In this document: one piece after another, positions 1 to 64,000 of the stretch
Layout: every line of letters begins with the position of its first letter
Numbering within the stretch: the stretch's first letter is position 1
IMG/VR virus record: IMGVR_UViG_3300025131_000006
DNA: 64,000 bases
Source: a virus
Strand: one strand, 5' to 3'
The notes under the pieces: model-generated
Told to the model about the DNA's origin: nothing
Databases searched by the model: none
Seen by the model: only the letters and a program-made list of their open reading frames with translations
Made by a program: the position numbers and the translations under genes

Positions 1-163
1 CTTGAGTTCGTTGGCGGAGTTGAAGGTTGTTGTGAGCGGTGCGATACCGTCCACGGTCACAGTGCTGCCAGACTCAAAGTTTTCGCCTTGCACCAATATG
101 GTTGCCGAGGTGAGTTGGGGAGCGGTGGGGTGCCGCAGGCTGTGGATAATAGGGAAAACAGGT

Positions 164-844
164 CTACTCATGATCGATGTCCTCGGCATCTATGATTTCG
201 GAAGTTCTGCCCGAAAAGTCGGAGAGGTCAAGCTCTCCGGCTTCGTCTGTCAGGGGTTGCAACTCAGGGGTTGGCTCATTCACCTCAGTGGGAATCAGGC
301 TTAAGGTGTCTGCTGTGATGGGCGGCAGGCTGTGGTAGTTTTTGTCTGTGGGCATCATGTCCATGAGTTCTTCTGCGGGAACCCCCATGCGTTGACTTAG
401 CACATCAAAGGTCATGGCGTCCAATGCAGCGACGTTGAATTCAGCACTCATGAAGACAGACGGACCTCCACCGAGAGAGTGTTTGTGATCGTATTGCTTG
501 GGTTCGACGTGCAGCATTCCACGATCGCTCAGGAAGCTGGCCTCGTCTTTGTTGATTTGTAGCATCAGCTTCATGGCACGTGCTTTGTCGGATGGAGTAT
601 GGGAGGTCCGGTACATCGACCAGGTCTCTTCGCGGAGAGCCCTGAACCGGGACATTGCGATGGCGACATAGTCTTCGTTTTGGATCGCGGATATGGCGGT
701 TTTGGCCTCTTCAGCGAACTCCGTCAGGTATCCACGCACTGTTGATACGTTGAGGCCCATGATCATCGCGATCTCGGCTTCTGATATGCCGCGTACGCTC
801 ATGGCAAAGGCTTGTCTTTTTCTTTCTTCGGATTCCATGGACAT
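164..844 (-). CDS. HTH DNA-binding protein, possible terminase small subunit
   Basis: N-terminal HTH (SEAEIAMIMGLNVSTVRGYL), helical middle, acidic tail; GGAG SD before ATG 844; upstream of portal. Confidence 0.5.
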   Translation of the reverse strand: MSMESEERKRQAFAMSVRGISEAEIAMIMGLNVSTVRGYLTEFAEEAKTAISAIQNEDYVAIAMSRFRALREETWSMYRTSHTPSDKARAMKLMLQINKDEASFLSDRGMLHVEPKQYDHKHSLGGGPSVFMSAEFNVAALDAMTFDVLSQRMGVPAEELMDMMPTDKNYHSLPPITADTLSLIPTEVNEPTPELQPLTDEAGELDLSDFSGRTSEIIDAEDIDHE

Positions 845-919
845 AGGTTTTCTCCGCAATGCAGTCTGGGTGAATGTTACTCTGCTCCAGAAAATATCTC
901 AACCAACGCATGTGAAAAA

Positions 920-934
920 ATTTAGTCACTAAAC
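920..934. repeat. 15-bp palindrome site 1
   Basis: ATTTAGTCACTAAAC, between divergent HTH and ParB-like genes. Confidence 0.8.
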
Positions 935-1031
935 GTTCAGATAGGAAATCAGCGTGTATATATATACTGCGAACGAAGACAAGCGTCGTTGATGTTGTGT
1001 CAACACAAACAGTCCTGTGTCAGGAGCGGAT

Positions 1032-2114
1032 ATGTCGAAAAAGAAAGCCGAAGAGTCTGTGGCCCCGTCGGGGTTGATGACAGACGCCGATGTTTTGTAC
1101 CTCCCGAAAGTGGATGGTCAGTCCTTTACGCAAGCACAGATCCCGTGGGTTCGCATTGAGCAGCACCCGGACTTTCCCAATTCTCGCGAAAGCTTGGGTG
1201 ATGTCCGGGGGTTGGAGGCCGGGATTGACGAGTTGGGGTTAGAGAGCCCGATCGTCGTGTGGCGGCAAGTCGAGGAGGGAGAGCCCGATCGCTTCTTTCT
1301 GATCAGTGGGTTCCGACGTCACCACGCTCTGCAAAACCTCGCAGCGGAAGATCCTGTTGGTTTCAACAATGTGTTTCCGCGAATCCCTGTGCATATCTTC
1401 GAGGGAAAGGTGGACGATGCGATGTTCCACAACTTGAGCGAAAACTCGAATCGCTCTAACCCTAACATGGTCGAGTTTGGGTTGTACGTCGATCGCTTGA
1501 TCGCACGAGGGCACAGGCAGGCTGAGATCGCCGAGCGAGTGGGTCGATCCAAGGGATGGGTGAGCGGTTGCCGAAAGTTCGCGACCTCCAAAGAAGTCCA
1601 CCCGGACACACGGATGGCGATTCGAAACGGAGTGATCGATTACAATATGGGGTATCGTCTGTCGCGAAAGCCGCTCAAGGATCAGCAGGCTTTCATCAGC
1701 GAGCTTACGGCACTGATCAAGGAGTTCGGAGAGGACGCACCAGAGGTTCGCGAGAAGAAAAAGTCGGCCAAGGCTGCTGCGACTACTACGAAGCCGCGTG
1801 GTCGATTGGCATTGCGGCGTCAGTTGGCCTTGATCTCCGAAATGGACTTGTCGGAACACGACAGGGCCTTGGATACGCTGTGGGACGGGTTGGACAAGGA
1901 TGACCGATCCCTGCTGGCTCTGGTCATGGAAATGGTTCACTATTTTGGTGTGATCAAGGGACTCACGTACGCCGACGGTTTCGACATCGATTGGGAGAAG
2001 TCAAGACCTCCGTTTGTGATCGAACCGGATGCCTTGGACATCACGACTGTGGTGAGTGAGGATGGAGCGACGAGTACACCGTATGTTCCCCCGAAGGAGG
2101 CGAAAGAAGCCTAA
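1032..2114 (+). CDS. ParB/Spo0J-like protein (ParB N-terminal domain + HTH)
   Basis: GLESPIVV, ISGFRRHHAL (ParB GxRR box), NLSENSNRSN, HTH QAEIAERVGRSKGWVS; AGGAG SD. Confidence 0.85.
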   Translation: MSKKKAEESVAPSGLMTDADVLYLPKVDGQSFTQAQIPWVRIEQHPDFPNSRESLGDVRGLEAGIDELGLESPIVVWRQVEEGEPDRFFLISGFRRHHALQNLAAEDPVGFNNVFPRIPVHIFEGKVDDAMFHNLSENSNRSNPNMVEFGLYVDRLIARGHRQAEIAERVGRSKGWVSGCRKFATSKEVHPDTRMAIRNGVIDYNMGYRLSRKPLKDQQAFISELTALIKEFGEDAPEVREKKKSAKAAATTTKPRGRLALRRQLALISEMDLSEHDRALDTLWDGLDKDDRSLLALVMEMVHYFGVIKGLTYADGFDIDWEKSRPPFVIEPDALDITTVVSEDGATSTPYVPPKEAKEA

Positions 2115-2506
2115 TGGCAGAGCAAGGCAAGGCTGTCGCAGCGGTTATCCCTGTGACAGATGCGTGGAATGCTGTCGTGTTGGAAGACGGAAACGTTTTA
2201 ATGCAGCACCGAATGGCATTTATCCAAGGCACCCCGGACTATGTGGATTTGAGTGACCCAAGTGAGCATGACCAACTTGTATTGGAGGAGCTTCAAAAGA
2301 TGGACTCCGAGCGAGTGTTGGTTCGATGTCTGTACTTGGGAGAGGATGGTTCGGTATCTTACGATGTTCACGGGGTCTCGCCTATGGGGATTCCGGTAGA
2401 TCCGTTCACGGCGTTGGGCTCAGCAGGACCAAGTGCGGGTCGGTATATCCGGCGAGAGCAGCGTAATTTTGAGACATCTCATGTCATGGTGCCAGATTCA
2501 ACGTAG
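2114..2506 (+). CDS. hypothetical protein
   Basis: TAATG coupling to ParB-like gene. Confidence 0.6.
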   Translation: MAEQGKAVAAVIPVTDAWNAVVLEDGNVLMQHRMAFIQGTPDYVDLSDPSEHDQLVLEELQKMDSERVLVRCLYLGEDGSVSYDVHGVSPMGIPVDPFTALGSAGPSAGRYIRREQRNFETSHVMVPDST

Positions 2507-2626
2507 AGGTGTAGGTTTCCCCAAGAGAGGGGGTCTCTTGGGGATAACTCTTGTTGAATTCGTGGTTTTCGTGTACGCTTCTGTGTAAAAGGAGCCCGTT
2601 TTATCAGGGCAGCACAGGAGAGCATT

Positions 2627-3328
2627 ATGCGAAAAAGCCAATTAGCTTCAAAACAAGGTCTTCCTCCCGGAGCGGGGATTGCCCCGCCTGCCGCGTTGCA
2701 GGCGGTTCGCGAGTTCATGCCAGGGCATGACGCCGTTGCGGTTCAATCGAACAACCAAGACGCCACTTTGGCGAATGCGATTGACAATATGCCGGGTCGG
2801 CAGATGAGTCGAGAAGACCGAATGGACCGTCGAGCAGAAGGTGTTCGTCAAGACGCAGCACATTTGCGTCGTGAGACGAACACGGGTGCGACGCATCGCC
2901 GCAGTCGATACAAAGGTCGAACTGCCGAGTATGGGACCGCAGCGGAGCGATTTGCTCGCCGTGCGGCCCAAAATCAATCAACACTCGATACCCACCAGGC
3001 GTTCTACGAAGGCGGCGAAGTCGAGGAGGTCGAACAGGGTTCGGTGGATATGGTTCCGTTTGTGTCGGGCGAGGTCACGGCAGAGCAGCAGCAAAACCTG
3101 CAAGATGAAGCCGCTTCTCTGAATATCTCGGCGGCCGATCGGTTTGCGAGTCGGGTGAAGTCGAAAGACTCTCTTGGTTCTCGGCGTCGTCGGAATCGCG
3201 ATGCACTGCGGGCCGAGATGGAAGCGGATGGACTTTTGGAACCGGAAGCGTCTTCCGGAGAGTCCTCCTCTGAGTCGAACTCTGAGATCGCGGGCCAAGA
3301 GTTGAAGGCAATACCTTCCTTGCTTTAG
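2627..3328 (+). CDS. hypothetical protein
   Basis: 233-aa ORF with AGGAG SD. Confidence 0.65.
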   Translation: MRKSQLASKQGLPPGAGIAPPAALQAVREFMPGHDAVAVQSNNQDATLANAIDNMPGRQMSREDRMDRRAEGVRQDAAHLRRETNTGATHRRSRYKGRTAEYGTAAERFARRAAQNQSTLDTHQAFYEGGEVEEVEQGSVDMVPFVSGEVTAEQQQNLQDEAASLNISAADRFASRVKSKDSLGSRRRRNRDALRAEMEADGLLEPEASSGESSSESNSEIAGQELKAIPSLL

Positions 3329-3334
3329 GGTTGT

Positions 3335-3349
3335 GTTCAGTCACTAAAC
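3335..3349. repeat. 15-bp palindrome site 2
   Basis: GTTCAGTCACTAAAC, intergenic. Confidence 0.9.
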
Positions 3350-3402
3350 TCTTTCGGCAGATTTGATTTCTCTGACTTCTCTTTGTTCCAAGGGGCACTC
3401 CG

Positions 3403-4197
3403 ATGTCAAAGCAGGGGCAGCAGGCATTCCCGGTCGTTCGGGATCGCGAAACATCGGGCAATAGCACAGGTGGTGTTGCACCTCCGGGGTACGGAGCGCA
3501 CGACAAAGAAGATCATTTGTGGATTATTCCCAAGTTCGCGATCCACCCGATCACAAAGAGGTTGGAGGCCACGGCAGGGTTGTTTTATCGAATGTGGCCA
3601 GAGCATGTCTCTGCGTTGTTGGAGATGCGTGACGAGGGATGGCCGCACATTGAGATTGTTCGAGTTGCCAAGGAGTTCTGGGGTCGTCAACAAGAGGCGT
3701 ATCAGAAAGATGAAGCCTTGGTGCAGCAGTACAAAGAGCAGTCTCACTCGCAGCGAATGCAGGAAGGGCAGAATTTGCAGGCGGGTGCAGCAGGTCTGTT
3801 GCCACCGGAAGTGGCACAGCAGATGGAGCAGGGACAGGAAGATCCCGAATTGCAACGCAGCTTATCTTTAATGCCGACGTCGGAGTATCGTCGGGCGTTG
3901 GCAGAGTATAAAGATAAGCATAGCCAGGGTCGTCGGCACGGTCGGCGTCCGCCATTTACACGAAGTCAGCGAGGTTCTGCCATGGAAACGATGACACGAA
4001 GACAGCACCGTTCATGGGGGAGGGGTGGTGGTTTCGCTGTTCTGACCAAAGCAGATGTCACCGGGGAAGAGGTCGATACGCCGAAAAGATTGCGCGATAA
4101 GCGCGAGATGTCTTTTACGCGAAAAGATACAGGCGTGGCGAATGCTGCGTTCTCGGCACCGTCTGACTCAAATGTTGATCATCGAGGTACGTCGTGA
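3403..4197 (+). CDS. hypothetical protein (carries GGFAVLTKA motif variant)
   Basis: 264-aa ORF, GTGA overlap with portal start. Confidence 0.65.
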   Translation: MSKQGQQAFPVVRDRETSGNSTGGVAPPGYGAHDKEDHLWIIPKFAIHPITKRLEATAGLFYRMWPEHVSALLEMRDEGWPHIEIVRVAKEFWGRQQEAYQKDEALVQQYKEQSHSQRMQEGQNLQAGAAGLLPPEVAQQMEQGQEDPELQRSLSLMPTSEYRRALAEYKDKHSQGRRHGRRPPFTRSQRGSAMETMTRRQHRSWGRGGGFAVLTKADVTGEEVDTPKRLRDKREMSFTRKDTGVANAAFSAPSDSNVDHRGTS

Positions 4198-7100
4198 GTC
4201 TGTCGAGTTTCTATACGAATTCGGGAAAAGCACAGACGATGACGGAGGCTCCTGTCAGGAGAGCTTCTATTGTTGCTCCAGGGTTGCCGGTTGTGTCGGG
4301 TGGCAGTAAGGGGCAACCCATTGTTAATGATGGACTCCGTTTAGTTGGAGGGTTGGATGTGTTGTCTACGAATTTGGGTATGGAGCCCGGATTCAAGGCT
4401 GCTAAGAGCCATGGAGCTTCGCAACAACTCAAGCGTCTCCCCGCAACAACAGACCTCACAGCGGCTCGCGGCCCGCGAGCACGCTTCTTTGACCCTCTTT
4501 CCTTGGTCTATGCTTCAGGGTATCGCGATCGTCGCTTCAGCTTGACCTATGACACGATACGCCGAACGGTGTATCAGTTGTCATTATTGGGCTCTATTAT
4601 CCTGACGCGGATCTACCAGGTTGCTTCGTTTGCACAGCCGTATCGCGAGAACCAACAGATTGGCTTCAAAATTGGCTACAAGGACGACACGTATATTCCG
4701 CGAGAAGAGCAGCGTCGCGAGATAGTCGAGCTGGAGAGGATGGTTATGGCGTGTGGGTTTGATCGGAACCCACACAACACGGAGCCTCGCGATGACTTTG
4801 AGACATTCTTGAAGAAAATCACCCGCGACTCTTTGCAGTTTGATCAGATGTGTGCCGTTAAAGGCACTTGGGTTGAGCTTGCTGATGGTACAGGAGTTCC
4901 CGTTGAGTGTATTGAATCTGGAATGGTGGTGCGCTCTCACAATGGGGTGGAGCGAGAAGTTATCCATCCCACCTCACGGCTCTATTCAGGTGAGATGGTT
5001 GAGATTCAGGTGCGAGGACAACGGTTAAATGTGACCACAGGCCATCCTTTGTTGGTGGCAAAGAGGTCTTCGGTTGATGGAAACGCGGTGGCTTTCAAAG
5101 AGCCTGAGTGGATCGCCGCTGGCGAAGTGACAGATCGGGATTACGCACTCTACCCAAGACCGCTCTTGGGCAGAGAAGATATATCCTTGGATGTATTCGC
5201 CCAAGAGCCAAGGAAATTCCCTGTTGGCCCAATGGATCGTTTAGTGGAGTTGGCTGATTGTCATCCAAAAACGGCCAGAGATATTCTTTCGGGAACGTAC
5301 AAGAAGAATGGGCTACTTGTTGCCGAGGTGAAGGCACTTGCCAAAGAGCTTGGTGTCTCTATGGAGTACAAGAGAACTTGGCAACCTAAGACGGAATTGA
5401 CGACTGCTTGGGGAAGGTTTCTTGGGTTGTATTGTGCTGAAGGGCATGTGCAGGGTACATCGGTACGTTTGACATTCCATGAAGACGAAGCGGGTCTCGT
5501 TGAATTCGTCCGAAGCTTTGGTTCACTGTATGGTATCGAAAGTTCAGTCACTGAATATCTTGACCGTGCAGGAGTAACGGTTATTCTTTACTCTTCTGCA
5601 CTCGCTGAGTTTTTGAAAAATCATTGTGGTACAGGCTCCAGCGAAAAGAGAGTCCCATCATTCATACTTGGTGCTCAGAAGATGGTGAAGGAGCATTTTC
5701 TTTTGGGTTACTTGGAGGGTGATGGTCATCTCAAAAAGACAACAGCCCACTTCACCACGACCTCACGCAATTTGTTTACAGGTCTTCGCCTTCTCTTTGC
5801 GGATCAGGGCATCTATGTTGCAGAGGTGAAAGTACCCTCTGCAAGAGAACAGTGGGACGAACAATATGCTGGTTCGTTGTCAGGCCCGGCTTATCGAACG
5901 TTGGCTCGGAGTTTGGGTTTACCTGTGGAGGAACCCAGTAAAGAGCGCAAGTCGTACCATGTGGGAGAGAAGTTCTTTTATGTGAAGGTCTCTGCTGTTC
6001 GCAAGTACGAAGTGGAGAACTTGCGTGTCTTCAATATGGAGGTGGAGGAAGACCACAGCTACGTGGCAGAGGGAATTGTCAACCACAATTGTTTTGAGAT
6101 CGTGCCCGATTCGAAGGGCCGACCTGCTGAGTTCCACGCAGTAGACGCAGCAACGATCCGCTTGGCGGCAACGTACGACAACCACAAACCAGGTAAGGCT
6201 CCTCGCAAGTTTCATTCGGCAGAGTTCTCCGAAGATTGGAAGCAAGAGCGGGACTTGGGCGAAGACTTTGTGGTGCAAGATGACCAGATTCAGACGGTCC
6301 AGGTCATTCACGGGAAGATCGAAAACATCTTCACTGCCGGAGACATGGCGTTTGGGATTCGCAATCCGAGGTCGGATCTGTGGGTCAACGGATATGGTTT
6401 CTCCGAGACAGAGATGTGCTTGAGCACGGTTTTGCGAATGCTGTGGTCCGAAGAGTATAACGCTCGAAACTTCCGCCAGGGGAACATGAGCGGTGGCTTC
6501 TTGAACCTGAAAGGGGAGACGTACGATCCCGGAACCATCGAGACTTTTAAGCGGGTCATTCGTGCGAATGCATTGGGGTGGGAGAACGCACACCGCGTGC
6601 CTATCTTGCAGATCCCTGAAGGCATCGAGTTCGTCAATCTCCAGCGAGGCAATCGCGAGATGGAGTATGGTCGTTGGCAAGAGTATTTGCTGAAGATCAT
6701 CTCTGGCGTTTACCAAATCGACCCGGCTGAGATCAACTTTGATATTGGGAAAGCAAGCTCCCAAGGCCAGCCGATGTTCGAGAACAAGGCTGAATGGAAA
6801 ATCAAGTATTCGAAAGACAAGGGATTGCGACCGCTTTTGCGTTTCTTGGCTCGGCAGATTTCGAAGTACATCATTGAGCCCCTGAACCCCGATCTGTATT
6901 TCGATTTCGTGGGCTTGGACAAGATGAGCGAGCCGGAAAGGATCGATCTTTTGACGCGACAGGTTACGACGTATTTGACGATCAACGAAGGTCGCGAGAA
7001 AGAGGGTCGAGACCCGGTTGTCGGCGGCGACGTGATCTTGAATCCTGTTTATTTTCAAGCCAAGGCTCAAGCGGAGCAGGTTCCGATCAAGGCAGACAAT

Positions 7101-7337
7101 CCGATGGCACCGTGGGCGACATCTGGAGACGGAGACCCCTTGGAGCACGGAACGGCACCCGCTATTCCTCTTTATTTTCAGGAGGGAGGTGAGGACTTTG
7201 ATCCAGCACCACCTCCGATGGACCCCGGTGGGATGCCTCCGGGGATGGAGCCTCCGGGGGGTGGGGCGGGCATGCCAATACCCGGCATGATCGGTAGTCC
7301 CGGAGGACCAGGGCCAGGAACACCAGGGGCTATCTAA
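4194..7337 (+). CDS. portal protein (Twort/SPO1-like), intein-containing
   Basis: FLKKITRDSLQFDQ/CFEIV, FHAVDAATIRLA, FGIRNPRSD..GYGFSETE, YQIDPAEINF, SKDKGLRPLL motifs typical of Herelleviridae-like portals. Confidence 0.9.
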   Translation: MSLSSFYTNSGKAQTMTEAPVRRASIVAPGLPVVSGGSKGQPIVNDGLRLVGGLDVLSTNLGMEPGFKAAKSHGASQQLKRLPATTDLTAARGPRARFFDPLSLVYASGYRDRRFSLTYDTIRRTVYQLSLLGSIILTRIYQVASFAQPYRENQQIGFKIGYKDDTYIPREEQRREIVELERMVMACGFDRNPHNTEPRDDFETFLKKITRDSLQFDQMCAVKGTWVELADGTGVPVECIESGMVVRSHNGVEREVIHPTSRLYSGEMVEIQVRGQRLNVTTGHPLLVAKRSSVDGNAVAFKEPEWIAAGEVTDRDYALYPRPLLGREDISLDVFAQEPRKFPVGPMDRLVELADCHPKTARDILSGTYKKNGLLVAEVKALAKELGVSMEYKRTWQPKTELTTAWGRFLGLYCAEGHVQGTSVRLTFHEDEAGLVEFVRSFGSLYGIESSVTEYLDRAGVTVILYSSALAEFLKNHCGTGSSEKRVPSFILGAQKMVKEHFLLGYLEGDGHLKKTTAHFTTTSRNLFTGLRLLFADQGIYVAEVKVPSAREQWDEQYAGSLSGPAYRTLARSLGLPVEEPSKERKSYHVGEKFFYVKVSAVRKYEVENLRVFNMEVEEDHSYVAEGIVNHNCFEIVPDSKGRPAEFHAVDAATIRLAATYDNHKPGKAPRKFHSAEFSEDWKQERDLGEDFVVQDDQIQTVQVIHGKIENIFTAGDMAFGIRNPRSDLWVNGYGFSETEMCLSTVLRMLWSEEYNARNFRQGNMSGGFLNLKGETYDPGTIETFKRVIRANALGWENAHRVPILQIPEGIEFVNLQRGNREMEYGRWQEYLLKIISGVYQIDPAEINFDIGKASSQGQPMFENKAEWKIKYSKDKGLRPLLRFLARQISKYIIEPLNPDLYFDFVGLDKMSEPERIDLLTRQVTTYLTINEGREKEGRDPVVGGDVILNPVYFQAKAQAEQVPIKADNPMAPWATSGDGDPLEHGTAPAIPLYFQEGGEDFDPAPPPMDPGGMPPGMEPPGGGAGMPIPGMIGSPGGPGPGTPGAI
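4851..6089 (+). mobile_element. intein with LAGLIDADG homing endonuclease in portal
   Basis: Starts C1 (CAVKGTWV), block B TTGHPLL, LAGLIDADG blocks FLGLYCAEG and FLLGYLEGDG, ends VNHN followed by Cys+1; 413 aa. Confidence 0.93.
5542..5556. repeat. 15-bp palindrome site 3
   Basis: GTTCAGTCACTGAAT, inside intein (SSVTEY). Confidence 0.85.
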
Positions 7338-7380
7338 TGTGGGCTGATTTGTGATATAGAACAAATGGGTCCAGCGGATT

Positions 7381-7395
7381 GTTCAGTAGCTGAAC
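7381..7395. repeat. 15-bp palindrome site 4
   Basis: GTTCAGTAGCTGAAC, intergenic. Confidence 0.85.
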
Positions 7396-7416
7396 TTTTT
7401 TTGCCGGGAGTGTGGC

Positions 7417-10400
7417 ATGTCGTCGAAGTTGCAAAAGTCGTTATTGGCGAATCAGGTAGCCAACATGGTGGGGCGTCGTCGCTCTGTAGGAGTGTTGCAA
7501 GAGCAGACTCCCCAATGGGGTACTCCTTTTGCGGGTTCGGACGAAAATCAACCAAAGGGTCGATTTTTTGGCACAGACGGATGGCGACAAAGTCACAAGA
7601 TAACGGACGAAGAGCTTCGGAAGGCGAGTGATGATTCCGGGTTCGGTGATCCAAGGGAGGCTCCTGGGCAACAAGCTCAGGATAACCGTTCTCCCGAAGA
7701 GAGGTTAGCTGGAGCCAAGGCCAATATTCGCAGTAGAGGGGTCTCTGCTGTTGTGGGGGCAGCCCAGCGAGGAAAAGAATTGGGCCAAAAGATGGCCACC
7801 GCTTTGATGGATACGAGTGGTTCTGGGTTAGCAAGTGTCGCGACAGGAGCTTTACCGGGTGCGGTGAGTTCTTTGGCTGGCACGGCGTCGCGGGCTTCCC
7901 AAAGAAAACAAGCGGACATCTCCGACGCTGCGACGATACGAAGGCTGAAGCCTCGACATTCGTCTCCGCAGGGAGCACAGGCAGATGGCAGCAAGCCTCG
8001 ACATTCGTCTCCGCAGGGAGCACAGGCAGATGGCAGCAAGCCTTCTGGCGGGTTTGGCCTTACGGTGACCAGGGGGGAGATGCCTCGTGAGAGTGGACTC
8101 ACGATTCCGAGTATCCCGGCAGTTCCCGATCCAAATTGGGGTGGCGGGACTTCTCTGGAGGGTATGGGCTCTGGATTTGGAGTCGTATCCAAGTCAAAAA
8201 AAAAAAGCCTAGATTTGCTGGATGAGTGTGGTTTCGGGTTGCTCTGTTCTTACGAGTACGACGTCCCATTCTTGATTAAAAGTCAGCAGGATGACCCGTC
8301 TGCGCCTGTTCCCAAGGTTGCAGGCCATTTTTTGACAGGGGCACCGAATCCGTATTCGGGAGACGAGGAGCACTTTCACCCGCGTCGTGAGCATTTCGAT
8401 AGTATGATCTCCCACGCAGCAGTGGGCAGGAGAGACGAGGCAGAGTCGTTAGCTCGTCGGCACGTGGCGGACCATAGTGCTGATTTCTCTCCAGAACAAC
8501 GTGACCACTCCTCGCAATCCCATCACAGGCACGCACAGAAGCTGCGTTCAGAGATTGGGGATTATCACCCCGGAGAGCACGGTCCTATTGATCCCAACGA
8601 TGATCAGTTTAAGAAGTGGTCATTGATGCATTTTCACGGAACGGCGGCTCGCGAGCATCACGATCAGGCGTATCACGAGAGACGTGCAAAAAGAATCGCA
8701 GGAGACGCTGAACGTCGCGGTGAGGTGTTGGATAACGAGGGTTTGTTACGTCGCTTGGAAGATGAGATCCACTCACTGTCTCACAGTGCGACAGGAAATC
8801 TTCATGGAGCGGTGGGGCTCTTGCGCGATGCGATGGAACACGCTGGCTCCTTAATGACAGGGAGAACGGACAGCGCGGGTGCTGATATGTTGGTGCGGCT
8901 CCGACAGTCGATGGGAGCCTTGGCAGAGCACATGGGCCTCAAGAGAAAGTTGCCGGATGATCTAGACTTGCTGCTGCATTCAGATGACAAGCATTGGGAT
9001 CGTCTTGTCAAAGAGATTAAGTCGAGCACGCCGAACACGTTGGGCTTACCACACAGGCGAGGACTTAATGCGATCAACTTGTTGACCGAGGGTCAGTTTG
9101 CAGCCGTTCGAGACCCCCGGAACTATTCGTCGGAGCACGCAGCCAAGCCGCTGCGTGGATTGCATTTAGCGGGGGGCTCTCGGTACAAGCCTGATGCGTC
9201 CAGAGGGGCATACGAGGATGCTCATCGTGTTTGTGTGGGGTTGGCCCGCCGGGACTATCAGGGACATATTTCGCGCGGCCTGCGTCTCCCGCAGGATGTT
9301 ATAGGGGCGATGGCCGAGGGAGAGACGGTTCCCTTGAATGCTGTATCCTCGTGGACGGACGATCATCACATCGCTTGGGGGTTTGCGGATCGTCCTGCTC
9401 GCAGAGACGGAAGTGGACGGATGACTTCAGAGGAGGCCGACGCGATCGGCCCGCGTGTTGTCTTGCGTATCCCGGAGGCACGGTGGGGAACACCCATTTC
9501 TGACTTGAGCACTTGGAAGAACACAGAGCGGGAGATATTGTCGGGTGGAGAGGCGACGATTCGATCGGTAGAGAAGAAAGACCACGCGACGGGAGAATAT
9601 TACGAGATTGTGTTGGACCACTCCAAGAGACCGCAAGTTCTGGAGGAGTTCCGAGACAGTCCTTTCTCGACTCGTGCTCGCGTTCAACACTTGAGGTTGG
9701 ATGAGTTACCCGAAGACGGTCGCCGTTTGCGAGTTGCCGGTGACAAGCCTGGTGGTGCTCATAAAGGGGCTGTTGTGGAGCATCCAGATATGCCCAACCG
9801 CTCTTTCTTGTTGAAGCCTGTTCGGAGTGCTCCAAAGGCATTGGGAGAGGTTGCAGGATCGCAGATTGCGGCTCGCATATTGGGAGAGCATGCTGTCCCG
9901 GCCAAGCTGATCTCCACGCAAGAGTCCCATAAGAAGATTCGTCGATTGGGTTACAAAGGGGCACCGCCCGTATCCGTGATCCAAGAGATGGTAAAGAACG
10001 GTGGAGCACTGCCAAAAGATAAAAAGGGCATTGTTTCGTTGCCGAGTGGTATTCATACGGACCTTCTTGCTTCCATGGTGGCGAATTGGGTGATCGGTGA
10101 CCATGATGCCCACGGTGCTCAGTATTTAATGTCTCCGGGTGGGGATAGCGCGGTTCGGGTGGACTTCGGGCAGAGCTATAAGCACTTGCATTCTGATAGG
10201 CTGGACACACACTACCATCCAAATGCAGCGTACGGAGAGTCGAAGCCAGCACCCATGTTGCTGTTGGAGGCATTCCGAGATGGAGAGGTGGATTTAGACT
10301 TTGGGCACCCCAAGATTGAGGCAGCCATTTCGCGGGCCGAGCGTATTTCGGATGTGGAGTTGAGCGAAATGATCAAGGATTACGCAGAGGCGGTCTCTCA

Positions 10401-11079
10401 AGTGACGGGCGTTTCCGCCAAGTCGATTGTTCACGCTGCCTTGGATCGTAAAAACAACGTGCGAGAGGACATGGAAGCATTCTTTGAGGATGTTCAGAGA
10501 GAGCGAGAGGGAGACCACCACAGACCCGAAGGGTTTGACGATCCCGGAGAGTCTGTCGAGTTTCGACCGGGGAATTCGAACAGGTATGTTGGGATGGAGT
10601 TGAACGGTGTGCCGTTCACAAAGCCAGAGGAGCACGATTGGTCGTCTGTTCCTGATGCATCCATCGACGAGCCACCCATGCCGAAAAAGAGAGGGTATCG
10701 AGCGGCAGCGGGATTGGTGATGATGGAGGACGATGGCAGGGTGTGGTTGGTTGAGCCAACTAATCATTTTGCAGGGACAGAGAGAACGTTCCCGAAGGGA
10801 GGCCAAGAGCGTGGTCTGACATTGCAACAATCAGCTTTGAAAGAGGCGTACGAAGAGTCGGGCTTCAACGCGGAGATTGTTGGGTACTTGGGAGACTCGC
10901 AACGAACGCAATCAATGAGTCGGTACTATTTGGCTCGTCGTACGGGCGGGAATCCAGGCGCTGCTCATTGGGAGACACAGGCTGTTCACTTGGTGACACC
11001 AGAGGAAGCCCGCCGTACACTCAATGTGCGATCGGATCATACTATCTTAGGAAGCGCAGTGGGGTCGGATGATGAGTAA
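7417..11079 (+). CDS. large polyvalent protein: ADP-ribosyltransferase + HipA/PI3K-like kinase + Nudix hydrolase
   Basis: R-S-E ART motifs ISRG..VSSWT..TEREIL (~9070-9620); LLKP..GEVAG..GDHDAH..VDFG (~9720-10500); Nudix box PKGGQE..ALKEAYEESG (~10690-11050). Confidence 0.8.
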   Translation: MSSKLQKSLLANQVANMVGRRRSVGVLQEQTPQWGTPFAGSDENQPKGRFFGTDGWRQSHKITDEELRKASDDSGFGDPREAPGQQAQDNRSPEERLAGAKANIRSRGVSAVVGAAQRGKELGQKMATALMDTSGSGLASVATGALPGAVSSLAGTASRASQRKQADISDAATIRRLKPRHSSPQGAQADGSKPRHSSPQGAQADGSKPSGGFGLTVTRGEMPRESGLTIPSIPAVPDPNWGGGTSLEGMGSGFGVVSKSKKKSLDLLDECGFGLLCSYEYDVPFLIKSQQDDPSAPVPKVAGHFLTGAPNPYSGDEEHFHPRREHFDSMISHAAVGRRDEAESLARRHVADHSADFSPEQRDHSSQSHHRHAQKLRSEIGDYHPGEHGPIDPNDDQFKKWSLMHFHGTAAREHHDQAYHERRAKRIAGDAERRGEVLDNEGLLRRLEDEIHSLSHSATGNLHGAVGLLRDAMEHAGSLMTGRTDSAGADMLVRLRQSMGALAEHMGLKRKLPDDLDLLLHSDDKHWDRLVKEIKSSTPNTLGLPHRRGLNAINLLTEGQFAAVRDPRNYSSEHAAKPLRGLHLAGGSRYKPDASRGAYEDAHRVCVGLARRDYQGHISRGLRLPQDVIGAMAEGETVPLNAVSSWTDDHHIAWGFADRPARRDGSGRMTSEEADAIGPRVVLRIPEARWGTPISDLSTWKNTEREILSGGEATIRSVEKKDHATGEYYEIVLDHSKRPQVLEEFRDSPFSTRARVQHLRLDELPEDGRRLRVAGDKPGGAHKGAVVEHPDMPNRSFLLKPVRSAPKALGEVAGSQIAARILGEHAVPAKLISTQESHKKIRRLGYKGAPPVSVIQEMVKNGGALPKDKKGIVSLPSGIHTDLLASMVANWVIGDHDAHGAQYLMSPGGDSAVRVDFGQSYKHLHSDRLDTHYHPNAAYGESKPAPMLLLEAFRDGEVDLDFGHPKIEAAISRAERISDVELSEMIKDYAEAVSQVTGVSAKSIVHAALDRKNNVREDMEAFFEDVQREREGDHHRPEGFDDPGESVEFRPGNSNRYVGMELNGVPFTKPEEHDWSSVPDASIDEPPMPKKRGYRAAAGLVMMEDDGRVWLVEPTNHFAGTERTFPKGGQERGLTLQQSALKEAYEESGFNAEIVGYLGDSQRTQSMSRYYLARRTGGNPGAAHWETQAVHLVTPEEARRTLNVRSDHTILGSAVGSDDE
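7948..8043 (+). repeat. 45-bp in-frame tandem duplication (KPRHSSPQGAQADGS x2)
   Basis: Two exact 45-nt copies plus a partial third. Confidence 0.95.
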
Positions 11080-11602
11080 CGATTGGAAGAAAGAGTTTGC
11101 CTCGGCCTTAGAGGCCCCCATGCGCTCTGACGAAGACCGTGCTGAAGTTGATGTCCACCACGACGCCCATGACGAGCAGCACTTGGAGACCGGCCTACAG
11201 GAGGCTATTTCTGAGGTTGAAAAGGCTCTTGAGCAGGAAGGGTCACGGGAGATCCAAGAGGCTGTGGACTTTTGCAAGGCTGCCCGCGATGAATTCTGGG
11301 ATGTGGTGAAGCAGCGACAATCGCAGCATGACAACAAGCATCGCACTATTCGACAGCAGCACGAAGAGACGCGACAGCGGCAAGATCAAGAGTTTCGCCA
11401 GGTCAGCGAGCGTTACCAACGCATTCCTCAACGCATCGCACCGAAACAGACACCTCGCAAAACAGACGGTGGGATGCGAGTGATGCGACGAGACCACAAG
11501 ATGCCAGGGAGGCTTTCCCAAGAGCAGGAAGGTCTTGGGGAACGCCGTGTTATGCTAGGTCGTATGTTGGGTAAGTCCGACTCGGATGGTGGCAAAAACT
11601 GA
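11069..11602 (+). CDS. hypothetical coiled-coil protein
   Basis: Overlaps upstream stop; 177 aa. Confidence 0.6.
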   Translation: MMSNDWKKEFASALEAPMRSDEDRAEVDVHHDAHDEQHLETGLQEAISEVEKALEQEGSREIQEAVDFCKAARDEFWDVVKQRQSQHDNKHRTIRQQHEETRQRQDQEFRQVSERYQRIPQRIAPKQTPRKTDGGMRVMRRDHKMPGRLSQEQEGLGERRVMLGRMLGKSDSDGGKN

Positions 11603-11657
11603 AAGTCGGGTGTATAGTGAGCGTGGGGTTCCGATCATCTGTGGATAGGAGTTTGAT

Positions 11658-12698
11658 ATGTTTGGGTTTGCTGGCGTTGGTCGTCGTTCAAGAGAGTATT
11701 CTTGCTCTCCGTTTTATGCACGTGCTTTGCGCTTGGATGCAGAAACGGCCTCTTTGGTAGCGGATTCTCCTGATTATTTGTCTCCGTTCCCAGAGAGGTT
11801 GTCTCCCAAGGAAAGGAAAGAGCGAGAGGAACATGTCAGGAATCAGTCGAAGCTGGAAAGAAAGTGGAAGGAGTTGGAGGCTGAGTACTTGCGTTGGCAG
11901 GCTGACGAGGTAGCGGAGAACGACCCCATGCAAAAAGGTTTTGGTGTCCTGTATAAAGCAGGTGAAGAGGGAGAAGGCGGAAGAGCGTCTGTTGCAGATC
12001 TGCGTCCACCTTCTGTTGCGGCCAACCCCAAGCCCTCTCATCCTCAGTATACGGACTATAGTTCGGCGAGAGTGACGGAGACAGGCCACGATCATCCGGA
12101 TATTCAACGCCTCGATAAGAATCGCCCCCCTGTGTACACCATATTTCCTCACCAGGAAGGGTACGATCGGAATGAGGCGTCAAGGTCTTATGCGACACGG
12201 CGAGAGTATGACACGAGAAGACAGCAGGAGAATATTCGCCAAGCACACAGCAGGTGGGAGCAGCAGCGGGTGAGACCACCGTCGCGTGGTCCGAATTACT
12301 CGGAAAGAATGGTACACAAAGAAAAGATGGATGCTTGGCACCAGCGAGAGGGGGCACGTTACCAACAATCTATGGACGATGCTCTTTCACAAATGGATGA
12401 GAGAATGAGTGGCGGGGGGGCTGAAGATTATCGCGATCAGCGATCTTGGTGGGGTCGCCTGAAAGATGGAATCCGAGGAGTGAACGATTCATTCAAGGGT
12501 GTGGATTCGGGTTTCGGTGTGGTGGCCAAGGGAAAGGATAAGCCAACAGACTCTTATCGCAATGCGCAGGGCACCCGTCGCCGAGGTGAAGCCGATGTGC
12601 CATATCCGGGATCGGAGTACAAGGCGGTTGACGAAGAGGAGTCCAGTTTGAAGAAAACGTGTGGTTTCGGGGTTTCAAAGAACGGAGATGACTCATGA
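11658..12698 (+). CDS. putative internal head protein with three GFG-V motifs
   Basis: KGFGVLYKA, SGFGVVAKG, CGFGVSKN; AGGAG SD. Confidence 0.6.
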   Translation: MFGFAGVGRRSREYSCSPFYARALRLDAETASLVADSPDYLSPFPERLSPKERKEREEHVRNQSKLERKWKELEAEYLRWQADEVAENDPMQKGFGVLYKAGEEGEGGRASVADLRPPSVAANPKPSHPQYTDYSSARVTETGHDHPDIQRLDKNRPPVYTIFPHQEGYDRNEASRSYATRREYDTRRQQENIRQAHSRWEQQRVRPPSRGPNYSERMVHKEKMDAWHQREGARYQQSMDDALSQMDERMSGGGAEDYRDQRSWWGRLKDGIRGVNDSFKGVDSGFGVVAKGKDKPTDSYRNAQGTRRRGEADVPYPGSEYKAVDEEESSLKKTCGFGVSKNGDDS

Positions 12699-13261
12699 TC
12701 AGTATCGGCACGGGAAGTATCAGCAAGGCTCGTCGTCAAGCTCAATTGAGGGGTCGATCTCACGTTCGCAGTCAGTCGCGGGATAATTCTCCGCAGGGCG
12801 TGTTGGGAACAGAGGGTCCGCTACGACAGGGCGACACGGACTACCAGGCCCCGGAAGATCTGTCAAAGATCCCGATGAAGATCCGACATCGTCACCGGGG
12901 AACGACATGGCCGGTCAAGCCGTGGCAGATGGATCGGAGAGAGATGCCGGAGAGCAGGAATATTGCCAGTCGCATTTGGCGCCGGTTCCCGGATGGAGAG
13001 TTGGCGTACGACGACAATATGGGAATATTGGAGCGTGCGGTGCAAAAGTGGAACGATTCTTCCCAAGTTCCATTGAGCGAGTACGAAAAGTTGGCGTTGT
13101 GTGCGGTTTTTCCTGAGTTGTCTGTCTCGGATGTGGAGAAAGACCAGGTGCGTCGCCACGCTTTCTTGACGGCACAGGAGCGAGGAGAGTTAAAGCGTCG
13201 CGTCCGCGAGTTGCCGCATGAGGTAGGAACCAAATTGGGCTTCGAGCCCAAAGCTTCCTAG
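12695..13261 (+). CDS. hypothetical protein
   Basis: ATGA overlap, GGAG SD. Confidence 0.6.
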   Translation: MISIGTGSISKARRQAQLRGRSHVRSQSRDNSPQGVLGTEGPLRQGDTDYQAPEDLSKIPMKIRHRHRGTTWPVKPWQMDRREMPESRNIASRIWRRFPDGELAYDDNMGILERAVQKWNDSSQVPLSEYEKLALCAVFPELSVSDVEKDQVRRHAFLTAQERGELKRRVRELPHEVGTKLGFEPKAS

Positions 13262-13266
13262 TTCGA

Positions 13267-13281
13267 GTTCAGTTACTAAAC
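13267..13281. repeat. 15-bp palindrome site 5
   Basis: GTTCAGTTACTAAAC, intergenic. Confidence 0.9.
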
Positions 13282-13299
13282 GTTTTTGGGGGAATTGTT

Positions 13300-13767
13300 G
13301 TGCCGGGCAGCGAATCTGTAGACAAGAAAACAGAAGCCTCTTTCTCTGACGAGTTGGGGTTTATTGACAATGCTCATGAGATCTTGGCCGAGTGGCGAGG
13401 CAAGGATCGAGGTGTCGTTACGTTCCCAATGTTGGACAATGTTGCATTGTGCAACTTGGTGGTGGCGTGGGCACAGGCCACAGTTGTGTGGATGCCGATG
13501 CCAGAGGAAGACCCATGTTTGTTACCGGAAGACCAACAATGGGAGTGGATGTGGGAGTGGAGTTCACACAAGACATATGAGTTGTCTCTGCTGTCAGGGT
13601 TGACGCCCGCCGAGGTCGCGCTTCAGTTCGCTCGCGCGAAGGGTCTCCGGTTGATTTTTCCAGACGGGAGCATTTGCCCGTCAGCAGAAGATGTGGTCGA
13701 GCGGATGATCCGGCAGCGGATGCATGGATCGGAGTTAAAGAAACCAAGCGGTGGGTTTTCAGCGTGA
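13300..13767 (+). CDS. hypothetical protein
   Basis: 155-aa ORF in operon direction. Confidence 0.55.
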   Translation: MPGSESVDKKTEASFSDELGFIDNAHEILAEWRGKDRGVVTFPMLDNVALCNLVVAWAQATVVWMPMPEEDPCLLPEDQQWEWMWEWSSHKTYELSLLSGLTPAEVALQFARAKGLRLIFPDGSICPSAEDVVERMIRQRMHGSELKKPSGGFSA

Positions 13768-13796
13768 GTCGTCTTCAGGTTCAGGAGAAAGGCAAT

Positions 13797-14234
13797 ATGG
13801 TGTGGCAAGTTGGGAAAGACAAGGCAACGGATTGGTGGTCGCGTCGTTCTGGTTGGGCCAGAGGGTTCATGATTACAACGGGTGTTTTGCTGTTGGTCTT
13901 GCTCGTTGCGGGGTCAGTCGCCGCATATACGATCTCAAAGAGGAACCGTGTGATTCGAGACCAGGCTCGCGTGATGGAGAGGCAGCAGGCAAAAATTGCT
14001 GTGTTGGAGTTGGAGAACAAAAAGAAAGACGAGCAGATCAAGATCAATAAGGCTCGCCAAGGAGACACACAGGCAGCGGCCAAGATCAAGGAGAGCCGAA
14101 AGCGTCTCAAGAGCTTGGGTGGGAAGCTGGACAAGGCTCGCTTGGTGTACAAGAAGCGTCTCAAGGACTCGAAGGGGATGAGCGCGGCAGATCAGGTTAA
14201 ACGCTCAAAGAGCTTGTTACAAGATTGGCTATAG
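13797..14234 (+). CDS. membrane-anchored coiled-coil protein (i-spanin-like)
   Basis: One N-terminal TM segment then basic coiled coil; AGGAG SD. Confidence 0.45.
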   Translation: MVWQVGKDKATDWWSRRSGWARGFMITTGVLLLVLLVAGSVAAYTISKRNRVIRDQARVMERQQAKIAVLELENKKKDEQIKINKARQGDTQAAAKIKESRKRLKSLGGKLDKARLVYKKRLKDSKGMSAADQVKRSKSLLQDWL

Positions 14235-14243
14235 GAGCAGGCG

Positions 14244-14810
14244 ATGCAGTTCATATTCTTAGCAGTGACCGTGATGTTTTCGGGTGGGCCGCGAGTGGTT
14301 CCTTGCTCCAATAGCAAAGAAGCCAAGTGTATAGAGTACGATAACGAGACCCACAAAGCGGTAGTTCGAGGGCTGGAGTCGGCGAAGGCGTTCCGCGATC
14401 AGGTTCGTCTCTACCAAGGGAAGGTCAAGGAGTTGGAGTCGGTCGATCGTTTGTGGAAGAAACGATCGTTGTTCTGGAAGCAAGAGAGGGCTTCCATGAA
14501 GCGCATCCAGGAGTATACAGCGGAGCAGAACAAGGTTTACGCCAAGCGGGTGTCCAAACTGGAGTCCGACAATAAGAAATTGCGTGACAGTATGAACTCG
14601 GTCTGGCGCCACCCGGCTCTGTGGGCGAGTATTGGTTTGGTCGTTGGTGTTATTGTGGCGGTTGTTGTGATTCAGACCATCAGGCCCATTGGGGGTTCTA
14701 GTAATACGGTGAGCCTGCGACCATCTCTTTGGAGGCCAACGGTCAGGTTTCTTCCCAAGCAGGTGCAGCATAGTCCGAGTCAAACAATGCTGTTGTACCG
14801 AGTAAAATAG
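14244..14810 (+). CDS. exported coiled-coil protein with C-terminal TM segment (possibly lysis-related)
   Basis: Hydrophobic N-terminus, coiled coil, TM ALWASIGLVVGVIVAVVVI. Confidence 0.45.
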   Translation: MQFIFLAVTVMFSGGPRVVPCSNSKEAKCIEYDNETHKAVVRGLESAKAFRDQVRLYQGKVKELESVDRLWKKRSLFWKQERASMKRIQEYTAEQNKVYAKRVSKLESDNKKLRDSMNSVWRHPALWASIGLVVGVIVAVVVIQTIRPIGGSSNTVSLRPSLWRPTVRFLPKQVQHSPSQTMLLYRVK

Positions 14811-14824
14811 TTCAGTGACTGAAC
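14810..14824. repeat. 15-bp palindrome site 6
   Basis: GTTCAGTGACTGAAC, at stop codon. Confidence 0.9.
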
Positions 14825-14831
14825 TCAACCC

Positions 14832-14860
14832 AAAGGCGTCGGATTGACGCCTTTTTTGTT
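14832..14860 (+). terminator. intrinsic terminator
   Basis: AAAGGCGTC-GGATT-GACGCCTTT followed by T run. Confidence 0.75.
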
Positions 14861-14920
14861 TTATGTCATGGTGAGACCGAAGAAAACGGACGGGCAGACA
14901 ATCAGAAGTAGAGGTAAGAA

Positions 14921-17900
14921 ATGGCCGCCCAGGACAAAACAGATGTGACGGGAGTGATCTTCATTGAATTCCGGGGCGACAAGGCAACGGTCAAGAAGAT
15001 GGAAGGTCATCTCCCACCGGGTACACAGCAGCATGTACAAGAACTGATGGGGTGGTTGGGAAGCCAAAGGTCTGACTCGGAGCCACGCGGGAACGTAACG
15101 GATGATCCGGGAGATGGTCGATCTTCTAATGAATTGGGAGAGACGGAGGCGCCTACGCAAATCATCTCTCAACCGGATGCACAGTCGCGTCCAGGCGTCC
15201 TTCACGAGGACGCAGGTGGTGCCTCAAATCCCCCGACTCCTACGGTTCGCAACTTCCCCCCGCACATGCACGGACATCCAGGGGCATCCGATACAGATTC
15301 GTCTTTGACGAGTGGTCCTCATGCCGGGTACATGAAGATGGATCAAGGCGGCCACGTCGATCCGGACGCTGGTTTGGAGCATCCAATCTCTGAGGATTTG
15401 GACTTAGAGGGAGATGACAGCGGCGTGGGAGATCCGGAGAACGAGGGAGAACTCTCTGATGTTCCTGTGGGCGGAGAAGATGGTCGCATTCATCCAGAGC
15501 ATCGAACAGACCCGGAGGAAGATCCAACGTCTCACGTTGATCCTCAACTCCAGGCTGCACTAGAGGAGTTGGATGAAAAAGCTCGTGCATTGAAAGAGGA
15601 AGCTCACGAGGCAGCCAGTCGTCATGACCACGAGAGAATTCACGAAATCCACGAAGAGTATCGCAAGCTGAAAGCAGAATTCATGGAGTTGGCGAAGCAG
15701 TCGGGTGAGGAGGAAGATCCCGACGAGCGTGTTCGACCGGAGCATTTTGGAGAGGGGGAGCCTCCGGGCGGCATGCCTCCAGAGGAAGAGCCACCGGAGA
15801 ATGAAGAGTTGGGAAAGCCGTCGGCGGGGCTGCCAAGAAACAGCATCCCCGCCAGAAGCGTCGAAAAAAGCGGAAACGAAAGAAGCACAAAAAGTGACCT
15901 GGACGGGTGGCGTTGGTGGCTCCTCGATGTAGAGAAGTCTGCTCGGTTCGGGAGCACTCCGGTTCGTCATTCAGCGAAGCACCACTCTGATCACAGTGGG
16001 GGTCCGAGAGCAGGACACAAGTACATCCGCCGATGGTATGATCTGAAGAGTCACCGTTGGCGCTATGAGTACACTGACGAGAAGGAAGAGCGGCATGGAG
16101 CGGGGAAGGAGGCGATCCATGCGGCGGCTCATGGTATTCCTCATACGATTGAGAGTCATCCGGGGATAGCCTCCGGCGAGGTGACGACACCGCTGCGCAA
16201 GAAAAAGAAGATTAAAGACGCGGCTCATGCATACCGGGTAACCATTCAGGCTTGGAATGATGGCATTTGGGGTTTAAAGAAAGATCCGTCGCGCGTGACA
16301 TGGGTGGATACAGACCAACACGGACACCATCATGTGATGCGACAGCATCACAATAAAACGTATGAAGTCATGCATCATCCGGCAGGATCTCAGGCTCCAG
16401 AGGACTCTCACGCCATGGAGATGGGAGACAACCATCGACAGACATTGCGTGGGTACGTGGAACATCATCATCTCCACGCTGACGAGAAGGTGGAGTCGCA
16501 AAGAGATTCGGATGGGAAGCCGTGGCTGTCTTTGCGTCCGGACACGAGAAAGCGTGCTGGAAAAAGTGCGGACGGTTGGACTATTCACGAATCCAAGAGG
16601 AATGCGAAAGATTTCCATGGCGGGGGATGGGACGGCGTATTCTTGCAGTCGAGAGAGCAGGCGGACAGGGTTGTCGCGTTCATGGTTGCCTTCGAGGAAG
16701 CTCATAACAAAGGAGAATCGGGTCCGGTCTTTCAAGATCTGGGGAAGGATGACTCTGAACATGGGCCAATGACCTTGCCAGGGAAGTTGGAACGTGGGGC
16801 ACTTCACTATGAGGCTGAGTTTGGAACGGACACGATTCGAGTCAGTGGATCTCACGGCGGAGACGTGGTCTCGGCCAAGGTTTTGCGCTTGCGTCCCAAA
16901 GTGTCAGACGAAGAGTTGGGCGCTTACTTGGATAGCGAAGAGTTCAAGAGCATCGTGGGGGCCGCTATCGGTCGCGCGGGGTTGGCGAATGTTGTGCGAC
17001 ACAACGGCTCCAAACTGACGCCTCATCAGCGAAAGCACTTGGAGTCTGTGGCACGCAGTAAGGCAATAGAGCTGATGTCCATGGAGTATGTGGAGCGGAA
17101 GTCGGCGGTGTGGCCGCGTGGATTCGTGCCAGGCTCCGGATGGTGGAATGGGTATTTGGCGAATCATTTGGCGAATACCGGGAATGGTGGCGGTGCTTTC
17201 TTGGAGGAGTTGACCTCGACGGCAACCACCAAAGACGTAGATGGCGTCGCACAGGCTCCGTCGGGCTCTGCCGATGCCGCATTGGCATCAGAGTTTCACG
17301 GGATGGACGATGTCCTTGACACGTTGCGTGATATTCACGGCATCCAAGATAACGAGACCCTGATCGATAAATTGATGTCTGACTTTGGGGAAGCCTTTGA
17401 CTCCAAACAAGAAATGATGGATTTCTTGAAGGAGCAACTTTTGGCGAAGAAAGCAATGAGTCAGTTGGGTCGCTTGTCCGAGTTGGTCAAGTCTCTGGAG
17501 GAGGCCGCGAGCCAAGGGGTTATCGAGAGAGATGATCTGGAAGATGACTCGGTCTATCAGAAGGCGGTGTCGTTCTTGGTGCGTGCACAGCACGCACGCA
17601 TCCTGTCTCGTGTGGTTGATAACGTGGCCCAAGATCTGTGGGAGCACGACTTCCTGTCGAGCGTCGCGAAGTCGGTGGCGACTCATGATCGAGATGTGTT
17701 GTTGGATCGCGTCGCCGAGCACGGGAGGGTTTACGCTCAAGAGTTCGGGTGCTCTGATGGGGAGGCTCGCGAGCACATGCTGTCATCGTTCTCCCGCTTC
17801 CGCAGTAACCATCTATTTAAAGGGTGTTGTCAGATGGTGATGGCGGCAGAGTGGGGCGGCGAGGAATCAATTGCCTTGGTGGCATTGGGTCGAGATTCGA

Positions 17901-17953
17901 TCACAAGGGGTCTGTTGGAGCTAGGAAGTTCAGCCACTGAACCTTCGGCTTGA
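14921..17953 (+). CDS. large putative head-associated protein with HKYIRR module
   Basis: 1010 aa; acidic N-terminal third, K|S sites (VEKS, TKS, LVKS, VAKS), AGHKYIRRWY..WRYEY. Confidence 0.65.
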   Translation: MAAQDKTDVTGVIFIEFRGDKATVKKMEGHLPPGTQQHVQELMGWLGSQRSDSEPRGNVTDDPGDGRSSNELGETEAPTQIISQPDAQSRPGVLHEDAGGASNPPTPTVRNFPPHMHGHPGASDTDSSLTSGPHAGYMKMDQGGHVDPDAGLEHPISEDLDLEGDDSGVGDPENEGELSDVPVGGEDGRIHPEHRTDPEEDPTSHVDPQLQAALEELDEKARALKEEAHEAASRHDHERIHEIHEEYRKLKAEFMELAKQSGEEEDPDERVRPEHFGEGEPPGGMPPEEEPPENEELGKPSAGLPRNSIPARSVEKSGNERSTKSDLDGWRWWLLDVEKSARFGSTPVRHSAKHHSDHSGGPRAGHKYIRRWYDLKSHRWRYEYTDEKEERHGAGKEAIHAAAHGIPHTIESHPGIASGEVTTPLRKKKKIKDAAHAYRVTIQAWNDGIWGLKKDPSRVTWVDTDQHGHHHVMRQHHNKTYEVMHHPAGSQAPEDSHAMEMGDNHRQTLRGYVEHHHLHADEKVESQRDSDGKPWLSLRPDTRKRAGKSADGWTIHESKRNAKDFHGGGWDGVFLQSREQADRVVAFMVAFEEAHNKGESGPVFQDLGKDDSEHGPMTLPGKLERGALHYEAEFGTDTIRVSGSHGGDVVSAKVLRLRPKVSDEELGAYLDSEEFKSIVGAAIGRAGLANVVRHNGSKLTPHQRKHLESVARSKAIELMSMEYVERKSAVWPRGFVPGSGWWNGYLANHLANTGNGGGAFLEELTSTATTKDVDGVAQAPSGSADAALASEFHGMDDVLDTLRDIHGIQDNETLIDKLMSDFGEAFDSKQEMMDFLKEQLLAKKAMSQLGRLSELVKSLEEAASQGVIERDDLEDDSVYQKAVSFLVRAQHARILSRVVDNVAQDLWEHDFLSSVAKSVATHDRDVLLDRVAEHGRVYAQEFGCSDGEAREHMLSSFSRFRSNHLFKGCCQMVMAAEWGGEESIALVALGRDSITRGLLELGSSATEPSA
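17928..17942. repeat. 15-bp palindrome site 7
   Basis: GTTCAGCCACTGAAC, in CDS (SSATEP). Confidence 0.85.
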
Positions 17954-18315
17954 GGTGCGTTGTGTTTCAAGATATAAAGTGCCAAAGTCGCCAATGTCGT
18001 AATAAAATTTTGCGCTTAAGTGGAGATGGTCATCTCCGTTTCAGTATAAAGGCTTTGATCGCAAAAGGGGAGAACGCGCAGTTGACAGCGGTTTGTAGGG
18101 ATTGCGGGGAGGAAAATGTTCTTCCGTATGCGTTATCTCCTGTTGCCCCCGTGAGTTCAGACGACAAAGAGACGGTCCAGAAGTCGAAGCCGAGGCGTGT
18201 CGCGTGCGAGGTGACCAAGGGGGGGTCGTCTGATCAAGGAGGGTTCTTGGTCATTCGAAAGTCGGTCACGAAGCCTGTTCCTTTTGTGCCTCCTGAAGAG
18301 AAAGGGGTTGACTAA
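17950..18315 (+). CDS. zinc-ribbon protein
   Basis: CQSRQC...CRDC; GGFLVIRKS motif variant; precedes prohead protease. Confidence 0.6.
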   Translation: MRCVVFQDIKCQSRQCRNKILRLSGDGHLRFSIKALIAKGENAQLTAVCRDCGEENVLPYALSPVAPVSSDDKETVQKSKPRRVACEVTKGGSSDQGGFLVIRKSVTKPVPFVPPEEKGVD

Positions 18316-18430
18316 ACAAGTCTAGATGCCTTATAGCTAAGTATAGCCAATTTGGGATGGCGCCGAACAAGACCGCTTGAACGGTTGGCACAACCCAGTA
18401 CACAACTGAATGAAATTGTTTACTCCTACG

Positions 18431-18461
18431 GGGAGGCCGCCCAGCCTCCCCGTTTTTTTTT
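18431..18461 (+). terminator. intrinsic terminator/attenuator before protease gene
   Basis: GGGAGGC-CGCCCA-GCCTCCC followed by T run. Confidence 0.65.
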
Positions 18462-18481
18462 GCCCAACAGGTGTCGAGTCA

Positions 18482-19405
18482 ATGAGAATTCTGAATCCAT
18501 GGTCGCTACTGAGCAAAGCTGTCCCAGACAGCCGCGTTCGCGACTTTCGGTTTGGAATGGACTTGGAGACGATCAAGTCTCAGTCCCAACAAGGACGCCG
18601 GGGTGTTCGAGGAGTGGGGTCTACGGAGAAGTTGGACATACAAAAAGAGTCCGTGCTTCAGCGCGGCATGGACTTGCGGTATTTTCTTCGACACGGATAT
18701 TATAACGACGACCACAAGCCAGGCGCTGCCAATAAGGTTGGGCAGCCGACCGTTGCCGAGATTCGCAAAGCAAAGAATCGAGACGGCAAGGAAGTTTTGG
18801 CGTTGTGGACCGAGGGGTATTTGTGGAAAGCGGGCCTGCACGAGGGCGCCGATCGTTTGTGGGAGTTGACTAGAGCAATGGAGGAGAGCCAAGCAACGCG
18901 CCGTATGGGCTTTTCAATCCAGGGAAAGGTGCTAGAGCGATCGGGGAACAAGATCGTTCGAGCTTGGGTCCAAGATATTGCGATCACTCCCAGCCCTATT
19001 AACACAGACACATGGTTGGAGTTGACAGACGAACTCTCCAAGTCTGTGTGGGTTTCAGACTCTGAGTTGTTGGACATTCATCAATCATTGACGGCTCATG
19101 GATTTATGGATTCTGAGCTTGTCGATTCCGAAGATTGGATTGAGGTAGACGATGTGGTGAAGAGCCTGTCTGCCGCAAGTGCAGTCTCTGCCGGTTTAGG
19201 TACGGAGTCATTGGAGTCCAATTTGAAAGTCTTGCCAGAGCACGGCTCTGGTGTTGAGAAGTGTGAGGGGAGCAGAGATCCCTCGAAATCCGAGATGCTT
19301 AAGGCTTTGGCTTGGGTGTACGAAGAGGCACGAAATCGAGGACACAGTCCCGCGATGTCTCGGAGTATGGCTTTGGCCACATGGGCTCGCATCTCATTGT
19401 CTTAG
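18482..19405 (+). CDS. prohead (capsid maturation) protease
   Basis: GYYNDDH, VGQP, LWTEGYL, MGFSIQG, IAITPSPINTDTW motifs; upstream of scaffold and MCP. Confidence 0.85.
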   Translation: MRILNPWSLLSKAVPDSRVRDFRFGMDLETIKSQSQQGRRGVRGVGSTEKLDIQKESVLQRGMDLRYFLRHGYYNDDHKPGAANKVGQPTVAEIRKAKNRDGKEVLALWTEGYLWKAGLHEGADRLWELTRAMEESQATRRMGFSIQGKVLERSGNKIVRAWVQDIAITPSPINTDTWLELTDELSKSVWVSDSELLDIHQSLTAHGFMDSELVDSEDWIEVDDVVKSLSAASAVSAGLGTESLESNLKVLPEHGSGVEKCEGSRDPSKSEMLKALAWVYEEARNRGHSPAMSRSMALATWARISLS

Positions 19406-19450
19406 TCGTGTCAATGAGTCACGACGCAGTTTGAACCAGGAGTATGGACG

Positions 19451-20749
19451 ATGCAATTGACGAAAGCGGAAGTCCGAGATCATCTCGACGAAATCGAGAC
19501 GATTTTGAGTAAGGCTCAGATCGTGGGCGGCAGCGGCTCTCGCGAGAGTGTCGATCGCAAGGGATGGGCAGGTTCTTCGTGGGAGGGGGAGGAAGCTCCT
19601 CAGTCTACGCCGAACGGAACCGACTACGTGCCCAAACGTAAACCCAAACGCCGTGTGGTGAAAAGCTCTTTGCGTGAGGTCAGCGTCGATGCGTTGGAGC
19701 GCGAGTTGGAGTTCCGCAAGAGCGGTATCCCCAACCCGGTTGCCGCCGAAGCTGAGATCATGCAAACCGTTCCGGGTGTGGAGAAGGGCATCTGCCCCGA
19801 TTGCGAAGGCAACTCCATGCAAAAAGGAACGTGGTGTGGTCAGTGCCGCAACTTCGGATTTGTTTTCCTCGTGGACGAGGCCAATGAGGCGGAAGCCAAT
19901 TCCATGATCAAATCGATCCAAGCGAAGTATCGCGTCGATGAGATCACGGAAGCGTTCTACAAATCGCAGCGTGCCAAGCACGGCGAGAACGTTGTCGATG
20001 CCGACGAAGACGCCACGACGACTCCTCCTCAAAATCGCGGTGCCCCGGTTTTCTGCGAAGAGGACCGCAAGGGCAAGAAGGCTCGGAAGAGCCAACAACT
20101 CCGAGGCGAGTTGGCTAAGGCCGCCGAAGAGTTGGAAGGTCTCCCCGACCTGGAAGAGGATGAGCGAGACGAAGAACGAGACGAAGAGCGAGACGAGAAA
20201 GATGAAGAGGGCCTGGACGCTCTCCTTATGGGCAAGTCGCTCACCGCTCTCCGACGCTCTCAGCAAGTCGTTCTGAAGTCCCTGGCCGCGCTCCTCGAAC
20301 AACAAGGTGCTCTCCTGACGACGCAATCCCTGCAAGCGGGGATGATCGCTGACCAAGGAACTGCCTTGGTCGAGTTGGGCGAAGACCTGGATCTCGTGAT
20401 GCACAAGAGTGAGTCGGTGGCCAAGAGTCTGGAGGCTGCTACAGCACCCTCCAACCAAGACACCAACGATCGCGCTCCCTCGCGAGGTCGTCGCTCCCAA
20501 AGCCAACAAGTCCAAGTGATCCAGAAGGGTTTCGTGGACCAGGCTCCTGCGAACGACAGCACACAACGATACGATTTCGGAGACATCCAAAAGGCTGCCG
20601 CCGAGATGACGATCCTGAAAGGAGCGAACGACCAACCTCTGTTGGCCCGCCGCACCGCGATTGCGATTAACTCCGGCTATCTGCCGGAAGACGCCGTGCT
20701 CGCCAAGATCGAAACATGGCTGGACGCAAACGGCGTCCCGCAGTCGTAA
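19451..20749 (+). CDS. putative capsid scaffold protein
   Basis: Between protease and MCP; acidic and helical; many hydrophobic-x-K|S/A/G sites; CPDC..CGQC zinc knuckle. Confidence 0.65.
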   Translation: MQLTKAEVRDHLDEIETILSKAQIVGGSGSRESVDRKGWAGSSWEGEEAPQSTPNGTDYVPKRKPKRRVVKSSLREVSVDALERELEFRKSGIPNPVAAEAEIMQTVPGVEKGICPDCEGNSMQKGTWCGQCRNFGFVFLVDEANEAEANSMIKSIQAKYRVDEITEAFYKSQRAKHGENVVDADEDATTTPPQNRGAPVFCEEDRKGKKARKSQQLRGELAKAAEELEGLPDLEEDERDEERDEERDEKDEEGLDALLMGKSLTALRRSQQVVLKSLAALLEQQGALLTTQSLQAGMIADQGTALVELGEDLDLVMHKSESVAKSLEAATAPSNQDTNDRAPSRGRRSQSQQVQVIQKGFVDQAPANDSTQRYDFGDIQKAAAEMTILKGANDQPLLARRTAIAINSGYLPEDAVLAKIETWLDANGVPQS

Positions 20750-20855
20750 TTTCACAGTAATTCACATACTGGGAGGATAGTTCCTCCCAGTTCCCCTCTG
20801 GGAATCGCCTCTTGGGGGTATCCCCAGAAACATAGGTCACATAGGAGAGTTACCC

Positions 20856-22337
20856 ATGAGCATGGTCGGCCTGCGGCATTATGAAGGTCTGGGGATTGAC
20901 GGCTTTGGCTTGGGTTCCATTCAAAAGGTTCAGCAACTGAACAAGGCGTTGGAGGCTGGTTATGAAACCAACCCCGCGCTGATGTCCGGTGGCGCCGCCC
21001 ACAAGGTGGAATCTTTGGAAGGAAACCTCAAGATCCTCACACACACCGATCGCCATTTGGTCTTTTGGAGAGACATCTTTAAGAGCCCGGCATACTCCAC
21101 CTCGGAAGAGTACGGAGTGCAAGAGTCCTACGGTGATAACGGCTACGGCGCCTTCTACAAGGAAGGCGAATTGCCCTTGGAAAATGACAGCGTCTACCGT
21201 CGGAAGACGGCGCTCGTCAAGTACATGGGCACCGTCCGTAAAATTTCACACCCTGCGACTCTGATCCACCCGGCCTTTGGCGACTTGATCGCCAAAGAGA
21301 ACGAGAGTGGCATCATGTGGCTGTTGCGCCAAGTGGAGGAGTATCTCTTCCGTGGCAACAGTCGCCTCGTCTTCCAAGGCGAAGGCGAGCAGTTCGATGG
21401 ACTGCGCCACCTGATCGATCCCACGATGGTGCTGGATCTGGAAGGCAACGCCCTCCAAGAGGCGGACTTCGAGGAGTCCTCCAACCTGTTGGCATCGGCA
21501 GGTTTCGCGTATCCTACGGATGCGTACCTCGGATACTACCCCCTGAGCGATCTCGTGAAGACGATGTATCCCCGTCATCGCGTCTCCCTCCCTGCTCCTA
21601 CCGATGGTCGTATCGGCCAAGCGGTCAACGAAATCACCACCCAAGCTGGTATCATCAATCTGAAAGCCACGCGCTTTCTGGAGCGACCCGATACGGCTCC
21701 CACGGTGGCGAGTGGTCCTGCGACTCACGTCCCGACTCCTCCCAAGCGCATGTTGGCCCCGACGATCGGTGCCACGGCGACGACCGGCGAGTTCGACAAG
21801 AGCCAAGGCAAGTTGGACGCCAAGTACGCATACGTGGCTTCCTTCGCGAACCGCTTCGGTGAGTCCGCTGCGACGGCTCCGGTTGTCAGCCCCACGATGG
21901 TGGGTGCCGATGCGATCAAGGGGCGCGACATCGTGCTCCAGGTCGAAGGTGCCGATAACACCCAGATCCCCCCCGAATATATCCGTATCTATCGGACGGC
22001 GGCTCTGGATGTCAACGACGCGACTCCGACGGACATGGCAGCGTACTCGCTGGTCATGGAGATCCCGGTCGAGTCTCAGTCGAACAACGGCATCACCCCG
22101 CAAGTGGCTGGCACGCTGACCGACAAAAACATCACGATGCCCTTCATGGAAGAACTGTACCTCGGCGAGATGACTCCCGAAGTCCTGACCTTCCGCCAAC
22201 TGGCCCCGCTGATGAAGATGGAACTCGCGGTCAACGGCCCCGCCTACACCTGGATGATCATGCTGTACGGCGTGCCCATCTTGTACGGACCCAAAAAGTG
22301 GATGCGCATCACGAACATCGGTCGTCTCGGTCTCTAG
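20856..22337 (+). CDS. major capsid protein (Twort/SPO1-like)
   Basis: LNK|ALEAGY, ESLEGNLKILT, VKYMGT, YLFRGNS..EGEQFDGL..LID, QLAPLMKMELA..MLYG motifs. Confidence 0.93.
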   Translation: MSMVGLRHYEGLGIDGFGLGSIQKVQQLNKALEAGYETNPALMSGGAAHKVESLEGNLKILTHTDRHLVFWRDIFKSPAYSTSEEYGVQESYGDNGYGAFYKEGELPLENDSVYRRKTALVKYMGTVRKISHPATLIHPAFGDLIAKENESGIMWLLRQVEEYLFRGNSRLVFQGEGEQFDGLRHLIDPTMVLDLEGNALQEADFEESSNLLASAGFAYPTDAYLGYYPLSDLVKTMYPRHRVSLPAPTDGRIGQAVNEITTQAGIINLKATRFLERPDTAPTVASGPATHVPTPPKRMLAPTIGATATTGEFDKSQGKLDAKYAYVASFANRFGESAATAPVVSPTMVGADAIKGRDIVLQVEGADNTQIPPEYIRIYRTAALDVNDATPTDMAAYSLVMEIPVESQSNNGITPQVAGTLTDKNITMPFMEELYLGEMTPEVLTFRQLAPLMKMELAVNGPAYTWMIMLYGVPILYGPKKWMRITNIGRLGL

Positions 22338-22389
22338 AAAGACCTGCGGCGCCTGTTCCGATGAGAGTTCGCGGCGTTGGGGTGGTCTT

Positions 22390-22404
22390 GTTCAGTAACT
22401 GAAC
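22390..22404. repeat. 15-bp palindrome site 8
   Basis: GTTCAGTAACTGAAC, after MCP. Confidence 0.9.
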
Positions 22405-22454
22405 TTTTTTAGCCTGACCGGGCCACCCTTTGCATTCGGGGCAACCCGCACAGT

Positions 22455-22480
22455 GCCGCGTCCAGAAGGCGCGGCTTTTG
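22455..22480 (+). terminator. intrinsic terminator after MCP
   Basis: GCCGCG..CGCGGC stem followed by TTTT. Confidence 0.55.
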
Positions 22481-22531
22481 TGTATGGGGTCCGTGATTTT
22501 GAATTTCAAAAGAAAACAGGAGGCATGAAAA

Positions 22532-23134
22532 ATGCCCAGACCACGAAATGTCCAGGGTGCGGCCAAGAAGGTTCGGTTGATCGACGACTTGGGAAGCGCC
22601 GTTGTCCACGAGGTGGTGGAGCAGTTGAACCAGAGCGAGATCTCTGTTTCGATCACACTGAGCGCTCCCCAAGGCCAGGTCTCTCGCGGTGTGTTGGGGC
22701 GTTGGCGCCACGACGCATTCGTGAAGGACATCTCTGTCACGAACGCACAGACCGACGACTTCAGCGGTGCCGCGACGGAGATCGCTCTCCGGCATGTCGC
22801 GCCGACCGACGCCGACTTGGCGGGTGCTCCCGCGAATGCGACCACGCTTTTGGCGTTGTCGGGCTTCAACGGGAATGTCTTCGCAGGCCCCAATTCCCTT
22901 TGGGAGGAGGAGTTTGTCGCGGGCACGAACGTCACGGCGCGAACGGGCGGTTCTTCCAAGAAGGTCAAGGCGGGCGATCTGCTCTATGCTGAGTTCTCCA
23001 ATGGAGAGCTTGGACCTCGCGTTGTCGAGGTCACCTTGACGTTGGCTCTCATCGATGAGTTGGCTTTGCAGCCCAATGGAATGGGGAACAAGTGGCACCA
23101 GCGCGTACGTGGCCTTGGCCGCTCCAACCGCTAG
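22532..23134 (+). CDS. putative capsid decoration protein
   Basis: Directly after MCP; beta-rich composition. Confidence 0.5.
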   Translation: MPRPRNVQGAAKKVRLIDDLGSAVVHEVVEQLNQSEISVSITLSAPQGQVSRGVLGRWRHDAFVKDISVTNAQTDDFSGAATEIALRHVAPTDADLAGAPANATTLLALSGFNGNVFAGPNSLWEEEFVAGTNVTARTGGSSKKVKAGDLLYAEFSNGELGPRVVEVTLTLALIDELALQPNGMGNKWHQRVRGLGRSNR

Positions 23135-23198
23135 GTTCTTGCTCTCTACCTTTCACTAGACAGATAATCGGCCCACGCGGGTCAAGGAGATTGGGATA

Positions 23199-24104
23199 AT
23201 GGTTGGTTTCCCTTACCCCGGAGTGGGGCAGGAAGCGATTTCGGCGCTGGATACGCGACTGGAGGCGGCTCGCCTGGCTCCGATCGCGGACATTGCTGGA
23301 ACATACAACGCGACAGCAAAAACGATCACGGCGGCCGGGAACGGAGCCCTTGCTGCTCAAGACGGCGTCGCGGTTGTGAAAGATGACCGATTGGCTCTGA
23401 TGAACCAAGCGACGGCGACGTTGAACGGTGTTTGGGTGGCGACGGACTTGGGTTCGGCGACGTCCAAATATGTTCTCACTCGTGCGGCGGACTTCGACAC
23501 GACTGCTGAGATCGTGAACGGTCTTCAGATCGAGGTCGAGGAAGGCACCGTCAATGGCGGGAAGATCTTCGAGGTCACGGCAGCGACGATCATCCTGGAC
23601 ACCGACGACCCACTCTTTGTTGAGGTCATGCCGAAGTCCAGCCTTGCTACGTTGGTTGACTCGTCGGTCTATGCAGCAACGTCGGATGGCGCGTTTGATA
23701 CGACGCTGACGATCCCTGGGAATGTTTTGTCCCAAGGTTCATATGTGAAGTGTCGCGCTGTGGTTCGTCGGACGATCGAAGACCAACTGGCTCACACCAT
23801 GACTTTGAAGGGTCTGGTTGGACAGAGCGAGTGTGTTGTGTCTGCGCCCATCTCGGTTCCGAATCTGGAGACGGTTGTTCTGGAGTTCTGGTTGCTCGTT
23901 CGCGGCGCAATTGGTGCGACGGCGGCTGTCGTCGGCGGTGGAACGGTCAACGCGGCTTTTGCTGGACTGACATTGGCTGTCACATTGCCCTCGGGCCAGA
24001 CTGCTGACACCACGGGTCCGCTGACGATCGGCGTCAACTGCCAATGGAGTGACGCTGCGAACGGCGCCACTCTGGAGTTGCTGATCGCCGAGATCATCAA
24101 GTAG
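23199..24104 (+). CDS. putative head fibre/decoration protein
   Basis: DDRLALMNQATATLNGVW..LTRAADFD resembles a motif common in large-phage fibre proteins. Confidence 0.55.
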   Translation: MVGFPYPGVGQEAISALDTRLEAARLAPIADIAGTYNATAKTITAAGNGALAAQDGVAVVKDDRLALMNQATATLNGVWVATDLGSATSKYVLTRAADFDTTAEIVNGLQIEVEEGTVNGGKIFEVTAATIILDTDDPLFVEVMPKSSLATLVDSSVYAATSDGAFDTTLTIPGNVLSQGSYVKCRAVVRRTIEDQLAHTMTLKGLVGQSECVVSAPISVPNLETVVLEFWLLVRGAIGATAAVVGGGTVNAAFAGLTLAVTLPSGQTADTTGPLTIGVNCQWSDAANGATLELLIAEIIK

Positions 24105-24252
24105 GTCCGCTCATACAACGGCTAGAAGGGTTCGCCCTTCCCCGACTCTTCGTCAGCTTGCCTGTATTGGCTCGCCACTGGACCCCCAGGCGAAGGGTGC
24201 AAGGCCCCGATCAGTACTGCCCGTCTGATTCGGGGTTTTGCGTATATGGAGT

Positions 24253-24267
24253 GTTCAGTGACTAAAC
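24253..24267. repeat. 15-bp palindrome site 9
   Basis: GTTCAGTGACTAAAC, intergenic. Confidence 0.9.
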
Positions 24268-24294
24268 AAGTGCGTGTGCGGTGCGGAGGCAATC

Positions 24295-26934
24295 ATGGGT
24301 TGGCGTCCTAAGTTTTCAGAGTTGGCTTTATATAAAGCAGGCGATGGGGATGGAGAGGCATTTAGCTTGGAGGCTCCGTCGCCGGAGGCCAAGCCGAGCG
24401 AGGCACAGCAGCCAGCCAGGCCGCCGACGTCGAAGTTGGCGAACCGCGAGACGCAACCAAGCACAGAGACGGTGGCCCCGCACGAGAACGCATCCAGCCC
24501 GCAGAGCAATTCGCTGTTGCAAGATTATCGGAGGCAGTGGCAAGAGATGGGTTTGGGGCGCCAGACCATCAGCCGTTTGCGCTTCGACGGCATCGAGCAG
24601 ACAAGCCAGGGGGGAGACCCGTCCGAGGTGTGGGCTGATATTCATCGCCGAGCGGAGGGGATGGCCCACGATTACCAGATCCACGATATTGCTTCGAAGC
24701 ATGATTTGGAGATGGAGCACCGCGATCATTTACTCCAGATCGACAGTTCGTTGGAGGGTGCGGGGAAGAATCGGGCCGAGCGTATCCGAGAGTTGCGCTC
24801 TATGGCGGAGGGGATGGCTCAACTACGAGACGGAACAGCGGGTGTCGCGGATTGGGCAAGTGAGTATTTCTCTGGCTCTGAAGATATAGACGTGGATGAG
24901 TTGGACGACGGTCAGTTGGATGTCTTGCGCGGCGAGATGATCGCGATGTCTCGCGGGTACGGTCCAGATTCGGTTCGGATGCTGTTGGAGCAGATGGCGG
25001 AAAGGATGCTCGACAAGAATCGTCATGGGGGAGAGGACGACGAGGATGCAACGGGGTGGGGGAGTGATGGTGATGACGACGAGGAAAAGGTGGACCGGGA
25101 GGAGGCATTACGCCAGAGGTATCCCGACTTGAACCATGCTCAGATGGAACAGTTGCTGTTTATGGAGTTCTCAAGAGAGAGAGATGGGAGCCCGATCGCG
25201 GACAGAGATGCCTTTTTGCAAAACATAGCGGGTACATACAGAAGGTTCAACGAGAGGCAGTCGTGGACACCGACGGAGCGCGGTGAGAGAATTATCTCGG
25301 ATATGATGTCGGAGCATAAGTTCTTGGGAGAGGAGGATGCTCGACGGCTGGCATTGTGGGATGAGAGGTCTAAGCAAGCGGGTCGTTCGGAGCCTTGGCG
25401 GGATAGCCAGATTGCCTCGCGAGCCGAGAAGTTGCACCTTCGGAGTTTTGGTGAAGAGGTTGGGATTGGGGAGGAGGATTTGACTCCCTATGAGTTAGAG
25501 GAGTTGTTTGACGAGTGGGAATTTGTTATTGGGGAAGGGCTTTCGCGAGAGGCAGCGGGACAGCAGGTACGAGAGAGCTTGGAAGCGATTCTTCCTCCGG
25601 AGAGACCGTCTTTTTCAGAGACTCAAGAAGATTGGAGGGATGGGACGGCGGACAGTCGAAGTCGCTTGGGGGCTCCGAATATTCCGCACCATGCTGTGCG
25701 TGAGTACGCCGACAGAGATCATTCGTGGATGCATCCGTTGTTGGTAGATGCGAATAATCCGAGGGATGCGATCAGGCAGTTGGTGCAGAATCCTGTGTTT
25801 GCCAGTCTGGCGACAGTTGGTGGGTTAGAGGCACAGTTGGAGGAGCGCTTTGAGTATGGTTCGTTTCATGCGGAAGGACGCCTCACGTTGGGGGGGAGGA
25901 GTGCAGGAACGATAACACGAGAGATCACGGATGCCGGAGGATATTTGGTTCTGGGAAATGAACTGTTGAAGGTGGAGCCTATTGCCAGGGGGCGGGATTA
26001 TTCGTTGCAGTTTTATGCTCGGCAGGAAGATTTCTTGCGCGGGCTGACGGATCATTGGGATGACGATACCAAGAGGAAGACGAAGGTTTCTATTTCGACG
26101 GCATGGGTCGGCAAGTACCATTGGATGTCGCAAGGGTTCAGGTACTCCTCTCCAGGGGAGAGAAAGGATCATCTTCGAGGAATGATGGTGGCCTTGGATA
26201 GGTTGAGCCGCACGGGTGGGTATCTCGCTACAAGAGATGTGTCTCGTGAAGATGCAGTGAGTGCGGTTGGCCAATCAAAGAGGTTGGGAGATATTGGTTT
26301 TTCGGACAGCGATTTGGCGGGAGTGCGGTCTCAGCTAGAGGAGTGCATCGACACAGAGGCCGAGCCGTGGGACGTCTTAGAGTTGGATGTCGGCCCTGAT
26401 TTCTGGATGGGTGCCAGTGGGTCTGGATCTATTCACACAGCGGTGGCGGGTAATTTGATCAAGCTCTTGGCCTTGGCGGGCCAAGGTTGGTCTGGGGTGA
26501 AGCGGGTGCATGGGATGCGAGAGAAGGATGCGGAGGGTATTGCCTATGCCGACAGGCGTCGGCATGCGGCGGCAGAGCGTGCTCGTGAAGAGGGTCGTTC
26601 TTGGGGGTGGATGGGGCAGCGGGACAAGGCTGAAAAGGGCTTCGTTGTCAAATCAGGACGGGTTCCCGGTTATATGTATCATGATGAGTCTCCTCATAAA
26701 GATAGAGGCTTTCGAGTCCACCAAAGAGAACCGGAGCATATAGATATGAAGAGAAAAGACGATAAGTCCAGGCACAAAGAAGGAAACGACGGTTGGTTTT
26801 GGGAGGACTTGGGCGGCGAGGTAGTCCGGGCCAAAGAGCCAGATGACGGAATCGATCGAATGGTCTCGGATGACGACGCCGCAACAACAGCAGGATTCGG
26901 TGTTGTCAAGAAAGGCGATATGGACATGGACTAG
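24295..26934 (+). CDS. large protein with GNAT-like acetyltransferase domain
   Basis: LKVEPIARGRDYS..YARQE..VGKYHWMSQGF; paralog of 46285-47523; ends AGFGVVKKG. Confidence 0.6.
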   Translation: MGWRPKFSELALYKAGDGDGEAFSLEAPSPEAKPSEAQQPARPPTSKLANRETQPSTETVAPHENASSPQSNSLLQDYRRQWQEMGLGRQTISRLRFDGIEQTSQGGDPSEVWADIHRRAEGMAHDYQIHDIASKHDLEMEHRDHLLQIDSSLEGAGKNRAERIRELRSMAEGMAQLRDGTAGVADWASEYFSGSEDIDVDELDDGQLDVLRGEMIAMSRGYGPDSVRMLLEQMAERMLDKNRHGGEDDEDATGWGSDGDDDEEKVDREEALRQRYPDLNHAQMEQLLFMEFSRERDGSPIADRDAFLQNIAGTYRRFNERQSWTPTERGERIISDMMSEHKFLGEEDARRLALWDERSKQAGRSEPWRDSQIASRAEKLHLRSFGEEVGIGEEDLTPYELEELFDEWEFVIGEGLSREAAGQQVRESLEAILPPERPSFSETQEDWRDGTADSRSRLGAPNIPHHAVREYADRDHSWMHPLLVDANNPRDAIRQLVQNPVFASLATVGGLEAQLEERFEYGSFHAEGRLTLGGRSAGTITREITDAGGYLVLGNELLKVEPIARGRDYSLQFYARQEDFLRGLTDHWDDDTKRKTKVSISTAWVGKYHWMSQGFRYSSPGERKDHLRGMMVALDRLSRTGGYLATRDVSREDAVSAVGQSKRLGDIGFSDSDLAGVRSQLEECIDTEAEPWDVLELDVGPDFWMGASGSGSIHTAVAGNLIKLLALAGQGWSGVKRVHGMREKDAEGIAYADRRRHAAAERAREEGRSWGWMGQRDKAEKGFVVKSGRVPGYMYHDESPHKDRGFRVHQREPEHIDMKRKDDKSRHKEGNDGWFWEDLGGEVVRAKEPDDGIDRMVSDDDAATTAGFGVVKKGDMDMD

Positions 26935-27019
26935 GGGGCACCGGGGGCAGGTCAATTTTTTTTTGCTCCAAGGTGTCCAAACAATGAACCTCTTTGTGTA
27001 TATGTAAGCGTGACAGATC

Positions 27020-27100
27020 GCCAAGGTGGTGGAATGGCAGACACGCCGGATTCAAAATCCGGTGCCTCACGGCGTGAGGGTTCGAATCCCTCTCTTGGCA
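27020..27100 (+). tRNA. tRNA-Leu(CAA)
   Basis: Cloverleaf; CCGGA-TTCAAAA-TCCGG anticodon arm; long variable arm. Confidence 0.92.
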
Positions 27101-27180
27101 TAGTCAACACTCGACATTCTCGTGGAACGGGACTGTCCACAGACGGAGTGTCGAGTGTTTCTACTTAGTGTTTCTATTTA

Positions 27181-27253
27181 GGGTGTGTAGCTGAATGGGT
27201 TAGCGGGAGTCTTTAAAACTCTGTCCAAGTGGGTTCAATTCCCACCATGCCCG
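27181..27253 (+). tRNA. suppressor tRNA, anticodon TTA (reads UAA)
   Basis: GGGTGTG/CATGCCC acceptor, GGAGT-CTTTAAA-ACTCT anticodon arm, GTGGG-TTCAATT-CCCAC T arm. Confidence 0.8.
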
Positions 27254-27266
27254 TGAGAGCAATTAT

Positions 27267-27575
27267 GTGGAAGTTATGGCAAAAAACGCAGACGAGTTGA
27301 GTCAAGCTGAAAAGGATCATTTTTACGAATTCTTAGTTGCCCATACGGGTGACTTTCTATGCTCTTGTTGTGGCCGAGATAAATGGCAAATTATGCCTGT
27401 CCGAGCACATCTACCGTCTTTGAATTTCAGGGATGGTGTCGGAACACATATGGTCCCTGTATATATGGTTTATTGTTCGAACTGTGCCAAGTTCGAGACT
27501 TTTCACGCAGCGGTTGTGCGAGAGTGGGAAAGCCAGCTTCCTCCACCAGCAGAGACATCGAACTTGGACGTCTAG
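27267..27575 (+). CDS. small zinc-ribbon protein
   Basis: CSCCG...CSNC pairs. Confidence 0.6.
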   Translation: MEVMAKNADELSQAEKDHFYEFLVAHTGDFLCSCCGRDKWQIMPVRAHLPSLNFRDGVGTHMVPVYMVYCSNCAKFETFHAAVVREWESQLPPPAETSNLDV

Positions 27576-27627
27576 CGAACGTTTGTGTTAGTGTTGATCT
27601 TTCAAAATAGAATAGAAAACATCTGAT

Positions 27628-27725
27628 GGATGGGTAGCTTATTTGGATAAAGCACTCTGTTTCTTTCAAACCGCCCGTTTCAAGGCCACAGAGAGATGTA
27701 GGTTCGACTCCTGCCCCATTCACCA
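27628..27725 (+). ncRNA. tRNA-like RNA with 29-nt anticodon loop
   Basis: GGATGGG/CCCATTC acceptor + ACCA; normal D and T arms; CTCTG/CAGAG stem encloses 29 nt. Confidence 0.7.
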
Positions 27726-27735
27726 TTTTATTTTT

Positions 27736-28083
27736 GAGTTTTGCGCTGTGGTTGGAAGACACAGCGGCTTCGCGGGATCGTAATGTTCGCGGGGTCGATA
27801 GAATCGAGGTCGTAAGCTCGATAGATTGGGTGGAGCCGAAAGGTCGTAATTCGTTTAGTTCCGTGGGGAGATGCCGCTCTTTAGAAAATTTACCCTTGGG
27901 AGGGTCATTTTCGAGAGGGACGCATGTTAAGCACCGTTCGCAAACGTAGAGCTTCGGCGATGAGCGAGAACGACTCGCCTCCAACGAGATTGTGGATCTC
28001 TCACGGGTGACCGCGAGAACCAAGTAAGAGCAATCGAGTTGGTTTCAATCTAGGATTGTGGGTTCGAACCCCACCAAAACTCA
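27736..28083 (+). ncRNA. ~350-nt structured RNA with tRNA-like termini
   Basis: GAGTTTTG/CAAAACTC 8-bp stem stacked on GTGGG-TTCGAAC-CCCAC T arm; internal hairpins. Confidence 0.6.
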
Positions 28084-28314
28084 CTGTTTATCAAGTCGTG
28101 CCCTTAAGTGTTGGTGCAGACCGGAGCAAAATGGGAAAAGACTCCGTGCCCTTGAACAATATGCCCTTATTGGGGGTGCGGTGGGGCCTTTTCGAGAGAG
28201 AGGGTTCTTCCGTGCACATGGCCATGGCAGCTTGGCGGGAAACCGAACAAGTGTCTCATATTGTGGGGTGTTCCTAGAAACCGAAACACTCACGTACCTT
28301 GAAAGAGGTGCACC

Positions 28315-28382
28315 GGGATCATAGATCGGGAGATCGCTCGCAGATACGGCGGGAGGTGCAGGTTCGACTCCTGCTGGTTCCA
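28315..28382 (+). ncRNA. tRNA-like RNA with non-canonical anticodon loop
   Basis: GGGATCA/TGGTTCC acceptor, short D arm, CTCGC-AGATACG-GCGGG (no U33), GCAGG-TTCGACT-CCTGC. Confidence 0.6.
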
Positions 28383-28437
28383 CCCTTCTTGGTGCTTTTA
28401 CTCCTCCTGTTCCTGGGGTGATAACATCGAGAAGCTT

Positions 28438-28508
28438 GCTGCATTCGTCTAGTGGTAAGACGCCACCCTGTCACGGTGGAATCAGGAGTTCGATTCTCCT
28501 ATGTGGCG
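28438..28508 (+). tRNA. tRNA-Asp(GTC)
   Basis: CCACC-CTGTCAC-GGTGG anticodon arm; cloverleaf. Confidence 0.9.
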
Positions 28509-28513
28509 TGATT

Positions 28514-28586
28514 GCCAACGTAGCTCACTTGGTAGAGCAGTTGATTCGTAATCAACAGGTACGCGGTTCGATCCCGCGCGTTGGCT
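28514..28586 (+). tRNA. tRNA-Thr(CGT)
   Basis: GTTGA-TTCGTAA-TCAAC anticodon arm; cloverleaf. Confidence 0.92.
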
Positions 28587-28676
28587 CTTTTCTTTCTCGC
28601 ACTGTCGGGTCTGCTGGTGGTTTGTAGGTTATTTCGTCAGTGTCTTCTCGTCTGGTGTGGGAAAGAAATCTTTATG

Positions 28677-28691
28677 GTTCAGTCACTGAAC
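28677..28691. repeat. 15-bp palindrome site 10
   Basis: GTTCAGTCACTGAAC, in tRNA cluster. Confidence 0.9.
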
Positions 28692-28696
28692 TTTTT

Positions 28697-28770
28697 GGCT
28701 CCATCGTCTAACTGGCCAGGATACCGGGCTTTCATCTCGGAAATCATGGGTTCGAGACCCTGTGGAGTCG
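28697..28770 (+). tRNA. tRNA-Glu(TTC)
   Basis: CCGGG-CTTTCAT-CTCGG anticodon arm; imperfect T stem. Confidence 0.8.
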
Positions 28771-28878
28771 CTGTTCGGGAGACCGCAAGGTGCGGTAGGG
28801 AGAACAGAAAGCTTGTCTTTCACAATTACAGTTGTCCACTATTCCTGTGGGAGGGTTCCCCGCCTCTCGAATAATTTT

Positions 28879-29064
28879 GCAGAGTTATCCAAATTGGAAA
28901 AGGGAATCCCTGAACAGGGATGGTTCATCGAAGAGATCGCTGATCGACGTGCCTCACTATGGGACAAAAGCGTTGTATTCGACGCATACAAACGGCAGCG
29001 AAATACCGGGGCAATCGTGGACGCACGAGATTGAGCTTTGGGGGTTCGAATCCCTCACTCTGCA
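28879..29064 (+). ncRNA. tRNA(Leu)-like shell with ~100-nt insertion at the anticodon arm
   Basis: GCAGAGT/ACTCTGC-A acceptor, Leu-type D loop, GGGGG-TTCGAAT-CCCTC T arm; 186 nt total. Confidence 0.65.
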
Positions 29065-29097
29065 TTCTGCATTCCCAAGAGATAGGAGATCCAGGAT

Positions 29098-29358
29098 ATG
29101 AAAGTTTATGTTGTGATGGTGGATGCTTATGGCATTGAAACGACTATCCAAGGCCCGGCTTTTCGCGATCCGGAGAAAGCGATTGAGAATGCTCGCGAGC
29201 TTGTGATGGATCATTGGGATGGAGAGCATGAGAGAGAGGTCCGGAGGGCTGACCCGTCGGAAGAGGAGCGTCTTTCGGCACAGGGATACCCCATCTTCTC
29301 TGAGACCTACAATTATGAGAACGACGCAGTGAAGGTTTTTGCTGTCGAGTTACAGTAA
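29098..29358 (+). CDS. hypothetical protein
   Basis: SD AGGA; 86 aa. Confidence 0.65.
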   Translation: MKVYVVMVDAYGIETTIQGPAFRDPEKAIENARELVMDHWDGEHEREVRRADPSEEERLSAQGYPIFSETYNYENDAVKVFAVELQ

Positions 29359-29615
29359 TGGCCATCGACGACGCTATGTTGTGGCTCAAGGGTCTCACTT
29401 ATTCCCAGCGAGACAAGGTCAAAGATTGGATTAAGGAGACTTTCGGCGGAGGCAGCTTGCCCATTTTAGTCGAGCAAGCATTCTTACACATGCCACCCGA
29501 AGTGATCGGCGGCGTATACCAAGGCATCCCAGAATTTGAAGAGAGAAGCCGGGAGTTCTCGGAGAGAGAGATTCTTCGGTTTAAAGAAGAACACTATCCA
29601 CAAAAAACAAAATAG
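29358..29615 (+). CDS. hypothetical protein
   Basis: TAATG coupling; 85 aa. Confidence 0.6.
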   Translation: MAIDDAMLWLKGLTYSQRDKVKDWIKETFGGGSLPILVEQAFLHMPPEVIGGVYQGIPEFEERSREFSEREILRFKEEHYPQKTK

Positions 29616-29634
29616 GAGGAATGGTTTCCAGTGC

Positions 29635-30051
29635 GGGGGTGAACAGGTTTTCGATCATCCAAGTACGCTCATAGATAGCACGCCGAGGATTCAGGTGGCC
29701 TCGTAAAAAACCTGAAAACCAAGCAACTGCCAACAGCAATTACTACGCCGACAAGGTTTGGAGCTTCGGAGTCGCTTGCGACGTCGCTGCACCCTGCCAC
29801 GTTAGCAACCAAGAAGTCGCCCTCTTCGCGTAAGAGGTCGCCCCTGCGTCACCTTTCCTGTGGGTGATGTGGGGAACTAAGCAGGATAGCGGTGGAGCAG
29901 TGGTCATGCCTGCCTGTGAAAAAAGACCGTTCGCCGGGACGTCCTTTTCTCTTTGTGGATGCCCGGATGAACTGAGAGCAAGGAGATAAGCGTGTAGAAG
30001 TCTGGAGTTGTCTTGAGGTGAGACGCGGGTTCGATTCCCGCCACCTCCACC
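29635..30051 (+). ncRNA. ssrA: tmRNA
   Basis: GGGGGTG/CACCTCC-A acceptor with G3.U70, GCGGG-TTCGATT-CCCGC T arm, tag ORF starting GCC AAC (AN..) at 29729. Confidence 0.9.
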
Positions 30052-30330
30052 GGCACTGTGAGCGTTGGCTTGCTGTTTGGGTTCAAAGGCTCAGGCAGTG
30101 ACCCACGCTGGAACTTGCGACAAAATTCATTTACTTTGACCCTGAACGTTTTTTTGTTGCGAGGTGTGTCTGAAATATGACCACAGTGCTTGTTACTTGT
30201 GCGGGAACACATGGGTGTTCAAGGGGTCCGAAAGACCCTGGCCTCGTTGCAAGGTCAATACTCGTCGTGAAGAGCGGCGATAGTCCATGTAAGAGCATCG
30301 TGTGCAACCGCGATGTCGTTCCCGCTCCCT

Positions 30331-30400
30331 GTGGGTGTAGCTCAGTTGGTAGAGCGAGGGTCGCTCCCTGTCGGTGGTTCGAATCCACCTGCCCACACCA
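30331..30400 (+). ncRNA. tRNA-like RNA with truncated anticodon arm
   Basis: Canonical acceptor, D and T arms plus CCA; anticodon arm only AGGG-TCGCT-CCCT. Confidence 0.75.
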
Positions 30401-30492
30401 TTTGCTATGGAAGATGTTCGCGGGTTGTGTGTGCAGCCCACTTCCGGATATGCTATTCAAAACTTGGGTCTTCGCGAGGAGTAGTTTAGAGG

Positions 30493-30651
30493 ATGAAAGT
30501 TAGTGTCGATAGAGTGAAGAACGCTCTGAATAGATTGGAGATTGTTGCTCTCCGGGAAAGCAAGCGTCGTCGTCGCAAGTGGCTTGTGAGGACGTTTGTT
30601 ATGGGTGTTCTCTTCTTTTTCTTTGTGTTAGTGGTAACTCTTCTCCTGTAG
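30493..30651 (+). CDS. small membrane protein (52 aa)
   Basis: MKVSVDRV..RRRRKW + C-terminal TM; stop overlaps the tRNA-Asn 5' end; not in ORF track. Confidence 0.45.
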   Translation: MKVSVDRVKNALNRLEIVALRESKRRRRKWLVRTFVMGVLFFFFVLVVTLLL

Positions 30652-30714
30652 CTCGATTGGCAGAGCGGCGGACTGTTAATCCGTAGGTTGTGGGTTCGAG
30701 TCCCACCAGGAGAG
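30642..30714 (+). tRNA. tRNA-Asn(GTT)
   Basis: GCGGA-CTGTTAA-TCCGT anticodon arm; cloverleaf. Confidence 0.92.
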
Positions 30715-30809
30715 CAATTGCCCCTTTTGATCTGTTCGTTGGTCGGATTAAAGGGGGCATTTTTGTATATATGGTCAAAGCCTGTTTTGTCTTGAATAGG
30801 AGAGGAGCC

Positions 30810-31568
30810 ATGTGGATACGCGGGTGGGATGCCCTGACTGATATAGAGAAAAAACTCTGTCGTATTTACTTTGAACGGAGAGCTTGGTGCTATGCTCCGC
30901 GTCATTCCCGGTACGGAAAGTATGGCCACAAGGGTGTCAAGTTCGCACGGAAGTGGCACAAGGTGGAGAACTTTCTGACTTGGGCGATCCCTCGATACAA
31001 AGCGGGGTGGTGGTTGATCCGCTTGGATTTATCCAAAGGGTATGGTCCAGAGAATTGCGATTTCATTGATCCGAAGCAGGCGATCCGGCAACGTCAAAAC
31101 CACAAGCTCACGCAGTTGACGGCATTTGGTGTGTCGAAGTCACTGTCGGAGTGGGCAGAAGACGACCGAGTGATTCATCCTGCGACGACGCTATCGACAC
31201 GAGTGGGTGCTTTGCGAAAAGCTCTGGCTCTGAGCTTGGACGATCCGATCGGCGTGGAAGATGCCGAGTACTTGCTGGTGGCCCCGCGTCGCCAAGGCGT
31301 CAGGTTGGACTTTCCGAGTCTTCGGGAGAGTGAGGCGTTTGCAAGCGAAGCGATATGGACTGCCGAGCAGGAAGCTTTGGCAGTGGAGAAGCACTTGCCG
31401 GTGGTTGGGATTGTGGCTCCGGAGCCACCGACTCCGGAGCCAGAGTTAGATCTTTCAGAACATCTGATGCGCGAACTCGATGTGATTGAGATTGCCTTGT
31501 CGGCGGTTGAGGAAGAGGGTCATCTTTACAGCGTGCTCCGAGGAGGTTTGGGGGTTCTCCTCAAGTAA
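30810..31568 (+). CDS. HNH-endonuclease-like protein (possibly degenerate)
   Basis: W..VENFLTW..LIRLD..KGYGPENC..TAFG..LSEWAE pattern of phage HNH nucleases; canonical IDRID altered. Confidence 0.6.
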   Translation: MWIRGWDALTDIEKKLCRIYFERRAWCYAPRHSRYGKYGHKGVKFARKWHKVENFLTWAIPRYKAGWWLIRLDLSKGYGPENCDFIDPKQAIRQRQNHKLTQLTAFGVSKSLSEWAEDDRVIHPATTLSTRVGALRKALALSLDDPIGVEDAEYLLVAPRRQGVRLDFPSLRESEAFASEAIWTAEQEALAVEKHLPVVGIVAPEPPTPEPELDLSEHLMRELDVIEIALSAVEEEGHLYSVLRGGLGVLLK

Positions 31569-31712
31569 ACAAGGACTCGACGTATTACAATGCATCTGTG
31601 GCCTTGAATGTGGCGGTCAAGGCGATCTCCCGGATGATGCCAAGGTATGTGGTAGAGTATGTGGAGGAGAACTTGCCAGGTGTTTTGGACGATTTCACTC
31701 AGAGGTTGAAAG

Positions 31713-31910
31713 ATGAGTAAGCTCAGTGAGACTATTGCTCGGTACTGCCTTGAGGAAGGGAGTATTGTGGACTGCGAGGTGTTCGAGGATTGGATTGCGG
31801 CAGCAAGAGAGCAGGAGCGAACGATCGAGGAGATCGTCCAACAGAGCATGGAGCTTCGGGCAGAGTTGGAGACCGTCAAGCAGCTTGGTCGAAATGGGAT
31901 TGTGTCGTGA
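31713..31910 (+). CDS. hypothetical protein
   Basis: 65 aa; coupled to the next ORF. Confidence 0.5.
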   Translation: MSKLSETIARYCLEEGSIVDCEVFEDWIAAAREQERTIEEIVQQSMELRAELETVKQLGRNGIVS

Positions 31911-32206
31911 TGTGCGATCGCAGCGATTATGTGGTGAATCGGGCTTTGATCTTGGTCGAAGCAGTGGACAGTTTGAAGGTTCTCAAGTACGAGCTTTGCC
32001 CCAATGGAACGACTTTGGAGTTGCGTCCCGGTGGCCAATGGTCGATTTGTTATCGCGGTCAGGTCTTGGGAAGGTGGGGTGAATGGGAGCCAGAGCCAGA
32101 GCGAGAGCCAAGCTTTCGCGATGTCGCGTACCTGTATCGTTGCCAATATGGATCGGAGATGGAAGCGTTGGAGGTATGGAATACGTTTGTAGGGGGTGGG
32201 GGATAA
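31910..32206 (+). CDS. hypothetical protein
   Basis: TGATG coupling. Confidence 0.5.
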   Translation: MCDRSDYVVNRALILVEAVDSLKVLKYELCPNGTTLELRPGGQWSICYRGQVLGRWGEWEPEPEREPSFRDVAYLYRCQYGSEMEALEVWNTFVGGGG

Positions 32207-32405
32207 TGCGAACCAGGAGATGGAAAAGATGCCAGATTGGTTGATCGGAATATTGGTCGTTGGGGTTCTTTTTGGGACTCGACCCGGACGTTGGATGTCG
32301 GCAATGGTTCTTGGGTTATTGTTGGGCCGGGGGTTCTCGAACTTTGTCCACGACTACAAAGGTCTTGATTGGAGCGAGGAGTACAAAGACCTTGGCAAAG
32401 ATTGA
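32196..32405 (+). CDS. small membrane protein
   Basis: Two hydrophobic segments; true start uncertain. Confidence 0.5.
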   Translation: MGDNANQEMEKMPDWLIGILVVGVLFGTRPGRWMSAMVLGLLLGRGFSNFVHDYKGLDWSEEYKDLGKD

Positions 32406-32499
32406 TTTCTCTTCTTGACGGGTGATGTGATCGGGGTTACTCATTAAGTATCGCCCAGAACGCGAGAGGAAAAGAACGCCAGAAGAGGAAGCTAAGGCC

Positions 32500-32874
32500 A
32501 TGAAGAGACCAGACACGTAACTTCACCAGAAAGAATTCCCGCCACCTCACAGGGACGCCGTATACGTCATTGTGCGGCAAGATCTCCTCCCTGCCCAAGT
32601 AGCTGTCCAGGCGTGCCACGCAGTTTTGGAGGCTACTCGTCAATTTGTCTCTTCCGAGACACCCCACCCGAACATCATTGTGTGCCAGGTTCCCACCGAT
32701 CAAGATCTTCTTGCGTGGAGCTTGGCGTGTGATCAGGCTTGTATCCGTATTGCGGAGTTCCGTGAGCCGGATATTGGCGATCAGCTAACAGCGATCGCCA
32801 CAGAAGTGGTGCCCCACAAGCACCGTCGTTTTTTTAAAAAGCTGTCTTTGTACCGACCGACGTTCAGTCACTGA
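32500..32874 (+). CDS. PTH2-like peptidyl-tRNA hydrolase with in-frame TAA at codon 7
   Basis: YVIVRQDL..AQVAVQACHA..FREPDIGDQLTAIA..KKLSL motifs; ATG 32500 with SD; TAA 32518-32520 in frame. Confidence 0.75.
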
Positions 32875-32876
32875 AC
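32862..32876. repeat. 15-bp palindrome site 11
   Basis: GTTCAGTCACTGAAC, supplies the PTH2 TGA stop. Confidence 0.9.
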
Positions 32877-32960
32877 TTTGGCGCGCGAAGGCGGCTTTTT
32901 TTGTGCCCGCAAGCTTGATTACTGATCAAGCACAGATCCCCGACACCAGGAGAACCAGAG

Positions 32961-33581
32961 ATGAGAAGACCAGAGATTGACACGAAGACCCAAATCGAAA
33001 GCACACCGAGCTTTGAGCAGCCCACACAGGAAGTGGGTGACGAGATCGCCCACCAGGGAACGTGGGGGTGGCATGCCCTCTCGCAGGTGGACTTCCGCAA
33101 GCTCAAGTACGTTCATAAGATGCTGTGGGAGGCGTATTTATTGTGGCGAAGGGGGAAGATTTGCCCGAAGATTGTGCCGTTCGTTACCTACTTCAATGAT
33201 TGGAGAGAGGTGTGCGAGCATGTGGGGAACATGCATGCACCAAAGGCTCGCATGCGGCAGTATGTGGGCAAGGGCATGCCCATTGCGAAAGGCAATAAGG
33301 GCAGCGGAGAGGACTTCACAGGGGCGTGGTTCGAATTGTCGGGGGTGAAGGATACTCGTGTTCATGACGCCGAGGGGCGTCGCTTGAGCGGAGGGTGGGA
33401 GGTGTTCTTTAGGGATGCATGGAAGATTGTGGAGGCGTTGCGGTGGGCAAGGGTTCCGCATGACACACCGACGGACGCGGTGACGTTCGTTCCGCCGCAC
33501 CGGGAGGTGTGGGAGGCGTTGTATGAGAAGCTTACGAGTCCAGCGGCTTACTGTGGTGAATCCACTGTGCAACCCGAATAG
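32961..33581 (+). CDS. hypothetical protein
   Basis: 206 aa; AGGAG SD. Confidence 0.6.
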   Translation: MRRPEIDTKTQIESTPSFEQPTQEVGDEIAHQGTWGWHALSQVDFRKLKYVHKMLWEAYLLWRRGKICPKIVPFVTYFNDWREVCEHVGNMHAPKARMRQYVGKGMPIAKGNKGSGEDFTGAWFELSGVKDTRVHDAEGRRLSGGWEVFFRDAWKIVEALRWARVPHDTPTDAVTFVPPHREVWEALYEKLTSPAAYCGESTVQPE

Positions 33582-34713
33582 CGTCGGTATCTCCGGTGAT
33601 CTTTCCCGGTTCGTCCGAGAGCTTGACGACCGGGATTCCGTCGCAGTGCGTCATCTTGATCACGATATTGAGTGGCGTGGGTCCAAAGTTGTTGGTCAGG
33701 TTGGTGCCGATACCAAAGGCCACTTGAGCGTCGATCTCGTTGGCTTTGAGGAAGCTGCTGATGTGACCCACCTGTGTGGGGTTGAGGCCATCGGAGAAGA
33801 TGAAGGTCTTGGAGGAGAGGTCGATTCCGAGTTCACGGTAGTGTCGGGACATGCGGCTTGCCCATGCCAAGGGGCACCCGGAGTCGTGGCGAACGCCGCT
33901 GTAGCTTCGAGCGAGGAGACCGTCGAAGTCTCGCAGGAACGATTCGGTGCCAAAGGTGTCTGTGAGGGCGATGCTGACGTTTCCCTTGAAGGTGTCGAGC
34001 CAATCTTCCAAGACGTATCGGTTGGCGTACCTCACTCCTTTCAGGGCCGAGTATCCCATGAAGATCTCGTGGGCTTGGGTGCCGATCGGTTGCAGGTCAT
34101 GCCGGTGGGCCAAGTGGACACAGCTTGTGCCCAAAAAGGTGGCGAAGAGGGGGGATCGTTTCGCGAAAAGATCGACGACTATGTCGTGTCCCAAGCTGCT
34201 GTGGCGTCGTCGAAGTCCGAAGTCCGCAACGGGTTGGCCGATCAGTTGAGAGATCTTCTGCGAGGTTCGGACTCGATAGACTCGTTTTGCGTTCTCGATG
34301 GGGTCCACGCAGTGTTGGAAGTAGAGTTCGCTGATTTGGGCCATAAGGGGCACTTCCCAGAAGATGGCACTCTCCCACGGACCCTCGACCGTGAGGTCCA
34401 AGACGCCGTCTTCGGATACGCAGAACTCGACTTGATTGGCGTCGAACTTGAAGTTTCGCATGTAATCCAAGAAGTGGGGGGGCAAATAGGGGCATCGTTC
34501 CCGCAGGAAGGAGATCTCTTCCGGGGTTGTCCGCAGGTACTCCATGCTTTGGAGGAAGGTGCGGAGGCCATTGACGAACTTGTCAGTATTGAACAGGTAT
34601 CGGGGGTCACGGTCGAAGAATTTGTATTTTACCGGAGTGCCGGGGCAGTTGCGAAGGACGAACGCGGCCATGTTGAACTTGTACAGGTCGTTTTCGAGAA
34701 TGGATCGGATCAT
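33532..34713 (-). CDS. pncB: nicotinate phosphoribosyltransferase
   Basis: SILENDLYKF, WEVPLMA, DFGLRRR, GTQAHE, TDTFG, RHDSG, FSDGL, FGIGT, KLSDEPGK. Confidence 0.92.
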   Translation of the reverse strand: MIRSILENDLYKFNMAAFVLRNCPGTPVKYKFFDRDPRYLFNTDKFVNGLRTFLQSMEYLRTTPEEISFLRERCPYLPPHFLDYMRNFKFDANQVEFCVSEDGVLDLTVEGPWESAIFWEVPLMAQISELYFQHCVDPIENAKRVYRVRTSQKISQLIGQPVADFGLRRRHSSLGHDIVVDLFAKRSPLFATFLGTSCVHLAHRHDLQPIGTQAHEIFMGYSALKGVRYANRYVLEDWLDTFKGNVSIALTDTFGTESFLRDFDGLLARSYSGVRHDSGCPLAWASRMSRHYRELGIDLSSKTFIFSDGLNPTQVGHISSFLKANEIDAQVAFGIGTNLTNNFGPTPLNIVIKMTHCDGIPVVKLSDEPGKITGDTDAIRVAQWIHHSKPLDS

Positions 34714-34768
34714 AAGACGCTCCTGGTGATTGGGTTGCGAATGGCACCTGTGAAGAGGAAGAGGGGTG

Positions 34769-34952
34769 GGAGAGGGAGAGAACGGAGCCCAAGGACTGTC
34801 GCGTCTTGCTTGTGCGCTGCGGTGCCGAGGCACCAACTAAGCCATTGAAGCGTCATTGCCGTTGGCTTGGGCTCCGTTCTCTCCCTCTCCTGTCGCTTGT
34901 AATGTCTTTCTCTCCGTTCTATTTTGCGGTGCACTCACCAAGGGCAGGGAGT
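34769..34952 (-). repeat. leader cassette copy 1 (promoter-like box + 25-bp stem enclosing a 72-nt conserved core)
   Basis: Near-identical to 36670-36857; perfect inverted repeat 34769-34793/34866-34890. Confidence 0.9.
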
Positions 34953-35570
34953 GCTTGGTCTGCTTGTCCGGTTTGCTATGGTCTCCCAAAGTACCTCTTT
35001 TTCTGTTTCGGTCAACAGCTTTGCCTCTTGCGAGTACTCCTTCCAGAGGAGGGCATGTGCTAGATAGCGTCTAGCTCTAGCGAGCGAGGGAGCCGAAGAT
35101 GTATTTAGCCATGTGTCGCCGCTTATGGCTAATGTTTTGGCGGCAGGGATGGCTCTCGAATGTGTACGTGTAAGGGTTTCTAGTAGGGAGGCTCGGAGGT
35201 TGTTGAAAAAGACACGCCGAAGGTCTCTTGCGAGCTGTGAGAGACCTTCGGAGGGGTGGGTTCTCCTCATTCCCCTCAAGATCGTTCCGATTCCTGTTCG
35301 ACAAGGGTTGTGGGGGCTTCGTGCGAACCCGATAATGGGTTTAGGTTGCCTGTGGTCGCCCTTGGGAGAAAGGTCGAGCATTATGAGTCCGATGGTTTCT
35401 GGATCACAGAGCTTCGCTCTTTCTAGCGTTTCCTTTCCGGTAATGGGAGGGGTGTGCCCCGAAACAGTGACGAGCGAAAAGGTATTGTATTTGTTGAGAA
35501 CTGTGTAAAAATCTTGCTCTGGGGGAGGAGGCAAGCGTTCGAATGGGAATATGATGGGGAAGTTTGTCAT
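34935..35570 (-). CDS. hypothetical protein
   Basis: 211 aa; ends TPCPW* inside the cassette. Confidence 0.6.
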   Translation of the reverse strand: MTNFPIIFPFERLPPPPEQDFYTVLNKYNTFSLVTVSGHTPPITGKETLERAKLCDPETIGLIMLDLSPKGDHRQPKPIIGFARSPHNPCRTGIGTILRGMRRTHPSEGLSQLARDLRRVFFNNLRASLLETLTRTHSRAIPAAKTLAISGDTWLNTSSAPSLARARRYLAHALLWKEYSQEAKLLTETEKEVLWETIANRTSRPSTPCPW

Positions 35571-35590
35571 GGTCTTTCTCTTCGGGTGGG

Positions 35591-35797
35591 TCACATCCAA
35601 TCTATGAGGACGGAGTTGGGTGTGCGTGTGCTGTCGTCGCAGTGCACCATGAATTGTCTTTTTTTCTCGGAGAAGTGGCCTTTTTCGACCTCCGACACAC
35701 TCATAAATATTCGCCCGTCACGACTGTATTCAGATATGATCACTTCGGCGTTTGGATCGTGTTGGAGTAGTTCTTGGATGAGTTCTTTGACAGTCAT
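35591..35797 (-). CDS. small hypothetical protein
   Basis: MTVKELIQELLQHDPNAEV-type N-terminus, common in small phage proteins. Confidence 0.7.
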   Translation of the reverse strand: MTVKELIQELLQHDPNAEVIISEYSRDGRIFMSVSEVEKGHFSEKKRQFMVHCDDSTRTPNSVLIDWM

Positions 35798-35816
35798 TTG
35801 ATGGACCTGTGTGTGA

Positions 35817-35831
35817 GTTTAGTGACTGAAC
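35817..35831. repeat. 15-bp palindrome site 12
   Basis: GTTTAGTGACTGAAC, intergenic. Confidence 0.9.
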
Positions 35832-35841
35832 TTTCTGTGGT

Positions 35842-36288
35842 TTAGTCTTCCAAGTATCGAAGAGAATTTCCGTTATTCCAAGCGGTGACGGCTTCTTTAC
35901 TCTCGATAGGGGTGGTCGGCATTTTCTCGGCCATATCTTTGATGAGTTGGGTCATACCGTCCACAGCGGGGAGCCCTTTCATGTGGATCTTCATCTTGCA
36001 TCGGTTCGAGACGAGTACCCAGATAATGCCGTGTTTGTCGGTACGGTGCCGCCAGACCCAATACCGGGCCGGGGAGGATTCCTCTCCGGTGTAGCAGAAG
36101 CTCTGTCGCCCCCAAAGACGCTTGAAGTAGGTGACCTTATCGAAGATAAAGGCCGAGCGAACGAGCATGGACAGGTATTCTTCGGCGAAGTCCACGCTCA
36201 GGACTCGGTGGGGCCACTGCTCAATCTTGTAGACTTCGTCTTCGGAGAGAGCTTTCTTGTATTCGCCGCGAAGGAAGGATGCGATCAT
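35842..36288 (-). CDS. hypothetical protein
   Basis: 148 aa in minus-strand operon. Confidence 0.6.
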   Translation of the reverse strand: MIASFLRGEYKKALSEDEVYKIEQWPHRVLSVDFAEEYLSMLVRSAFIFDKVTYFKRLWGRQSFCYTGEESSPARYWVWRHRTDKHGIIWVLVSNRCKMKIHMKGLPAVDGMTQLIKDMAEKMPTTPIESKEAVTAWNNGNSLRYLED

Positions 36289-36291
36289 TAA

Positions 36292-36639
36292 TCAGTACCC
36301 CATGTAGGTTTGAAAGTCTTGCAGTTCGGAGATCTCAGACATAAAAGAAGGGGAGAAGGAGGTGTCGCGTTCGACAGCGGGGATACGGAGGCGGATTTTG
36401 CCGAGCCGCATTCGAAGGCTCTTGAGTTCGTCGAGGCAGATATACCCCCATTCAAAGGGGTGTCCGTTGATGGAGGCCAAGCCAAAGGCTCGGTTGGAGT
36501 CCATATCGATTTCCGAGATGTACCACGTGGCTTGAGCCGAATTGTGGAACAGTCGTGCGTAGAACTTGGTCTTGCGACCGTTTCCGTCTTGCGTGTAGAG
36601 CGGGGGCACTTTCATGCTTTTCAGAATAAGTTTTTTCAT
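36292..36639 (-). CDS. DUF2958-like protein
   Basis: PPLYTQD..ATWYISE..AFGL..EWGYICLDEL..VERD.SF. Confidence 0.75.
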   Translation of the reverse strand: MKKLILKSMKVPPLYTQDGNGRKTKFYARLFHNSAQATWYISEIDMDSNRAFGLASINGHPFEWGYICLDELKSLRMRLGKIRLRIPAVERDTSFSPSFMSEISELQDFQTYMGY

Positions 36640-36669
36640 TACATAGTCCCTGTAGGAGAGAAGAGGGAA

Positions 36670-36857
36670 GGTGAAGGAGAGAACGGAGCCCAAGGACTGT
36701 CACCGTCTTGCTTGTGCGCTGCGGTACCGAGGTACCAACTAAGCCATTGAAGCGTCATGGTCGTTGGCTTGGGCTCCGTTCTGTCTTTCACCCGTTGTCG
36801 CTTGTAATGTCTTTCTCCTCGTTCTATTTTGAGGTGCACTCACCAAGGGCAGGGAGT
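36670..36857 (-). repeat. leader cassette copy 2
   Basis: Homologous to 34769-34952, with compensatory stem changes. Confidence 0.9.
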
Positions 36858-37466
36858 TCTTTTTCCTTCAAGGTTGCTCCACATATCTCGCAGGGTCTCG
36901 ACGGGCACGAGCTTGGCGTGAGCTTCGATCTCTTTCCATCTCTGTGTGAGATCGTTCCATGTGAGCCAATGGGCTCGGTTGGAGGATGATGGGTCAAACG
37001 AGGGGTCTTTTATCTTTGGGACGTGCCACCGGGGGAAAGCTCTCAGTAGCTCACGCATTCGCACGGTGGGGTCTCGCTCCATCTCTAGTTTGAGTCGATA
37101 TGCTCGACAGACCTCCAAGAGGAGCATCTGGATGCCCTCCTCCCACGGTATTTGGGAGTTTGTGACCTTTGAGTCTATCCCCATCGACAGAGGGGCACCG
37201 ACGTCGCGGATGCATGCAACGTCCAAGAGAATGCCGTTTTTGTACCATCCATAAGCAAAGGCACCAATCGTGTCATCATCTATCAGGTGCCACACATCGA
37301 CAGCCTTGAGGTGTCCCGTAAGTTGCTCGATGGACCCGTCGTATCGGATGACGAAAAGAATCTTATCCGGATAGCTTTCGTTTTCATTTGGAATGAGGCA
37401 GTCGGATATATCGGACCAGAATGGGTGTCTTGATATGTAATCAAAGCACGGTTCTTTGGGAATCAT
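36840..37466 (-). CDS. hypothetical protein
   Basis: 208 aa; ends TPCPW* inside the cassette. Confidence 0.6.
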   Translation of the reverse strand: MIPKEPCFDYISRHPFWSDISDCLIPNENESYPDKILFVIRYDGSIEQLTGHLKAVDVWHLIDDDTIGAFAYGWYKNGILLDVACIRDVGAPLSMGIDSKVTNSQIPWEEGIQMLLLEVCRAYRLKLEMERDPTVRMRELLRAFPRWHVPKIKDPSFDPSSSNRAHWLTWNDLTQRWKEIEAHAKLVPVETLRDMWSNLEGKRTPCPW

Positions 37467-37797
37467 GGGTCTCTCTGTTGATTATCGGCAAAACAAGAAG
37501 AGTAGGGGCACTAAGAATAGCAAGGTGGCCAGGAGGGCGATGCCTCCGGCCACGGTCGTGTATCGGCTCATGGTTGTTCCGTGTGGTCGGTTAGAGCCCC
37601 CAATGCGTGAGGAGGACGGCGACGAGTAGTAGGGCTGCTGCCCAAAAGGTCGCGAGAAGGGGGCCGCGATTGCGGTGCCACCAGAGGGTGTTGTTGGGCT
37701 TTCTCTTATTCATACGGACACCTTGTTCGCAGGTTCTAGGTTTGGAGTGGGTTCGGAACCCACATGTTCGATTACATGTGGGTTATCGCGACCGATT

Positions 37798-38247
37798 CTA
37801 TGTCGTAGGGAGGGTGCCGTGGATAGCGACCTCTCGGAGTTCGGACAAGGAGAGACCTTCGAGGCGGCTTTCCAAGATCCACGAGTTGAGAGCCGCCTCT
37901 TTGGTGAACTTGTAGGTTCTGCCGTCTTCGACGCGGACCGCACTCACGGGGTACTTGCGGCGACGGGGGGCGAATCCGGTGAGTCGGTAGGTGATGCCGC
38001 GAGAGGTGAACGTTCTCCCGTAGTCGCTTTCTTCGTATCCGTATCGGGCACAGTTCTTTTTCCAATCGGCGGGGATGCCGTCTTCGGAGATCGTTGCGAG
38101 TTCGAAGGTGAACTTCATCGTTCCTTGGGGGCTGTATGTGCACTTGGTCGTTTCGAACTTGAAGTTATTGTCTTCGGCGAAGTCGGCGAGGAGTGCTTGG
38201 AGTTTGTTTTGAATTTGTCGAACTTTGGCGGAAGAGAGAGTAGACAT
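37798..38247 (-). CDS. hypothetical protein
   Basis: MSTLSSAK..; AGGAG SD; 149 aa. Confidence 0.65.
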   Translation of the reverse strand: MSTLSSAKVRQIQNKLQALLADFAEDNNFKFETTKCTYSPQGTMKFTFELATISEDGIPADWKKNCARYGYEESDYGRTFTSRGITYRLTGFAPRRRKYPVSAVRVEDGRTYKFTKEAALNSWILESRLEGLSLSELREVAIHGTLPTT

Positions 38248-38285
38248 GTGTTTTTCTCCTAGAGAAGGTGTGCGGAAAGTGGGGG

Positions 38286-38630
38286 TTATCGGACTTGTTT
38301 GGCAGCGACTGCCGAGAGGGCCATCAGATGCTTGCAGAACATGCTGTTTGCGTTGTGGTCCGGGCAGGAGCAGTGATGCCACCCGTTCGACCCAATGATG
38401 ACGTGGTGAATGTTGGAGGCATCGACCCGAAGGTGGGCGGCGAGGCCAACTTGCGATTCGTGTCGTTTGATCCAGAAGGAGACAGAGTTGTCGCCTTTGT
38501 CGCGGGCTTGGCGAATGATGTCGCGGGCTTTTTGAATCCGGCGATTCATCGCCTCGCCGACTTCGCCGGTCAGTTGTTTGAAGTTTTGAACCATATGTAC
38601 GAGGGATTGGGCGTGTTCTCGAAGGGTCAT
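38286..38630 (-). CDS. SWIM zinc-finger protein
   Basis: CSCPD..FCKH motif. Confidence 0.8.
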   Translation of the reverse strand: MTLREHAQSLVHMVQNFKQLTGEVGEAMNRRIQKARDIIRQARDKGDNSVSFWIKRHESQVGLAAHLRVDASNIHHVIIGSNGWHHCSCPDHNANSMFCKHLMALSAVAAKQVR

Positions 38631-38666
38631 TCTTTTTTTTCTCCCGTTGTTTTTTTCGATTCGCCC

Positions 38667-38703
38667 TGTAATGTCTTTCTCCTCGTTCTATTTTGAGGTG
38701 CAC
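38667..38703 (-). promoter_or_regulatory. conserved 37-bp promoter-like box (copy 3 of 4)
   Basis: GTGCACCTCAAAATAGAACGAGGAGAAAGACATTACA on the minus strand; also near 34898, 36803, 54466. Confidence 0.7.
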
Positions 38704-38717
38704 TTTTCTTGGAAAGA

Positions 38718-38732
38718 GTTCAGTGACTAAAC
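38718..38732. repeat. 15-bp palindrome site 13
   Basis: GTTCAGTGACTAAAC, beside promoter-like box. Confidence 0.9.
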
Positions 38733-38874
38733 TTCATTGCTTCTTATAGACATTGTTTTGTTTTGTGGCCCCGTGGTATAACAGCAAGGGTCGGCTCCTC
38801 TCCCCTTTTTTGGAATGAAACGCAAGGGAGTCGTTCTCTTCTTGGGGTCCACTTTTTATCGATGGGAGTTATCC

Positions 38875-39666
38875 ATGCGAACGGTGCTGTACAGTCGGTC
38901 ATATCGAGGCAGAGTCATTAATATTAAGGGAAAGCACGTTCTGGTTCCGGAGTCCGGCTTTTATGATCCCGCAGTGGATGGCTTGCACCTGTCGGACTTC
39001 TCTCGTGTGGAGGGCTTCACAACGACGGAAGTGGAGGATGAACCGGCAGAGTTGTTGGGGTCGGATATTCCAGAGGTTGCTCTTGTGGAGGAGCCCGCCT
39101 TGGAGTCGATCGGTGAAGTGTCTGTCGTGTCACAGGGTATTGCTGTTGAAGTGCCGAAGGATGAAGGGGAGGTAACAGAGGAGGTGCCTCCAGGGAAGCC
39201 AAGCGGAGACCCCACAGAGGAGGTGCCTGTTACCGAGGAGCCTGAGAGCAGTACAATAGTGGTGGATGGGAACTTGGAGGTTGTGGATGGGAACTTGGAG
39301 GTTGTGGAGGACAAAGAGGAGCCCTCCGAGGAACCCAAGGCAGCGGAGTCCAGTTTTTCAACAGAGCCTTTGGCAGCAACAGTTGTTGTGGATGGACACT
39401 TGGAGGCCGTGGAAGAGAGTACTCCAGACACAGAGGCTGTAGACGCCGTTCTGGAGGGAGTGGTGGAGTTGGCGACCGAGGAGAAAGAGGCTCTTCAGGA
39501 GCAGCAGGATTTGAGCGTGGTGGAGTTGGATGCCGTGTCGGTGACATTCCCCGGATCGAAAAAGAAGTCCGCTGCTAAAAAGTCATCGCCTAAAAAGAAG
39601 TCCGGATCGAAGAAAAAGAGCACGGGCTCCAAAAAGAAAGGTGCGGGCAGGAAAAAGAGCAAGTGA
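38875..39666 (+). CDS. acidic protein with Lys-rich C-terminal tail
   Basis: E/V-rich body, 21-bp tandem repeat 39262-39303, KKKS-repeat tail. Confidence 0.65.
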   Translation: MRTVLYSRSYRGRVINIKGKHVLVPESGFYDPAVDGLHLSDFSRVEGFTTTEVEDEPAELLGSDIPEVALVEEPALESIGEVSVVSQGIAVEVPKDEGEVTEEVPPGKPSGDPTEEVPVTEEPESSTIVVDGNLEVVDGNLEVVEDKEEPSEEPKAAESSFSTEPLAATVVVDGHLEAVEESTPDTEAVDAVLEGVVELATEEKEALQEQQDLSVVELDAVSVTFPGSKKKSAAKKSSPKKKSGSKKKSTGSKKKGAGRKKSK

Positions 39667-39712
39667 TAAAAGGGGGGCACCAACAACACGGGCAGAAAGG
39701 TGAGAGCAGCAC

Positions 39713-40606
39713 ATGCGTTATGTAAAACAGAACGTCGGCTCCGAGGATACCGTGCAACTCTTCACATCTGCGGGTGTGGCGGTGCCAGGTGTCTTGTTCG
39801 GCGAAGTAATCGTCGAGATTCGCAAGGCAGGAGCGTCAGGGTGGTCTGCCAAGGCGATCACCGGGTCAAATTGGACAGACAGAGGTGCGGGCAATTACGC
39901 GCTCAAGTTTGAAAATGCGGATTTTGACACATTGGGTATCTTTCAATACAAGATACGTCCAAATGGTCCGTCGTTTCAGACCTATCAGGACAGCTTGTAT
40001 GTTGTCACGACGTTGCCGACGGTGCTGCCTGCTCCACCGACGATCAACTCACAGACGGACTCGTCTCCGGGCATTCTGCCGAATCCTGTGTACAAGAAGA
40101 CGGCGCCCAACACCTTAACCATCACCGGAACGGAGTTGTTGAATCCAACGGCGGTGACGGTGGGTGGGGTGGCTCTGAGTGTTACCGCAAACACAGACAC
40201 GTCGATTGCTGTGACGGTGATTGATGCAGTTCCACTTGGAACGGACGTCGAGGTGATTGTTGTAACGGCGGGTGGGACCGCTAAAGGGAAAGTCAATGTT
40301 GTCGTACACCCGGATGACATTCCAGGTGAGTTGTGCGAGATCCACGGCAAGGTCTTTAGCACGAAACTAGGGCAGCCATTGAGTGGGGTTGCGGTTTTCG
40401 CTATCTTGTTGGATATGCCTGTTATTGTTGATGGCGTGGCATGGACAGATGAGACGATTCCAGTATCGACGGATGCACAGGGGGTTTTCTCAGTGAAGCT
40501 CCCGCGACAAAAGCGAGTGGAGATTTTTATCCCCAGGACGCAATACCGGCGAGAGTTTGTTGTGCCTAATGTCGCGAAAGCAGACTTGTTTACAGAGATT
40601 CCGTAG
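39713..40606 (+). CDS. putative virion protein with Ig-like (IPT/TIG) domain
   Basis: TLTITGTEL..AVTVGG..TDTSIAVT..VVTAGG. Confidence 0.65.
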   Translation: MRYVKQNVGSEDTVQLFTSAGVAVPGVLFGEVIVEIRKAGASGWSAKAITGSNWTDRGAGNYALKFENADFDTLGIFQYKIRPNGPSFQTYQDSLYVVTTLPTVLPAPPTINSQTDSSPGILPNPVYKKTAPNTLTITGTELLNPTAVTVGGVALSVTANTDTSIAVTVIDAVPLGTDVEVIVVTAGGTAKGKVNVVVHPDDIPGELCEIHGKVFSTKLGQPLSGVAVFAILLDMPVIVDGVAWTDETIPVSTDAQGVFSVKLPRQKRVEIFIPRTQYRREFVVPNVAKADLFTEIP

Positions 40607-43600
40607 GTGGGAAAGAAGATGTCCGAGCCTGTTGAAACAGTTGAGTCTCCTGATTTGAGTCCTTCTCCGGAAGCCCTTGATCAGCATGCATTTATGGAGC
40701 AGTACCACAAAGAGGATGGTCCGGGGGAGGGAGGGGAACATCAGGTGCGCGATCTGATGCGGGATAACTCTTGGGTGCGAGCAGCACATCTTCCGGTGAA
40801 TCACAGCGAAGCAGGATGGAAGGCGGGTCGAAGAATGCCAGAGGGCATTGATCCGGAGCACGGGGAGATGTGGGATGGTTTTCGGACAGCCAACAAACTC
40901 TCCGCTTTCCATGGAGAGGAGCCGATCCATCCAGATGATTACAGGGAGATGTTTGAATCCGACAGGGAAGCACGGGATCAGCATCGTGAATCTGTTTCGG
41001 TCTCCGACGTTCTGGGGGGATTTGGCTTGGAGTTGGGGAGGAAGAGTAAGCTTGACTCCGAGCCCGTTCAAATGGTTTCGGAGGAGCTTGGTCGCCTCCA
41101 AGGGGCGGGGATGTCCTTGTCGTCTCCGGGTTATCGTGGGGCTATAAAGTTAGAGATGCAGTCACCAGACGACGATCCTGAGTATTGGGCGTATGGCCTG
41201 TTGAGAGGTGAGTACTTACCAAAGAAACACGCAATCCGCGTTGACCGCAGCGGTGAGTCTTTCGCACATGAGTGGTTTCACGCGGTAGATGGCGACTTGG
41301 GTTTGCCGAAAAGTTGGTGGCGCCGGGCAGCGCAAAAAGTAAAGACGGCTTTTGATTTTACCAAATTTGCGGCATCTAATGGTCAAGGAGATAGGCCAGA
41401 GTCGAGACACTTAGAGAGCTTTGTGAAGTTCCTTTCGACGATACCAACTGTGCAAGAGAGATGGGATCGGTCTTATTCGACGGAGTCAAGACCTGGGATG
41501 TTGGATTGGTTGCAAGGGGATATGCCGGAAGATCCTGGAAAGGACTTGGCCGAGTATATGTTGTCTCCGCACGAGGTGTGGGCACGATTCGGGGCACAGT
41601 TGGTCTCATACAGGTCGGCTGTTGCAGTTGCTCAAGGTAGATTGGCTCACCCGACCTTGTTGGCAAACCCATACAGTGAGTTGTTGAAAGATCCAGGTCA
41701 TTGGACACATGAGGAGTTCTCTCGCATCGTGAAAGTATGGGAGAGATCTCCTCTCTCGAAGATGTTGGAGTCGGGGATAAGAAAGGCTCTTGGGTTTGGG
41801 GTGTTCTTGAAGTCTGAGGGCGAGCAACTGTCGCTGCCGTTCTCTATACGGGCACACACTCCAGGTGGCAGTGCTCCGCCTGCTGTCTCGCCACCAACAC
41901 CTGTTGCGGATTCACCAGGAAGTTCAGTCACTGAACATTCAGGGACGGGCGGTGCAGCAGTTTCCAACAGCACGACCACCGATTCCTCTCCTGAAGTACC
42001 AACGGAAATAGTCCCGCCAGAACTGACCGGGGAGTGGGAACAGGCGGGAGGTGGCGTGCGGCATCGCGTAAAGGGCTATGTTCCCGTTATGTCGCATCCA
42101 AAATACGAAGAGATCGATCTTCATCCAGGGGCTTCTGCGAACGCGAGAGCCCATGCTTATCGGAATCGACGGGTATTGGAGGAGCCGAAAGTTGTTGATC
42201 ATATGCCAATCCATGAGTATGGACACAGCGGCCTACATCAGGAGCGGGGGTGGGACGATATACCGGGCCGATCCATACATGATCTGGAGGAGATTAACCG
42301 CCGGGGTGTGTCGATGCAGCACAGGTATCCATCGGTGGCATCGGTCGAGTTTGAGCCGGAAGAGATCTATTCGGCGATGGATGGTTTGCAAGCAGAATTC
42401 GAGCATCGATTCCAATCACAGCTTGGGGTGGTTAATAAGCACAAATACAAGGCACAAGTTCCCGACCACGGATTTTCGTTTGCCAATGAAGAGTCTGTGC
42501 GGAGTCCGGCACAGGTGGCAGCGGCGACATCTGCTTCGCTGTGGACAGGCGGGAAGGTCGAATATGTGCGCAATCCGGACCTTTGGGACTCAAACGAACT
42601 CGACAAGGAGAGCGTGGGAGGTCCTGGTGGGTGGGAGGGAGAGAGGACGGAAGAGAATTACAGGATGGCGCATCGGGTGATGACACAGTTGGCACAACGT
42701 CAGGGTGACGAGACAGTGTCAGTTGCTCGTGGGATGGCCATTCCAAGTCATCACGTGCCAGGGTTTTTGGACAAGATGGACTTGGGAGACATCTCAAGCT
42801 GGACCAAGGGAAGTAATTATCAGCCCACTATGACTTTTGTGAGTCATGCCTTGGATCATGGGTTTTGGGACGAAAGTCACCTTGAGTCTTTTGAGCACCA
42901 GCTTCGGGAAGGGCTGGAGCAGTCGGGGAACTTTGAGGAAGGAAGCGACGAGGTAGATCAATTACTCGAAGAATATTTCGAGCACCACGGCGGGCCATTG
43001 GGGAACAATGGTGATGCTGACATTTTTGTTGAATTGGACATGGACAGTGAGGTGCGTCACTTCCGAGAGAGTAATCTTGGGCATTACTCTTCTGGCATGG
43101 CAGCAGTCGTGTTGTTGGCCGATACAAATATTGGAACGACACTGAACCACATCTCAGCTTATCCGGGTGAGTGGGAGCATGTGCTCGGAGGAGAGGCCAC
43201 GGTGCGCGACGTGCGAAGGATTCCCTCTTGGGATTCAGGTGAGTGGGACGAGGAAGATTTTTGGGACCATGATGAAGATGATTATGCCGCTCGCGAAGAT
43301 CACCCAGCGTACGGAGACACAGGAGAGAAATTTACGGAATTCACGGGTGCCAATGACCATCTTGTAGGTGGTCTCGAAATTTACGTTATCAAAGTCGAAG
43401 TGGCGCCCAAGTCCGAAGTAAAGAAGGGTCTCTCTCAAAAGGAGAAGCCCAAGCCGAAGACGTTCCAAGATTGGGTGGATTGGAACTTGAATATAAATCT
43501 TCCTCGAAAAGGCAAGGAGGAGCCGAGCACGAACAAGGACGAGAGAAAAGAGCAGCCTGTTATCACCAAGGGACCGACTTGGTCGGGGCATAAGTTGCAA

Positions 43601-46042
43601 GGGCGTGCGAAGGTCGAGGGTATGGACATCTCGATCGAAAACGCTCGCGGCAGCGTTCGTTCCGGCGTGGACCCGGATGGGAACAAGTGGGAAACGAAGA
43701 TGCGCGATCCGTATGGGTATATCCGTCGGACACTTGGCGTGGACGGTGACCACTTGGATTGTTTTTTGGGACCGCTTGCTCGGCGCCAAGCCGCAGGAGA
43801 GGATGTCGAGATCCCAAAGGTGTGGGTTGTTCATTCAAGAGACATTGAGACGGGTAAATACGACGAAGACAAGGTGATGTTGGGGTACAAGGGGAAGAGC
43901 GAGGCTGTTTCTGCATTTCGGCATCACTATACTGACCCGGACCAGCACATAGGTCCGGTGTCCGAGTTCACGATGGAAGAGTTCAAGCATCGGATCTCCG
44001 ACACGATGGAGAACCCGCGAAGATTGGGTCGTGGACGCTGGGTTAGAAAGTCGGAAGATGAGTCGCGGGCTCCAAGCTCTCCCTTCTCTGCCAGTGATGC
44101 TTCGCAGAGGGCACCGTACCACGTCCAAGACGAGCCCTATAGAGCACCCCAGGCCCACGCACCGACCCAGGACGCAAACACGTCGTGGCAGCCCCATTGG
44201 GCTGCTGTGGCCCCCACCGCAGAAGCACCGACGGAAGACAACGTGCCCAAAGAGGAACTTGTCCCACAAGAAGAACCCCCTCACGCACCGTGGCGTCACA
44301 TCAGCTTGCCCCACGAGGAATTATGGGAGGAGACGGCATACGGGGAGACGAACCAAGCTGAAGCGCAGCTTGATACAGGTGATATACAAGACGAGACGTT
44401 TGCACCCGGACCTGAATTCCCAGGACAAGACGACAATCAGGCGTCCGACGACAACGAAGAGAGTGCTCCGGCAGACCCGAAGCCGACTCAAACGCCAGCG
44501 TCGAGGACTCGATTCGCTGCTCAAGAGGCTCGTGAGTCTCGTGCCAAAGCATTCAAAGAGCAGCACAAGGGCTACGAGATACCGAGCTTGACAGAACTTT
44601 TGCATCACAACGAAGAGTACGATCACGACATCCACGTGAGCCGTGGGTGGTTTGGCCAGACTTATGTGGACAACAAGTGGAGTCCAGAGGGAGGAAGTCA
44701 AGGTCAAGTACTCGTGAAGTACGGGATTATGTCAGAAGAGGAGCAAGCCATTGCCACGGAAGTGGGGGAGTTGGGGATTGGCCCGGTGGTTTTGGACTCC
44801 CACGCGGGTCTCGTAGACATCGATGCCAACAGTCCAGGTGTTCGGCAGCTAGAGAGCTACATCAGCCAAATGCGAGATCGTGGGATTGTCCGGGGCGACT
44901 CCGGGGCAGAGCACGAAGGGATGGGGTTGAACACAAACCATCCGTTTGCTGTGCCGGACAGCGGGCGCCATAACCGACGAGCCCACTTGGGAGATGCCCT
45001 TGACGAGCACAGGGGCGAGTATGACTTCGACATCGAGGAGCGTCGGAATGAGCTTTTCGAAGGCACGTTGGGGTCTTTGGGCATTGAAGCATACAATGAC
45101 GATGACCTGATGGCGGATTACGAGCCAAAGGATGTTTTGTATGAAGTGCAGGGGATGGAAGAGGATGACCCCGACGCTCCTTATAACTCAGACATCTATT
45201 GGGGAGAACCGGAGTTCGGTGCCTACTTGGCGGATGTGGTTCGCATGGTGGGTGGAGATGAGTATGCAGTCGAAGATGTGGAGCAGACGTACGAAGAGTT
45301 GATGGAGATGCAGCGCTTCGCGGACGGCGAAACGAACGGAGACCTGGACGATCACGTGTTGGAGGCGGGCTTGGAGATGGGCTTGTACCACACGACGTCG
45401 ATGCTTGAGCGAATCCGGAGCTTACTTAACATAAACAAGCTCCCTGTTGAGAACTTCCAAATGGGCGCTCGCATGGCGATGGAGTACTTGGAAGGGTACG
45501 AGCCGGTGGATGGTCTCTTCGGGGATCAGTACAGTTTCGACTCCGGCGACGTGGAGCCAGAGACAGCGGACGACGCGGACAAGTGGGTGCGGGCGAGCTT
45601 GGGCATCTTGGATATGATGTCCATTTTTCACGGAGAGGGCCTGACCCACGGAGATTTACACACGTATAACGTGATGTGGGACGGAGAGGTGGGGCGTTTG
45701 ATTGATTTCGGGATGGCGCAACGGTACGACCAAGACTCATTGGATTGGGGAGCCTACCAGAACTTGCTTGTGAACTTACAGAAGGGTCTGAAGACGATGA
45801 GCATGCGGGGAGCAGCGGAGGCGGGCTTGTCGGGAGACAGTCGGATTGCAATGGAAGCCGGGATGCACAATCTTAGACAAGAGGTCAATGAGCTTGCAGG
45901 CAAAGTCACGGATGCACTGACGGACGCTCCAAGAGGAAAGCAGCGGCTGACTATGTACTATGGCGACTTTGCCGAGATGGTTCGCGAGAAGACCTTGGAT
46001 GTCTCCCAAGCGTACCATGAGCTACGATCGAAGTATCTGTAA
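40607..46042 (+). CDS. large polyvalent protein: HExxH/LPD1-like + ADP-ribosyltransferase + pyrophosphatase + Ser/Thr kinase-like
   Basis: FAHEWFHAVD..EVWARF; VARG..ISSWT..GEWEHVL; ISIENARGSVRSG..YGYI..DGDHLD..DEDKVMLG; HGDLHTYNV..LIDFG. Confidence 0.8.
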   Translation: MGKKMSEPVETVESPDLSPSPEALDQHAFMEQYHKEDGPGEGGEHQVRDLMRDNSWVRAAHLPVNHSEAGWKAGRRMPEGIDPEHGEMWDGFRTANKLSAFHGEEPIHPDDYREMFESDREARDQHRESVSVSDVLGGFGLELGRKSKLDSEPVQMVSEELGRLQGAGMSLSSPGYRGAIKLEMQSPDDDPEYWAYGLLRGEYLPKKHAIRVDRSGESFAHEWFHAVDGDLGLPKSWWRRAAQKVKTAFDFTKFAASNGQGDRPESRHLESFVKFLSTIPTVQERWDRSYSTESRPGMLDWLQGDMPEDPGKDLAEYMLSPHEVWARFGAQLVSYRSAVAVAQGRLAHPTLLANPYSELLKDPGHWTHEEFSRIVKVWERSPLSKMLESGIRKALGFGVFLKSEGEQLSLPFSIRAHTPGGSAPPAVSPPTPVADSPGSSVTEHSGTGGAAVSNSTTTDSSPEVPTEIVPPELTGEWEQAGGGVRHRVKGYVPVMSHPKYEEIDLHPGASANARAHAYRNRRVLEEPKVVDHMPIHEYGHSGLHQERGWDDIPGRSIHDLEEINRRGVSMQHRYPSVASVEFEPEEIYSAMDGLQAEFEHRFQSQLGVVNKHKYKAQVPDHGFSFANEESVRSPAQVAAATSASLWTGGKVEYVRNPDLWDSNELDKESVGGPGGWEGERTEENYRMAHRVMTQLAQRQGDETVSVARGMAIPSHHVPGFLDKMDLGDISSWTKGSNYQPTMTFVSHALDHGFWDESHLESFEHQLREGLEQSGNFEEGSDEVDQLLEEYFEHHGGPLGNNGDADIFVELDMDSEVRHFRESNLGHYSSGMAAVVLLADTNIGTTLNHISAYPGEWEHVLGGEATVRDVRRIPSWDSGEWDEEDFWDHDEDDYAAREDHPAYGDTGEKFTEFTGANDHLVGGLEIYVIKVEVAPKSEVKKGLSQKEKPKPKTFQDWVDWNLNINLPRKGKEEPSTNKDERKEQPVITKGPTWSGHKLQGRAKVEGMDISIENARGSVRSGVDPDGNKWETKMRDPYGYIRRTLGVDGDHLDCFLGPLARRQAAGEDVEIPKVWVVHSRDIETGKYDEDKVMLGYKGKSEAVSAFRHHYTDPDQHIGPVSEFTMEEFKHRISDTMENPRRLGRGRWVRKSEDESRAPSSPFSASDASQRAPYHVQDEPYRAPQAHAPTQDANTSWQPHWAAVAPTAEAPTEDNVPKEELVPQEEPPHAPWRHISLPHEELWEETAYGETNQAEAQLDTGDIQDETFAPGPEFPGQDDNQASDDNEESAPADPKPTQTPASRTRFAAQEARESRAKAFKEQHKGYEIPSLTELLHHNEEYDHDIHVSRGWFGQTYVDNKWSPEGGSQGQVLVKYGIMSEEEQAIATEVGELGIGPVVLDSHAGLVDIDANSPGVRQLESYISQMRDRGIVRGDSGAEHEGMGLNTNHPFAVPDSGRHNRRAHLGDALDEHRGEYDFDIEERRNELFEGTLGSLGIEAYNDDDLMADYEPKDVLYEVQGMEEDDPDAPYNSDIYWGEPEFGAYLADVVRMVGGDEYAVEDVEQTYEELMEMQRFADGETNGDLDDHVLEAGLEMGLYHTTSMLERIRSLLNINKLPVENFQMGARMAMEYLEGYEPVDGLFGDQYSFDSGDVEPETADDADKWVRASLGILDMMSIFHGEGLTHGDLHTYNVMWDGEVGRLIDFGMAQRYDQDSLDWGAYQNLLVNLQKGLKTMSMRGAAEAGLSGDSRIAMEAGMHNLRQEVNELAGKVTDALTDAPRGKQRLTMYYGDFAEMVREKTLDVSQAYHELRSKYL
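41922..41936. repeat. 15-bp palindrome site 14
   Basis: GTTCAGTCACTGAAC, in CDS linker (SSVTEH). Confidence 0.9.
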
Positions 46043-46059
46043 CCAAACCAGGAGCAAGA

Positions 46060-46278
46060 ATGAATCCCAAGCGAGAACGAAGCCCCCAGGCCATCGCAGC
46101 CCAGATCTTGGGAGAGCGAAAGATGTTGGTGCGCGAGCTTCGCGGCACAGATAAGAGCGAACACCCTGAGCGATTTCAAGACCTGACCGACAAAATTAGT
46201 GCTTTGACGAAGAAACTGTCTGAGCTTCCGGAGAAGCCGACGTCGCGGACGATTCAGGCCGCTCTGATGTCGAACTGA
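46060..46278 (+). CDS. small helical protein
   Basis: AGGAG SD; 72 aa. Confidence 0.6.
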   Translation: MNPKRERSPQAIAAQILGERKMLVRELRGTDKSEHPERFQDLTDKISALTKKLSELPEKPTSRTIQAALMSN

Positions 46279-46284
46279 GGTGCA

Positions 46285-47523
46285 GTGATGAGTCCAAAAG
46301 ACGGTGGTTTTGGGGTATTGCGTAAGAGCGAGGAGCACGACAGCTTCCAGTCGAGCAGTTATGCCGTACCAAGGGAGCAGATGACGTGGCGTCCTCCCAC
46401 GCCGAATATTCCGGGCCGCCCTGTTTCGCCTCCAAGTGGGCAGCCCCAGGAACAGGCCCCGATCACTCCGCCCCCGGTGCAGCCCGGCACAGAGACTCCG
46501 ACTCCAGAAGACGCTGCGTCGATGCCGAGCTTTCACGATCGTGATCATGGATGGATGTCGCATCTGTTGCCATCCCAGGAGCATGCGAACAATATGCCGG
46601 GGCATACGAAGATGGACAGCGACCAACTTTACATGCACCACAGCTTCGCAAGGCCATTCACCGATCTGTCCCAGTTTGATGGTGTGGACTCCAGAGTTGA
46701 GCACCGAACTGTACAGATGGGTGACAGGGAGTTCCACCAAGCCAAGGGAGACTTGTCGCACGAGGCGGTCCACATGGGGAGCTTTGAGAGGCGTTTGGAG
46801 CGGGGCCTTGACGGTGGTTTGGAGTTGCACAACGAGCACATGTTGGTGAACCCAGAGTTCCGGGGCAAAGGGTATTCTTCCCAGTTTTATGCACGCCAAG
46901 AAGACTACCTCCGGCAATTGACACAGCACTTGCCGGAGCAAGAGAAAGCAAAGACGCGGGTCACAATGTTGGCGGATGTGGTGATCGGTCGATACCAATG
47001 GATGACGCAGGGGTATCGATTCTCCGATCATGCGACTCGTTCAGACGTCGTGCGCAGTTGGCATTCTCAATTGGAAGACCTGTTGGCGGGTCACGCGGGC
47101 ATCGTGGGTCCGGAGGCGGGCAAGAAGAAAAAAGATGTGACGTGGGGCGACTTGCAGTCGATGGAGCCGAGGTCGTTGGATGACTTGGGGCTCCGCGAGT
47201 CTGCGGAGGAGTTGCGGGATAAACTGTGGGACGCACAATATGACGAGAACATCGAGCCGTGGGACTTGTTGGCGATGGATCCTGGACACCGTTTTTTGAT
47301 GAGGGCTTATTCGCAGACGGACGAGCAGAACGTTGTGCCGGGCTCGCTGATCAAGTTCTTGGCGTTGTGTGGTCCGGATTGGTCTGCGGTCAAGTACGTT
47401 CATGGTCCCACCGAGAAAGACCAAGAGGGCATCGAGTTCGGCGACGAGCGGCGCCATCGAATGGCACAGCACGCCCATCGTTCGGGTCGCCCGTGGGGGT
47501 GGTTGCAGTCGCAAGACAAATAA
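46285..47523 (+). CDS. GNAT-like acetyltransferase with N-terminal GFG motif
   Basis: VNPEFRGKGYS (acetyl-CoA motif A)..IGRYQWMTQGY; N-terminal GGFGVLRKS. Confidence 0.7.
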   Translation: MMSPKDGGFGVLRKSEEHDSFQSSSYAVPREQMTWRPPTPNIPGRPVSPPSGQPQEQAPITPPPVQPGTETPTPEDAASMPSFHDRDHGWMSHLLPSQEHANNMPGHTKMDSDQLYMHHSFARPFTDLSQFDGVDSRVEHRTVQMGDREFHQAKGDLSHEAVHMGSFERRLERGLDGGLELHNEHMLVNPEFRGKGYSSQFYARQEDYLRQLTQHLPEQEKAKTRVTMLADVVIGRYQWMTQGYRFSDHATRSDVVRSWHSQLEDLLAGHAGIVGPEAGKKKKDVTWGDLQSMEPRSLDDLGLRESAEELRDKLWDAQYDENIEPWDLLAMDPGHRFLMRAYSQTDEQNVVPGSLIKFLALCGPDWSAVKYVHGPTEKDQEGIEFGDERRHRMAQHAHRSGRPWGWLQSQDK

Positions 47524-47538
47524 TCTCTGTCTATATAT

Positions 47539-47754
47539 ATGGGAACACCGCACCACGGGAGAGGGAAAATGGAAGATTGGGAACGGAGAGCACGGCAGAG
47601 GATTGAAGAGGGAACATACAACGACGGCTTCGGATGGTCCGACATCGGGGGCTTTACGGCGAGCGAGTTGCGGACTCTGCGCGAGCAACACGAGGAAGCC
47701 GAAAAATCCCTTAGAGATGCGGATGATCCGGGTGTTCTCGAAGAGAAAGATTAG
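47539..47754 (+). CDS. small protein, in frame with upstream GNAT gene
   Basis: NDGFGWSDIGG resembles NDGWFWEDLGG in the tail of paralog 24295. Confidence 0.55.
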   Translation: MGTPHHGRGKMEDWERRARQRIEEGTYNDGFGWSDIGGFTASELRTLREQHEEAEKSLRDADDPGVLEEKD

Positions 47755-47805
47755 ATCGCAGAACTTGCAATAACGGGCATGGGTGTATTATAAGATTGAC
47801 GTGGG

Positions 47806-47820
47806 GTTCAGTCACTAAAT
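47806..47820. repeat. 15-bp palindrome site 15
   Basis: GTTCAGTCACTAAAT, intergenic. Confidence 0.85.
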
Positions 47821-47832
47821 TCTCACCCCAAG

Positions 47833-49473
47833 GTGATTCCAATGCCCATAGAAAATCCATCGTCACAATCTTTGCCAAAAGCAGGAGTCGTGCCTGCACC
47901 GGGTTCCGGGTTTGGAGTTGTTCCGAAAGGGGATGGTACGTCGCGACCTCCAACGTCGCCAAAGATTGAAGTGGGGGAAGACCTCAGTGTTTCCGATCCA
48001 TCGGGGTTTGGAGTGCAGTCTCGAAGCCAGGATGTTCGAGGATACGCCCATCCGTCTGTGCCTGTGCCAGGAGCACAGAGCTTGGAGGAGACGAAGCAGC
48101 CGAATATTCCTGTAACAAATGAAAACTTGCCAGGAGAGCGTATCTTCCCCAGTGGTTATCCTGCTCCGGCGGATGGGTTGCCACCTGTAACGCCGGAGCA
48201 GCTAGAGGCGGACTACCATCAGTTTATGGATAACAGAAGAGCAGACTTGGAGCAGGCCATACTCCAGGCCAACAGTTCTATTGATCCGCACTCGGATCAC
48301 TATTCTCGTGTTTTGGAATACGAGCTTTTGGACCATGATCTGAATACGCACGTGGCGGGATATGCTCATCGTGAGAGACAGGGAGAGAGCCCAACTCAAA
48401 CGATGGATCAGGTGATGGAGGAGAAAGAGAACGTCAGGAAAATGCACAAGTTGGAGGCGGAGATTCGAGAGAATGCACCGGATCTCCAGCTTCATGTAAG
48501 ACAGCACAGCATACCACGGGGCCAAAGCCAATCTGTGTTGAGGGGTTTGGCCGACAAGACCACGGGTCACGGCACTCCGTGGATGCGAGGGTCGTTTTAC
48601 AGCTTGTCTCCGCAAGATCAGGATATGTTGGAGGCGATTGCTCTGTTTACAGACGGGGCCTTTACGAAAGGGCTGCGTGACCCTCATCTTATGGCAGCCG
48701 ATAATCAACGGGACTCGTTCAGGGGCGTTGTGTCAGGTGCTCGCTTTGCCGACGGATCGAGAGTTCAGTTTCACCCGACAAGCAGGGGCTATGTGAAGGC
48801 TCACCAAATACTCCGAGAGCTAGGGGCCTCTCCGTACGAAGCAGAGGACGGTGCTTTGTTTCGCGGAATGACCTTACCGGTAGAGACGATAGAGCATCTC
48901 TTGGACGGCGACGAATTCGATCTCCAGGGCGTGAGTTCTTGGACGGATAGCCGAGCCGATGCTTTGGATTTTACAGCAGGGACTCGACATCCCGGTGTGT
49001 TGTTTGTGTTGGAGGAGCCGAAGTGGGGAACAAATATATCGAGATTGAGCAATTTTCCTCGCGAACGAGAGACAGTCGTGGGTGGTCGTGTCCAGGTGGT
49101 GTCGTCTGAGATGTCTGTCCATAACGATGTTCACGTGATTCGCGTCACACACATAGGGCAGCCGGAGAGCATTATGAAGTCAAAAGATCGTGAGCCAGGA
49201 CACTTGGACGTTATCGAGCGTGAGTTCCAGCAGATAATGCCTCACCAGCGTAGGAATCGCATGGATAGAGAGATGGCACGACGTGCTCAAGCAGAAGAAC
49301 AAGAGGAGTCGGGCTTCGGTGTTGTGACTCGTGATTCTGAACAGGAAGACGAGGAGAAGTCTCTTGCGGGGGTTTCTCGGCATATGGTGCAGAGGTTGGC
49401 GAAGGAGTCTGTGCGAAGACGCGGGCTTCAGCCAAAGCCCGATGGAGTTTCGGCAAAGCCACCGGTCACGTGA
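47833..49473 (+). CDS. ADP-ribosyltransferase-domain protein
   Basis: LFRGM..VSSWT..PRERETVV; paralogous to the ART of 7417; three SGFGV motifs. Confidence 0.78.
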   Translation: MIPMPIENPSSQSLPKAGVVPAPGSGFGVVPKGDGTSRPPTSPKIEVGEDLSVSDPSGFGVQSRSQDVRGYAHPSVPVPGAQSLEETKQPNIPVTNENLPGERIFPSGYPAPADGLPPVTPEQLEADYHQFMDNRRADLEQAILQANSSIDPHSDHYSRVLEYELLDHDLNTHVAGYAHRERQGESPTQTMDQVMEEKENVRKMHKLEAEIRENAPDLQLHVRQHSIPRGQSQSVLRGLADKTTGHGTPWMRGSFYSLSPQDQDMLEAIALFTDGAFTKGLRDPHLMAADNQRDSFRGVVSGARFADGSRVQFHPTSRGYVKAHQILRELGASPYEAEDGALFRGMTLPVETIEHLLDGDEFDLQGVSSWTDSRADALDFTAGTRHPGVLFVLEEPKWGTNISRLSNFPRERETVVGGRVQVVSSEMSVHNDVHVIRVTHIGQPESIMKSKDREPGHLDVIEREFQQIMPHQRRNRMDREMARRAQAEEQEESGFGVVTRDSEQEDEEKSLAGVSRHMVQRLAKESVRRRGLQPKPDGVSAKPPVT

Positions 49474-49488
49474 GTTTAGTCACTGAAC
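49474..49488. repeat. 15-bp palindrome site 16
   Basis: GTTTAGTCACTGAAC, right after stop. Confidence 0.9.
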
Positions 49489-49516
49489 GTTCACGCCTCA
49501 CCAGGAGAGCACAGCA

Positions 49517-49768
49517 TTGTTGGGAAAGCCATGGATGATCAAGAACGTGCAAAAGCGACGGTTTGGTGCATCAAGCCAGTACATCGTCATCCAATGCCAG
49601 GCACCTCACGACATAGAGGTTGCAACCCAAGTCGGAGATTCTGTCGAGAAAGCGGAGGGAGAGAACTTTTATTTGGCGTTCACGGAGAACGAGTTTGTTC
49701 GGGCTTGCAGCCGTGCGTCGCAAATGTCTTCGGACATCGAAGAGTTTTTCGTGGAGCCCACCGAATAG
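49517..49768 (+). CDS. hypothetical protein
   Basis: 83 aa; AGGAG SD. Confidence 0.55.
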   Translation: MLGKPWMIKNVQKRRFGASSQYIVIQCQAPHDIEVATQVGDSVEKAEGENFYLAFTENEFVRACSRASQMSSDIEEFFVEPTE

Positions 49769-49842
49769 TTTTCGGTGATGGGCTGTGCTAGTATGCTCTT
49801 GGGGTCCAGGGGCGTTTCTTGGGGTGATAGCGAGACGACACG

Positions 49843-51366
49843 ATGGCACTAACAGATCTGAGTATATATTTGGAGCCTCCGCAAGTCCAGGGCACTATGT
49901 TGCCCTCAGACGGCTTAATAGAGTTCTCGCGAAACGAGCGTGGTCGGGAGACGGTCAAGTTACGCCTGATGCCGACTCCCAATGATGGGACGAACACAGG
50001 CGAGATCGTCACAATCAAGATGTTCAAGAGCCGCCGGGACGGAACCGAAGAGGTCACCCAGGCTCGCAAGACTTTTACGTTTTCGGGCGCCACCCCAATG
50101 GGAGGAGCCGAGGTCTCGTGGGACTTGCGCGAGATCGTGTACGATACCAAGAATCTGTTCCCGGTGGTTCGCCGAGGCGATTACTTCTTTGAGGTCACCC
50201 ACACGGGTCCGGTCGCGTCGTCGCTGACGAAGTTATCGGACGTGTTCCGCGTCGCGCTGATGACGTCGGATCGTTTGGAGGCCGAGTGGCTGCGGGGAAC
50301 GACTCGCAGGTCCAATGACGATCGCGGTGTTCGATTCCAGCCCAAGATCATTACGGGAGTCCGGGTGATAGAGGTGTCCAAGTCATATCCGTTGGACCTA
50401 TATCCTCTTCGCTTGGTGAAAGGAAAAGAGGCGACGCCCGTTTGGTTTCTCTCGTGGGATGGAGGTGAACTGATTCGGTTGGACACCTCTATTACGCAGG
50501 CGGCGATCAATGCTTCGTATATTCTTCCTAATCGAACGCAGCAAGACTATATTGTCGTTCAAGTCGATCCACGACTGCTCCCGACATCGGACACGACAGA
50601 ACAGTTGATGGTCGATCGGGAGTTGTTGGACCGGGATTCGTTGCGGCGTTGGATCGACGCAGAGTGCCAATGGTTAGAGGAGTCCTATTTGCACACGCCG
50701 ATTGAGCCTGCTTTGTGTGTTTCTGATATGGGAACCTCATTGTCTGGGTTGGGCTCCATGGGTCAAGGTTCCGCGTTGACGTCGCTGCCGAACAACAACG
50801 ATTACGACTTGTTGGGTCCGCCGATTACAATGGAAGACCTGAAGCCTGGTCAGTGGATCAATATGCGTGTGCCGTTTGGTTACCCTTTGGAGTGGGAGTA
50901 CTTTGAGGGTGCCCAGGAGAATCGTCGAGTTGTCAGTGTGCGGGTAGACGCTCTGCACACGGGCATTGGGCATCATGTGGAGTTGGTGCCATTTACGAAT
51001 GCAACAGCATACCAATTCATTGGTTTGCACCTGATGAGTGCCTTGTATAGCCCAAGGACGCTGCCGTCGTTCTGGCGTTACAGGTATTGGGCGGGCATTC
51101 CGAACCCTGTAACGCCAATGCCGATCATCGAGATCATTGGGATGCGGGCAGCGGTTAAGGCATTGATGGTCTTGGGACAGATGTTCCGAGGTGGGTATTC
51201 GAGCTTGTCAATGTCACGGGATGGGGTCCATCAGTCGGCGAGCTTCACATCTTCGGCGATGTATGGGATTTACAGTGCGACTATCGAGGGCTTGGAGAAG
51301 CGTTTGCAAACCTTGCAGTTGCAGTTGAAGCGAAAGTACTTTGGCATTTATGCGGACGTGCTCTAG
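49843..51366 (+). CDS. putative head-tail adaptor (neck) protein
   Basis: C-terminal GYSSLSMSRDGVHQSASFTSSAMYGIYSATI resembles Twort-like neck adaptors. Confidence 0.7.
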   Translation: MALTDLSIYLEPPQVQGTMLPSDGLIEFSRNERGRETVKLRLMPTPNDGTNTGEIVTIKMFKSRRDGTEEVTQARKTFTFSGATPMGGAEVSWDLREIVYDTKNLFPVVRRGDYFFEVTHTGPVASSLTKLSDVFRVALMTSDRLEAEWLRGTTRRSNDDRGVRFQPKIITGVRVIEVSKSYPLDLYPLRLVKGKEATPVWFLSWDGGELIRLDTSITQAAINASYILPNRTQQDYIVVQVDPRLLPTSDTTEQLMVDRELLDRDSLRRWIDAECQWLEESYLHTPIEPALCVSDMGTSLSGLGSMGQGSALTSLPNNNDYDLLGPPITMEDLKPGQWINMRVPFGYPLEWEYFEGAQENRRVVSVRVDALHTGIGHHVELVPFTNATAYQFIGLHLMSALYSPRTLPSFWRYRYWAGIPNPVTPMPIIEIIGMRAAVKALMVLGQMFRGGYSSLSMSRDGVHQSASFTSSAMYGIYSATIEGLEKRLQTLQLQLKRKYFGIYADVL

Positions 51367-51371
51367 GAGAG

Positions 51372-52586
51372 ATGGAACAGATGGACGATCTTAAGATTGG
51401 AGGAGAAGGTCCGGCTTCTGCGGAGGCTCAGGGAGTGCAGGGAGAGGCATCCAGTAAGCTGCCGTTTCCTCACCCTGTGGCGAATTCGAACGATCTCTCC
51501 GGGGCAAGTCGAGACGATCTGGTGAGCCATTATGAGCAGAGGAGCACAGAGCTAAAAGACCAAGAGATGTTCCAAGCGAGAGAGGCTATGGAACGGGGGG
51601 GTTCCCCAGAGGTGGAGCTTGTTCCTTCACACATGCATAGGTATGAGAAAAAGAAGTTATTTGGAGGGTCGCCACCGCGAGAGCATTCAAAGGAGGCTTG
51701 GAAGAGGGTTATTGGCACCGGGAAGAGCCCTGCTTGGGATTGGTATGCTGACTCCCAAATGCGTGCTGCGGAGGAAGGCCAGCCCCCGACACATATGGAT
51801 GATTGGATTGAGCAGTGGATGGAGAAGCACAGAACCTCCGTCACAGAAGAGCACAAGGAGGATGTTCGCAGCGGTGCATTCGCCGAGCGCCGTGGGGTTG
51901 ATTTGAATGGGGTTGGTGGGGATGTCAGTGTTCATGTGGCTGAAGCGCTTGAGGATAACCTGTTAGCACCTCTTCCCAGGAACAGAGGGGCGTTAGGGGT
52001 CGTCCATCACAGAACGGGCAATGAGTTCGTGCGTTATGGGGATCTTTACATGGGGGCGTATCATGTAAAGCAGCACACTATTGAGATTGGGACTTCGGGA
52101 GAGTCCTTCGCTCACGAGTTTTTCCACGCTCTAGACAGTGATACGGGTTATAATTGGTGGGGTAGGGTCAAGATGGAGTTCGGGACTCCTGTGTATGCTT
52201 CGGAGGGGTCGGGGCGAACTCCTGAGGCTCGCGAGCTTGCAAAGTTTACCCACCTTTTGGGGCACTCTTTGAGCAAGACAAGAGGGAGGCACTTAAAAGA
52301 TTTGTCTCCTGCGGCGAAGAGGTATTTTTACGAGCCGAAAGAGTTGTTGGCTCGATTTGGAGAGCAAATGGTCTCCCATCTTTCGCACCTGCACGCTGCC
52401 CATGGGGTTCACTCAACAGCAACAAAGTTGGCGAAGGACATTGACCATTACTACCACAGCCCTGTTCATTGGGACAAAAGAACGCTCCAGGCTCTCCTCC
52501 ATGTATGGGGTGGTCTGTCTGTCGGAAAGAGGATGCTTGGCGACGTGGAGAAAGCTTTTGGGTTCGGTGTAATGGTGAAGCTGTAA
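51372..52586 (+). CDS. HExxH/LPD1-like protein
   Basis: GESFAHEFFHALD..YFYEPKELLARF; paralog of the first domain of 40607; ends KAFGFGVMVKL. Confidence 0.72.
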   Translation: MEQMDDLKIGGEGPASAEAQGVQGEASSKLPFPHPVANSNDLSGASRDDLVSHYEQRSTELKDQEMFQAREAMERGGSPEVELVPSHMHRYEKKKLFGGSPPREHSKEAWKRVIGTGKSPAWDWYADSQMRAAEEGQPPTHMDDWIEQWMEKHRTSVTEEHKEDVRSGAFAERRGVDLNGVGGDVSVHVAEALEDNLLAPLPRNRGALGVVHHRTGNEFVRYGDLYMGAYHVKQHTIEIGTSGESFAHEFFHALDSDTGYNWWGRVKMEFGTPVYASEGSGRTPEARELAKFTHLLGHSLSKTRGRHLKDLSPAAKRYFYEPKELLARFGEQMVSHLSHLHAAHGVHSTATKLAKDIDHYYHSPVHWDKRTLQALLHVWGGLSVGKRMLGDVEKAFGFGVMVKL

Positions 52587-52786
52587 TGCGAACGGTTGTT
52601 CTCAAGTCGCACCGAGCACGAGCGTTGCAGTCCGAGCGACGGCAGTTGCAACGCCAATTGGCATCGGCAAGCTCCGAGGGAGAGAGATCGAAGATCTTAG
52701 AGGAGCTACGAATCCGGATGGCAGAGATATTGCGGGAAGAGGGGGAGGATCGACAGAGTGCTTACGGGATAGCCCACATGAAGTGA
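52586..52786 (+). CDS. small helical protein
   Basis: TAATG coupling. Confidence 0.55.
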   Translation: MRTVVLKSHRARALQSERRQLQRQLASASSEGERSKILEELRIRMAEILREEGEDRQSAYGIAHMK

Positions 52787-52820
52787 ATGTTGTGACTATA
52801 TTGGAGGGGGAGGTGATGGC

Positions 52821-53069
52821 ATGGGTATATGGTATGTGCTGTATGGGTTCACGTTTATCGTGGGTTGGACGATTGGGTATTGGGCGTGGTTGCGTATATT
52901 GTACCACGCCAAGAAAGCGATGGTTGCACAGGAGAGGTTCTCATTTTTGCTTCATTGTGCAGTGATGTGGGCGTGGGGTTTTTGGATCTGTCTGACGATG
53001 ATAGCCCATGCGTGGTGGTTGATGCATTTGATGAATATGGGCGGGTACATGCCGGGGAGGGATTACTGA
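52821..53069 (+). CDS. small membrane protein
   Basis: Two TM-like segments; frame uncertain. Confidence 0.45.
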   Translation: MGIWYVLYGFTFIVGWTIGYWAWLRILYHAKKAMVAQERFSFLLHCAVMWAWGFWICLTMIAHAWWLMHLMNMGGYMPGRDY

Positions 53070-53087
53070 GGGGGAGAAGGGAGGGGA

Positions 53088-54287
53088 TTAGATGGGGGTG
53101 GCGACGACGCGGGTGAGTTTGGTTTCTCGGTTTCCGCGATAGGTGTCAACGGCTTTGATGGTGGCTTTGATTGCGTATGTGGCTCCTCGCTCGATGTCGG
53201 GGCATCCGGAGGCGAACCAAGTGGCGACGCGGCCAAGGGCGTCACGGAATTTGCAGATAGTGGTGAGTCCGTAGTATCCTTCGCTCGGAAAGGTTCCGAT
53301 GCAGGTGGCTTCCCATTCGGGGAGTGCGGAGACGCCGTTGTCACGGTCTTTTTTGGAGAGTTTTCTGCCGATCTTGTCACCTTCGCCGCCGAGCCATTCG
53401 GAGGGGGGCAGGGCGGCATCGGCGGCTTTTTCTGCTTCGCGGTTGAGGTGCCGCTCATAGGCAGGGATGGCAGCAGCGACGATGCCGATGTTTTTGACTT
53501 CGCAGGTTTCCATGGAGCAAGCGACGCGGAGGTTGTGGAGGAAGTCGTTTTTGGTGTCTTCGGGGAGGGAGGACGCCCAAGCGGTAGCAGCGATGCCGGT
53601 TTCGATGTCGGCCTGTTCGGGTCTGTTGGCCTTGAGGCAGAGAGCGTTGAAGGCTTGGTCAGCCGTGGACTCGCCGGACCAAGATGCTTTGCCGCGACCG
53701 AGGAAGCCATAGAGTCGGATTTCACGGGCCACGTAACCGAGGTAGGTGGCGATGCCGATGCGGCGATCGGAGGTGTCGTATCGACCTTCCATGTTGAATC
53801 TTTGGCAGTCGCGAAGGAAGCTCAAGCGATCGGCGATGTCGGAAGCGGTGGAGAGTCCAAGGAAGTCGGCGAGGCAGTTGCGACCGACGCGGATGAACGA
53901 GCCGTCTTCGTCGTTTTGGAGGACAAAGGTTTCCTTGCGACGCCGTTTGGTGTGGCAGTGGTCGCAGGAGTTCTTTGCTTCGCGGAAATCGACGGGGAGT
54001 TCCACGGAGGTTTTGGGGAACATGTTGATGATATTCCCGGCAGACTCGTGTTGGACGACGGCGATGGGGGTGAAGCCCTCGATGACGATCGAGGGCGTAT
54101 CGACGAGTTCGCCGATGTGATAGAGTTCAAAGAGCCCGGTGGGTCCGAGAACATCGTGGATCTCGACTTCGTCGGTGCCGGTCCACTCGTAGGAGGGAGG
54201 GGTCAGGCCAAAAGAGATAGCTTTTTTGATGAGGCGTTTGATGCGGCGTTCGAATTTTTTCTTGTTGGTGTCGTGGATGCGAATCAT
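53088..54287 (-). CDS. hypothetical phage protein (CxHC zinc motif, beta-rich C-terminus)
   Basis: CDHC..RRRKET..VGRNCL; 399 aa. Confidence 0.7.
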   Translation of the reverse strand: MIRIHDTNKKKFERRIKRLIKKAISFGLTPPSYEWTGTDEVEIHDVLGPTGLFELYHIGELVDTPSIVIEGFTPIAVVQHESAGNIINMFPKTSVELPVDFREAKNSCDHCHTKRRRKETFVLQNDEDGSFIRVGRNCLADFLGLSTASDIADRLSFLRDCQRFNMEGRYDTSDRRIGIATYLGYVAREIRLYGFLGRGKASWSGESTADQAFNALCLKANRPEQADIETGIAATAWASSLPEDTKNDFLHNLRVACSMETCEVKNIGIVAAAIPAYERHLNREAEKAADAALPPSEWLGGEGDKIGRKLSKKDRDNGVSALPEWEATCIGTFPSEGYYGLTTICKFRDALGRVATWFASGCPDIERGATYAIKATIKAVDTYRGNRETKLTRVVATPI

Positions 54288-54288
54288 T

Positions 54289-54435
54289 CTATTCTTCCTC
54301 TTTGAGTTCGACGGTGAAGCTTTCGCCTTCGGCGATGTCAGCTACCATTTTGATGATTTCCGTTCGGGAGATGTCGGCTGACCAGATGTCTGTTTGGCCA
54401 TCTTCCCACTTTATTTCCCAGTATTTTTCGCTCAT
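54289..54435 (-). CDS. small acidic protein (48 aa)
   Basis: MSEKYWEIKWEDG..; first ORF after promoter-like box; not in ORF track. Confidence 0.55.
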   Translation of the reverse strand: MSEKYWEIKWEDGQTDIWSADISRTEIIKMVADIAEGESFTVELKEEE

Positions 54436-54465
54436 CTTTTCTCTCTCCGTCTTGGAATGTTCGAC

Positions 54466-54502
54466 TGTAATGGCTTTCTCCCCGTTCTATTTTGCGGTGC
54501 AA
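54466..54502 (-). promoter_or_regulatory. conserved 37-bp promoter-like box (copy 4 of 4)
   Basis: TTGCACCGCAAAATAGAACGGGGAGAAAGCCATTACA on the minus strand. Confidence 0.7.
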
Positions 54503-54519
54503 ACCGGAGGGGTTATCTT

Positions 54520-54534
54520 GTTCAGTCACTGAAT
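54520..54534. repeat. 15-bp palindrome site 17
   Basis: GTTCAGTCACTGAAT, beside promoter-like box. Confidence 0.85.
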
Positions 54535-54621
54535 ATTGTGCTTGGATTCTGTACATATCTATGGTGATTCGTGTATGGTGTCGGTGGGGTACAGGGCAGC
54601 ATCACTCTTGGAGTTATTGAT

Positions 54622-57600
54622 ATGGAATTGGTTTGCATCGAATGCTTATCAGGTGGCTTCGGCTTGTTTGTGAAAGGTGCGGGGCACAAGTACATCAAGC
54701 GCGAGTTGGTTTCGACTTCTCCAAGAAAGTATCGGTATTGGTACAAGCTCCCCAGAGGAGCCTTGGTGCATGATGACGCCGTTCACGTGGGCGCCAAGTT
54801 CCGTCATGGTTCCGGTGACGATCGCGGGCACTATCACGTAGACGAGGTCCATGATGATGGCTCGGTCAGCGTTACCCACGATGAGACCGGACATACGACC
54901 AAAGTGTCTGCACACAAGCTCAAAGACATGATCCACACGGGTGATCATGATCTAGGTGAATCTCCCCAAGAGAAAGGGGAGCGGGTGCTCCAAAGCTACC
55001 AACAGGCTCTCCAGACGGGCACAGACAAGCAGATCTCGCTGCGCTTACATGATCTGATGGAGCACGTGGCGGCTTATCCGCAAGAGTCGGTGTCGTTGGG
55101 TTATGCGTTGGCTCAAGCAGATCCAGGCGTCAAAGAGGCCATGTTGTCATTGGCTCATGGTGGGGTGTCCACGTTCAAGACGCACAAGTCCACAAAGAAG
55201 CGTGGAAAGAAGGGCGAGAAAACAAAACACGGTGGAGCACACGTCGAGGTGACGTTGGAGCACCGTTCGTATGGAAAGATCGTCGAGGATTCGGCCAAGC
55301 AGTTGGAGCAGTTGGATGAGTCGGCGATTGTTCAGGAGATCCAAGAGAAGACGGGCGCCACAGAAGACGAAGCCAAGCAGGCGTTCTTGGCTGTAAAGAA
55401 CAGCTTGGCAAAGAAGCAGAACTCTTCGAATGAGGGGGCATCGTATCTGGAGCCCTTCACGATAGACGGCGAGTCTGTTCCGGGCGTTTTTGTTTACAGT
55501 GGGAGTAATGAGAGCAAGAAGGGAACTCTTTATGTTCGCGGACTGATCGAGAACGAAGACGTGTTGGACCCTGGGTTTGGACCGGCTCCGAAGTCTGCGA
55601 AGCCGGGTAAGGTTCTCGCTCGTGCTCAGGCTGTCATGCGGTCCAAGTTGGACATAGGCCGGGTGCGTCAATACACGTTGACGCCGAGTGCTTTGTACGA
55701 GTGGTCACACGCTCCGGCAACCGGGGCAGACTTCAAAGAGGTTGATGGAGGGGCTGCTGATCAGGATAGCCTAGCTAGCCAGGCAGATTCCGGGTCTAAA
55801 AGTTCAGTCACCAAACAGTCTCACAAGGAAAGTTCGGACCTGGCTAATAGCCAGGTCGCCGAAGAGTCACCAGATGAGTTGGACGAGAGCTTGCCTTCCG
55901 GCAGCGAGGGTCTTCAATACGAGGGTGCCAAAAAAGGAGGTCAGTACCCCGGAGCAATCGTGAGTCACCCAGACTTCCCCGACAAGCAGTTTATGGTTAA
56001 GCCAGGACGGGATTTTTTGGTGCACGCAGAAGTTGCCGGTACGAATCTGGCGGCACGAGTGCTCGGCGACGATGTAGCCAAGGCACGTCATATCGATGTA
56101 GGTGGAGCCCCGCAATCGATCGGAAAGGGCCAGCAACACGCATCGATTCAAGAGATGCGCGAGAACGACGGAGATTTGGTCTCCAATCGATATGACAGTC
56201 ACATGATCCGGAATCTCCCGCAAGAGTTGAAACAAGATGTGCTGCGTCATCAGGTGGCGACGTGGTTGGTGGGTGATTCGGACGCTCACGCCGGGCAGTT
56301 CTTGCGTGGGACCGACGGGAGTTTGATTCGGATTGACTTGGGTCAAGCGTACAAGCACATCGGCAACGATCGGCTCGATCCGAGCTGGCAGCCGAACAAT
56401 CCCCCGCCGGTAGTATCCCATCTGTTGGTGGGCGATTACGCAAAGGGCCAGGGAGAGTTGGACTTCACGGACCCCCGGATCAAAGAGGCAGTGGAGAGAG
56501 CCGAGTCCATCACAGACGATGAGGTGGCACAAGCAGTCCAGCCGTATGCCGACGGTTTGGAGAAATCGGGTATTCGCTCTGCGAAAGAGACGATCGCGAA
56601 GGCAGTGGCTCGAAAGAACGGCATCCGGTCTGACTTCGAGCAGTACTTCTCCAAGGCACTCTCGCAGCGACACGGCAAGCCGATGACGTTTTCGTTTGAG
56701 GACGGCATCTCGGAGGGCGGCGTCTCTAAGGGTTTTGGGGTGTGGAGCAAGAGTGGCACTCCGGTGGAAGATGCAGACGACTCGACTGAAGCACCGACGA
56801 GGTTTCACGGTGCCAAGTTGTTTTATATAGAGCCTTTGATGGAAGAGCCCAAGGGTTTCGGGGCTCTCACGAAGGGCAGTAAGCATAAGTATGTGAAGCG
56901 AGAAGTTCGTATTGGACCTGATGGCAAGAAGCGTTATCGGTATTGGTATAAGCTCCCCAAGGGACATATCGTGACCGACGACTCTCTTCATATAGGTGCC
57001 AAGTTCCGCCACGGTAAGGACGAGGAGCGGGGGCACTTTCATATCGAGAGCATAAATCCGGATGGGACAATGAACGTTCGGCATGATGAGACCGGAGAGT
57101 TCAAGAAGGTCACGCTCGACAACTTGCGCGGGATGATCCACACGGGAAGCCACGACATCGGAGAGAACCCTGCGAGCAAGCTCCAGCGGTTGTTGGAGTC
57201 TTTGCACTTAGCGTTGCAGCACGGGACGAAAAAGCAGTACAATAAGCTGTACGAGCATGTGATGGAGCACGTGGAGGCGTTTCCTCATATCGCGTTCGAG
57301 GGGAACGAGCCTGTCACATCGGACCATGTGCAAGATAAAATGGCGGATGTGTATTCGGCGGGCAAGCTGTCAGAGCACTTGGACGACCACGAGCACTTGT
57401 CGGATGAGGTGAAGTACCAGGGCTTCTTTGCGGAAGCCAAAGCATTGGCCGAAAAGTATCATGATGCCTTGGTGGAAAAAGCTAGAGAGGCGGGTGCTAA
57501 GGGGTCTTCGTACACATATTGGATTATCAATGAGGCAATCTTTAAAAAGTTAAACAAGGAGCAGTCTGCTCTCTTCGAAAAGTACAAAGATGCACCAAAA

Positions 57601-60570
57601 AGTGTAAAGACATCGGTAGTTGCGTCCCACTTGGGGTCTTCTGTAAAGGGTGTTTCCCCGCTGATCTCCGAGCTTCAAGCAGCCCATGCGGAAGGGAGTC
57701 AGTCGTTTAATGCCAGCGTTGACGAGGTTCACAAGAAGGTTGTTCATATTCGAGGGATGGTGGAGTCGGGTCAGCTTTACGCCGATATTTGGAAAGAGCT
57801 TGAGGATCTGCGAGAGCATGTGCTCAGCTTGTCGGGTGAGGTCCAACACGAGTTGGAAGATTCGTACGACTTCCTGTGGACGACAGAGGGCTTGAAAGGA
57901 AAGCTGAAGCAGTGGAAGGGGCAAACCTCGTACGGGACGCATGAATATGTCGATCTCGTGCATATGGGCTTCAATGGTGTCCTGAAAGACATGTCGAAGG
58001 CGAAGGCTCTTCAGTACATCAAAGACAACGTGACGTGCGAGTATCACTCGGAGGAAGAGGCTCTCAAGATCGTGGGAGACTCGTACGATGCGACGGCAGC
58101 GACGTTTTTGAATGTCCAAGCCAAGCTCGATTATTTGAAAGACTTGATCGAGTCGGAGTCAGACAACGCGGATATTTGGGCAGCGGCTGAAGTGCTGTTT
58201 ATGGAGCTTTCTTCGACAGGGTTGTTTAAGCACCCGGCGTTCGAGGAGATGAAGACGTGGAAGAAAATCTCGAAGTTTGTGAAAGAGGGCATCGAGGAAG
58301 CAGCGAAGTCGCCTACGGACAGTCCGCAAATTCCTGGGTACAAGTATGATGCTCTTTACCCCATGGGCTTGGGTGTCAACACTACAGTCTTCGGCACGGT
58401 AAAGAAGGAGAACCCCTACGTTAAGCTTGTGAGCGGTAGCGATACCACAAGCCACGAGGTGTGGGCAGAGGGGATTGATACAAAAGGGAACCCTGCGTAC
58501 ATCCATGTGGGAACAATGGTTCCTGACGAAACATACCCCGATTTGATGCATTGCTTTACTCCTGCGGGGAATGAGATCAAGTCAAAGGGCAAGATACCCA
58601 AGGGCCTCAAGTGGGGAGGGAACTTGCTTGTTTGGTTCAAGGTGAACGTTACCGAGCCAAAAGAAGAGTTCACCGATGGCGCCGAGGAGGAGTATCAAGC
58701 GTTCTGGGGAGCGACGCCCTTGGGTATAATGACGGGCAAAGGTACACCGAGCGACGCACCGGAGCCAGGGTCTGAGTCTGAGTCGGGCGAGAGTTCAGTG
58801 ACTGAACCGTCGGATGCTGCTCCGGATAGTTCTGATTCTGATGCAGAGCCAAAACCAGGTAGCCCGGACACAGCATCCGAGACGAGTGCTCCAGCACCGA
58901 CGCCCAAGAAGAAAAGCATCTTGCAGGGCAAGAAGGCGGTGAAGCATGGGACATTGGTGACAGGTGGCCAAGTTGCCAAGAAAAAGAACAAAGAGACAGG
59001 CGGGTGGCACATTGTTGCGGAAGCCCAACATGGGAACAAGACCGTCGCAAAGGTGATTGGCTCGATCCACAAGAAGGGGAGCAAGTGGTACGCGGATAAT
59101 TCGCCGGAGATAGGAGGCTTCAAGACAGCGGGTGCGTTGATTGAGGTGATGCAGAACAAGGCGTTGGATGTCCAAAACAACCCGCCTGCTCCTCCGGTGT
59201 CAGAGCAGACACCCCAAGACAAGGTGTCTCAGCTTATATCAGAGTTGAAGACCGTCCTCGATGCTGGCGATATGTCGGATGATGTGATCTCCACATTCTT
59301 TTACAAGATCGAGCAATTGGCGGCCAATAATTACGGTTTGATGCATGATGGCCAGCCTGTGACCAATAAGCCGTTCTTGTATCAGTTGGTGATGGATGCG
59401 GGAACTGCGGGCAACTTAGACAATGCCGAAGGATGGAAGGTCTGGTCTGAGCACAAGAATAAAGACATCAACGCAGCCGTGTCAAAGCCCAAGGCTCCTG
59501 CCGATGTCTGGATGGCTATTCAGAAGGAGACCAACGCAGCCGCGTACAAGAAGCAACAGGCCGAAGTGGCGGATAAGTACAAGGCCCATGGCCACCTCAT
59601 CGAATCCCCACCGGCTATGGGTGGGTTTGGAGCACTCCAGCAAGACAACACATATGCAGATGGGTCAGTTGGGGCTATTCGTGCGATCCACGATCATGTT
59701 CGAGAGAAGTACAACCTCGGCAGCATCTCAGCGAAGCATCACAACAAGCGAAAAGATGTCATCGCAGCGTTGTTCCCGGCGGAAAACTCCACGGTGAGTA
59801 GCTGCGCGGCGACTTGGACGACGACATCAAACCCCATCGGGTACGGTGGGAGCTTGAACAATAACGTAATGTTTCGGTTCTTCTCGATCGCTATGGGCTT
59901 GCGGAACTTAGAGGAGGAGATCAGCAAGCTCAAGGATATTTATGGGATGAAACCGCAGCACGAGCAGCGGTTTCGCCAGGAGTACGCAGAATTTGTCGAT
60001 CCCTCTCACAGCAGGTTCCGCCAGTTCGAGTGTTTGTTGTTACGTCATGTGGTCTGGCGAGATGCCGTGATGGCAAATGGCGGAGAGGGAGTAGATACGG
60101 CAACGGGCACGCTTCACCTCTTCCGAGGCATGGGCAAACTCTCGAAGGATTATGTTGATGGTCTGAGAGAAGGAAACTTGGGTCAGACTTCGGCTGCAAG
60201 TTGGTCTACCGTAAAGAGCGTTGCCAACAGCTTCAGCGGCGGGGGCTTTGGAAGCTCTAGCTATTCGGTAGTGTTTGAGGCCGATAGTGTTCCGATTGAG
60301 CACTGTCTCTTGGGTAAACACACAGAAGGAATTGGGTTCGGCAGCGAGAAAGAGGTGATTGTTGGAACAGCCCACAAGTCGAAGACCGTTCATGTTTACG
60401 TGAAGCCACCAGGGATGGATAAAGAAACAGTGATGCAGGAGAGGAACCTCCCCGGTGGTACTGTTGTAACGCACAAGTCTCTTGCTCGCGGCGGATTTAT
60501 CTTGGGCGTGGTGAAGAATTCGGGCTTCCGGACTATTTCGAAGAGCCGGTATGGATCGGCGTACGATTAG
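54622..60570 (+). CDS. large polyvalent protein: 2x HKY module + HipA/PI3K-like kinase + C-terminal ADP-ribosyltransferase
   Basis: Duplicated HKY.KRE..YRYWYKLP..GAKFRHG module; MVKP..AEVAG..GDSDAH..IDLG; LFRGM..AASWS..SEKEVIV. Confidence 0.78.
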   Translation: MELVCIECLSGGFGLFVKGAGHKYIKRELVSTSPRKYRYWYKLPRGALVHDDAVHVGAKFRHGSGDDRGHYHVDEVHDDGSVSVTHDETGHTTKVSAHKLKDMIHTGDHDLGESPQEKGERVLQSYQQALQTGTDKQISLRLHDLMEHVAAYPQESVSLGYALAQADPGVKEAMLSLAHGGVSTFKTHKSTKKRGKKGEKTKHGGAHVEVTLEHRSYGKIVEDSAKQLEQLDESAIVQEIQEKTGATEDEAKQAFLAVKNSLAKKQNSSNEGASYLEPFTIDGESVPGVFVYSGSNESKKGTLYVRGLIENEDVLDPGFGPAPKSAKPGKVLARAQAVMRSKLDIGRVRQYTLTPSALYEWSHAPATGADFKEVDGGAADQDSLASQADSGSKSSVTKQSHKESSDLANSQVAEESPDELDESLPSGSEGLQYEGAKKGGQYPGAIVSHPDFPDKQFMVKPGRDFLVHAEVAGTNLAARVLGDDVAKARHIDVGGAPQSIGKGQQHASIQEMRENDGDLVSNRYDSHMIRNLPQELKQDVLRHQVATWLVGDSDAHAGQFLRGTDGSLIRIDLGQAYKHIGNDRLDPSWQPNNPPPVVSHLLVGDYAKGQGELDFTDPRIKEAVERAESITDDEVAQAVQPYADGLEKSGIRSAKETIAKAVARKNGIRSDFEQYFSKALSQRHGKPMTFSFEDGISEGGVSKGFGVWSKSGTPVEDADDSTEAPTRFHGAKLFYIEPLMEEPKGFGALTKGSKHKYVKREVRIGPDGKKRYRYWYKLPKGHIVTDDSLHIGAKFRHGKDEERGHFHIESINPDGTMNVRHDETGEFKKVTLDNLRGMIHTGSHDIGENPASKLQRLLESLHLALQHGTKKQYNKLYEHVMEHVEAFPHIAFEGNEPVTSDHVQDKMADVYSAGKLSEHLDDHEHLSDEVKYQGFFAEAKALAEKYHDALVEKAREAGAKGSSYTYWIINEAIFKKLNKEQSALFEKYKDAPKSVKTSVVASHLGSSVKGVSPLISELQAAHAEGSQSFNASVDEVHKKVVHIRGMVESGQLYADIWKELEDLREHVLSLSGEVQHELEDSYDFLWTTEGLKGKLKQWKGQTSYGTHEYVDLVHMGFNGVLKDMSKAKALQYIKDNVTCEYHSEEEALKIVGDSYDATAATFLNVQAKLDYLKDLIESESDNADIWAAAEVLFMELSSTGLFKHPAFEEMKTWKKISKFVKEGIEEAAKSPTDSPQIPGYKYDALYPMGLGVNTTVFGTVKKENPYVKLVSGSDTTSHEVWAEGIDTKGNPAYIHVGTMVPDETYPDLMHCFTPAGNEIKSKGKIPKGLKWGGNLLVWFKVNVTEPKEEFTDGAEEEYQAFWGATPLGIMTGKGTPSDAPEPGSESESGESSVTEPSDAAPDSSDSDAEPKPGSPDTASETSAPAPTPKKKSILQGKKAVKHGTLVTGGQVAKKKNKETGGWHIVAEAQHGNKTVAKVIGSIHKKGSKWYADNSPEIGGFKTAGALIEVMQNKALDVQNNPPAPPVSEQTPQDKVSQLISELKTVLDAGDMSDDVISTFFYKIEQLAANNYGLMHDGQPVTNKPFLYQLVMDAGTAGNLDNAEGWKVWSEHKNKDINAAVSKPKAPADVWMAIQKETNAAAYKKQQAEVADKYKAHGHLIESPPAMGGFGALQQDNTYADGSVGAIRAIHDHVREKYNLGSISAKHHNKRKDVIAALFPAENSTVSSCAATWTTTSNPIGYGGSLNNNVMFRFFSIAMGLRNLEEEISKLKDIYGMKPQHEQRFRQEYAEFVDPSHSRFRQFECLLLRHVVWRDAVMANGGEGVDTATGTLHLFRGMGKLSKDYVDGLREGNLGQTSAASWSTVKSVANSFSGGGFGSSSYSVVFEADSVPIEHCLLGKHTEGIGFGSEKEVIVGTAHKSKTVHVYVKPPGMDKETVMQERNLPGGTVVTHKSLARGGFILGVVKNSGFRTISKSRYGSAYD
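55802..55816. repeat. 15-bp palindrome site 18
   Basis: GTTCAGTCACCAAAC, in CDS linker (SSVTKQ). Confidence 0.75.
58793..58807. repeat. 15-bp palindrome site 19
   Basis: GTTCAGTGACTGAAC, in CDS linker (SSVTEP). Confidence 0.9.
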
Positions 60571-60634
60571 GCGGATTCATGGTTTATATTATCCGTATGT
60601 CAATGTGAAATAATACACAAGGAGAAAAAAAACC

Positions 60635-60814
60635 ATGGCAAAGAAACACAAAGTGCCTGCTGAGTTGGCTGCGTTGGGGTTCGAGCACATTCGCTCTGTG
60701 AGTTCAGGCGAGGTCTCGTCGGAGAAAGAGGTGATGATGGAGGTGTTGGCTCCGCAAGATAGGGAGGATGACGCGGAGGACAACGCGGAGGACAGTGCGA
60801 AGCCGGAAGAATAG
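60635..60814 (+). CDS. small acidic protein (59 aa)
   Basis: AAGGAG SD; MAKKHKVP..; not in ORF track. Confidence 0.6.
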   Translation: MAKKHKVPAELAALGFEHIRSVSSGEVSSEKEVMMEVLAPQDREDDAEDNAEDSAKPEE

Positions 60815-60818
60815 TCCA

Positions 60819-61055
60819 ATGCGAGTAATCAGGTTCTATGAGTGTTGCTACTCGGACTGTTGCTCGGAGTGGAAGGTGTCCGGACCATTTAGGTATGGCC
60901 CGTACGGCGAGTCTATGTGCCCTGTCTGTGAAAGGCATGGATATATGGTGTCGTCATCGATATTAGAACCTGATGCCGCCAGCGTGAGAAGAGGCGTTTT
61001 TTTTGCTGTGGCTATTGCCATGTTGGCGATGGGGGCGGCGTATATCGCCTTGTGA
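60819..61055 (+). CDS. small zinc-binding membrane protein
   Basis: CCYSDC..CPVC + C-terminal TM. Confidence 0.5.
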   Translation: MRVIRFYECCYSDCCSEWKVSGPFRYGPYGESMCPVCERHGYMVSSSILEPDAASVRRGVFFAVAIAMLAMGAAYIAL

Positions 61056-61062
61056 ACATCAG

Positions 61063-61077
61063 GTTTAGTGACTGAAC
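61063..61077. repeat. 15-bp palindrome site 20
   Basis: GTTTAGTGACTGAAC, intergenic. Confidence 0.9.
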
Positions 61078-61107
61078 TTGGAGTGTGTCTCCTCCAAGGA
61101 GGTTTTC

Positions 61108-61641
61108 GTGCAATCTTCTTTGTTTGACCTCCCTCCACCTCCGTCTGATGACAACTGCGAGTGGTACACTCCAGGGTTTATCGTCGAGGGGGCTCGTGCA
61201 ACATTGGGAGCGATTGACTTGGACCCTGCTTCCTGCGACGCGGCGAATCGGGTAGTGAAAGCAAGATCAATCTATACAGTGGAGTCGAACGGGTTGGCCC
61301 AAATGTGGTCAGGCCGGGTGTGGATGAATCCGCCATACGGGAGAGAGTTGGTCGAACAGTTTACTGAAAAGCTTGTGTCTCATTTTCTTGCGGGAGATGT
61401 GACGAGTGCCTTGTGCTTGACGAACAATTGCACAGAGACAGATTGGTGGGGCCATATAGCCTTCCACGCAGCCTGTGTGTTGTTCCCTAGTAGGCGGATT
61501 CCATTTTGGGGTCCATTGGCGGCAAAGAACGGGCCTCGCCAAGGACAGACATTGTTTCTATTAACGGAAGACCTGGAGATCATGAGAAGGTTTCAGAAAT
61601 CCTTTGAGGGGTTGGGTTGTATCGCGAGAGTAATTGCATGA
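61108..61641 (+). CDS. phage DNA N6-adenine methyltransferase (Dam-like)
   Basis: EWYTP, IDLDPAS, VWMNPPYG, T.WW motifs. Confidence 0.85.
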   Translation: MQSSLFDLPPPPSDDNCEWYTPGFIVEGARATLGAIDLDPASCDAANRVVKARSIYTVESNGLAQMWSGRVWMNPPYGRELVEQFTEKLVSHFLAGDVTSALCLTNNCTETDWWGHIAFHAACVLFPSRRIPFWGPLAAKNGPRQGQTLFLLTEDLEIMRRFQKSFEGLGCIARVIA

Positions 61642-61859
61642 CGTATACAGACGAAGAGAAGGAAGAGTACCGGTATGAGATCTATAAGGGCGGATGGGAG
61701 GGCTACCGAGCCAAGCTTGTTAAGGGGAAGAACTTTGGTTTTGTCAGGCCAATGATCGTGCTGACGGAGCAGGGGCCTCGGCGACTTGGAATACCGCGAA
61801 ACTGCGTGAGAGAGGACAGGGAGTTTTGGGGGAAGGGGCATCCAGGGCAAGATTTGTGA
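61638..61859 (+). CDS. hypothetical protein
   Basis: ATGA overlap. Confidence 0.5.
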   Translation: MTYTDEEKEEYRYEIYKGGWEGYRAKLVKGKNFGFVRPMIVLTEQGPRRLGIPRNCVREDREFWGKGHPGQDL

Positions 61860-61988
61860 TGCCGTGGTGGGGGATTGCGGCAACCGCAGCGAGGACGTAT
61901 AAATAAAAGACCAGATGTCTTGGGCCAGCACCATCTCAGAATGTGGTGACTTATATCGGGGGCTTGGGGGCATCTGGTCTTTTATGCT

Positions 61989-62828
61989 GTGGAGAACAAT
62001 ATGCCATTCCGAGACAGTGCTTTTGGGGTTGATTGGGATTTTGGTTTGGCCGACGCGATGGTGGGCGAGCGCGGCGATGTTGTTGTCCACGAGATCGGAG
62101 TCCGGTGCCCATGTGTGCGGGTACACCCCAGTGAGGGCTCTGTCGGCCAGCCCAAGGCAAACTGTAAGCGGTGCCGTGGTAGATCTATTTTTTACGTCGA
62201 GCCGGTGCGTCTCGTGGGTTTGGTGACGAGCATGAGTGCGAATGCGCTGTGGTCGTCAGTGGGTTGGGTGTCGCCGGGAGACATGTTGTTCTCGCCAGGG
62301 GCTCGTGCTCGCCGCATGAGCAACGGAGATCGGATCACAGCGACGGCTCCAATGCCTTTCGAGGGGCAAGTGATCTTGCGCGGGGTGGACTCCGTCTTTT
62401 CTCCACGCACAGACGATCTTTTGGCGAATGAGGATCTCTTGTATTGGGAGTCCGGTTATCGCCAGGCAGTTTGGTTGGAAGACGAGGATGACAATGTATA
62501 CCGTGCAGGCGAGTATGTATTGGACGGTCGCCGAATCAAGTGGACCGATGGATGTGGCCCGGCAGTCGGGAAAAAGTATGGTGTGAAGTACGAGGCATTT
62601 TTTGAATACATCGTGTGGATTCCCCCAGCCGAGCGTTGGGACATGGCCCGCGAGTTGGGCCAACGTGTGATGTTGCGACGCTCTGTGGTGGAGGTTAATC
62701 CAGGGATGCACCCAATTATTGAGCCGTGGGCAGAGCGGGTGGAGGGGAATCCTTTCCAGGGGTACGAGAACCCCTATTCGTTGTATACTGATGAGCCATT
62801 GTCCAAGCCCACGAAACCGCAGCGGTAG
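61989..62828 (+). CDS. putative neck/head-closure protein
   Basis: RCPC..CKRCRG..Y and GDRIT motifs resemble Twort-like neck proteins. Confidence 0.68.
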   Translation: MENNMPFRDSAFGVDWDFGLADAMVGERGDVVVHEIGVRCPCVRVHPSEGSVGQPKANCKRCRGRSIFYVEPVRLVGLVTSMSANALWSSVGWVSPGDMLFSPGARARRMSNGDRITATAPMPFEGQVILRGVDSVFSPRTDDLLANEDLLYWESGYRQAVWLEDEDDNVYRAGEYVLDGRRIKWTDGCGPAVGKKYGVKYEAFFEYIVWIPPAERWDMARELGQRVMLRRSVVEVNPGMHPIIEPWAERVEGNPFQGYENPYSLYTDEPLSKPTKPQR

Positions 62829-62834
62829 ATCGCG

Positions 62835-63269
62835 ATGTTCAAGTCCATAGGCGAGAGTTTAGAGCGAGAGCTTGGGAAGATGTTGCAGCATTGGGGAGGG
62901 GAACTGCAAGGTCTTCAGGAGATCGAAGTGGAGCAGGACGATTCTGTGGAGGAAGCAGGTCTACAGGATTCGAGCCTTAATCGAATGACAGAGCGGGCAC
63001 CGGGGATGCAGGACTTCTTGCGCTTGACGGGTCCACCGCAGACCCCGATGGGCTTCAATCAGGGCGTGTACACCCCCAGAGCCTTCCCAGGTGCTCCTCC
63101 GTTGCTTCCAAGTGGTCCTTGGGGTATGCAGCCAGTTGTTCCGCAGCAGCAGCCCTTTGCGTATGGTTCGGCACCGGAGTCTGGTGTGGAAGCGGATGGT
63201 GTCGATAAAGAGAAGATGGAAGAGGCCGTGGTCGGTGTGATGGAGCGCGTGCTCCAAAGGATTTTATAA
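62835..63269 (+). CDS. hypothetical (neck-region) protein
   Basis: 144 aa in structural operon. Confidence 0.55.
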   Translation: MFKSIGESLERELGKMLQHWGGELQGLQEIEVEQDDSVEEAGLQDSSLNRMTERAPGMQDFLRLTGPPQTPMGFNQGVYTPRAFPGAPPLLPSGPWGMQPVVPQQQPFAYGSAPESGVEADGVDKEKMEEAVVGVMERVLQRIL

Positions 63270-64000
63270 TGGCATTGCCAGAGACCGTGATTGAATGGGC
63301 CTGTCGTCGGGCGTGGGAGTTCTTGGAGAGGTATCCTCGAACGATGGGGTATTTTGCCGAGGAGATGTCGCCGACGCAGCAAGAAGAGTACAAGGAGATC
63401 TTGCGAAACCAGAAACTCAGTAATAGCGTGGTTTTCTTGAATCCTGTGGGAGGCACCCCCATGCTCCCTATTACGGTGATCTCCCCACAGAACGACGTGG
63501 AAGACGTACAGTTTGTGGGAGATGAGGCGGACGATTACATTCCCCCGGAAGAGTTGCCGTTTCCCCCGGTGGCACCGGACGACTACCGAGACGGCGAGGC
63601 GTATTACGGGATATTGAGCGGTCTGACGACAAAGCCGCAGTTTATCCCCCGTGGGGGAGACGCCAGTTCTGACGTGACGAGGCACCACGACAAGGTGGAG
63701 TTGCATCGTGGCATCCAGCGGTATTGGGGAGACGAGCAACGGGAGAAGGTCGGATTCACGCAAAAGGTCTTCAACGCACTCAAGGCGTATATTGGTGCAC
63801 GGGCTGTGATCGACCGGGTGACTGTGAGTATCAGTGTGAAGGCGATTAACGGTGAGCAGGCCAATACGTTTGCCCGGATATTGCGCTCTGTGCTCCGGCA
63901 GTGGTCCGAGTGGTTCCACGTGAACGGTATCCAGAATCCAATTTTCTCAATGGGTCCTTTGTACGTGGATGCTGACTTGCAGCCAGCAGCAGGTGGAAGC
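63269..64000 (+). CDS. partial CDS, possible tail-completion protein
   Basis: TAATG-coupled MALPETVIEW..; appears open to the window end; follows neck genes. Confidence 0.55.
   Translation, partial: MALPETVIEWACRRAWEFLERYPRTMGYFAEEMSPTQQEEYKEILRNQKLSNSVVFLNPVGGTPMLPITVISPQNDVEDVQFVGDEADDYIPPEELPFPPVAPDDYRDGEAYYGILSGLTTKPQFIPRGGDASSDVTRHHDKVELHRGIQRYWGDEQREKVGFTQKVFNALKAYIGARAVIDRVTVSISVKAINGEQANTFARILRSVLRQWSEWFHVNGIQNPIFSMGPLYVDADLQPAAGGS

Follow-up and report, generated by a model that had tools for sequence, protein, structure and literature searches.

ParB-family proteins that read palindromes scattered over a replicon, rather than clustered, include SopB of the plasmid-prophage N15 and Noc of Bacillus subtilis. 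N15 has four dispersed SopB centromere sites, which serve plasmid segregation together with a ParA-type partner, while Noc binds scattered sites and tethers the chromosome to the membrane. On plasmid RK2, the KorB operators (OB) occur at a density of 12 per 60 kb. The stoperators known from mycobacteriophage L5 and Cluster A, to which an HTH immunity repressor binds, are 13-mers without symmetry that point in the direction of transcription. Dispersed phage palindromes have been on record since the 2015 paper on the Cluster O mycobacteriophages, with no reader or function assigned; a 17-bp dyad, TGTTCGG-NNN-CCGAACA, is present there in more than 30 near-invariant copies, the genomes encode a protein with a ParB-like domain, and the authors suggested a dimeric binding protein (PMC4351075).

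The DNA analysed here is a stretch of 64,000 nt (the window) within a 104,653-bp viral contig that makes up an estimated 65% of the approximately 160-kb genome of an uncultured marine phage. A sequence-only reading had proposed that a 15-bp palindrome tiles the window, and it does: GTTYAGTNACTRAAC is matched 21 times with at most one mismatch, while shuffled sequences predict 0.05 matches and none of 100 shuffled windows held more than one. All 20 coordinates given in that reading are correct, but its count was wrong, the site at 20928 having been overlooked. The whole contig holds 34 sites at the same threshold, and the reversed pattern, used as a control, gave 0. As a duplex the word is also written GTTCAGTSACTGAAC and GTTCAGTGACTGAAC, with the half-site form TTYAGT-N-ACTRAA. 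Weak conservation continues into the flanks, A-rich on one side and T-rich on the other (about AAA-15mer-TTT), and no further conserved flank was found beyond the palindrome and these A/T runs. A full-text literature search for the exact 15-letter word returned no paper. The sites in the window, to which no strand is assigned, are the following.

920–934: site ATTTAGTCACTAAAC, between the divergent TerS-like HTH and ParB-like genes; this variant is found again at contig position 18736
3335–3349: site 6 nt past the stop of a 233-aa gene
5542–5556: site within the portal intein, read S-S-V-T-E; arisen by substitution, not insertion
7381–7395: site between the portal gene and a 1220-aa gene
13267–13281: site 5 nt past a stop codon
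14810–14824: site where a gene ends, with a distinct canonical terminator after it
17928–17942: site at the 3' end of a 1010-aa gene, read S-S-A-T-E
20928–20942: site GTTCAGCAACTGAAC, in a 493-aa gene, read V-Q-Q-L-N; the one absent from the earlier list
22390–22404: intergenic site
24253–24267: site 6 nt upstream of an 886-aa gene
28677–28691: site in the tRNA cluster, just upstream of tRNA-Glu
32862–32876: site whose TGA is the stop codon of the upstream gene
35817–35831: intergenic site
38718–38732: site 16 nt from a minus-strand promoter-like repeat
41922–41936: site in an 1811-aa gene, read S-S-V-T-E
47806–47820: site 12 nt upstream of a 546-aa gene
49474–49488: site immediately past the stop of the 546-aa gene
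54520–54534: site ahead of a 1999-aa gene, 19 nt from a promoter-like repeat
55802–55816: site in the 1999-aa gene, read S-S-V-T-K
58793–58807: site in the 1999-aa gene, read S-S-V-T-E, in an acidic Ser-rich linker
61063–61077: site immediately upstream of a 187-aa gene

Gaps between the 21 window sites range from 1.28 to 5.89 kb, with a mean of 3.0 kb. Whether such spacing is more even than random had been put forward as a check, and the answer is clear: the contig-wide coefficient of variation of the gaps is 0.435 compared with 0.97 for random placement, and none of 20,000 simulations was as even. A null model that confined intergenic sites to gene junctions gave 0.966, again with 0 of 20,000 as even. 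The sites are mostly intergenic, as had been said, with about 24 of the 34 touching the 12.7% of the contig that lies between genes; 13 of the contig sites adjoin the preceding gene's stop codon or share bases with it. The further claim that the word is written into genes where no intergenic gap is available also holds, in that in-gene sites fall mainly in the longest genes and five of the seven genes of at least 2.5 kb contain one. These in-gene sites had been described as always encoding S-S-[VA]-T-[EK], which is right for five of the six in the window and for seven in the contig, but the site at 20928 is read in the other open frame. Conversely, of the nine S-[VA]-T-[EK] peptides that the contig encodes, seven are written by a copy of the site, and the codons TCA, ACT and GAA are used at in-gene sites even though codon usage leads one to expect them together in only 0.4% of cases. 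The two halves of the site make their choices (C or T on the left, G or A on the right) independently, with 17 C..G, 8 C..A, 7 T..G and 2 T..A combinations. Independent half-sites and rare codons forced into genes indicate that the palindromes are, as judged from sequence, double-stranded DNA sites for a dimeric protein; together with the even spacing, they support the original view of density-selected DNA sites that are not the operators of one regulon.

The centre base on the plus strand (C 14, G 15, A 3, T 2) gives the sites no orientation. Dozens of copies of one short site in the intergenic gaps of a phage genome recall the Cluster A stoperators, but here the sites have symmetry, lack orientation and occur in genes too. 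Neither the N15 SopB sites nor those of Noc tile a phage genome evenly at 3 kb. The likeness to Cluster O lies in the tens of near-invariant 7+7 dyads that run the length of a phage genome, both within genes and in the short gaps between them, without being tied to promoters, whereas the word and the phage lineage differ (PMC4351075). Seven promoter-like repeats were recognised in the phage, four of which lie 13–30 nt downstream of a site; no fixed distance between the sites and any promoter element was found.

Three genes around the first site come into question as parts of the system.

164–844, minus strand: TerS-like protein with an N-terminal HTH, 226 aa, divergent from the ParB-like gene; a rival candidate binder
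1032–2114, plus strand: orphan protein of the ParB-CTPase/HTH kind, 360 aa; the one proposed to read the sites
2114–2506, plus strand: conserved gene of 130 aa whose start overlaps the ParB stop; a possible partner

The first site had been placed just upstream of the ParB-like gene, and it lies 97 nt from it (site 920, gene-call start 1032). By profile and predicted fold, the product is a genuine member of the ParB-CTPase family, with CTP-binding boxes and a central HTH. The profile of its family matches Spo0J (3e-29), Noc (1e-27) and KorB (1e-14), and conservation across 27 homologues covers R52 (the box I Arg), G93 and R96 (of GFRRHHA), E137, N138 and R141; in the ENLQR box of the phage protein Gln is replaced by Asn. 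The AlphaFold model (pLDDT 85) matches the structures of Noc, ParB and KorB, best overall KorB in 8qa9 (TM 0.61–0.63), and both profile and model align the HTH with the DNA-binding domains of Spo0J, Noc and KorB (1r71, 6y93, 6s6h); there is also a weak match to the Pfam KorB domain (E 0.0044). The contig does not have the makings of a ParABS partition system: no ParA (AAA_31) was detected in its 104.6 kb, an estimated 65% of the genome, by a search whose control matched all 14 reference genomes, and a ParA-activating motif of the LG[KR]GL type is absent from the N terminus of the ParB-like protein. No homologue of the co-repressors KorA or TrbA was recognised, and an atlas search with the 130-aa protein gave no usable match.

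By analogy, KorB and OB of plasmid RK2 are a closer model for this locus than parS or Noc. In both cases the protein combines ParB-CTPase and HTH features, and the operator is a palindrome of odd length, centred on S and with a half-site of the TTAG type; OB is TTTAGCGGCTAAA (PMC11790492). The sites are spread over the whole replicon, near to and far from promoters and inside genes (here 34 over 104.6 kb), and one copy stands in front of the protein's own gene (here 920). Unlike RK2, the present replicon is a large tailed phage with about one evenly spaced site per 3 kb, and neither ParA/IncC nor a recognisable KorA or TrbA was found in its contig; the C-terminal region of the phage protein also differs from that of KorB, and its site binding and CTP use are putative. 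On the strength of sequence and of this analogy, we believe with moderate confidence that the palindromes are loading sites for the phage's own KorB-like sliding clamp, which would cover the whole genome. Dimers of the 1032–2114 protein would load at each site, as KorB does on RK2, form a closed, CTP-bound clamp and slide off, and a site every ~3 kb would keep the whole genome within reach of the clamp. Such reach would explain why the word has been pushed into long genes that have no intergenic gap. The purpose might be to silence or time transcription across the genome, or to mark or organise phage DNA for packaging; packaging is hinted at by the position of the ParB-like gene, which has the TerS-like and portal genes as neighbours.

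The palindromes of related phages bear directly on this proposal. Seven contigs with homologues (P0003-P0011) each have their own, different, locally repeated palindrome of GTT...AAC or TTAG shape, and in all seven, as in G0, a copy lies 40–250 bp upstream of the ParB gene. No connection between repeat and ParB-like gene was drawn for Cluster O (PMC4351075), whereas here the changed palindromes of the homologues link the array to this gene. The putative recognition helices of P0005 (SAPYVSQILKF) and P0009 (SDAYVSQILKF) align with the KorB helix SPAFITQ, and the half-site of both, TTTAGC, is also that of KorB. In P0068, a recognition helix resembling that of the present phage goes with parS-like palindromes, not GTTCAGT ones. 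An IMG/VR search with the single ParB-like protein gave no match; one with a 10-row ParB alignment found 11 distant loci, about four of which have arrays, though not in front of the gene. Relatives found through TerL carry arrays of the same shape, in one case GTTAGGWCCTAAC (29 copies at ≤1 mismatch, 28 in the exact count) and in a second GTTTAGASTCTAAAC (6 copies at ≤1 mismatch, 7 in the exact count). A 144-kb relative chosen by its terminase has an array of its own and no detectable ParB homologue; it also lacks a recognisable portal, so that this module may be missing from the contig. The co-occurrence of motif and ParB that the sequence-only reading proposed to examine is seen in the seven homologue contigs but not in this relative.

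The main difficulty for the ParB-like protein as binder is that the identical 15-mer occurs where this protein was not found. It is present 46 times in an unrelated 62-kb phage of 67% GC (two joined IMG/VR contigs), in which a ParB profile finds nothing and the only related protein is a short ParB_N protein without HTH; this sequence is cut within the terminase gene and is thus incomplete. A plasmid-like mobile contig from a cyanobacterium has the word seven times and does not encode the protein, and in Streptomyces genomes the same 15-mer, present as a pair, serves as operator between genes of the HxlR family and NmrA-like genes, with a similar pair in other actinobacteria. Other proteins can therefore read the word, and its presence in an unrelated phage without such a protein in the sequenced part means that the reader of the palindrome is not settled. 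A different dimeric DNA-binding protein, be it the neighbouring TerS-like protein marking DNA for packaging, a phage regulator using the word as operator or roadblock, or a shared host protein, is a tenable, if more doubtful, candidate. Site 920 is equally adjacent to the TerS-like HTH gene, which shares this intergenic site and is conserved beside the ParB-like gene in G0, L193, L196 and L213; L199 and L212, however, have ParB and an array without a TerS-like neighbour. In the 67% GC phage the word immediately precedes the ribosome-binding site of almost all early genes, a placement suggestive of an operator, and the promoter-like repeats downstream of sites in the present phage would suit a regulator as well, but the lack of a fixed promoter distance, the in-gene sites and the even spacing fit ordinary operators poorly. 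Nor did any protein common to both phages emerge from blastp, phmmer, the ParB-family HMM or the HxlR, RHH, TerS-like, portal and partner probes. No genome enriched in the word as a host might be emerged: among the matches listed from a scan of 185,579 species genomes there were single hits only, except in one cyanobacterial MAG, and six other genomes among 401 cyanobacteria showed a single hit apiece, which does not exceed what the control pattern gave.

Two further explanations set aside a genome-wide binding protein. The word could act in RNA, as a terminator hairpin, nuclease target or element of translation control, and many sites do occupy the space from a stop codon to the next ribosome-binding site, preceded by an A-run and followed by a T-run. 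Yet the halves do not covary, 8 of the 34 sites would have a C-A stem mismatch on the plus strand, the stem reaches -7.8 kcal/mol at best, in the perfect form, and -1.4 in the mismatched C..A form, separate GC-rich terminators follow some sites, and the 13-mer of a TerL-found relative would leave a 1-nt loop; an action in RNA is barely credible, and an intrinsic terminator or REP-like hairpin was rejected for want of compensatory changes and for its weak stems. A recombination or mobility signal, that is, a short repeat that spreads or aids the exchange of modules between co-infecting phages, would account for the identical word in unrelated genomes and for a 15-bp length that preserves the reading frame, and recombination between the Cluster O repeats did cause deletions (PMC4351075). 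We consider it very unlikely, however, as random spread would not produce so even a spacing and conservation ends with the palindrome. The site reported inside the portal intein is indeed there and aligns without a gap to intein homologues, so it arose by substitution in aligned codons; insertion of 15 bp or of a mobile element was rejected for this site.

If the KorB-like clamp does read the sites, the roles of CTP-dependent sliding clamps in segregating chromosomes and plasmids and in silencing plasmid genes would be joined by the marking of whole tailed-phage genomes, and a family of orthogonal pairs of protein and site would come with it. What this phage contributes is a specific candidate that can be tested: an orphan ParB/KorB-type clamp, with homologues that have different palindromes before the gene. 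A more speculative and rather unlikely extension is that a virulent-type phage uses this orphan clamp and about 50 evenly spaced sites to coat or mark its entire genome as 'self', whether for choosing what to package, for protection or for global timing, and that the 15-bp 'address' is common to an unrelated phage. With a shared address, the clamp of one phage could read, silence or hijack the DNA of the other, and the shared word raises the question of whether phages share or exploit each other's DNA addresses.

The phage itself stands apart from cultured ones. No close relative turned up when 20 kb were compared by Megablast with 50,697 phage records, and the TerL of the phage is only about 30% identical to those of cultured phages. 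No RNA runs containing the phage were listed; its sequence is present in marine metagenome runs.

The palindrome GTTYAGTNACTRAAC occurs 21 times in the window at no more than one mismatch, against a shuffle expectation of 0.05; all 20 coordinates listed in the sequence-only reading were correct, and one site, at 20928, had been overlooked. The window represents bases 39695-103694 of a 104,653-bp IMG/VR viral contig (CheckV completeness 65%), which carries 34 sites and no match to a reversed control pattern. Gaps between the contig's sites run from 1.28 to 6.2 kb (mean 3.07 kb, CV 0.435), and this spacing is more even than random: in 20,000 simulations of random placement this evenness was never reached, nor in 20,000 that restricted intergenic sites to gene junctions. 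The array is genuine and is under selection as DNA. Alignment of the 34 sites revealed weak A-rich and T-rich extensions (approximately AAA-15mer-TTT) and no further flank conservation, so that promoter geometry is not fixed; a constant promoter distance was sought at the same sites and not found, in keeping with the earlier view that they do not look like the operators of one regulon.

Intergenic DNA makes up 12.7% of the contig and is touched by about 24 of the 34 sites; a site is present at roughly one gene junction in four. Thirteen sites adjoin the upstream gene's stop codon or overlap it, and the next start codon often follows 0-36 nt past the site. Because a word with a central G or A closes two of its three reading frames with a stop, genes can end in the word itself. 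In-gene sites are found mostly in the longest genes (five of the seven genes of at least 2.5 kb contain one). The peptide S-[VA]-T-[EK] is encoded by the site in seven of its nine occurrences in the contig, although the joint expectation for the codons TCA, ACT and GAA is 0.4%; it is therefore the DNA word that dictates the peptide and not the other way round. The site within the portal intein aligns without gaps to the intein sequences of relatives, which rules out a 15-bp insertion as its origin; by this alignment, it arose by substitution. RNA stems tolerate U-G pairs but not C-A. Here the left C/T and right G/A choices are independent (C..G, 17; C..A, 8; T..G, 7; T..A, 2), and the folding energy is only -7.8 kcal/mol even for the perfect form and -1.4 for the C..A form. 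These properties disfavour a role in RNA, to which we give little weight; some sites are followed by separate, ordinary GC-rich terminators.

Genes around the first site of the window
164-844, minus strand: TerS-like HTH gene, divergent from the ParB-like gene
920: palindrome copy
1032-2114, plus strand: ParB-like gene, 360 aa
2114-2506: 130-aa gene
4194-7337: portal gene

A single-sequence search with the 360-aa ParB-like protein gave weak matches to Spo0J and KorB. Among 1.8 billion library proteins, 676 are homologues of it, and a 27-sequence family profile matched Spo0J (3e-29), Noc (1e-27), ParB (1e-25) and KorB (1e-14). The box I arginine, GFRRxxA and E-N-x-x-R are kept in the family, and the CTPase and HTH domains of the AlphaFold model (pLDDT 85) match Noc, ParB and KorB structures, the best overall fit being KorB (entry 8qa9). 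Profile, conserved boxes and predicted fold agree with the original naming of the gene as ParB-like. A search for ParA in the 104,653-bp contig (65% complete by CheckV) found none. The start codon of the 130-aa gene overlaps the ParB-like stop codon; this gene, with no family and no confident fold, is conserved in all eight contigs with ParB-like homologues.

Contigs were fetched for seven homologues of the ParB-like protein (30-38% identity). All seven have a repeated palindrome of their own, a copy of which precedes the ParB-like gene by 40-250 bp, the counterpart of site 920 in this phage.

Palindromes in the contigs of ParB-like homologues
L193 (P0003): GTTTACT-G-AATAAAC, 5-6 copies
L196 (P0004): GTTGAGT-C-AATCAAC, 3-4 copies
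L199 (P0005): CTTTAGC-NN-GCTAAAG, 8 copies
L211 (P0006): TATTAGT-NN-ACTAATA, 4 copies
L212 (P0009): TTTTAGC-NN-GCTAAAA, 10 copies
L213 (P0011): TATTAG-N3-CTAATA, 2-4 copies
L214 (P0008): TTCAAAC-GTTTGAA, 2 copies

Since only about a quarter of this phage's junctions carry a site, chance is an unlikely explanation for an upstream palindrome at eight of eight ParB-like genes. P0005 and P0009 have in common the recognition helix S-x-x-Y-V-S-Q-I-L-K-F and the half-site TTTAGC; the aligned KorB helix, SPAFITQ, is similar, and the KorB operator OB is TTTAGCGGCTAAA (PMC11790492). A prediction based on the helix failed: the homologue P0068, with a similar recognition helix, has parS-like sites rather than GTTCAGT sites. 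Arrays of this shape also occur in two relatives that were identified by their TerL (50% identity), a 144-kb contig (G003, IMGVR_UViG_3300018080_000112, L181-L188) with 29 copies of GTTAGGWCCTAAC (gap CV 0.48) and a 23-kb fragment (G004, 3300024262_000255, L189-L190) with six copies of GTTTAGASTCTAAAC at no more than one mismatch and seven exact copies of its core. The array is therefore a lineage trait whose word changes between genomes. What both relatives share with this phage is confined to the replication and terminase half. Neither a ParB homologue nor a recognisable portal was found in the 144-kb relative; the portal/ParB module may therefore lie in its missing part.

An exact-word scan of IMG/VR recovered two word-rich contigs from metagenome 3300037193 (_000597 and _000179; L051-L054), which overlap by 141 bp to give a 62.1-kb phage genome of 67% GC with no DNA or protein similarity to this phage. 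The identical 15-mer is present there in 46 copies: almost all early genes have it immediately ahead of the ribosome-binding site, and in the structural arm it recurs at intervals of about 3 kb, with copies in either open frame of long genes; all 16 matching peptides are site-spelled (codon expectation 0.02%). On the coding strand the centre is mostly C, and G-centred copies supply stop codons. The family profile found no match in this incomplete genome, which ends within its terminase gene; its sole ParB relative is a 207-aa ParB_N protein without HTH or arginine box. The word also occurs seven times in an HIP1-rich, plasmid-like cyanobacterial MAG contig (C58; G005, L175-L176), which encodes ParM-like, RHH and excisionase-like proteins and has some copies in pairs, upstream of genes and with a spacing of 70-95 bp. 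Two Streptomyces genomes have the word and a near-copy, separated by about 22 bp, between a gene of the HxlR family and a divergent NmrA-like gene; Amycolatopsis and Actinophytocola have comparable pairs (loci of the actinobacterial cases: L094:2654, L104:3952, L082:1009, L093:2295). The actinobacterial pair is probably a local operator, so other proteins can read the word.

We consider it an even bet that the sites are loading sites for the phage's KorB-like clamp, in which case coverage of the whole genome by the clamp would explain the even spacing. KorB-OB on plasmid RK2 is a published precedent; the Cluster O repeat is another, and is unexplained (PMC4351075). ParB, the binder first proposed, gains from the association of protein and palindrome in relatives and loses from the same word in an unrelated phage and from the P0068 failure. 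A somewhat less probable, though substantial, alternative is a different reader, be it the TerS-like protein, some other regulator or a protein of the host. Site 920 is flanked by the ParB-like gene on one side and on the other by the divergent TerS-like HTH gene, which is also kept in L193, L196 and L213, but L199 and L212 combine ParB and array without a TerS-like gene. The 67% GC phage, with the same word and no profile match, and the 144-kb relative, with an array and no ParB homologue, both speak against a simple ParB story. A recombination signal receives little weight.

This phage, a large tailed one from marine metagenomes, is novel. Its products include a helicase, DnaB, a primase, RecA, an Mre11/Rad50 fusion, RusA, TerL, a class II RNR and a portal carrying a LAGLIDADG intein, and it has eight tRNAs. 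Its large terminase gene (contig 30389-32110) lies within the replication and recombination block, some 8-12 kb from the TerS-like and portal genes. Among the eight tRNA genes, ARAGORN called one with anticodon TTA, which would decode UAA, a stop codon, and a tRNA-Tyr whose anticodon, ATA, is unusual (the two calls lie at window 27181-27253 and 28315-28384). Another repeat, about 45 nt long, GCACC[GT]CAAAATAGAACG...AGAAAGACATTACA, is present in seven copies on both strands (window 34915, 36820, 38684 and 54483, minus; contig 6298, 16019 and 20810, plus), 30-50 nt before start codons. In appearance it is a promoter or leader specific to the phage, and the palindrome lies 13-30 nt upstream of four of the seven copies.

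Follow-up and report, generated by a model that had tools for sequence, protein, structure and literature searches.

A repeated peptide in the head region

The window analysed here, 64,000 nucleotides of an uncultured SPO1-like phage (IMG/VR record IMGVR_UViG_3300025131_000006), raises the question of what reads an eight-residue peptide, Gly-Phe-Gly-Val-hydrophobic-x-Lys plus a small residue, that recurs in about 12 otherwise unrelated proteins of the head region. Eleven sites and six variants of this tag had been listed in the first-pass annotation, and all of them were recovered, to within one base, in frame of long open reading frames on the + strand. The strict tag and its close variants amount to 16 to 18 sites, all in + strand head-module genes (Table 1; a slash marks the bond after the Lys or Arg).

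Enrichment was assessed against 300 within-protein shuffles of the ORF set of the whole 104.6-kb contig. The pattern GFG[VLA]..K[SGA] was observed 10 times (shuffled mean 0.003, maximum 1), GFG[VLA]..[KR] 13 times against 0.16, and GF.[VLAT]..K[SGA] 14 times against 0.25. GFG...K also ranked first in an unbiased gapped 4-mer scan of the proteome, with 12 occurrences and 0.33 expected. The 16 matches lie within 13,127 residues of + strand genes at positions 3403-60570, in 11 head-module genes; none was found in the 13,188 residues of the genes upstream of the head module or in the 3,154 residues of the tRNA/small-gene island at 27-38.8 kb. Motif discovery on the whole proteome thus agreed with the proposal that the tag is confined to virion proteins, the tagged genes being candidate virion genes by their position.

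Across the 16 sites, P7 is always Gly and P6 always Phe, P5 is Gly and P4 Val in 13 each, P3 is hydrophobic in 15, P1 is Lys (14) or Arg (2), and P1' is Ser (7), Gly (5) or Ala (2). The codons vary between sites, so the conservation acts at the peptide level, as had been proposed; a DNA-level repeat was considered and is ruled out by the same differences. Up to four copies occur per protein, at N-termini, C-termini and internal joints, and they are located in stretches that are polar and predicted to be disordered, namely leaders, tails and the joints of shuffled modules (flank polarity 0.61 vs 0.545, matched by 4 of 2000 random sets). Three of the 16 full sites, and also the short variant at 26638, do have a second Lys directly before GFG, which was earlier said to bracket the tag often.

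Table 1. Tag sites and related features of the window
Feature	Position	Strand	Context
GFAVLTK/A variant	4030-4053	+	residues 210-217 of 264-aa protein directly upstream of portal gene; 47 residues remain after tag
GFGVVSK/S	8173-8196	+	residues 253-260 of 1220-aa NUDIX-bearing polyvalent protein (7417-11079)
GFGVLYK/A, K before (MQK/G)	11937-11960	+	residues 94-101 of 346-aa protein (11658-12698)
GFGVVAK/G	12510-12533	+	residues 285-292 of 346-aa protein (11658-12698)
GFGVSK/N, shortened copy	12663-12683	+	five residues from C-terminus of 346-aa protein
GFLVIRK/S variant	18241-18264	+	near C-terminus of 121-aa Cys-rich protein (17950-18315), directly upstream of protease
Prohead (head-maturation) protease	18410-19405	+	phrog_1028 'head maturation protease', E 1.4e-31; sites K36/A, K251/S, K298/A
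Probable scaffold protein	19451-20749	+	syntenic between protease and capsid genes in relatives; conserved N-terminal site ILSK21/AQIV
Major capsid protein, SPO1/Herelleviridae type	20856-22337	+	propeptide element G16-F-G...L28-N-K30/A31 at 20901-20948
KGFVVK/S, short variant	26638-26655	+	886-aa protein; directly after module common to 412-aa protein
GFGVVKK/G	26893-26916	+	six residues from C-terminus of 886-aa protein (24274-26934)
HExxH...ExxAR zincin-like peptidase-type module	40793-41815	+	residues 63-403 of 1811-aa polyvalent protein; tag at end
GFGVFLK/S	41792-41815	+	end of HExxH module of 1811-aa polyvalent protein
GFGVLRK/S	46306-46329	+	residues 8-15 of 412-aa protein (46285-47523); N-terminal leader
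GFGVVPK/G	47908-47931	+	residues 26-33 of 546-aa protein (47833-49473)
GFGVQSR/S, Arg variant	48004-48027	+	546-aa protein (47833-49473)
GFGVVTR/D, Arg variant	49312-49335	+	546-aa protein; 45 residues from end
404-aa stand-alone HExxH paralogue	51372-52586	+	paralogue of N-terminal module of 1811-aa protein; tag at end
GFGVMVK-L-stop	52560-52583	+	C-terminus (...FGFGVMVK-L-stop) of 404-aa HExxH paralogue (51372-52586)
GFGLFVK/G	54655-54678	+	leader of ~2000-aa polyvalent protein (54571-60570), directly before HKY module 1 (54679-55077)
GFGVWSK/S, K before	56731-56754	+	residues 721-728 of ~2000-aa protein, after module common to 1220-aa protein
GFGALTK/G, K before	56854-56877	+	residues 762-769 of ~2000-aa protein, directly before HKY module 2 (56878-57291)
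GFRTISK/S variant	60523-60546	+	eight residues from C-terminus of ~2000-aa protein; resembles FRT-type tags of relative L083

The prohead protease and its probable core substrates

The gene taken for a protease in the first-pass annotation (at 18482) is a bona fide prohead protease with the herpesvirus assemblin/T4 gp21/HK97 gp4 fold. His102 (NDDHKPG) and Ser169 (GFSIQGK) are invariant in 34 sequences and are probably the catalytic residues. The AlphaFold model of the core (residues 60-210) has a pLDDT > 90, and the top Foldseek matches were herpesvirus proteases (1at3_A, E 3.4e-3, probability 1.00) and T4 gp21 (5jbl_B), with weak E-values and TM-scores of about 0.4 on the target. No PDB sequence match and no Pfam family at threshold were obtained for the protein. 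The gene order portal, cargo genes, protease, scaffold, capsid is conserved in the relatives L081, L083 and G001.

Conserved Lys/small sites were found in the core head proteins. Among the h-x-K/[AS] sites of the protease itself, K298 never varies and K251 is retained by no fewer than 90% of the 34 sequences, and the scaffold site, h-x-K/[AS]-Q-I, is present in all four relatives compared. L28 and K30 of the capsid protein are invariant and A31 is near-invariant in an alignment of 24 relatives. The closest relatives of this protein are 60-65% identical, and an identical copy is also carried by a 160,757-bp contig, four public contigs in all having this capsid protein; a viral-contig search with the capsid protein as a single sequence gave no match, and an alignment-based search did. 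In Listeria phage A511 the mature Cps peptide is annotated from residue 24 (K23/S24) in NC_009811, and it begins directly after the aligned Lys (EDALK/SFTTGY in A511, QLNK/ALEAGY here). The last four tag positions (V-hydrophobic-x-K/small) match these sites of capsid protein, scaffold and protease, which bears out the earlier comparison of the tag with maturation sites, and the tag logo is consistent with them from P4 to P1'.

The tag most probably marks cut sites of the head-maturation protease in capsid-internal cargo, a reading to which we give about an even chance. It is preferred because of the match between the tag end and the core-protein sites, the alignment with A511 and the identity of the protease. 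The hydrophobic P3 is as expected of this protease fold in general (the T4 gp21 site being I/L-x-E), and the logo also fits the preference of SPN3US gp245 for Val at P4 and Ser at P1' (PMC10052503, PMC5694885). A complex prediction of the protease core (30-235, with alignment) and the leader of the 412-aa protein (1-40) scored 0.00, was run without controls and speaks neither for nor against binding.

The tag would then be a short linear motif read by the head-assembly machinery, and the protease expected to cut after Lys30 of the capsid protein, after Lys21 of the scaffold and within its own chain would also act on head-internal cargo, namely polyvalent proteins with NUDIX, pyrophosphatase, kinase-like and peptidase-like modules and their small partners. 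Clipping at the tags within the prohead would remove N-terminal leaders and short C-terminal tails, and a few large cargo proteins would be split at module joints. We infer the cut itself, its position after Lys, the packaging and ejection of the cargo and any docking.

The upstream Gly-Phe-Gly may extend recognition to P7-P5 and, before cutting, may also direct the protein into the prohead. DGFGL does lie upstream of LNK/A in the capsid propeptide, as first noticed, and its GF-G-[TSV] is invariant across the clade and in Bacillus phage JL. This GFG stands 12 residues upstream of its Lys, and no adjacent GFG is present at the capsid, scaffold or protease sites, so the full tag exceeds the minimal need of the protease.

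Tagged, presumed cargo proteins and their modules

The tagged genes include polyvalent proteins, with several unrelated effector-type domains per polypeptide, encoded among virion genes. By Pfam and motifs, the 1811-aa protein carries an InPase domain (PF18823, E 1.7e-38), a kinase-like segment and an HExxH module; the 1220-aa protein has a NUDIX domain (Pfam, E 2.3e-13), and the PHROG matches include DarB-like antirestriction. InPase and NUDIX polyvalent proteins of this type have been predicted to be packaged in virions (PMC5512222). The cargo genes are built of shuffled paralogous modules, with whose boundaries the tags coincide. The tag had been placed at termini or between enzyme domains; this holds for the termini and the module boundaries, but few tags separate enzyme domains, so most enzymes would remain fused. 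After cutting at the tags, the NUDIX, InPase and kinase parts would stay within fragments of 960 to 1,400 residues, and the claim that the protease cuts the polyproteins into separate enzymes was therefore overstated.

A second, putative peptidase type is encoded by the phage and is itself tagged, which counts against cutting by the prohead protease. Both HExxH paralogues contain HEWFH or HEFFH followed by E-x-x-A-R, comparable to the AHEWGHAFD...ELFAR of peptidase modules in other polyvalent proteins; neither matches a Pfam or PHROG profile, so their activity is deduced from two short motifs only. The two modules are 30% identical, yet the tags at their ends agree at 7 of 10 positions. These putative zincin-like metallopeptidase modules, the N-terminal one of the 1811-aa protein and the 404-aa paralogue, might cut the tags in place of the prohead protease; the tag at the end of each module would then be left over from cleavage in cis or act as an autoinhibitory tail. 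Such peptidases were put forward by Iyer et al. as processors of polyvalent proteins (PMC5512222), and the 161-kb relative G001 has neither the peptidase signature nor the tag. However, the Lys/small end of the tag matches the conserved core-protein sites of the serine protease, and the 21-kb loci of L081 and L083 (contigs read in part) are tagged while the signature was not found in them. The N4 virion RNA polymerase and ArdC contain such a module and nevertheless stay unprocessed (PMC5512222). We consider cutting by the metallopeptidases quite unlikely.

The tag family is the usual leader of the HKY module, a widespread part of polyvalent proteins whose homologues carry LPD1 and SNF2 helicase modules. 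GF[ASRG]T[LMV][IV]K-G is the standard leader of this module in related phages, and K-[GA] before it is nearly universal among 150 representatives from very different phages, so at both HKY sites of the window K-[GA] may belong to the module and not to a lineage-specific cleavage site. This leader family was absent from the first-pass annotation, as were the two tagged HExxH modules and the lineage-specific form of the tag described below. Word-based homologue searches with the 412-aa protein and the first HKY piece returned proteins of the phage itself only. The tag as a beta-strand of the HKY fold was considered and is ruled out, the tagged leader being modelled as unstructured (pLDDT < 50).

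The standard HKY leader, together with the visible assembly of the cargo genes from shuffled paralogous modules, could mean that the tag is a functionless remnant of an HKY-module leader or of a linker, spread by duplication and shuffling among paralogous cargo genes. This is very improbable: an HKY module follows just 2 of the 16 to 18 sites, the rest adjoin unrelated sequences and use different codons, the tag is retained where the surrounding paralogues are at 30% identity, and Gly-Phe in 16/16 and Lys/Arg in 16/16 sites are beyond chance or drift.

Tag versions in related phages

The strict tag is absent from 160 related loci and from two whole relatives (161 and 147 kb), by which GFGVxxK as a clade-wide code is ruled out. 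The exact GFG form is lineage-specific, the nearest relatives having their own versions at equivalent places. In L083 these read FRTRVTK, MFRTRVQGK, FRVRSQK, MFTILLK/G and FSTLIK/G, and in L081, without Phe, GAKVVSK/G, GARVVTK/K and GGSVVK/S. Homologues of the 121-aa Cys-rich protein in both phages carry the version of the respective phage at the same position. The capsid propeptides of the relatives keep GFG although their tags differ, so the tag is no simple copy of the capsid element.

A capsid-targeting role of the tag is plausible. The tag is common to unrelated proteins of the head region, counted as virion proteins by gene position, and the 16,342 residues encoded elsewhere contain no match. 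A C-terminus is at most 50 residues away from seven tags or variants, and in relatives some tags are followed directly by the stop codon (GACVLVR-stop, GPFTTFVR-stop). At these stop-codon tags, and in the 404-aa protein with one residue past the Lys, a cut would have next to no effect, which suggests a role for the peptide while uncut.

The tag could be mainly a docking peptide, uncut or incidentally cut, that loads cargo in the manner of encapsulin peptides or of the P1 DarB and T4 capsid-targeting signals; its putative binding pocket would be on the scaffold, the portal or the inside of the HK97-fold shell. In its form (Gly, two or three spaced hydrophobics, terminal Lys) the tag is reminiscent of GGDLGIRK and GSLNIGSLK, two encapsulin peptides (PMC10960027), a likeness of style and not of homology; DarB needs no more than its first 30 residues to be loaded into the P1 head (PMC9024508), and the invariant GF-G-[TSV] of the capsid propeptide would be read by some conserved partner. 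Against this candidate reading, the tags of relatives differ (that of L081 lacks Phe) while the capsid GFG is kept, and a strictly conserved Lys/Arg with a small residue after it is the pattern expected of a cleavage site. Docking as the main function is unlikely.

Cutting and docking could also be combined in a two-step address, which we regard as rather unlikely. The Gly-Phe-x-[Val/Thr]-hydrophobic core would dock cargo on a conserved pocket of shell or scaffold, the docking partner being the reader of the capsid propeptide GFG, and the protease would then cut after the Lys for ejection. Such an address would be the phage counterpart of encapsulin cargo-loading peptides, with lineage-drifted versions (GFGVhxK here, FRTRVxK or FxThhK in L083, G[AS]xVhxK in L081). 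With the widespread h-x-K/G-HKY leader it could form a general programmable loading code for polyvalent effectors in a large clade of uncultured SPO1-like phages.

If the tag marks cut sites of the prohead protease, the cargo delivered into the host with the DNA could be read from the sequence alone and the mature protein ends predicted. The cleavage rule for prohead proteases of SPO1-like phages, so far a single site in the capsid protein, would cover a full set of substrates, and the long, specific tag, with seven fixed positions, could be tried as a means of packing foreign proteins into capsids. Its lineage-specific versions would represent a natural experiment in which a protease or receptor and many substrates change together, and the metallopeptidase reading bears on the open proposal about the processing of polyvalent proteins.

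Comparison with known systems

Encapsulin peptides (GSLxIGSLK, GGDLGIRK) fill pockets on the inner face of an HK97-fold shell with their hydrophobics, and their Lys forms a salt bridge (PMC10960027). Like the tag, they are short, Gly-rich, with spaced hydrophobics and a terminal Lys, often C-terminal and found on unrelated cargo. They differ in being uncut and in having a known pocket, and they share no sequence homology with the tag, whose binding to the shell is pure conjecture.

DarB of phage P1 is a 250-kDa polyvalent protein with an N-terminal loading signal of < 30 residues (PMC9024508). The Dar system likewise packages a giant multi-enzyme antidefence protein into the head via a short terminal signal and co-loads accessory proteins, but its signal is no motif repeated across many proteins and is not linked to a protease site, the P1 capsid site being E120/S121.

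Polyvalent proteins of phages and conjugative elements were described by Iyer et al. in 2017, with zincin-like peptidase modules as proposed processors (PMC5512222). The tagged proteins here likewise lie among virion genes and carry InPase, NUDIX, kinase-like and HExxH modules. No common punctuating peptide was described there, nor, as far as Pfam shows, the HKY module, and a metallopeptidase instead of the prohead protease was proposed (PMC5512222).

The capsid protein of A511 is homologous and its Lys/Ser site aligns with QLNK30/A31, but cleavage in A511 is known for the capsid protein only. No paper on an extended protease motif or a common cargo tag in SPO1-like phages was found in a search of incomplete literature coverage, which is weak evidence of novelty.

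SPN3US gp245 and phiKZ gp175 recognize a common motif, with Glu as its last residue, that many head and ejection proteins contain; in SPN3US, 14 sites were mapped in 9 substrates, and propeptides are cut at several places (PMC10052503, PMC5694885). The recurrence of one protease motif across many head proteins is shared with the phage studied here. P1 is Glu in those phages and Lys here, their motif has three positions against seven or eight fixed ones, and with a single exception the SPN3US cuts take off N-terminal propeptides, unlike the positions of the tag. The SPN3US system was proven by mass spectrometry, whereas the present one is read from sequence.

In T4, the capsid-targeting sequence (CTS) of the internal proteins IPI-III and Alt is cut off by gp21 at I/L-x-E (Mullaney and Black 1996, as cited in PMC9024508 and PMC12991175). 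The CTS, a stretch of some 10 residues with Glu at its end, is confined to N-termini, whereas the tag ends in Lys, has a fixed Gly-Phe-Gly and occurs at both termini and at internal joints, with several copies in some proteins. Targeting has been demonstrated in T4; the tag is known from its sequence. In both phages a short peptide is common to unrelated proteins, head-internal in T4 and predicted to be so here, and the protease has the herpesvirus-type fold; the T4 peptide contains the site of the prohead protease, and the cargo it carries includes host-modifying enzymes.

Organization of the head module

The window corresponds to bases 39,695-103,694 of a virus contig of 104,653 bp. Its capsid protein shares approximately 40% identity with those of SPO1-like Bacillus phages, 25-28% with the Twort/K/A511-type capsid proteins and 45-65% with hundreds of uncultured relatives. 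The head module encodes, in order, a 264-aa protein, the portal protein, a 1220-aa protein with a NUDIX module at its end, several unknowns, a 1010-aa conserved protein, a 121-aa Cys-rich protein, the prohead protease, a probable scaffold, the capsid protein, a decoration-like protein and an 886-aa protein, followed by an 11-kb island. The regions on both sides of the island are assigned to one head module because they are contiguous in the related uncultured locus L083. The intein of the portal gene gave Intein_splicing, LAGLIDADG_3 and Hom_end matches at residues ~255-632, and the portal domain proper starts at about residue 634. In the second conserved structural protein beyond the island, the C-terminus shows a weak resemblance to neck or adaptor proteins.

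Two ORFs of the island have nearly identical ends, SCLCAAVPRHQLSH at 34848 and SCLCAAVPRYQLSH at 36750, which points to a duplicated element. The sole long minus-strand gene within the cargo cluster, which matches phrog_2319 (function unknown; E 6.7e-59) along its entire length, has the look of an insertion that may be mobile.

Coordinates of the features discussed (window positions unless a locus is named)
Feature	Coordinates	Strand	Remarks
Portal	4194-7337	+	interrupted by intein with LAGLIDADG homing endonuclease
1220-aa protein	7417-11079	+	
Cys-rich protein	17950-18315; L081: 7286-7561; L083: 7419-7700; G001: 102383-102691		
Prohead protease	18410-19405	+	PHROG head-maturation protease family
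Capsid protein	20856-22337	+	
886-aa protein	24274-26934	+	
Island	27000-38800	both (short ORFs)	11 kb; tRNA-like and small genes; splits head module
Conserved structural proteins beyond island	39713-40606; 49843-51366	+	
Large cargo genes	40607-46042; 46285-47523 (412 aa); 47833-49473 (546 aa); 51372-52586; 54571-60570 (~2000 aa)	+	interleaved with structural genes
HExxH modules	40793-41815; 51372-52586	+	paralogous; zincin-type motifs; tag at the C-terminal side of both
Minus-strand gene	53088-54287	-	
HKY module copies	54679-55077; 56878-57291	+	~130 aa; K-G-x-G-H-K-Y-[IV]-[KR]-R ... GHYHV ... HDETG

A peptide tag restricted to head-module genes

The first-pass annotation had listed sites of a G-F-G-[VL]-x-x-K-[SGA] tag in the cargo proteins, and every one of them was found, in frame. 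Compared to shuffling of residues within proteins, GFG[VLA]..K[SGA] occurred 10 times against a mean of 0.003, and GF.[VLAT]..K[SGA] 14 times against 0.25. Proteome-wide motif discovery, as that annotation had proposed, was performed as a motif-blind scan of gapped 4-mers and ranked GFG...K first (12 versus 0.33). The logo of the 16 full-length sites reads [S/G/K]-G-F-G-V-h-x-K↓[S/G/A] (the arrow marks the putative cut between P1 and P1'), with Gly-Phe in 16/16, a hydrophobic P3 in 15/16 and a P1 Lys or Arg in 16/16; together with the shortened copies GFGVSK↓N and GFVVK↓S there are 18 sites. All full-length sites fall in 11 plus-strand genes between 3403 and 60570, while none was found in the 13,188 residues encoded upstream or in the 3,154 residues of the island. 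As the codons differ freely among sites, the tag is conserved as a peptide. It is confined to the head-module genes.

Four tags belong to N-terminal leaders: one in the 412-aa protein (residues 8-15), two in the 546-aa protein (26-33 and 58-65) and one in the ~2000-aa protein (29-36, or 12-19 if counted from the start of the public gene call P0122). A further seven are found no more than 50 residues from a C-terminus, with a single Leu after the Lys in the 404-aa protein, and the remaining ones are internal. Pairwise comparison showed the cargo proteins to be mosaics of paralogous modules, with tags on the module borders. Residues 63-402 of the 1811-aa protein are paralogous to residues 102-403 of the 404-aa protein and a tag ends both; the module common to the 412-aa and 886-aa proteins stops four residues ahead of GFVVK↓S; and a tag directly precedes both copies of the HKY module in the ~2000-aa protein. 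Further matches join the 1220-aa protein to the ~2000-aa protein (residues 761-1032 with 437-702) and to the 546-aa protein (550-747 with 266-452), and the 412-aa protein to the 886-aa protein (79-412 with 474-785). The cargo modules are recombined differently in L081 and L083, the two nearest relatives examined.

The tag flanks have a polar fraction of 0.61 (reached by 4 of 2000 random sets), versus 0.545 for the whole tagged proteins. When the first HKY module was modelled with AlphaFold from 40 homologues, the module itself was confident and the 19-residue leader bearing the tag had pLDDT below 50 and lacked secondary structure. Polar flanks and modelled disorder together indicate a linear motif in flexible segments, outside any fold.

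The prohead protease as candidate reader of the tag

The product of the protease gene matches the head-maturation proteases of PHROG (E 1.4e-31), with His102 and Ser169 invariant among 34 homologues, and the confident core of its model resembles herpesvirus proteases and T4 gp21. The core head proteins of the clade follow a common rule, hydrophobic-x-Lys with Ala or Ser as the next residue. The capsid alignment shows L28 and K30 to be invariant and A31 nearly so; K30 aligns to Lys23 of Listeria phage A511, for which the annotated mature protein starts from Ser24 (EDALK↓SFTTGY). The scaffold carries ILSK↓AQIV (DLNK↓AQIT, EFMK↓AQIT and DLLSK↓SQIV in relatives), and the protease itself LLSK↓AVPD near its N-terminus and two more sites, of which K298 is invariant and K251 present in at least 90% of sequences. 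Positions P4-P1' of the tag (V-h-x-K↓S/G/A) conform to this rule. They also fit the preferences of T4 gp21, a protease of the same fold for which PMC9024508 and PMC12991175 give the motif I/L-x-E, and of SPN3US gp245, which favours Val at P4 and Ser at P1' (PMC10052503, PMC5694885). This agreement is the strongest argument that the tags would be cut after Lys, and makes the prohead protease the best candidate for their reader.

Past its conserved K251↓S site (residues ~251-297; 19160-19300), the protease carries a segment, K↓ALS..GGSxLVPESLEG in relatives, that resembles the N-terminal end of mature capsid protein (K↓ALxAGY...TGGSALRVESLEE). It may be a capsid-mimicking piece which carries the protease into the prohead.

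Another possible cutting enzyme, not considered in the first-pass annotation, is the zincin-like HExxH module of the 1811-aa and 404-aa proteins. Both contain AHEWFH/AHEFFH followed by E-x-x-A-R some 80-100 residues on, a motif pair also present in peptidase modules of the retrieved polyvalent proteins. Iyer et al. proposed such modules as the processing enzymes of polyvalent proteins (PMC5512222), and the tag terminating both copies could be a product of cis-cleavage. However, the modules match no profile in the libraries searched (Pfam, PHROG) and the Lys↓small rule favours the serine protease; we regard this alternative as unlikely.

A tag on head cargo for processing by the prohead protease, possibly with an addressing role, is the best explanation, held at about even odds. 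The first-pass reading is partly supported: the tag is real and its Lys↓small end matches the core-protein sites, docking in the prohead is conjectural, and the release of separate enzymes was overstated, since the predicted cuts would not yield single enzymes. The predicted fragments are residues 1-260 and 261-1220 of the 1220-aa protein (the latter with three modules including NUDIX), 1-403 (HExxH module) and 404-1811 (InPase and kinase-like part) of the 1811-aa protein, and roughly 37-728, a 41-residue piece and 770-1992 of the ~2000-aa protein. The expectation that the tagged proteins are packaged and injected comes from the position of their genes and from the analogy to polyvalent proteins.

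The Gly-Phe-Gly half and the uncut peptide

G16-F17-G18 of the capsid propeptide is invariant in 24/24 aligned relatives, and the GFG is also found in Bacillus phage JL (GQGFGTATQADVDALNK↓A) and in nearly all of the inspected related loci; some conserved partner therefore reads it. The GFG lies 12 residues before the Lys in the capsid protein and four in the tag, and none adjoins the scaffold or protease sites, so the tag exceeds a minimal protease site. Tags are retained where a cut would trim only one to eight residues, and relatives have tags ending at the stop codon (GACVLVR-stop in P0151, the full-length L081 protein; GPFTTFVR-stop in P0134), which suggests a role for the uncut peptide. 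Between the two HExxH paralogues the tag is identical at 7/10 positions, versus 30% identity otherwise. This role could be docking, and could equally be tighter protease recognition. The tag is alike in style to encapsulin targeting peptides (GGDLGIRK, GSLNIGSLK), which bind the interior of an HK97-fold shell through their hydrophobic residues and terminal Lys (PMC10960027).

Tag versions in relatives and the HKY module

The strict tag was absent from 160 related loci and two whole relatives (G001 of 161 kb and one of 147 kb), and the loose form F-x-[VIT]-h-x-K-[SGA] occurred 11 times in the 19,709 residues of the window versus 10 times in 490,358 residues of other loci. L081 and L083 have their own versions at equivalent places. 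In L083 (capsid identity 55%) the InPase protein ends in FRTRVTK-D-stop, the large protein after it begins with MFRTRVQGK, the small protein encoded just ahead of the protease has GPFRVRSQK↓T, and the versions MFTILLK↓G and FSTLIK↓GKAHRY also occur; in L081 (63%) the versions are GAKVVSK↓G, GARVVTK↓K and GGSVVK↓S, with GAVVMQK↓S, GSVILLK↓G and the stop-codon version in P0151. A small Cys-rich, zinc-ribbon-like protein (CxxC...CxxC) is encoded directly upstream of the protease in all four loci compared, and its C-terminal tail bears that phage's own tag version in three lineages.

The HKY module corresponds to no Pfam or PHROG family. A profile search retrieved 626 representative proteins, among them many giant polyvalent proteins of phages that carry 2-4 copies, and the model, a small beta-barrel with a helical bundle, gave weak Tudor/PWWP-like matches. 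In almost all of the 150 matches listed h-x-K-[GA] precedes the module, in most as an 'IPxWLGxxL...h-x-K-[GA]' leader, which in the sub-group nearest this phage reads GF[ASRG]T[LMV][IV]K↓G. Judged from these sequences, the GFG tag is one local dialect of a wider family: the exact tag is lineage-specific and the system is not. The HKY leader may be the family's oldest home.

Comparison with known systems

In a literature search of incomplete coverage, no paper was found on such a tag in SPO1-like phages. The tag system would work like three known ones: the T4 capsid-targeting sequence and its protease gp21, the protease motif of phiKZ/SPN3US and the P1 DarB loading signal. It differs from these in its putative cleavage at Lys, in the length and rigidity of the tag, in the tag's presence at N- and C-termini as well as module joints, and in its lineage-specific dialects.

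Follow-up and report, generated by a model that had tools for sequence, protein, structure and literature searches.

A gene for a putative peptidyl-tRNA hydrolase of the PTH2 fold, encoded by a virus of the IMG/VR collection, carries an in-frame UAA as its seventh codon, and comparison with homologous loci makes it very probable that the full-length hydrolase is produced by suppressor-dependent read-through of this UAA by a cognate phage tRNA. An early or internal stop is a conserved feature of the gene family, and its identity follows the anticodon of a suppressor tRNA encoded in the same locus. The gene is located in a stretch of 64,000 nucleotides (the window; all positions without further designation refer to it), which is part of a 104,653-bp virus contig with an estimated completeness of about 65%.

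Within the window, a Shine-Dalgarno-like sequence (GAGGAAG, 32485..32491, plus strand) is positioned 8-10 nt before an ATG at 32500, and AGGAG-type sites at comparable spacing precede other genes of this phage. The ATG opens a leader of six codons (Met-Lys-Arg-Pro-Asp-Thr; ATG AAG AGA CCA GAC ACG; 32500..32517, plus strand), which is followed in frame by the TAA at codon 7 (32518..32520, plus strand), referred to here as the gate codon. This TAA matches a UUA anticodon, as do the gates in the loci L046 and L069/L071. From the TAA, 117 open codons continue in the same frame to a TGA stop (32872-32874). The first of these codons form an in-frame linker that contains no start codon (32521..32556, plus strand) and that is modeled with a pLDDT of about 77 over residues 1-10, with predicted secondary structure being absent before residue 13. 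The linker leads into the PTH2-fold domain (32557..32871, plus strand; AlphaFold (AF2) model, Foldseek and family profile), whose first strand begins at 32557. Upon re-reading of the sequence, the description in the earlier note of a Shine-Dalgarno-preceded ATG, a TAA at codon 7 and a frame that stays open beyond it proved accurate.

Gene callers place the start of the gene at a GTG (32572..32574, plus strand), the sole canonical start codon past the TAA; ATG, GTG and TTG are absent between the two. The GTG encodes residue 18 of the modeled protein and falls within strand 1 (residues 13-19), so that initiation at this codon would delete nearly all of the strand. The only purine-rich stretch preceding it, AGGGA, is located 17 nt upstream and hence does not provide a usable Shine-Dalgarno site. 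Homology to relatives starts 4-8 codons 5' of the GTG (tblastn, query residues 10-14), and adding the residues encoded 5' of the GTG likewise improves the match to the Pfam PTH2 family. GTG 32572 is probably merely a Val codon of strand 1 (YVIVR). The earlier note had also pointed out that the GTG lacks a Shine-Dalgarno site and cuts the conserved strand, with no start codon between the TAA and that strand, which is borne out by both sequence and model.

The hydrolase is a divergent relative of the archaeal and eukaryotic Pth2 enzymes. The window protein scores 19.8 bits against Pfam PTH2 (PF01981), which is below the cut-off of 23, while the fused homologue of phage XacN1 reaches 25.3 bits. 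The AF2 model of the window protein has a pLDDT of 94.9, and the best Foldseek matches are archaeal Pth2 and human Bit1 (2zv3, 1q7s, 3erj and 1xty; TM 0.70-0.74); all of the top 13 matches are PTH2 or Bit1 structures (TM 0.59-0.74). Correspondingly, a family profile built from 102 of 847 representatives matched solved PTH2 structures (24bt_A, E=8.3e-8; 2zv3_A, E=5.6e-5). An alignment of the family shows that the R-x-D-L and Q..HA motifs as well as an invariant Asp and a Thr are retained, of which R-x-D-L, Q..HA and the Asp are common to these enzymes and the archaeal/eukaryotic Pth2. Different from the latter, the window sequence remains under the Pfam cut-off, and the family forms a subfamily of its own, for which an exhaustive HMMER search (E<=0.001) yielded no fewer than 847 cluster representatives. 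In addition, solved PTH2 chains have a Lys at the fourth position upstream of the invariant Gln in Q..HA, where the family consensus has Gln, and the chemistry may accordingly differ from that of PTH2. Taken together, fold and profile suggest a putative peptidyl-tRNA hydrolase activity, with a chemistry that is likely related to PTH2. A canonical PTH2 with a Gly-Lys motif is encoded a few kb away in several carriers (L010:2155, L041:637-1068, L045:1202-1630 and L081:448); in these, the gated protein is thus a second, divergent paralogue and not the sole PTH2. Another weak family match in the window (62497-62703) was dismissed as spurious, as it runs out of frame inside a 279-residue ORF.

To survey the gate among homologues, we fetched loci independently of gene calls with a 12-sequence alignment as query. 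The loci comprised 32 from IMG/VR, 80 from metagenomes, 7 from species genomes and 9 from GenBank phages, and dereplication at 80% identity resulted in 93 homologue clusters. An early or internal in-frame stop was present in 74 of these clusters, whereas nine were ambiguous and ten had no stop, several of the latter being situated at contig ends. The layout for which the earlier note had proposed to align homologues, a Shine-Dalgarno site and ATG from which a few codons lead to an in-frame stop ahead of the conserved strand, is therefore a recurrent one, and a recurrence of this extent is far from what would be expected by chance. The stops occur at two recurrent positions, either in the leader, which mostly spans 2-5 codons from the start among the leader-gated clusters, or in the loop just before strand 2, and some genes have both. 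Even where the hydrolase carries an HD-like N-terminal fusion (RAS14, XacN1, L091 and L099), the stop is found at codon 3-8 of the whole ORF, which speaks in favor of a regulatory site close to the start and against randomly tolerated stops. About a tenth of the clusters have no stop at all with a suppressor still nearby, and the gate is thus not obligatory.

The gate is not restricted to one stop codon or one type of genome. The marine contig L134 has a leader nearly identical to that of the window, ending in CCA GAC ACG, which is followed by TAG. A UAG-gated hydrolase together with a partner gene (see below) and a tRNA-CUA also occurs in Planctomycetota assemblies (L128-L130, L133). In L133:9900-11200, which derives from a complete Rubripirellula chromosome (OZ244207.1), the module lies between nrdAB and a Ser/Thr kinase, and no prophage genes are evident near it. 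A chromosomal amber suppressor in a bacterium would be notable.

Suppressor tRNAs are abundant in the loci. Among the 271 tRNAs of all loci, 88 are stop-reading or have an 8-nt anticodon loop (CUA, 76; UUA, 5; UCA, 3; 8-nt loop with UUCA, 4). A suppressor tRNA is present in 42 of the 52 clusters that have at least 2.5 kb on both flanks; it is often the sole tRNA in 20 kb and often located 150-500 nt from the gene on the same strand. The earlier note had suggested to compare stop type with suppressor anticodon, and in all 54 clusters showing both, the two agree without a single mismatch (UAG/CUA, 48; UAA/UUA, 3; UGA/UCA, 2; UGAA/UUCA, 1). The UAA/UUA clusters are those of the window, L046 and L069/L071, and UGA/UCA is found in L027 and L088. 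If pairing were random, agreement in every cluster would have a probability of about 6e-10 (calculated by hand), a figure that is inflated by the relatedness of the loci. In a quick and weakly resolved tree, L071 (UAA/UUA) is nested in a well-supported UAG/CUA clade with plainly homologous tRNAs, and the other rare gate types are scattered over the tree. These findings indicate that codon and anticodon have switched together several times.

The four-base case is represented by two contigs from different samples (L021/L022). Here, a tRNA with an 8-nt anticodon loop and the anticodon UUCA (L021:9859-9932) is followed after 2 nt by AGGAGG, an ATG, five codons and then TGAA. The frame continues into the conserved domain only if TGAA is read as a four-base codon, which yields a complete ORF of 118 residues. 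Further 8-nt anticodon loops were observed in L033:1537-1609 (UUCA), L076, L023:7369-7442 and L039:9267-9343.

With regard to transcription, a -10-like motif, CTATAATG, immediately precedes the suppressor tRNA in L074 and L103 and is positioned between tRNA and gene in L071, in each case about 180-240 nt before the hydrolase domain. The pattern suggests that tRNA and gated gene are co-transcribed in most of the clade that comprises these three loci. A promoter scan around the hydrolase gene of the window returned nothing.

In the window, the suppressor is a tRNA with the anticodon UUA (27181..27253, plus strand; ARAGORN, and Rfam tRNA with 52.2 bits), which folds into a cloverleaf with a 7-nt anticodon loop and is not adjacent to the hydrolase gene but encoded 5.3 kb from it. 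Comparison of the suppressor tRNAs with the remaining tRNAs of the loci did not lead to a usable isotype assignment. A full-length tmRNA is encoded at 29635-30052 (Rfam, 132.7 bits), so that both the ochre suppressor and the tmRNA named in the earlier note are real. That note had proposed that Pth2 is made only upon UAA read-through, either via the phage suppressor or when termination is impaired, and that it forms a translation-rescue circuit with the tmRNA. The route via the suppressor is supported by the match of stop and anticodon and by the conservation of the gate; the rescue circuit is unsupported, as a nearby tmRNA occurs only in the window and L025 among the loci. The tRNA-Thr(CGU) of the phage (28514-28587) reads ACG, the codon directly before the gate. 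Other tRNAs of the window comprise an unusually long tRNA-Arg(UCU) of 98 nt (27628-27725, ARAGORN), which may contain an insertion or intron, a tRNA called as Tyr with the anticodon AUA (28315-28384, ARAGORN), and an extra tRNA detected by Rfam (30331-30397) that is absent from the ARAGORN list.

The sequence context of the stop is also distinctive. Among the 66 leader-gated clusters, the stop is followed by G in 40 and by A in 24, amounting to a purine in 64 of the 66; C follows it in 2, and T was never observed. As genetic studies in E. coli have shown that a purine after the stop favors suppression while T favors termination, the context looks selected for read-through. The residue directly before the stop is Thr in 25 of the 66 clusters, encoded by ACG in 14, and the residue two before the stop is Phe or Met in 48. 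The window is atypical in this respect, with a C after the stop and a leader that is, with six codons, longer than usual.

Several other explanations for the in-frame stop have to be considered. Phages with a recoded genetic code are known (10.1101/2021.08.26.457843), and a phage that encodes a tRNA(UUA) could use TAA as a sense codon throughout, in which case the hydrolase gene would not be special. However, the 57 long ORFs of the window contig end in TAA (14), TAG (25) and TGA (18). The coding density under code 11 is already 0.90 in the window, and that of the loci is about 0.8-0.93 under the standard code; reading the relevant stop as sense increased it no more than reading control stops in the same way. 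Nor was another ORF with a Shine-Dalgarno site, a short leader and TAA found in the 105-kb contig, which is about 65% complete; only chance look-alikes without the Shine-Dalgarno-ATG arrangement were found. A plus-strand ORF pair split by a TAA at 36289 was rejected as a gated gene, as it overlies minus-strand genes. The carrier loci are not globally recoded, the window comes out negative in the test for alternatively coded genomes, and genome-wide recoding is an extremely improbable explanation of the gate. Suppression must be partial, since a strong UUA suppressor would read the 14 ORF ends in TAA and, by wobble, the 25 in TAG. Equally improbable is that the gene is a pseudogene or that the TAA arose from an error in assembly. 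Either would be compatible with a lone in-frame stop on a contig of metagenomic origin, but the feature recurs in most clusters, including finished genomes of cultured phages, and the remaining ORF is intact and confidently modeled.

A working enzyme of 100 residues might also be produced from GTG 32572 (or ATT 32569), with ATG-TAA acting as a mini-ORF or coupling device. The GTG being the only canonical start after the TAA would fit this idea, as would the fact that the corresponding codon is taken as the start in about a tenth of the homologues in databases. However, in all three of such truncated calls that we traced back to the DNA, a Shine-Dalgarno site and a start turned out to be followed by 2-8 codons and an in-frame stop, after which the frame continues into the conserved strand. 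Initiation at the GTG would in addition sacrifice strand 1 and lack a Shine-Dalgarno site, and it leaves unexplained why the leader is always in frame and why the stop tracks the anticodon. We therefore consider a downstream start very improbable. Very improbable, too, is a prfB-like sensing of weak termination by the stop, which near-cognate host tRNAs would pass when release factors are limiting, with no need for a phage tRNA. The early position of the stop would be in line with such sensing, as termination on very short peptides is slow, as known from minigenes, and the C that follows the stop in the window represents a weak termination context in E. coli. This mechanism, however, leaves unexplained why a cognate suppressor is nearly always adjacent to the gene, why codon and anticodon have switched jointly and why a four-base gate exists.

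Suppressor-dependent read-through would operate as follows. Translation would start at ATG 32500, and the ribosome would reach the UAA after six codons. Release factors would end translation at this point to give a hexapeptide, unless the phage tRNA(UUA) decodes the UAA, which would allow the ribosome to continue in frame and to produce the PTH2-fold hydrolase of 124 residues. The amount of hydrolase would report how successfully the suppressor tRNA competes with the release factors, and tRNA and gated gene would together constitute an AND gate or a coherent feed-forward arrangement.

As to the role of the hydrolase, we tentatively propose that it acts on the ester-linked suppressor tRNA, in its aminoacyl or peptidyl form, and that the module thereby sets or sustains the level of suppression. 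Hydrolysis of the suppressor ester in such a feedback or recycling loop would explain why, of all genes, it is always that of an enzyme acting on tRNA which is gated. Somewhat doubtful, but conceivable, is that the tRNA simply keeps the hydrolase tightly locked or timed, comparable to an engineered feed-forward design (PMC7969014), and that the enzyme has other tRNA substrates. The ungated members with a suppressor nearby fit somewhat better with a supporting role than with a purely inhibitory one. An extended version, which we regard as rather unlikely in its entirety, is that tRNA, hydrolase and partner represent a mobile, self-contained circuit in which the hydrolase cleaves the suppressor ester and thus acts as a homeostat for read-through, retuned to UAG, UAA, UGA or a four-base codon and present in Planctomycetota chromosomes as well.

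The partner of the hydrolase is encoded directly downstream. In the window, this position is taken by an ORF at 32961..33581 (plus strand), a probable divergent member of the partner family as judged from pairwise similarity (E=5e-6 and 4e-4). Partners of 115-210 residues directly follow the hydrolase gene in 20 loci (e.g. L129:10420-10824) and have an N-terminal motif with a conserved Trp-Gly and Lys-Leu-Lys. The partner is modeled with a pLDDT of 93, and searches against Pfam, PHROG, PDB sequences, the PDB by Foldseek, and Atlas gave no match. Prediction of a complex between hydrolase and partner reached a score of 0.19, compared to a mark of 0.32, a value that speaks neither for nor against an interaction. 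In seven other loci, an HD-like protein occurs in the place of the partner, and the same domain is fused to the hydrolase in RAS14 and XacN1; the fused domain has no Pfam match at E<=0.01.

The module shares features with several known systems. In the bar minigenes of phage lambda, a Shine-Dalgarno site and a start are separated from the stop by one or two codons only; they are functionally linked to Pth and act by sequestering tRNA. The Shine-Dalgarno-start-stop layout and the link to Pth are similar, but the bar minigenes end at the stop, whereas the frame described here runs on into the hydrolase, and a tRNA matching the stop is encoded along with it. In prfB, encoding RF2, an early in-frame stop (UGA) likewise senses the competition over how a stop is read. 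However, the escape in prfB is a +1 frameshift, and the factor being sensed is the prfB product itself, while a dedicated tRNA is used here, feedback by the product would be a hypothesis, and a change of frame occurs only in L021/L022. Phages recoded to code 15 or 4 also need a phage suppressor tRNA for genes with in-frame stops, and recoding of stops has been proposed to time expression in these phages; the 'code change module' described for them consists of tRNA, synthetase and release factor, with a hydrolase being unmentioned (Borges et al., 10.1101/2021.08.26.457843). Unlike recoded phages, the carriers of the gated gene keep the standard code and target one gene family, with the stop at codons 2-14 or in one loop, and they use UAA and a four-base codon besides UAG and UGA. 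A further counterpart is an engineered feed-forward loop in which a suppressor tRNA and an amber-bearing gene are co-expressed, such that the output needs both, and which provides a tight off state (PMC7969014). This loop is synthetic, while the present module occurs naturally, is widespread and involves a single enzyme family. A literature search revealed no publication in which PTH2 is connected with suppressor tRNAs and in-frame stops.

The gated gene is also present in cultured phages, where it has been missed or misannotated. It is not annotated in Serratia phage BF (tRNA(CUA) 3.5 kb downstream) and truncated in the annotation of Cronobacter phage GAP32 (annotated Sup-tRNA (CUA), 3.1 kb downstream). 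Salmonella phage Arash has it as a 50-residue fragment, with a tRNA(CUA) about 1.3 kb downstream (ARAGORN) that is annotated as tRNA-Phe. In Acinetobacter phage ME3, it is annotated as hypothetical protein ME3_195 with its start placed too far downstream, and the tRNA(CUA) lies about 0.5 kb upstream. The gene of Stenotrophomonas phage RAS14 is truncated by a GTG start that cuts the N-terminal domain, that of Xanthomonas phage XacN1 has been assigned an ATG immediately behind the gate as its start, and the unannotated record of the huge-phage genome LR756511 has the same layout; no tRNA(CUA) was found in the 3.3 kb examined in any of the three. Mycobacteriophage Myrna has a tRNA(CUA) 130 nt after the gene, and its gate is ambiguous, with a start-stop pair directly before the GTG start. 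For XacN1, which has two CUA tRNA genes, targets of amber read-through had been sought and none found (PMC5852040), and the announcement of the Stenotrophomonas phage Summit likewise reports no read-through target for its suppressor tRNA (PMC9022506).

Many standard-code phages carry suppressor tRNAs without a known target, and the hydrolase gene represents a conserved, co-located and covarying target for them. It was missed earlier as gene callers truncate the gene, skip it or apply code 15. Among public family members, some are translated with TAG=Q and others are truncated at an internal Val, Leu or Met of strand 1, which introduces an artefactual Gln and false N-termini into family alignments built from databases. 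The Gln at the gate position of database homologues was for this reason rejected as evidence that Gln is inserted; the entries P0013 and P0018 (loci L134 and L135) translate through the gate only with TAG=Q under code-15 calling. The annotation error is systematic across the family. The module would be a natural counterpart to engineered amber-suppression gates and likely includes a natural pair of four-base codon and tRNA. As several tractable phage-host pairs carry it, the biology of phage suppressor tRNAs is directly testable.

Two repeated elements of the window were observed in addition. A palindromic element based on CAGTSACTRAAC occurs in 35 copies (both strands counted) compared to 0.86 expected, mostly at gene boundaries. 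One copy (32862-32876) overlaps the TGA that terminates the hydrolase gene; the remaining sites, about 18 in number, include 3335-3349, 14810-24, 24253-67, 28677-91, 41922-36 and 58793-807. This element is probably a phage-specific operator, promoter or terminator. Near-identical stretches are also found at about 34800-34850 and 36700-36750, at the ends of two minus-strand gene blocks, where they appear as repeated peptide tails in translations of plus-strand ORFs; they may represent a repeated regulatory or terminator element.
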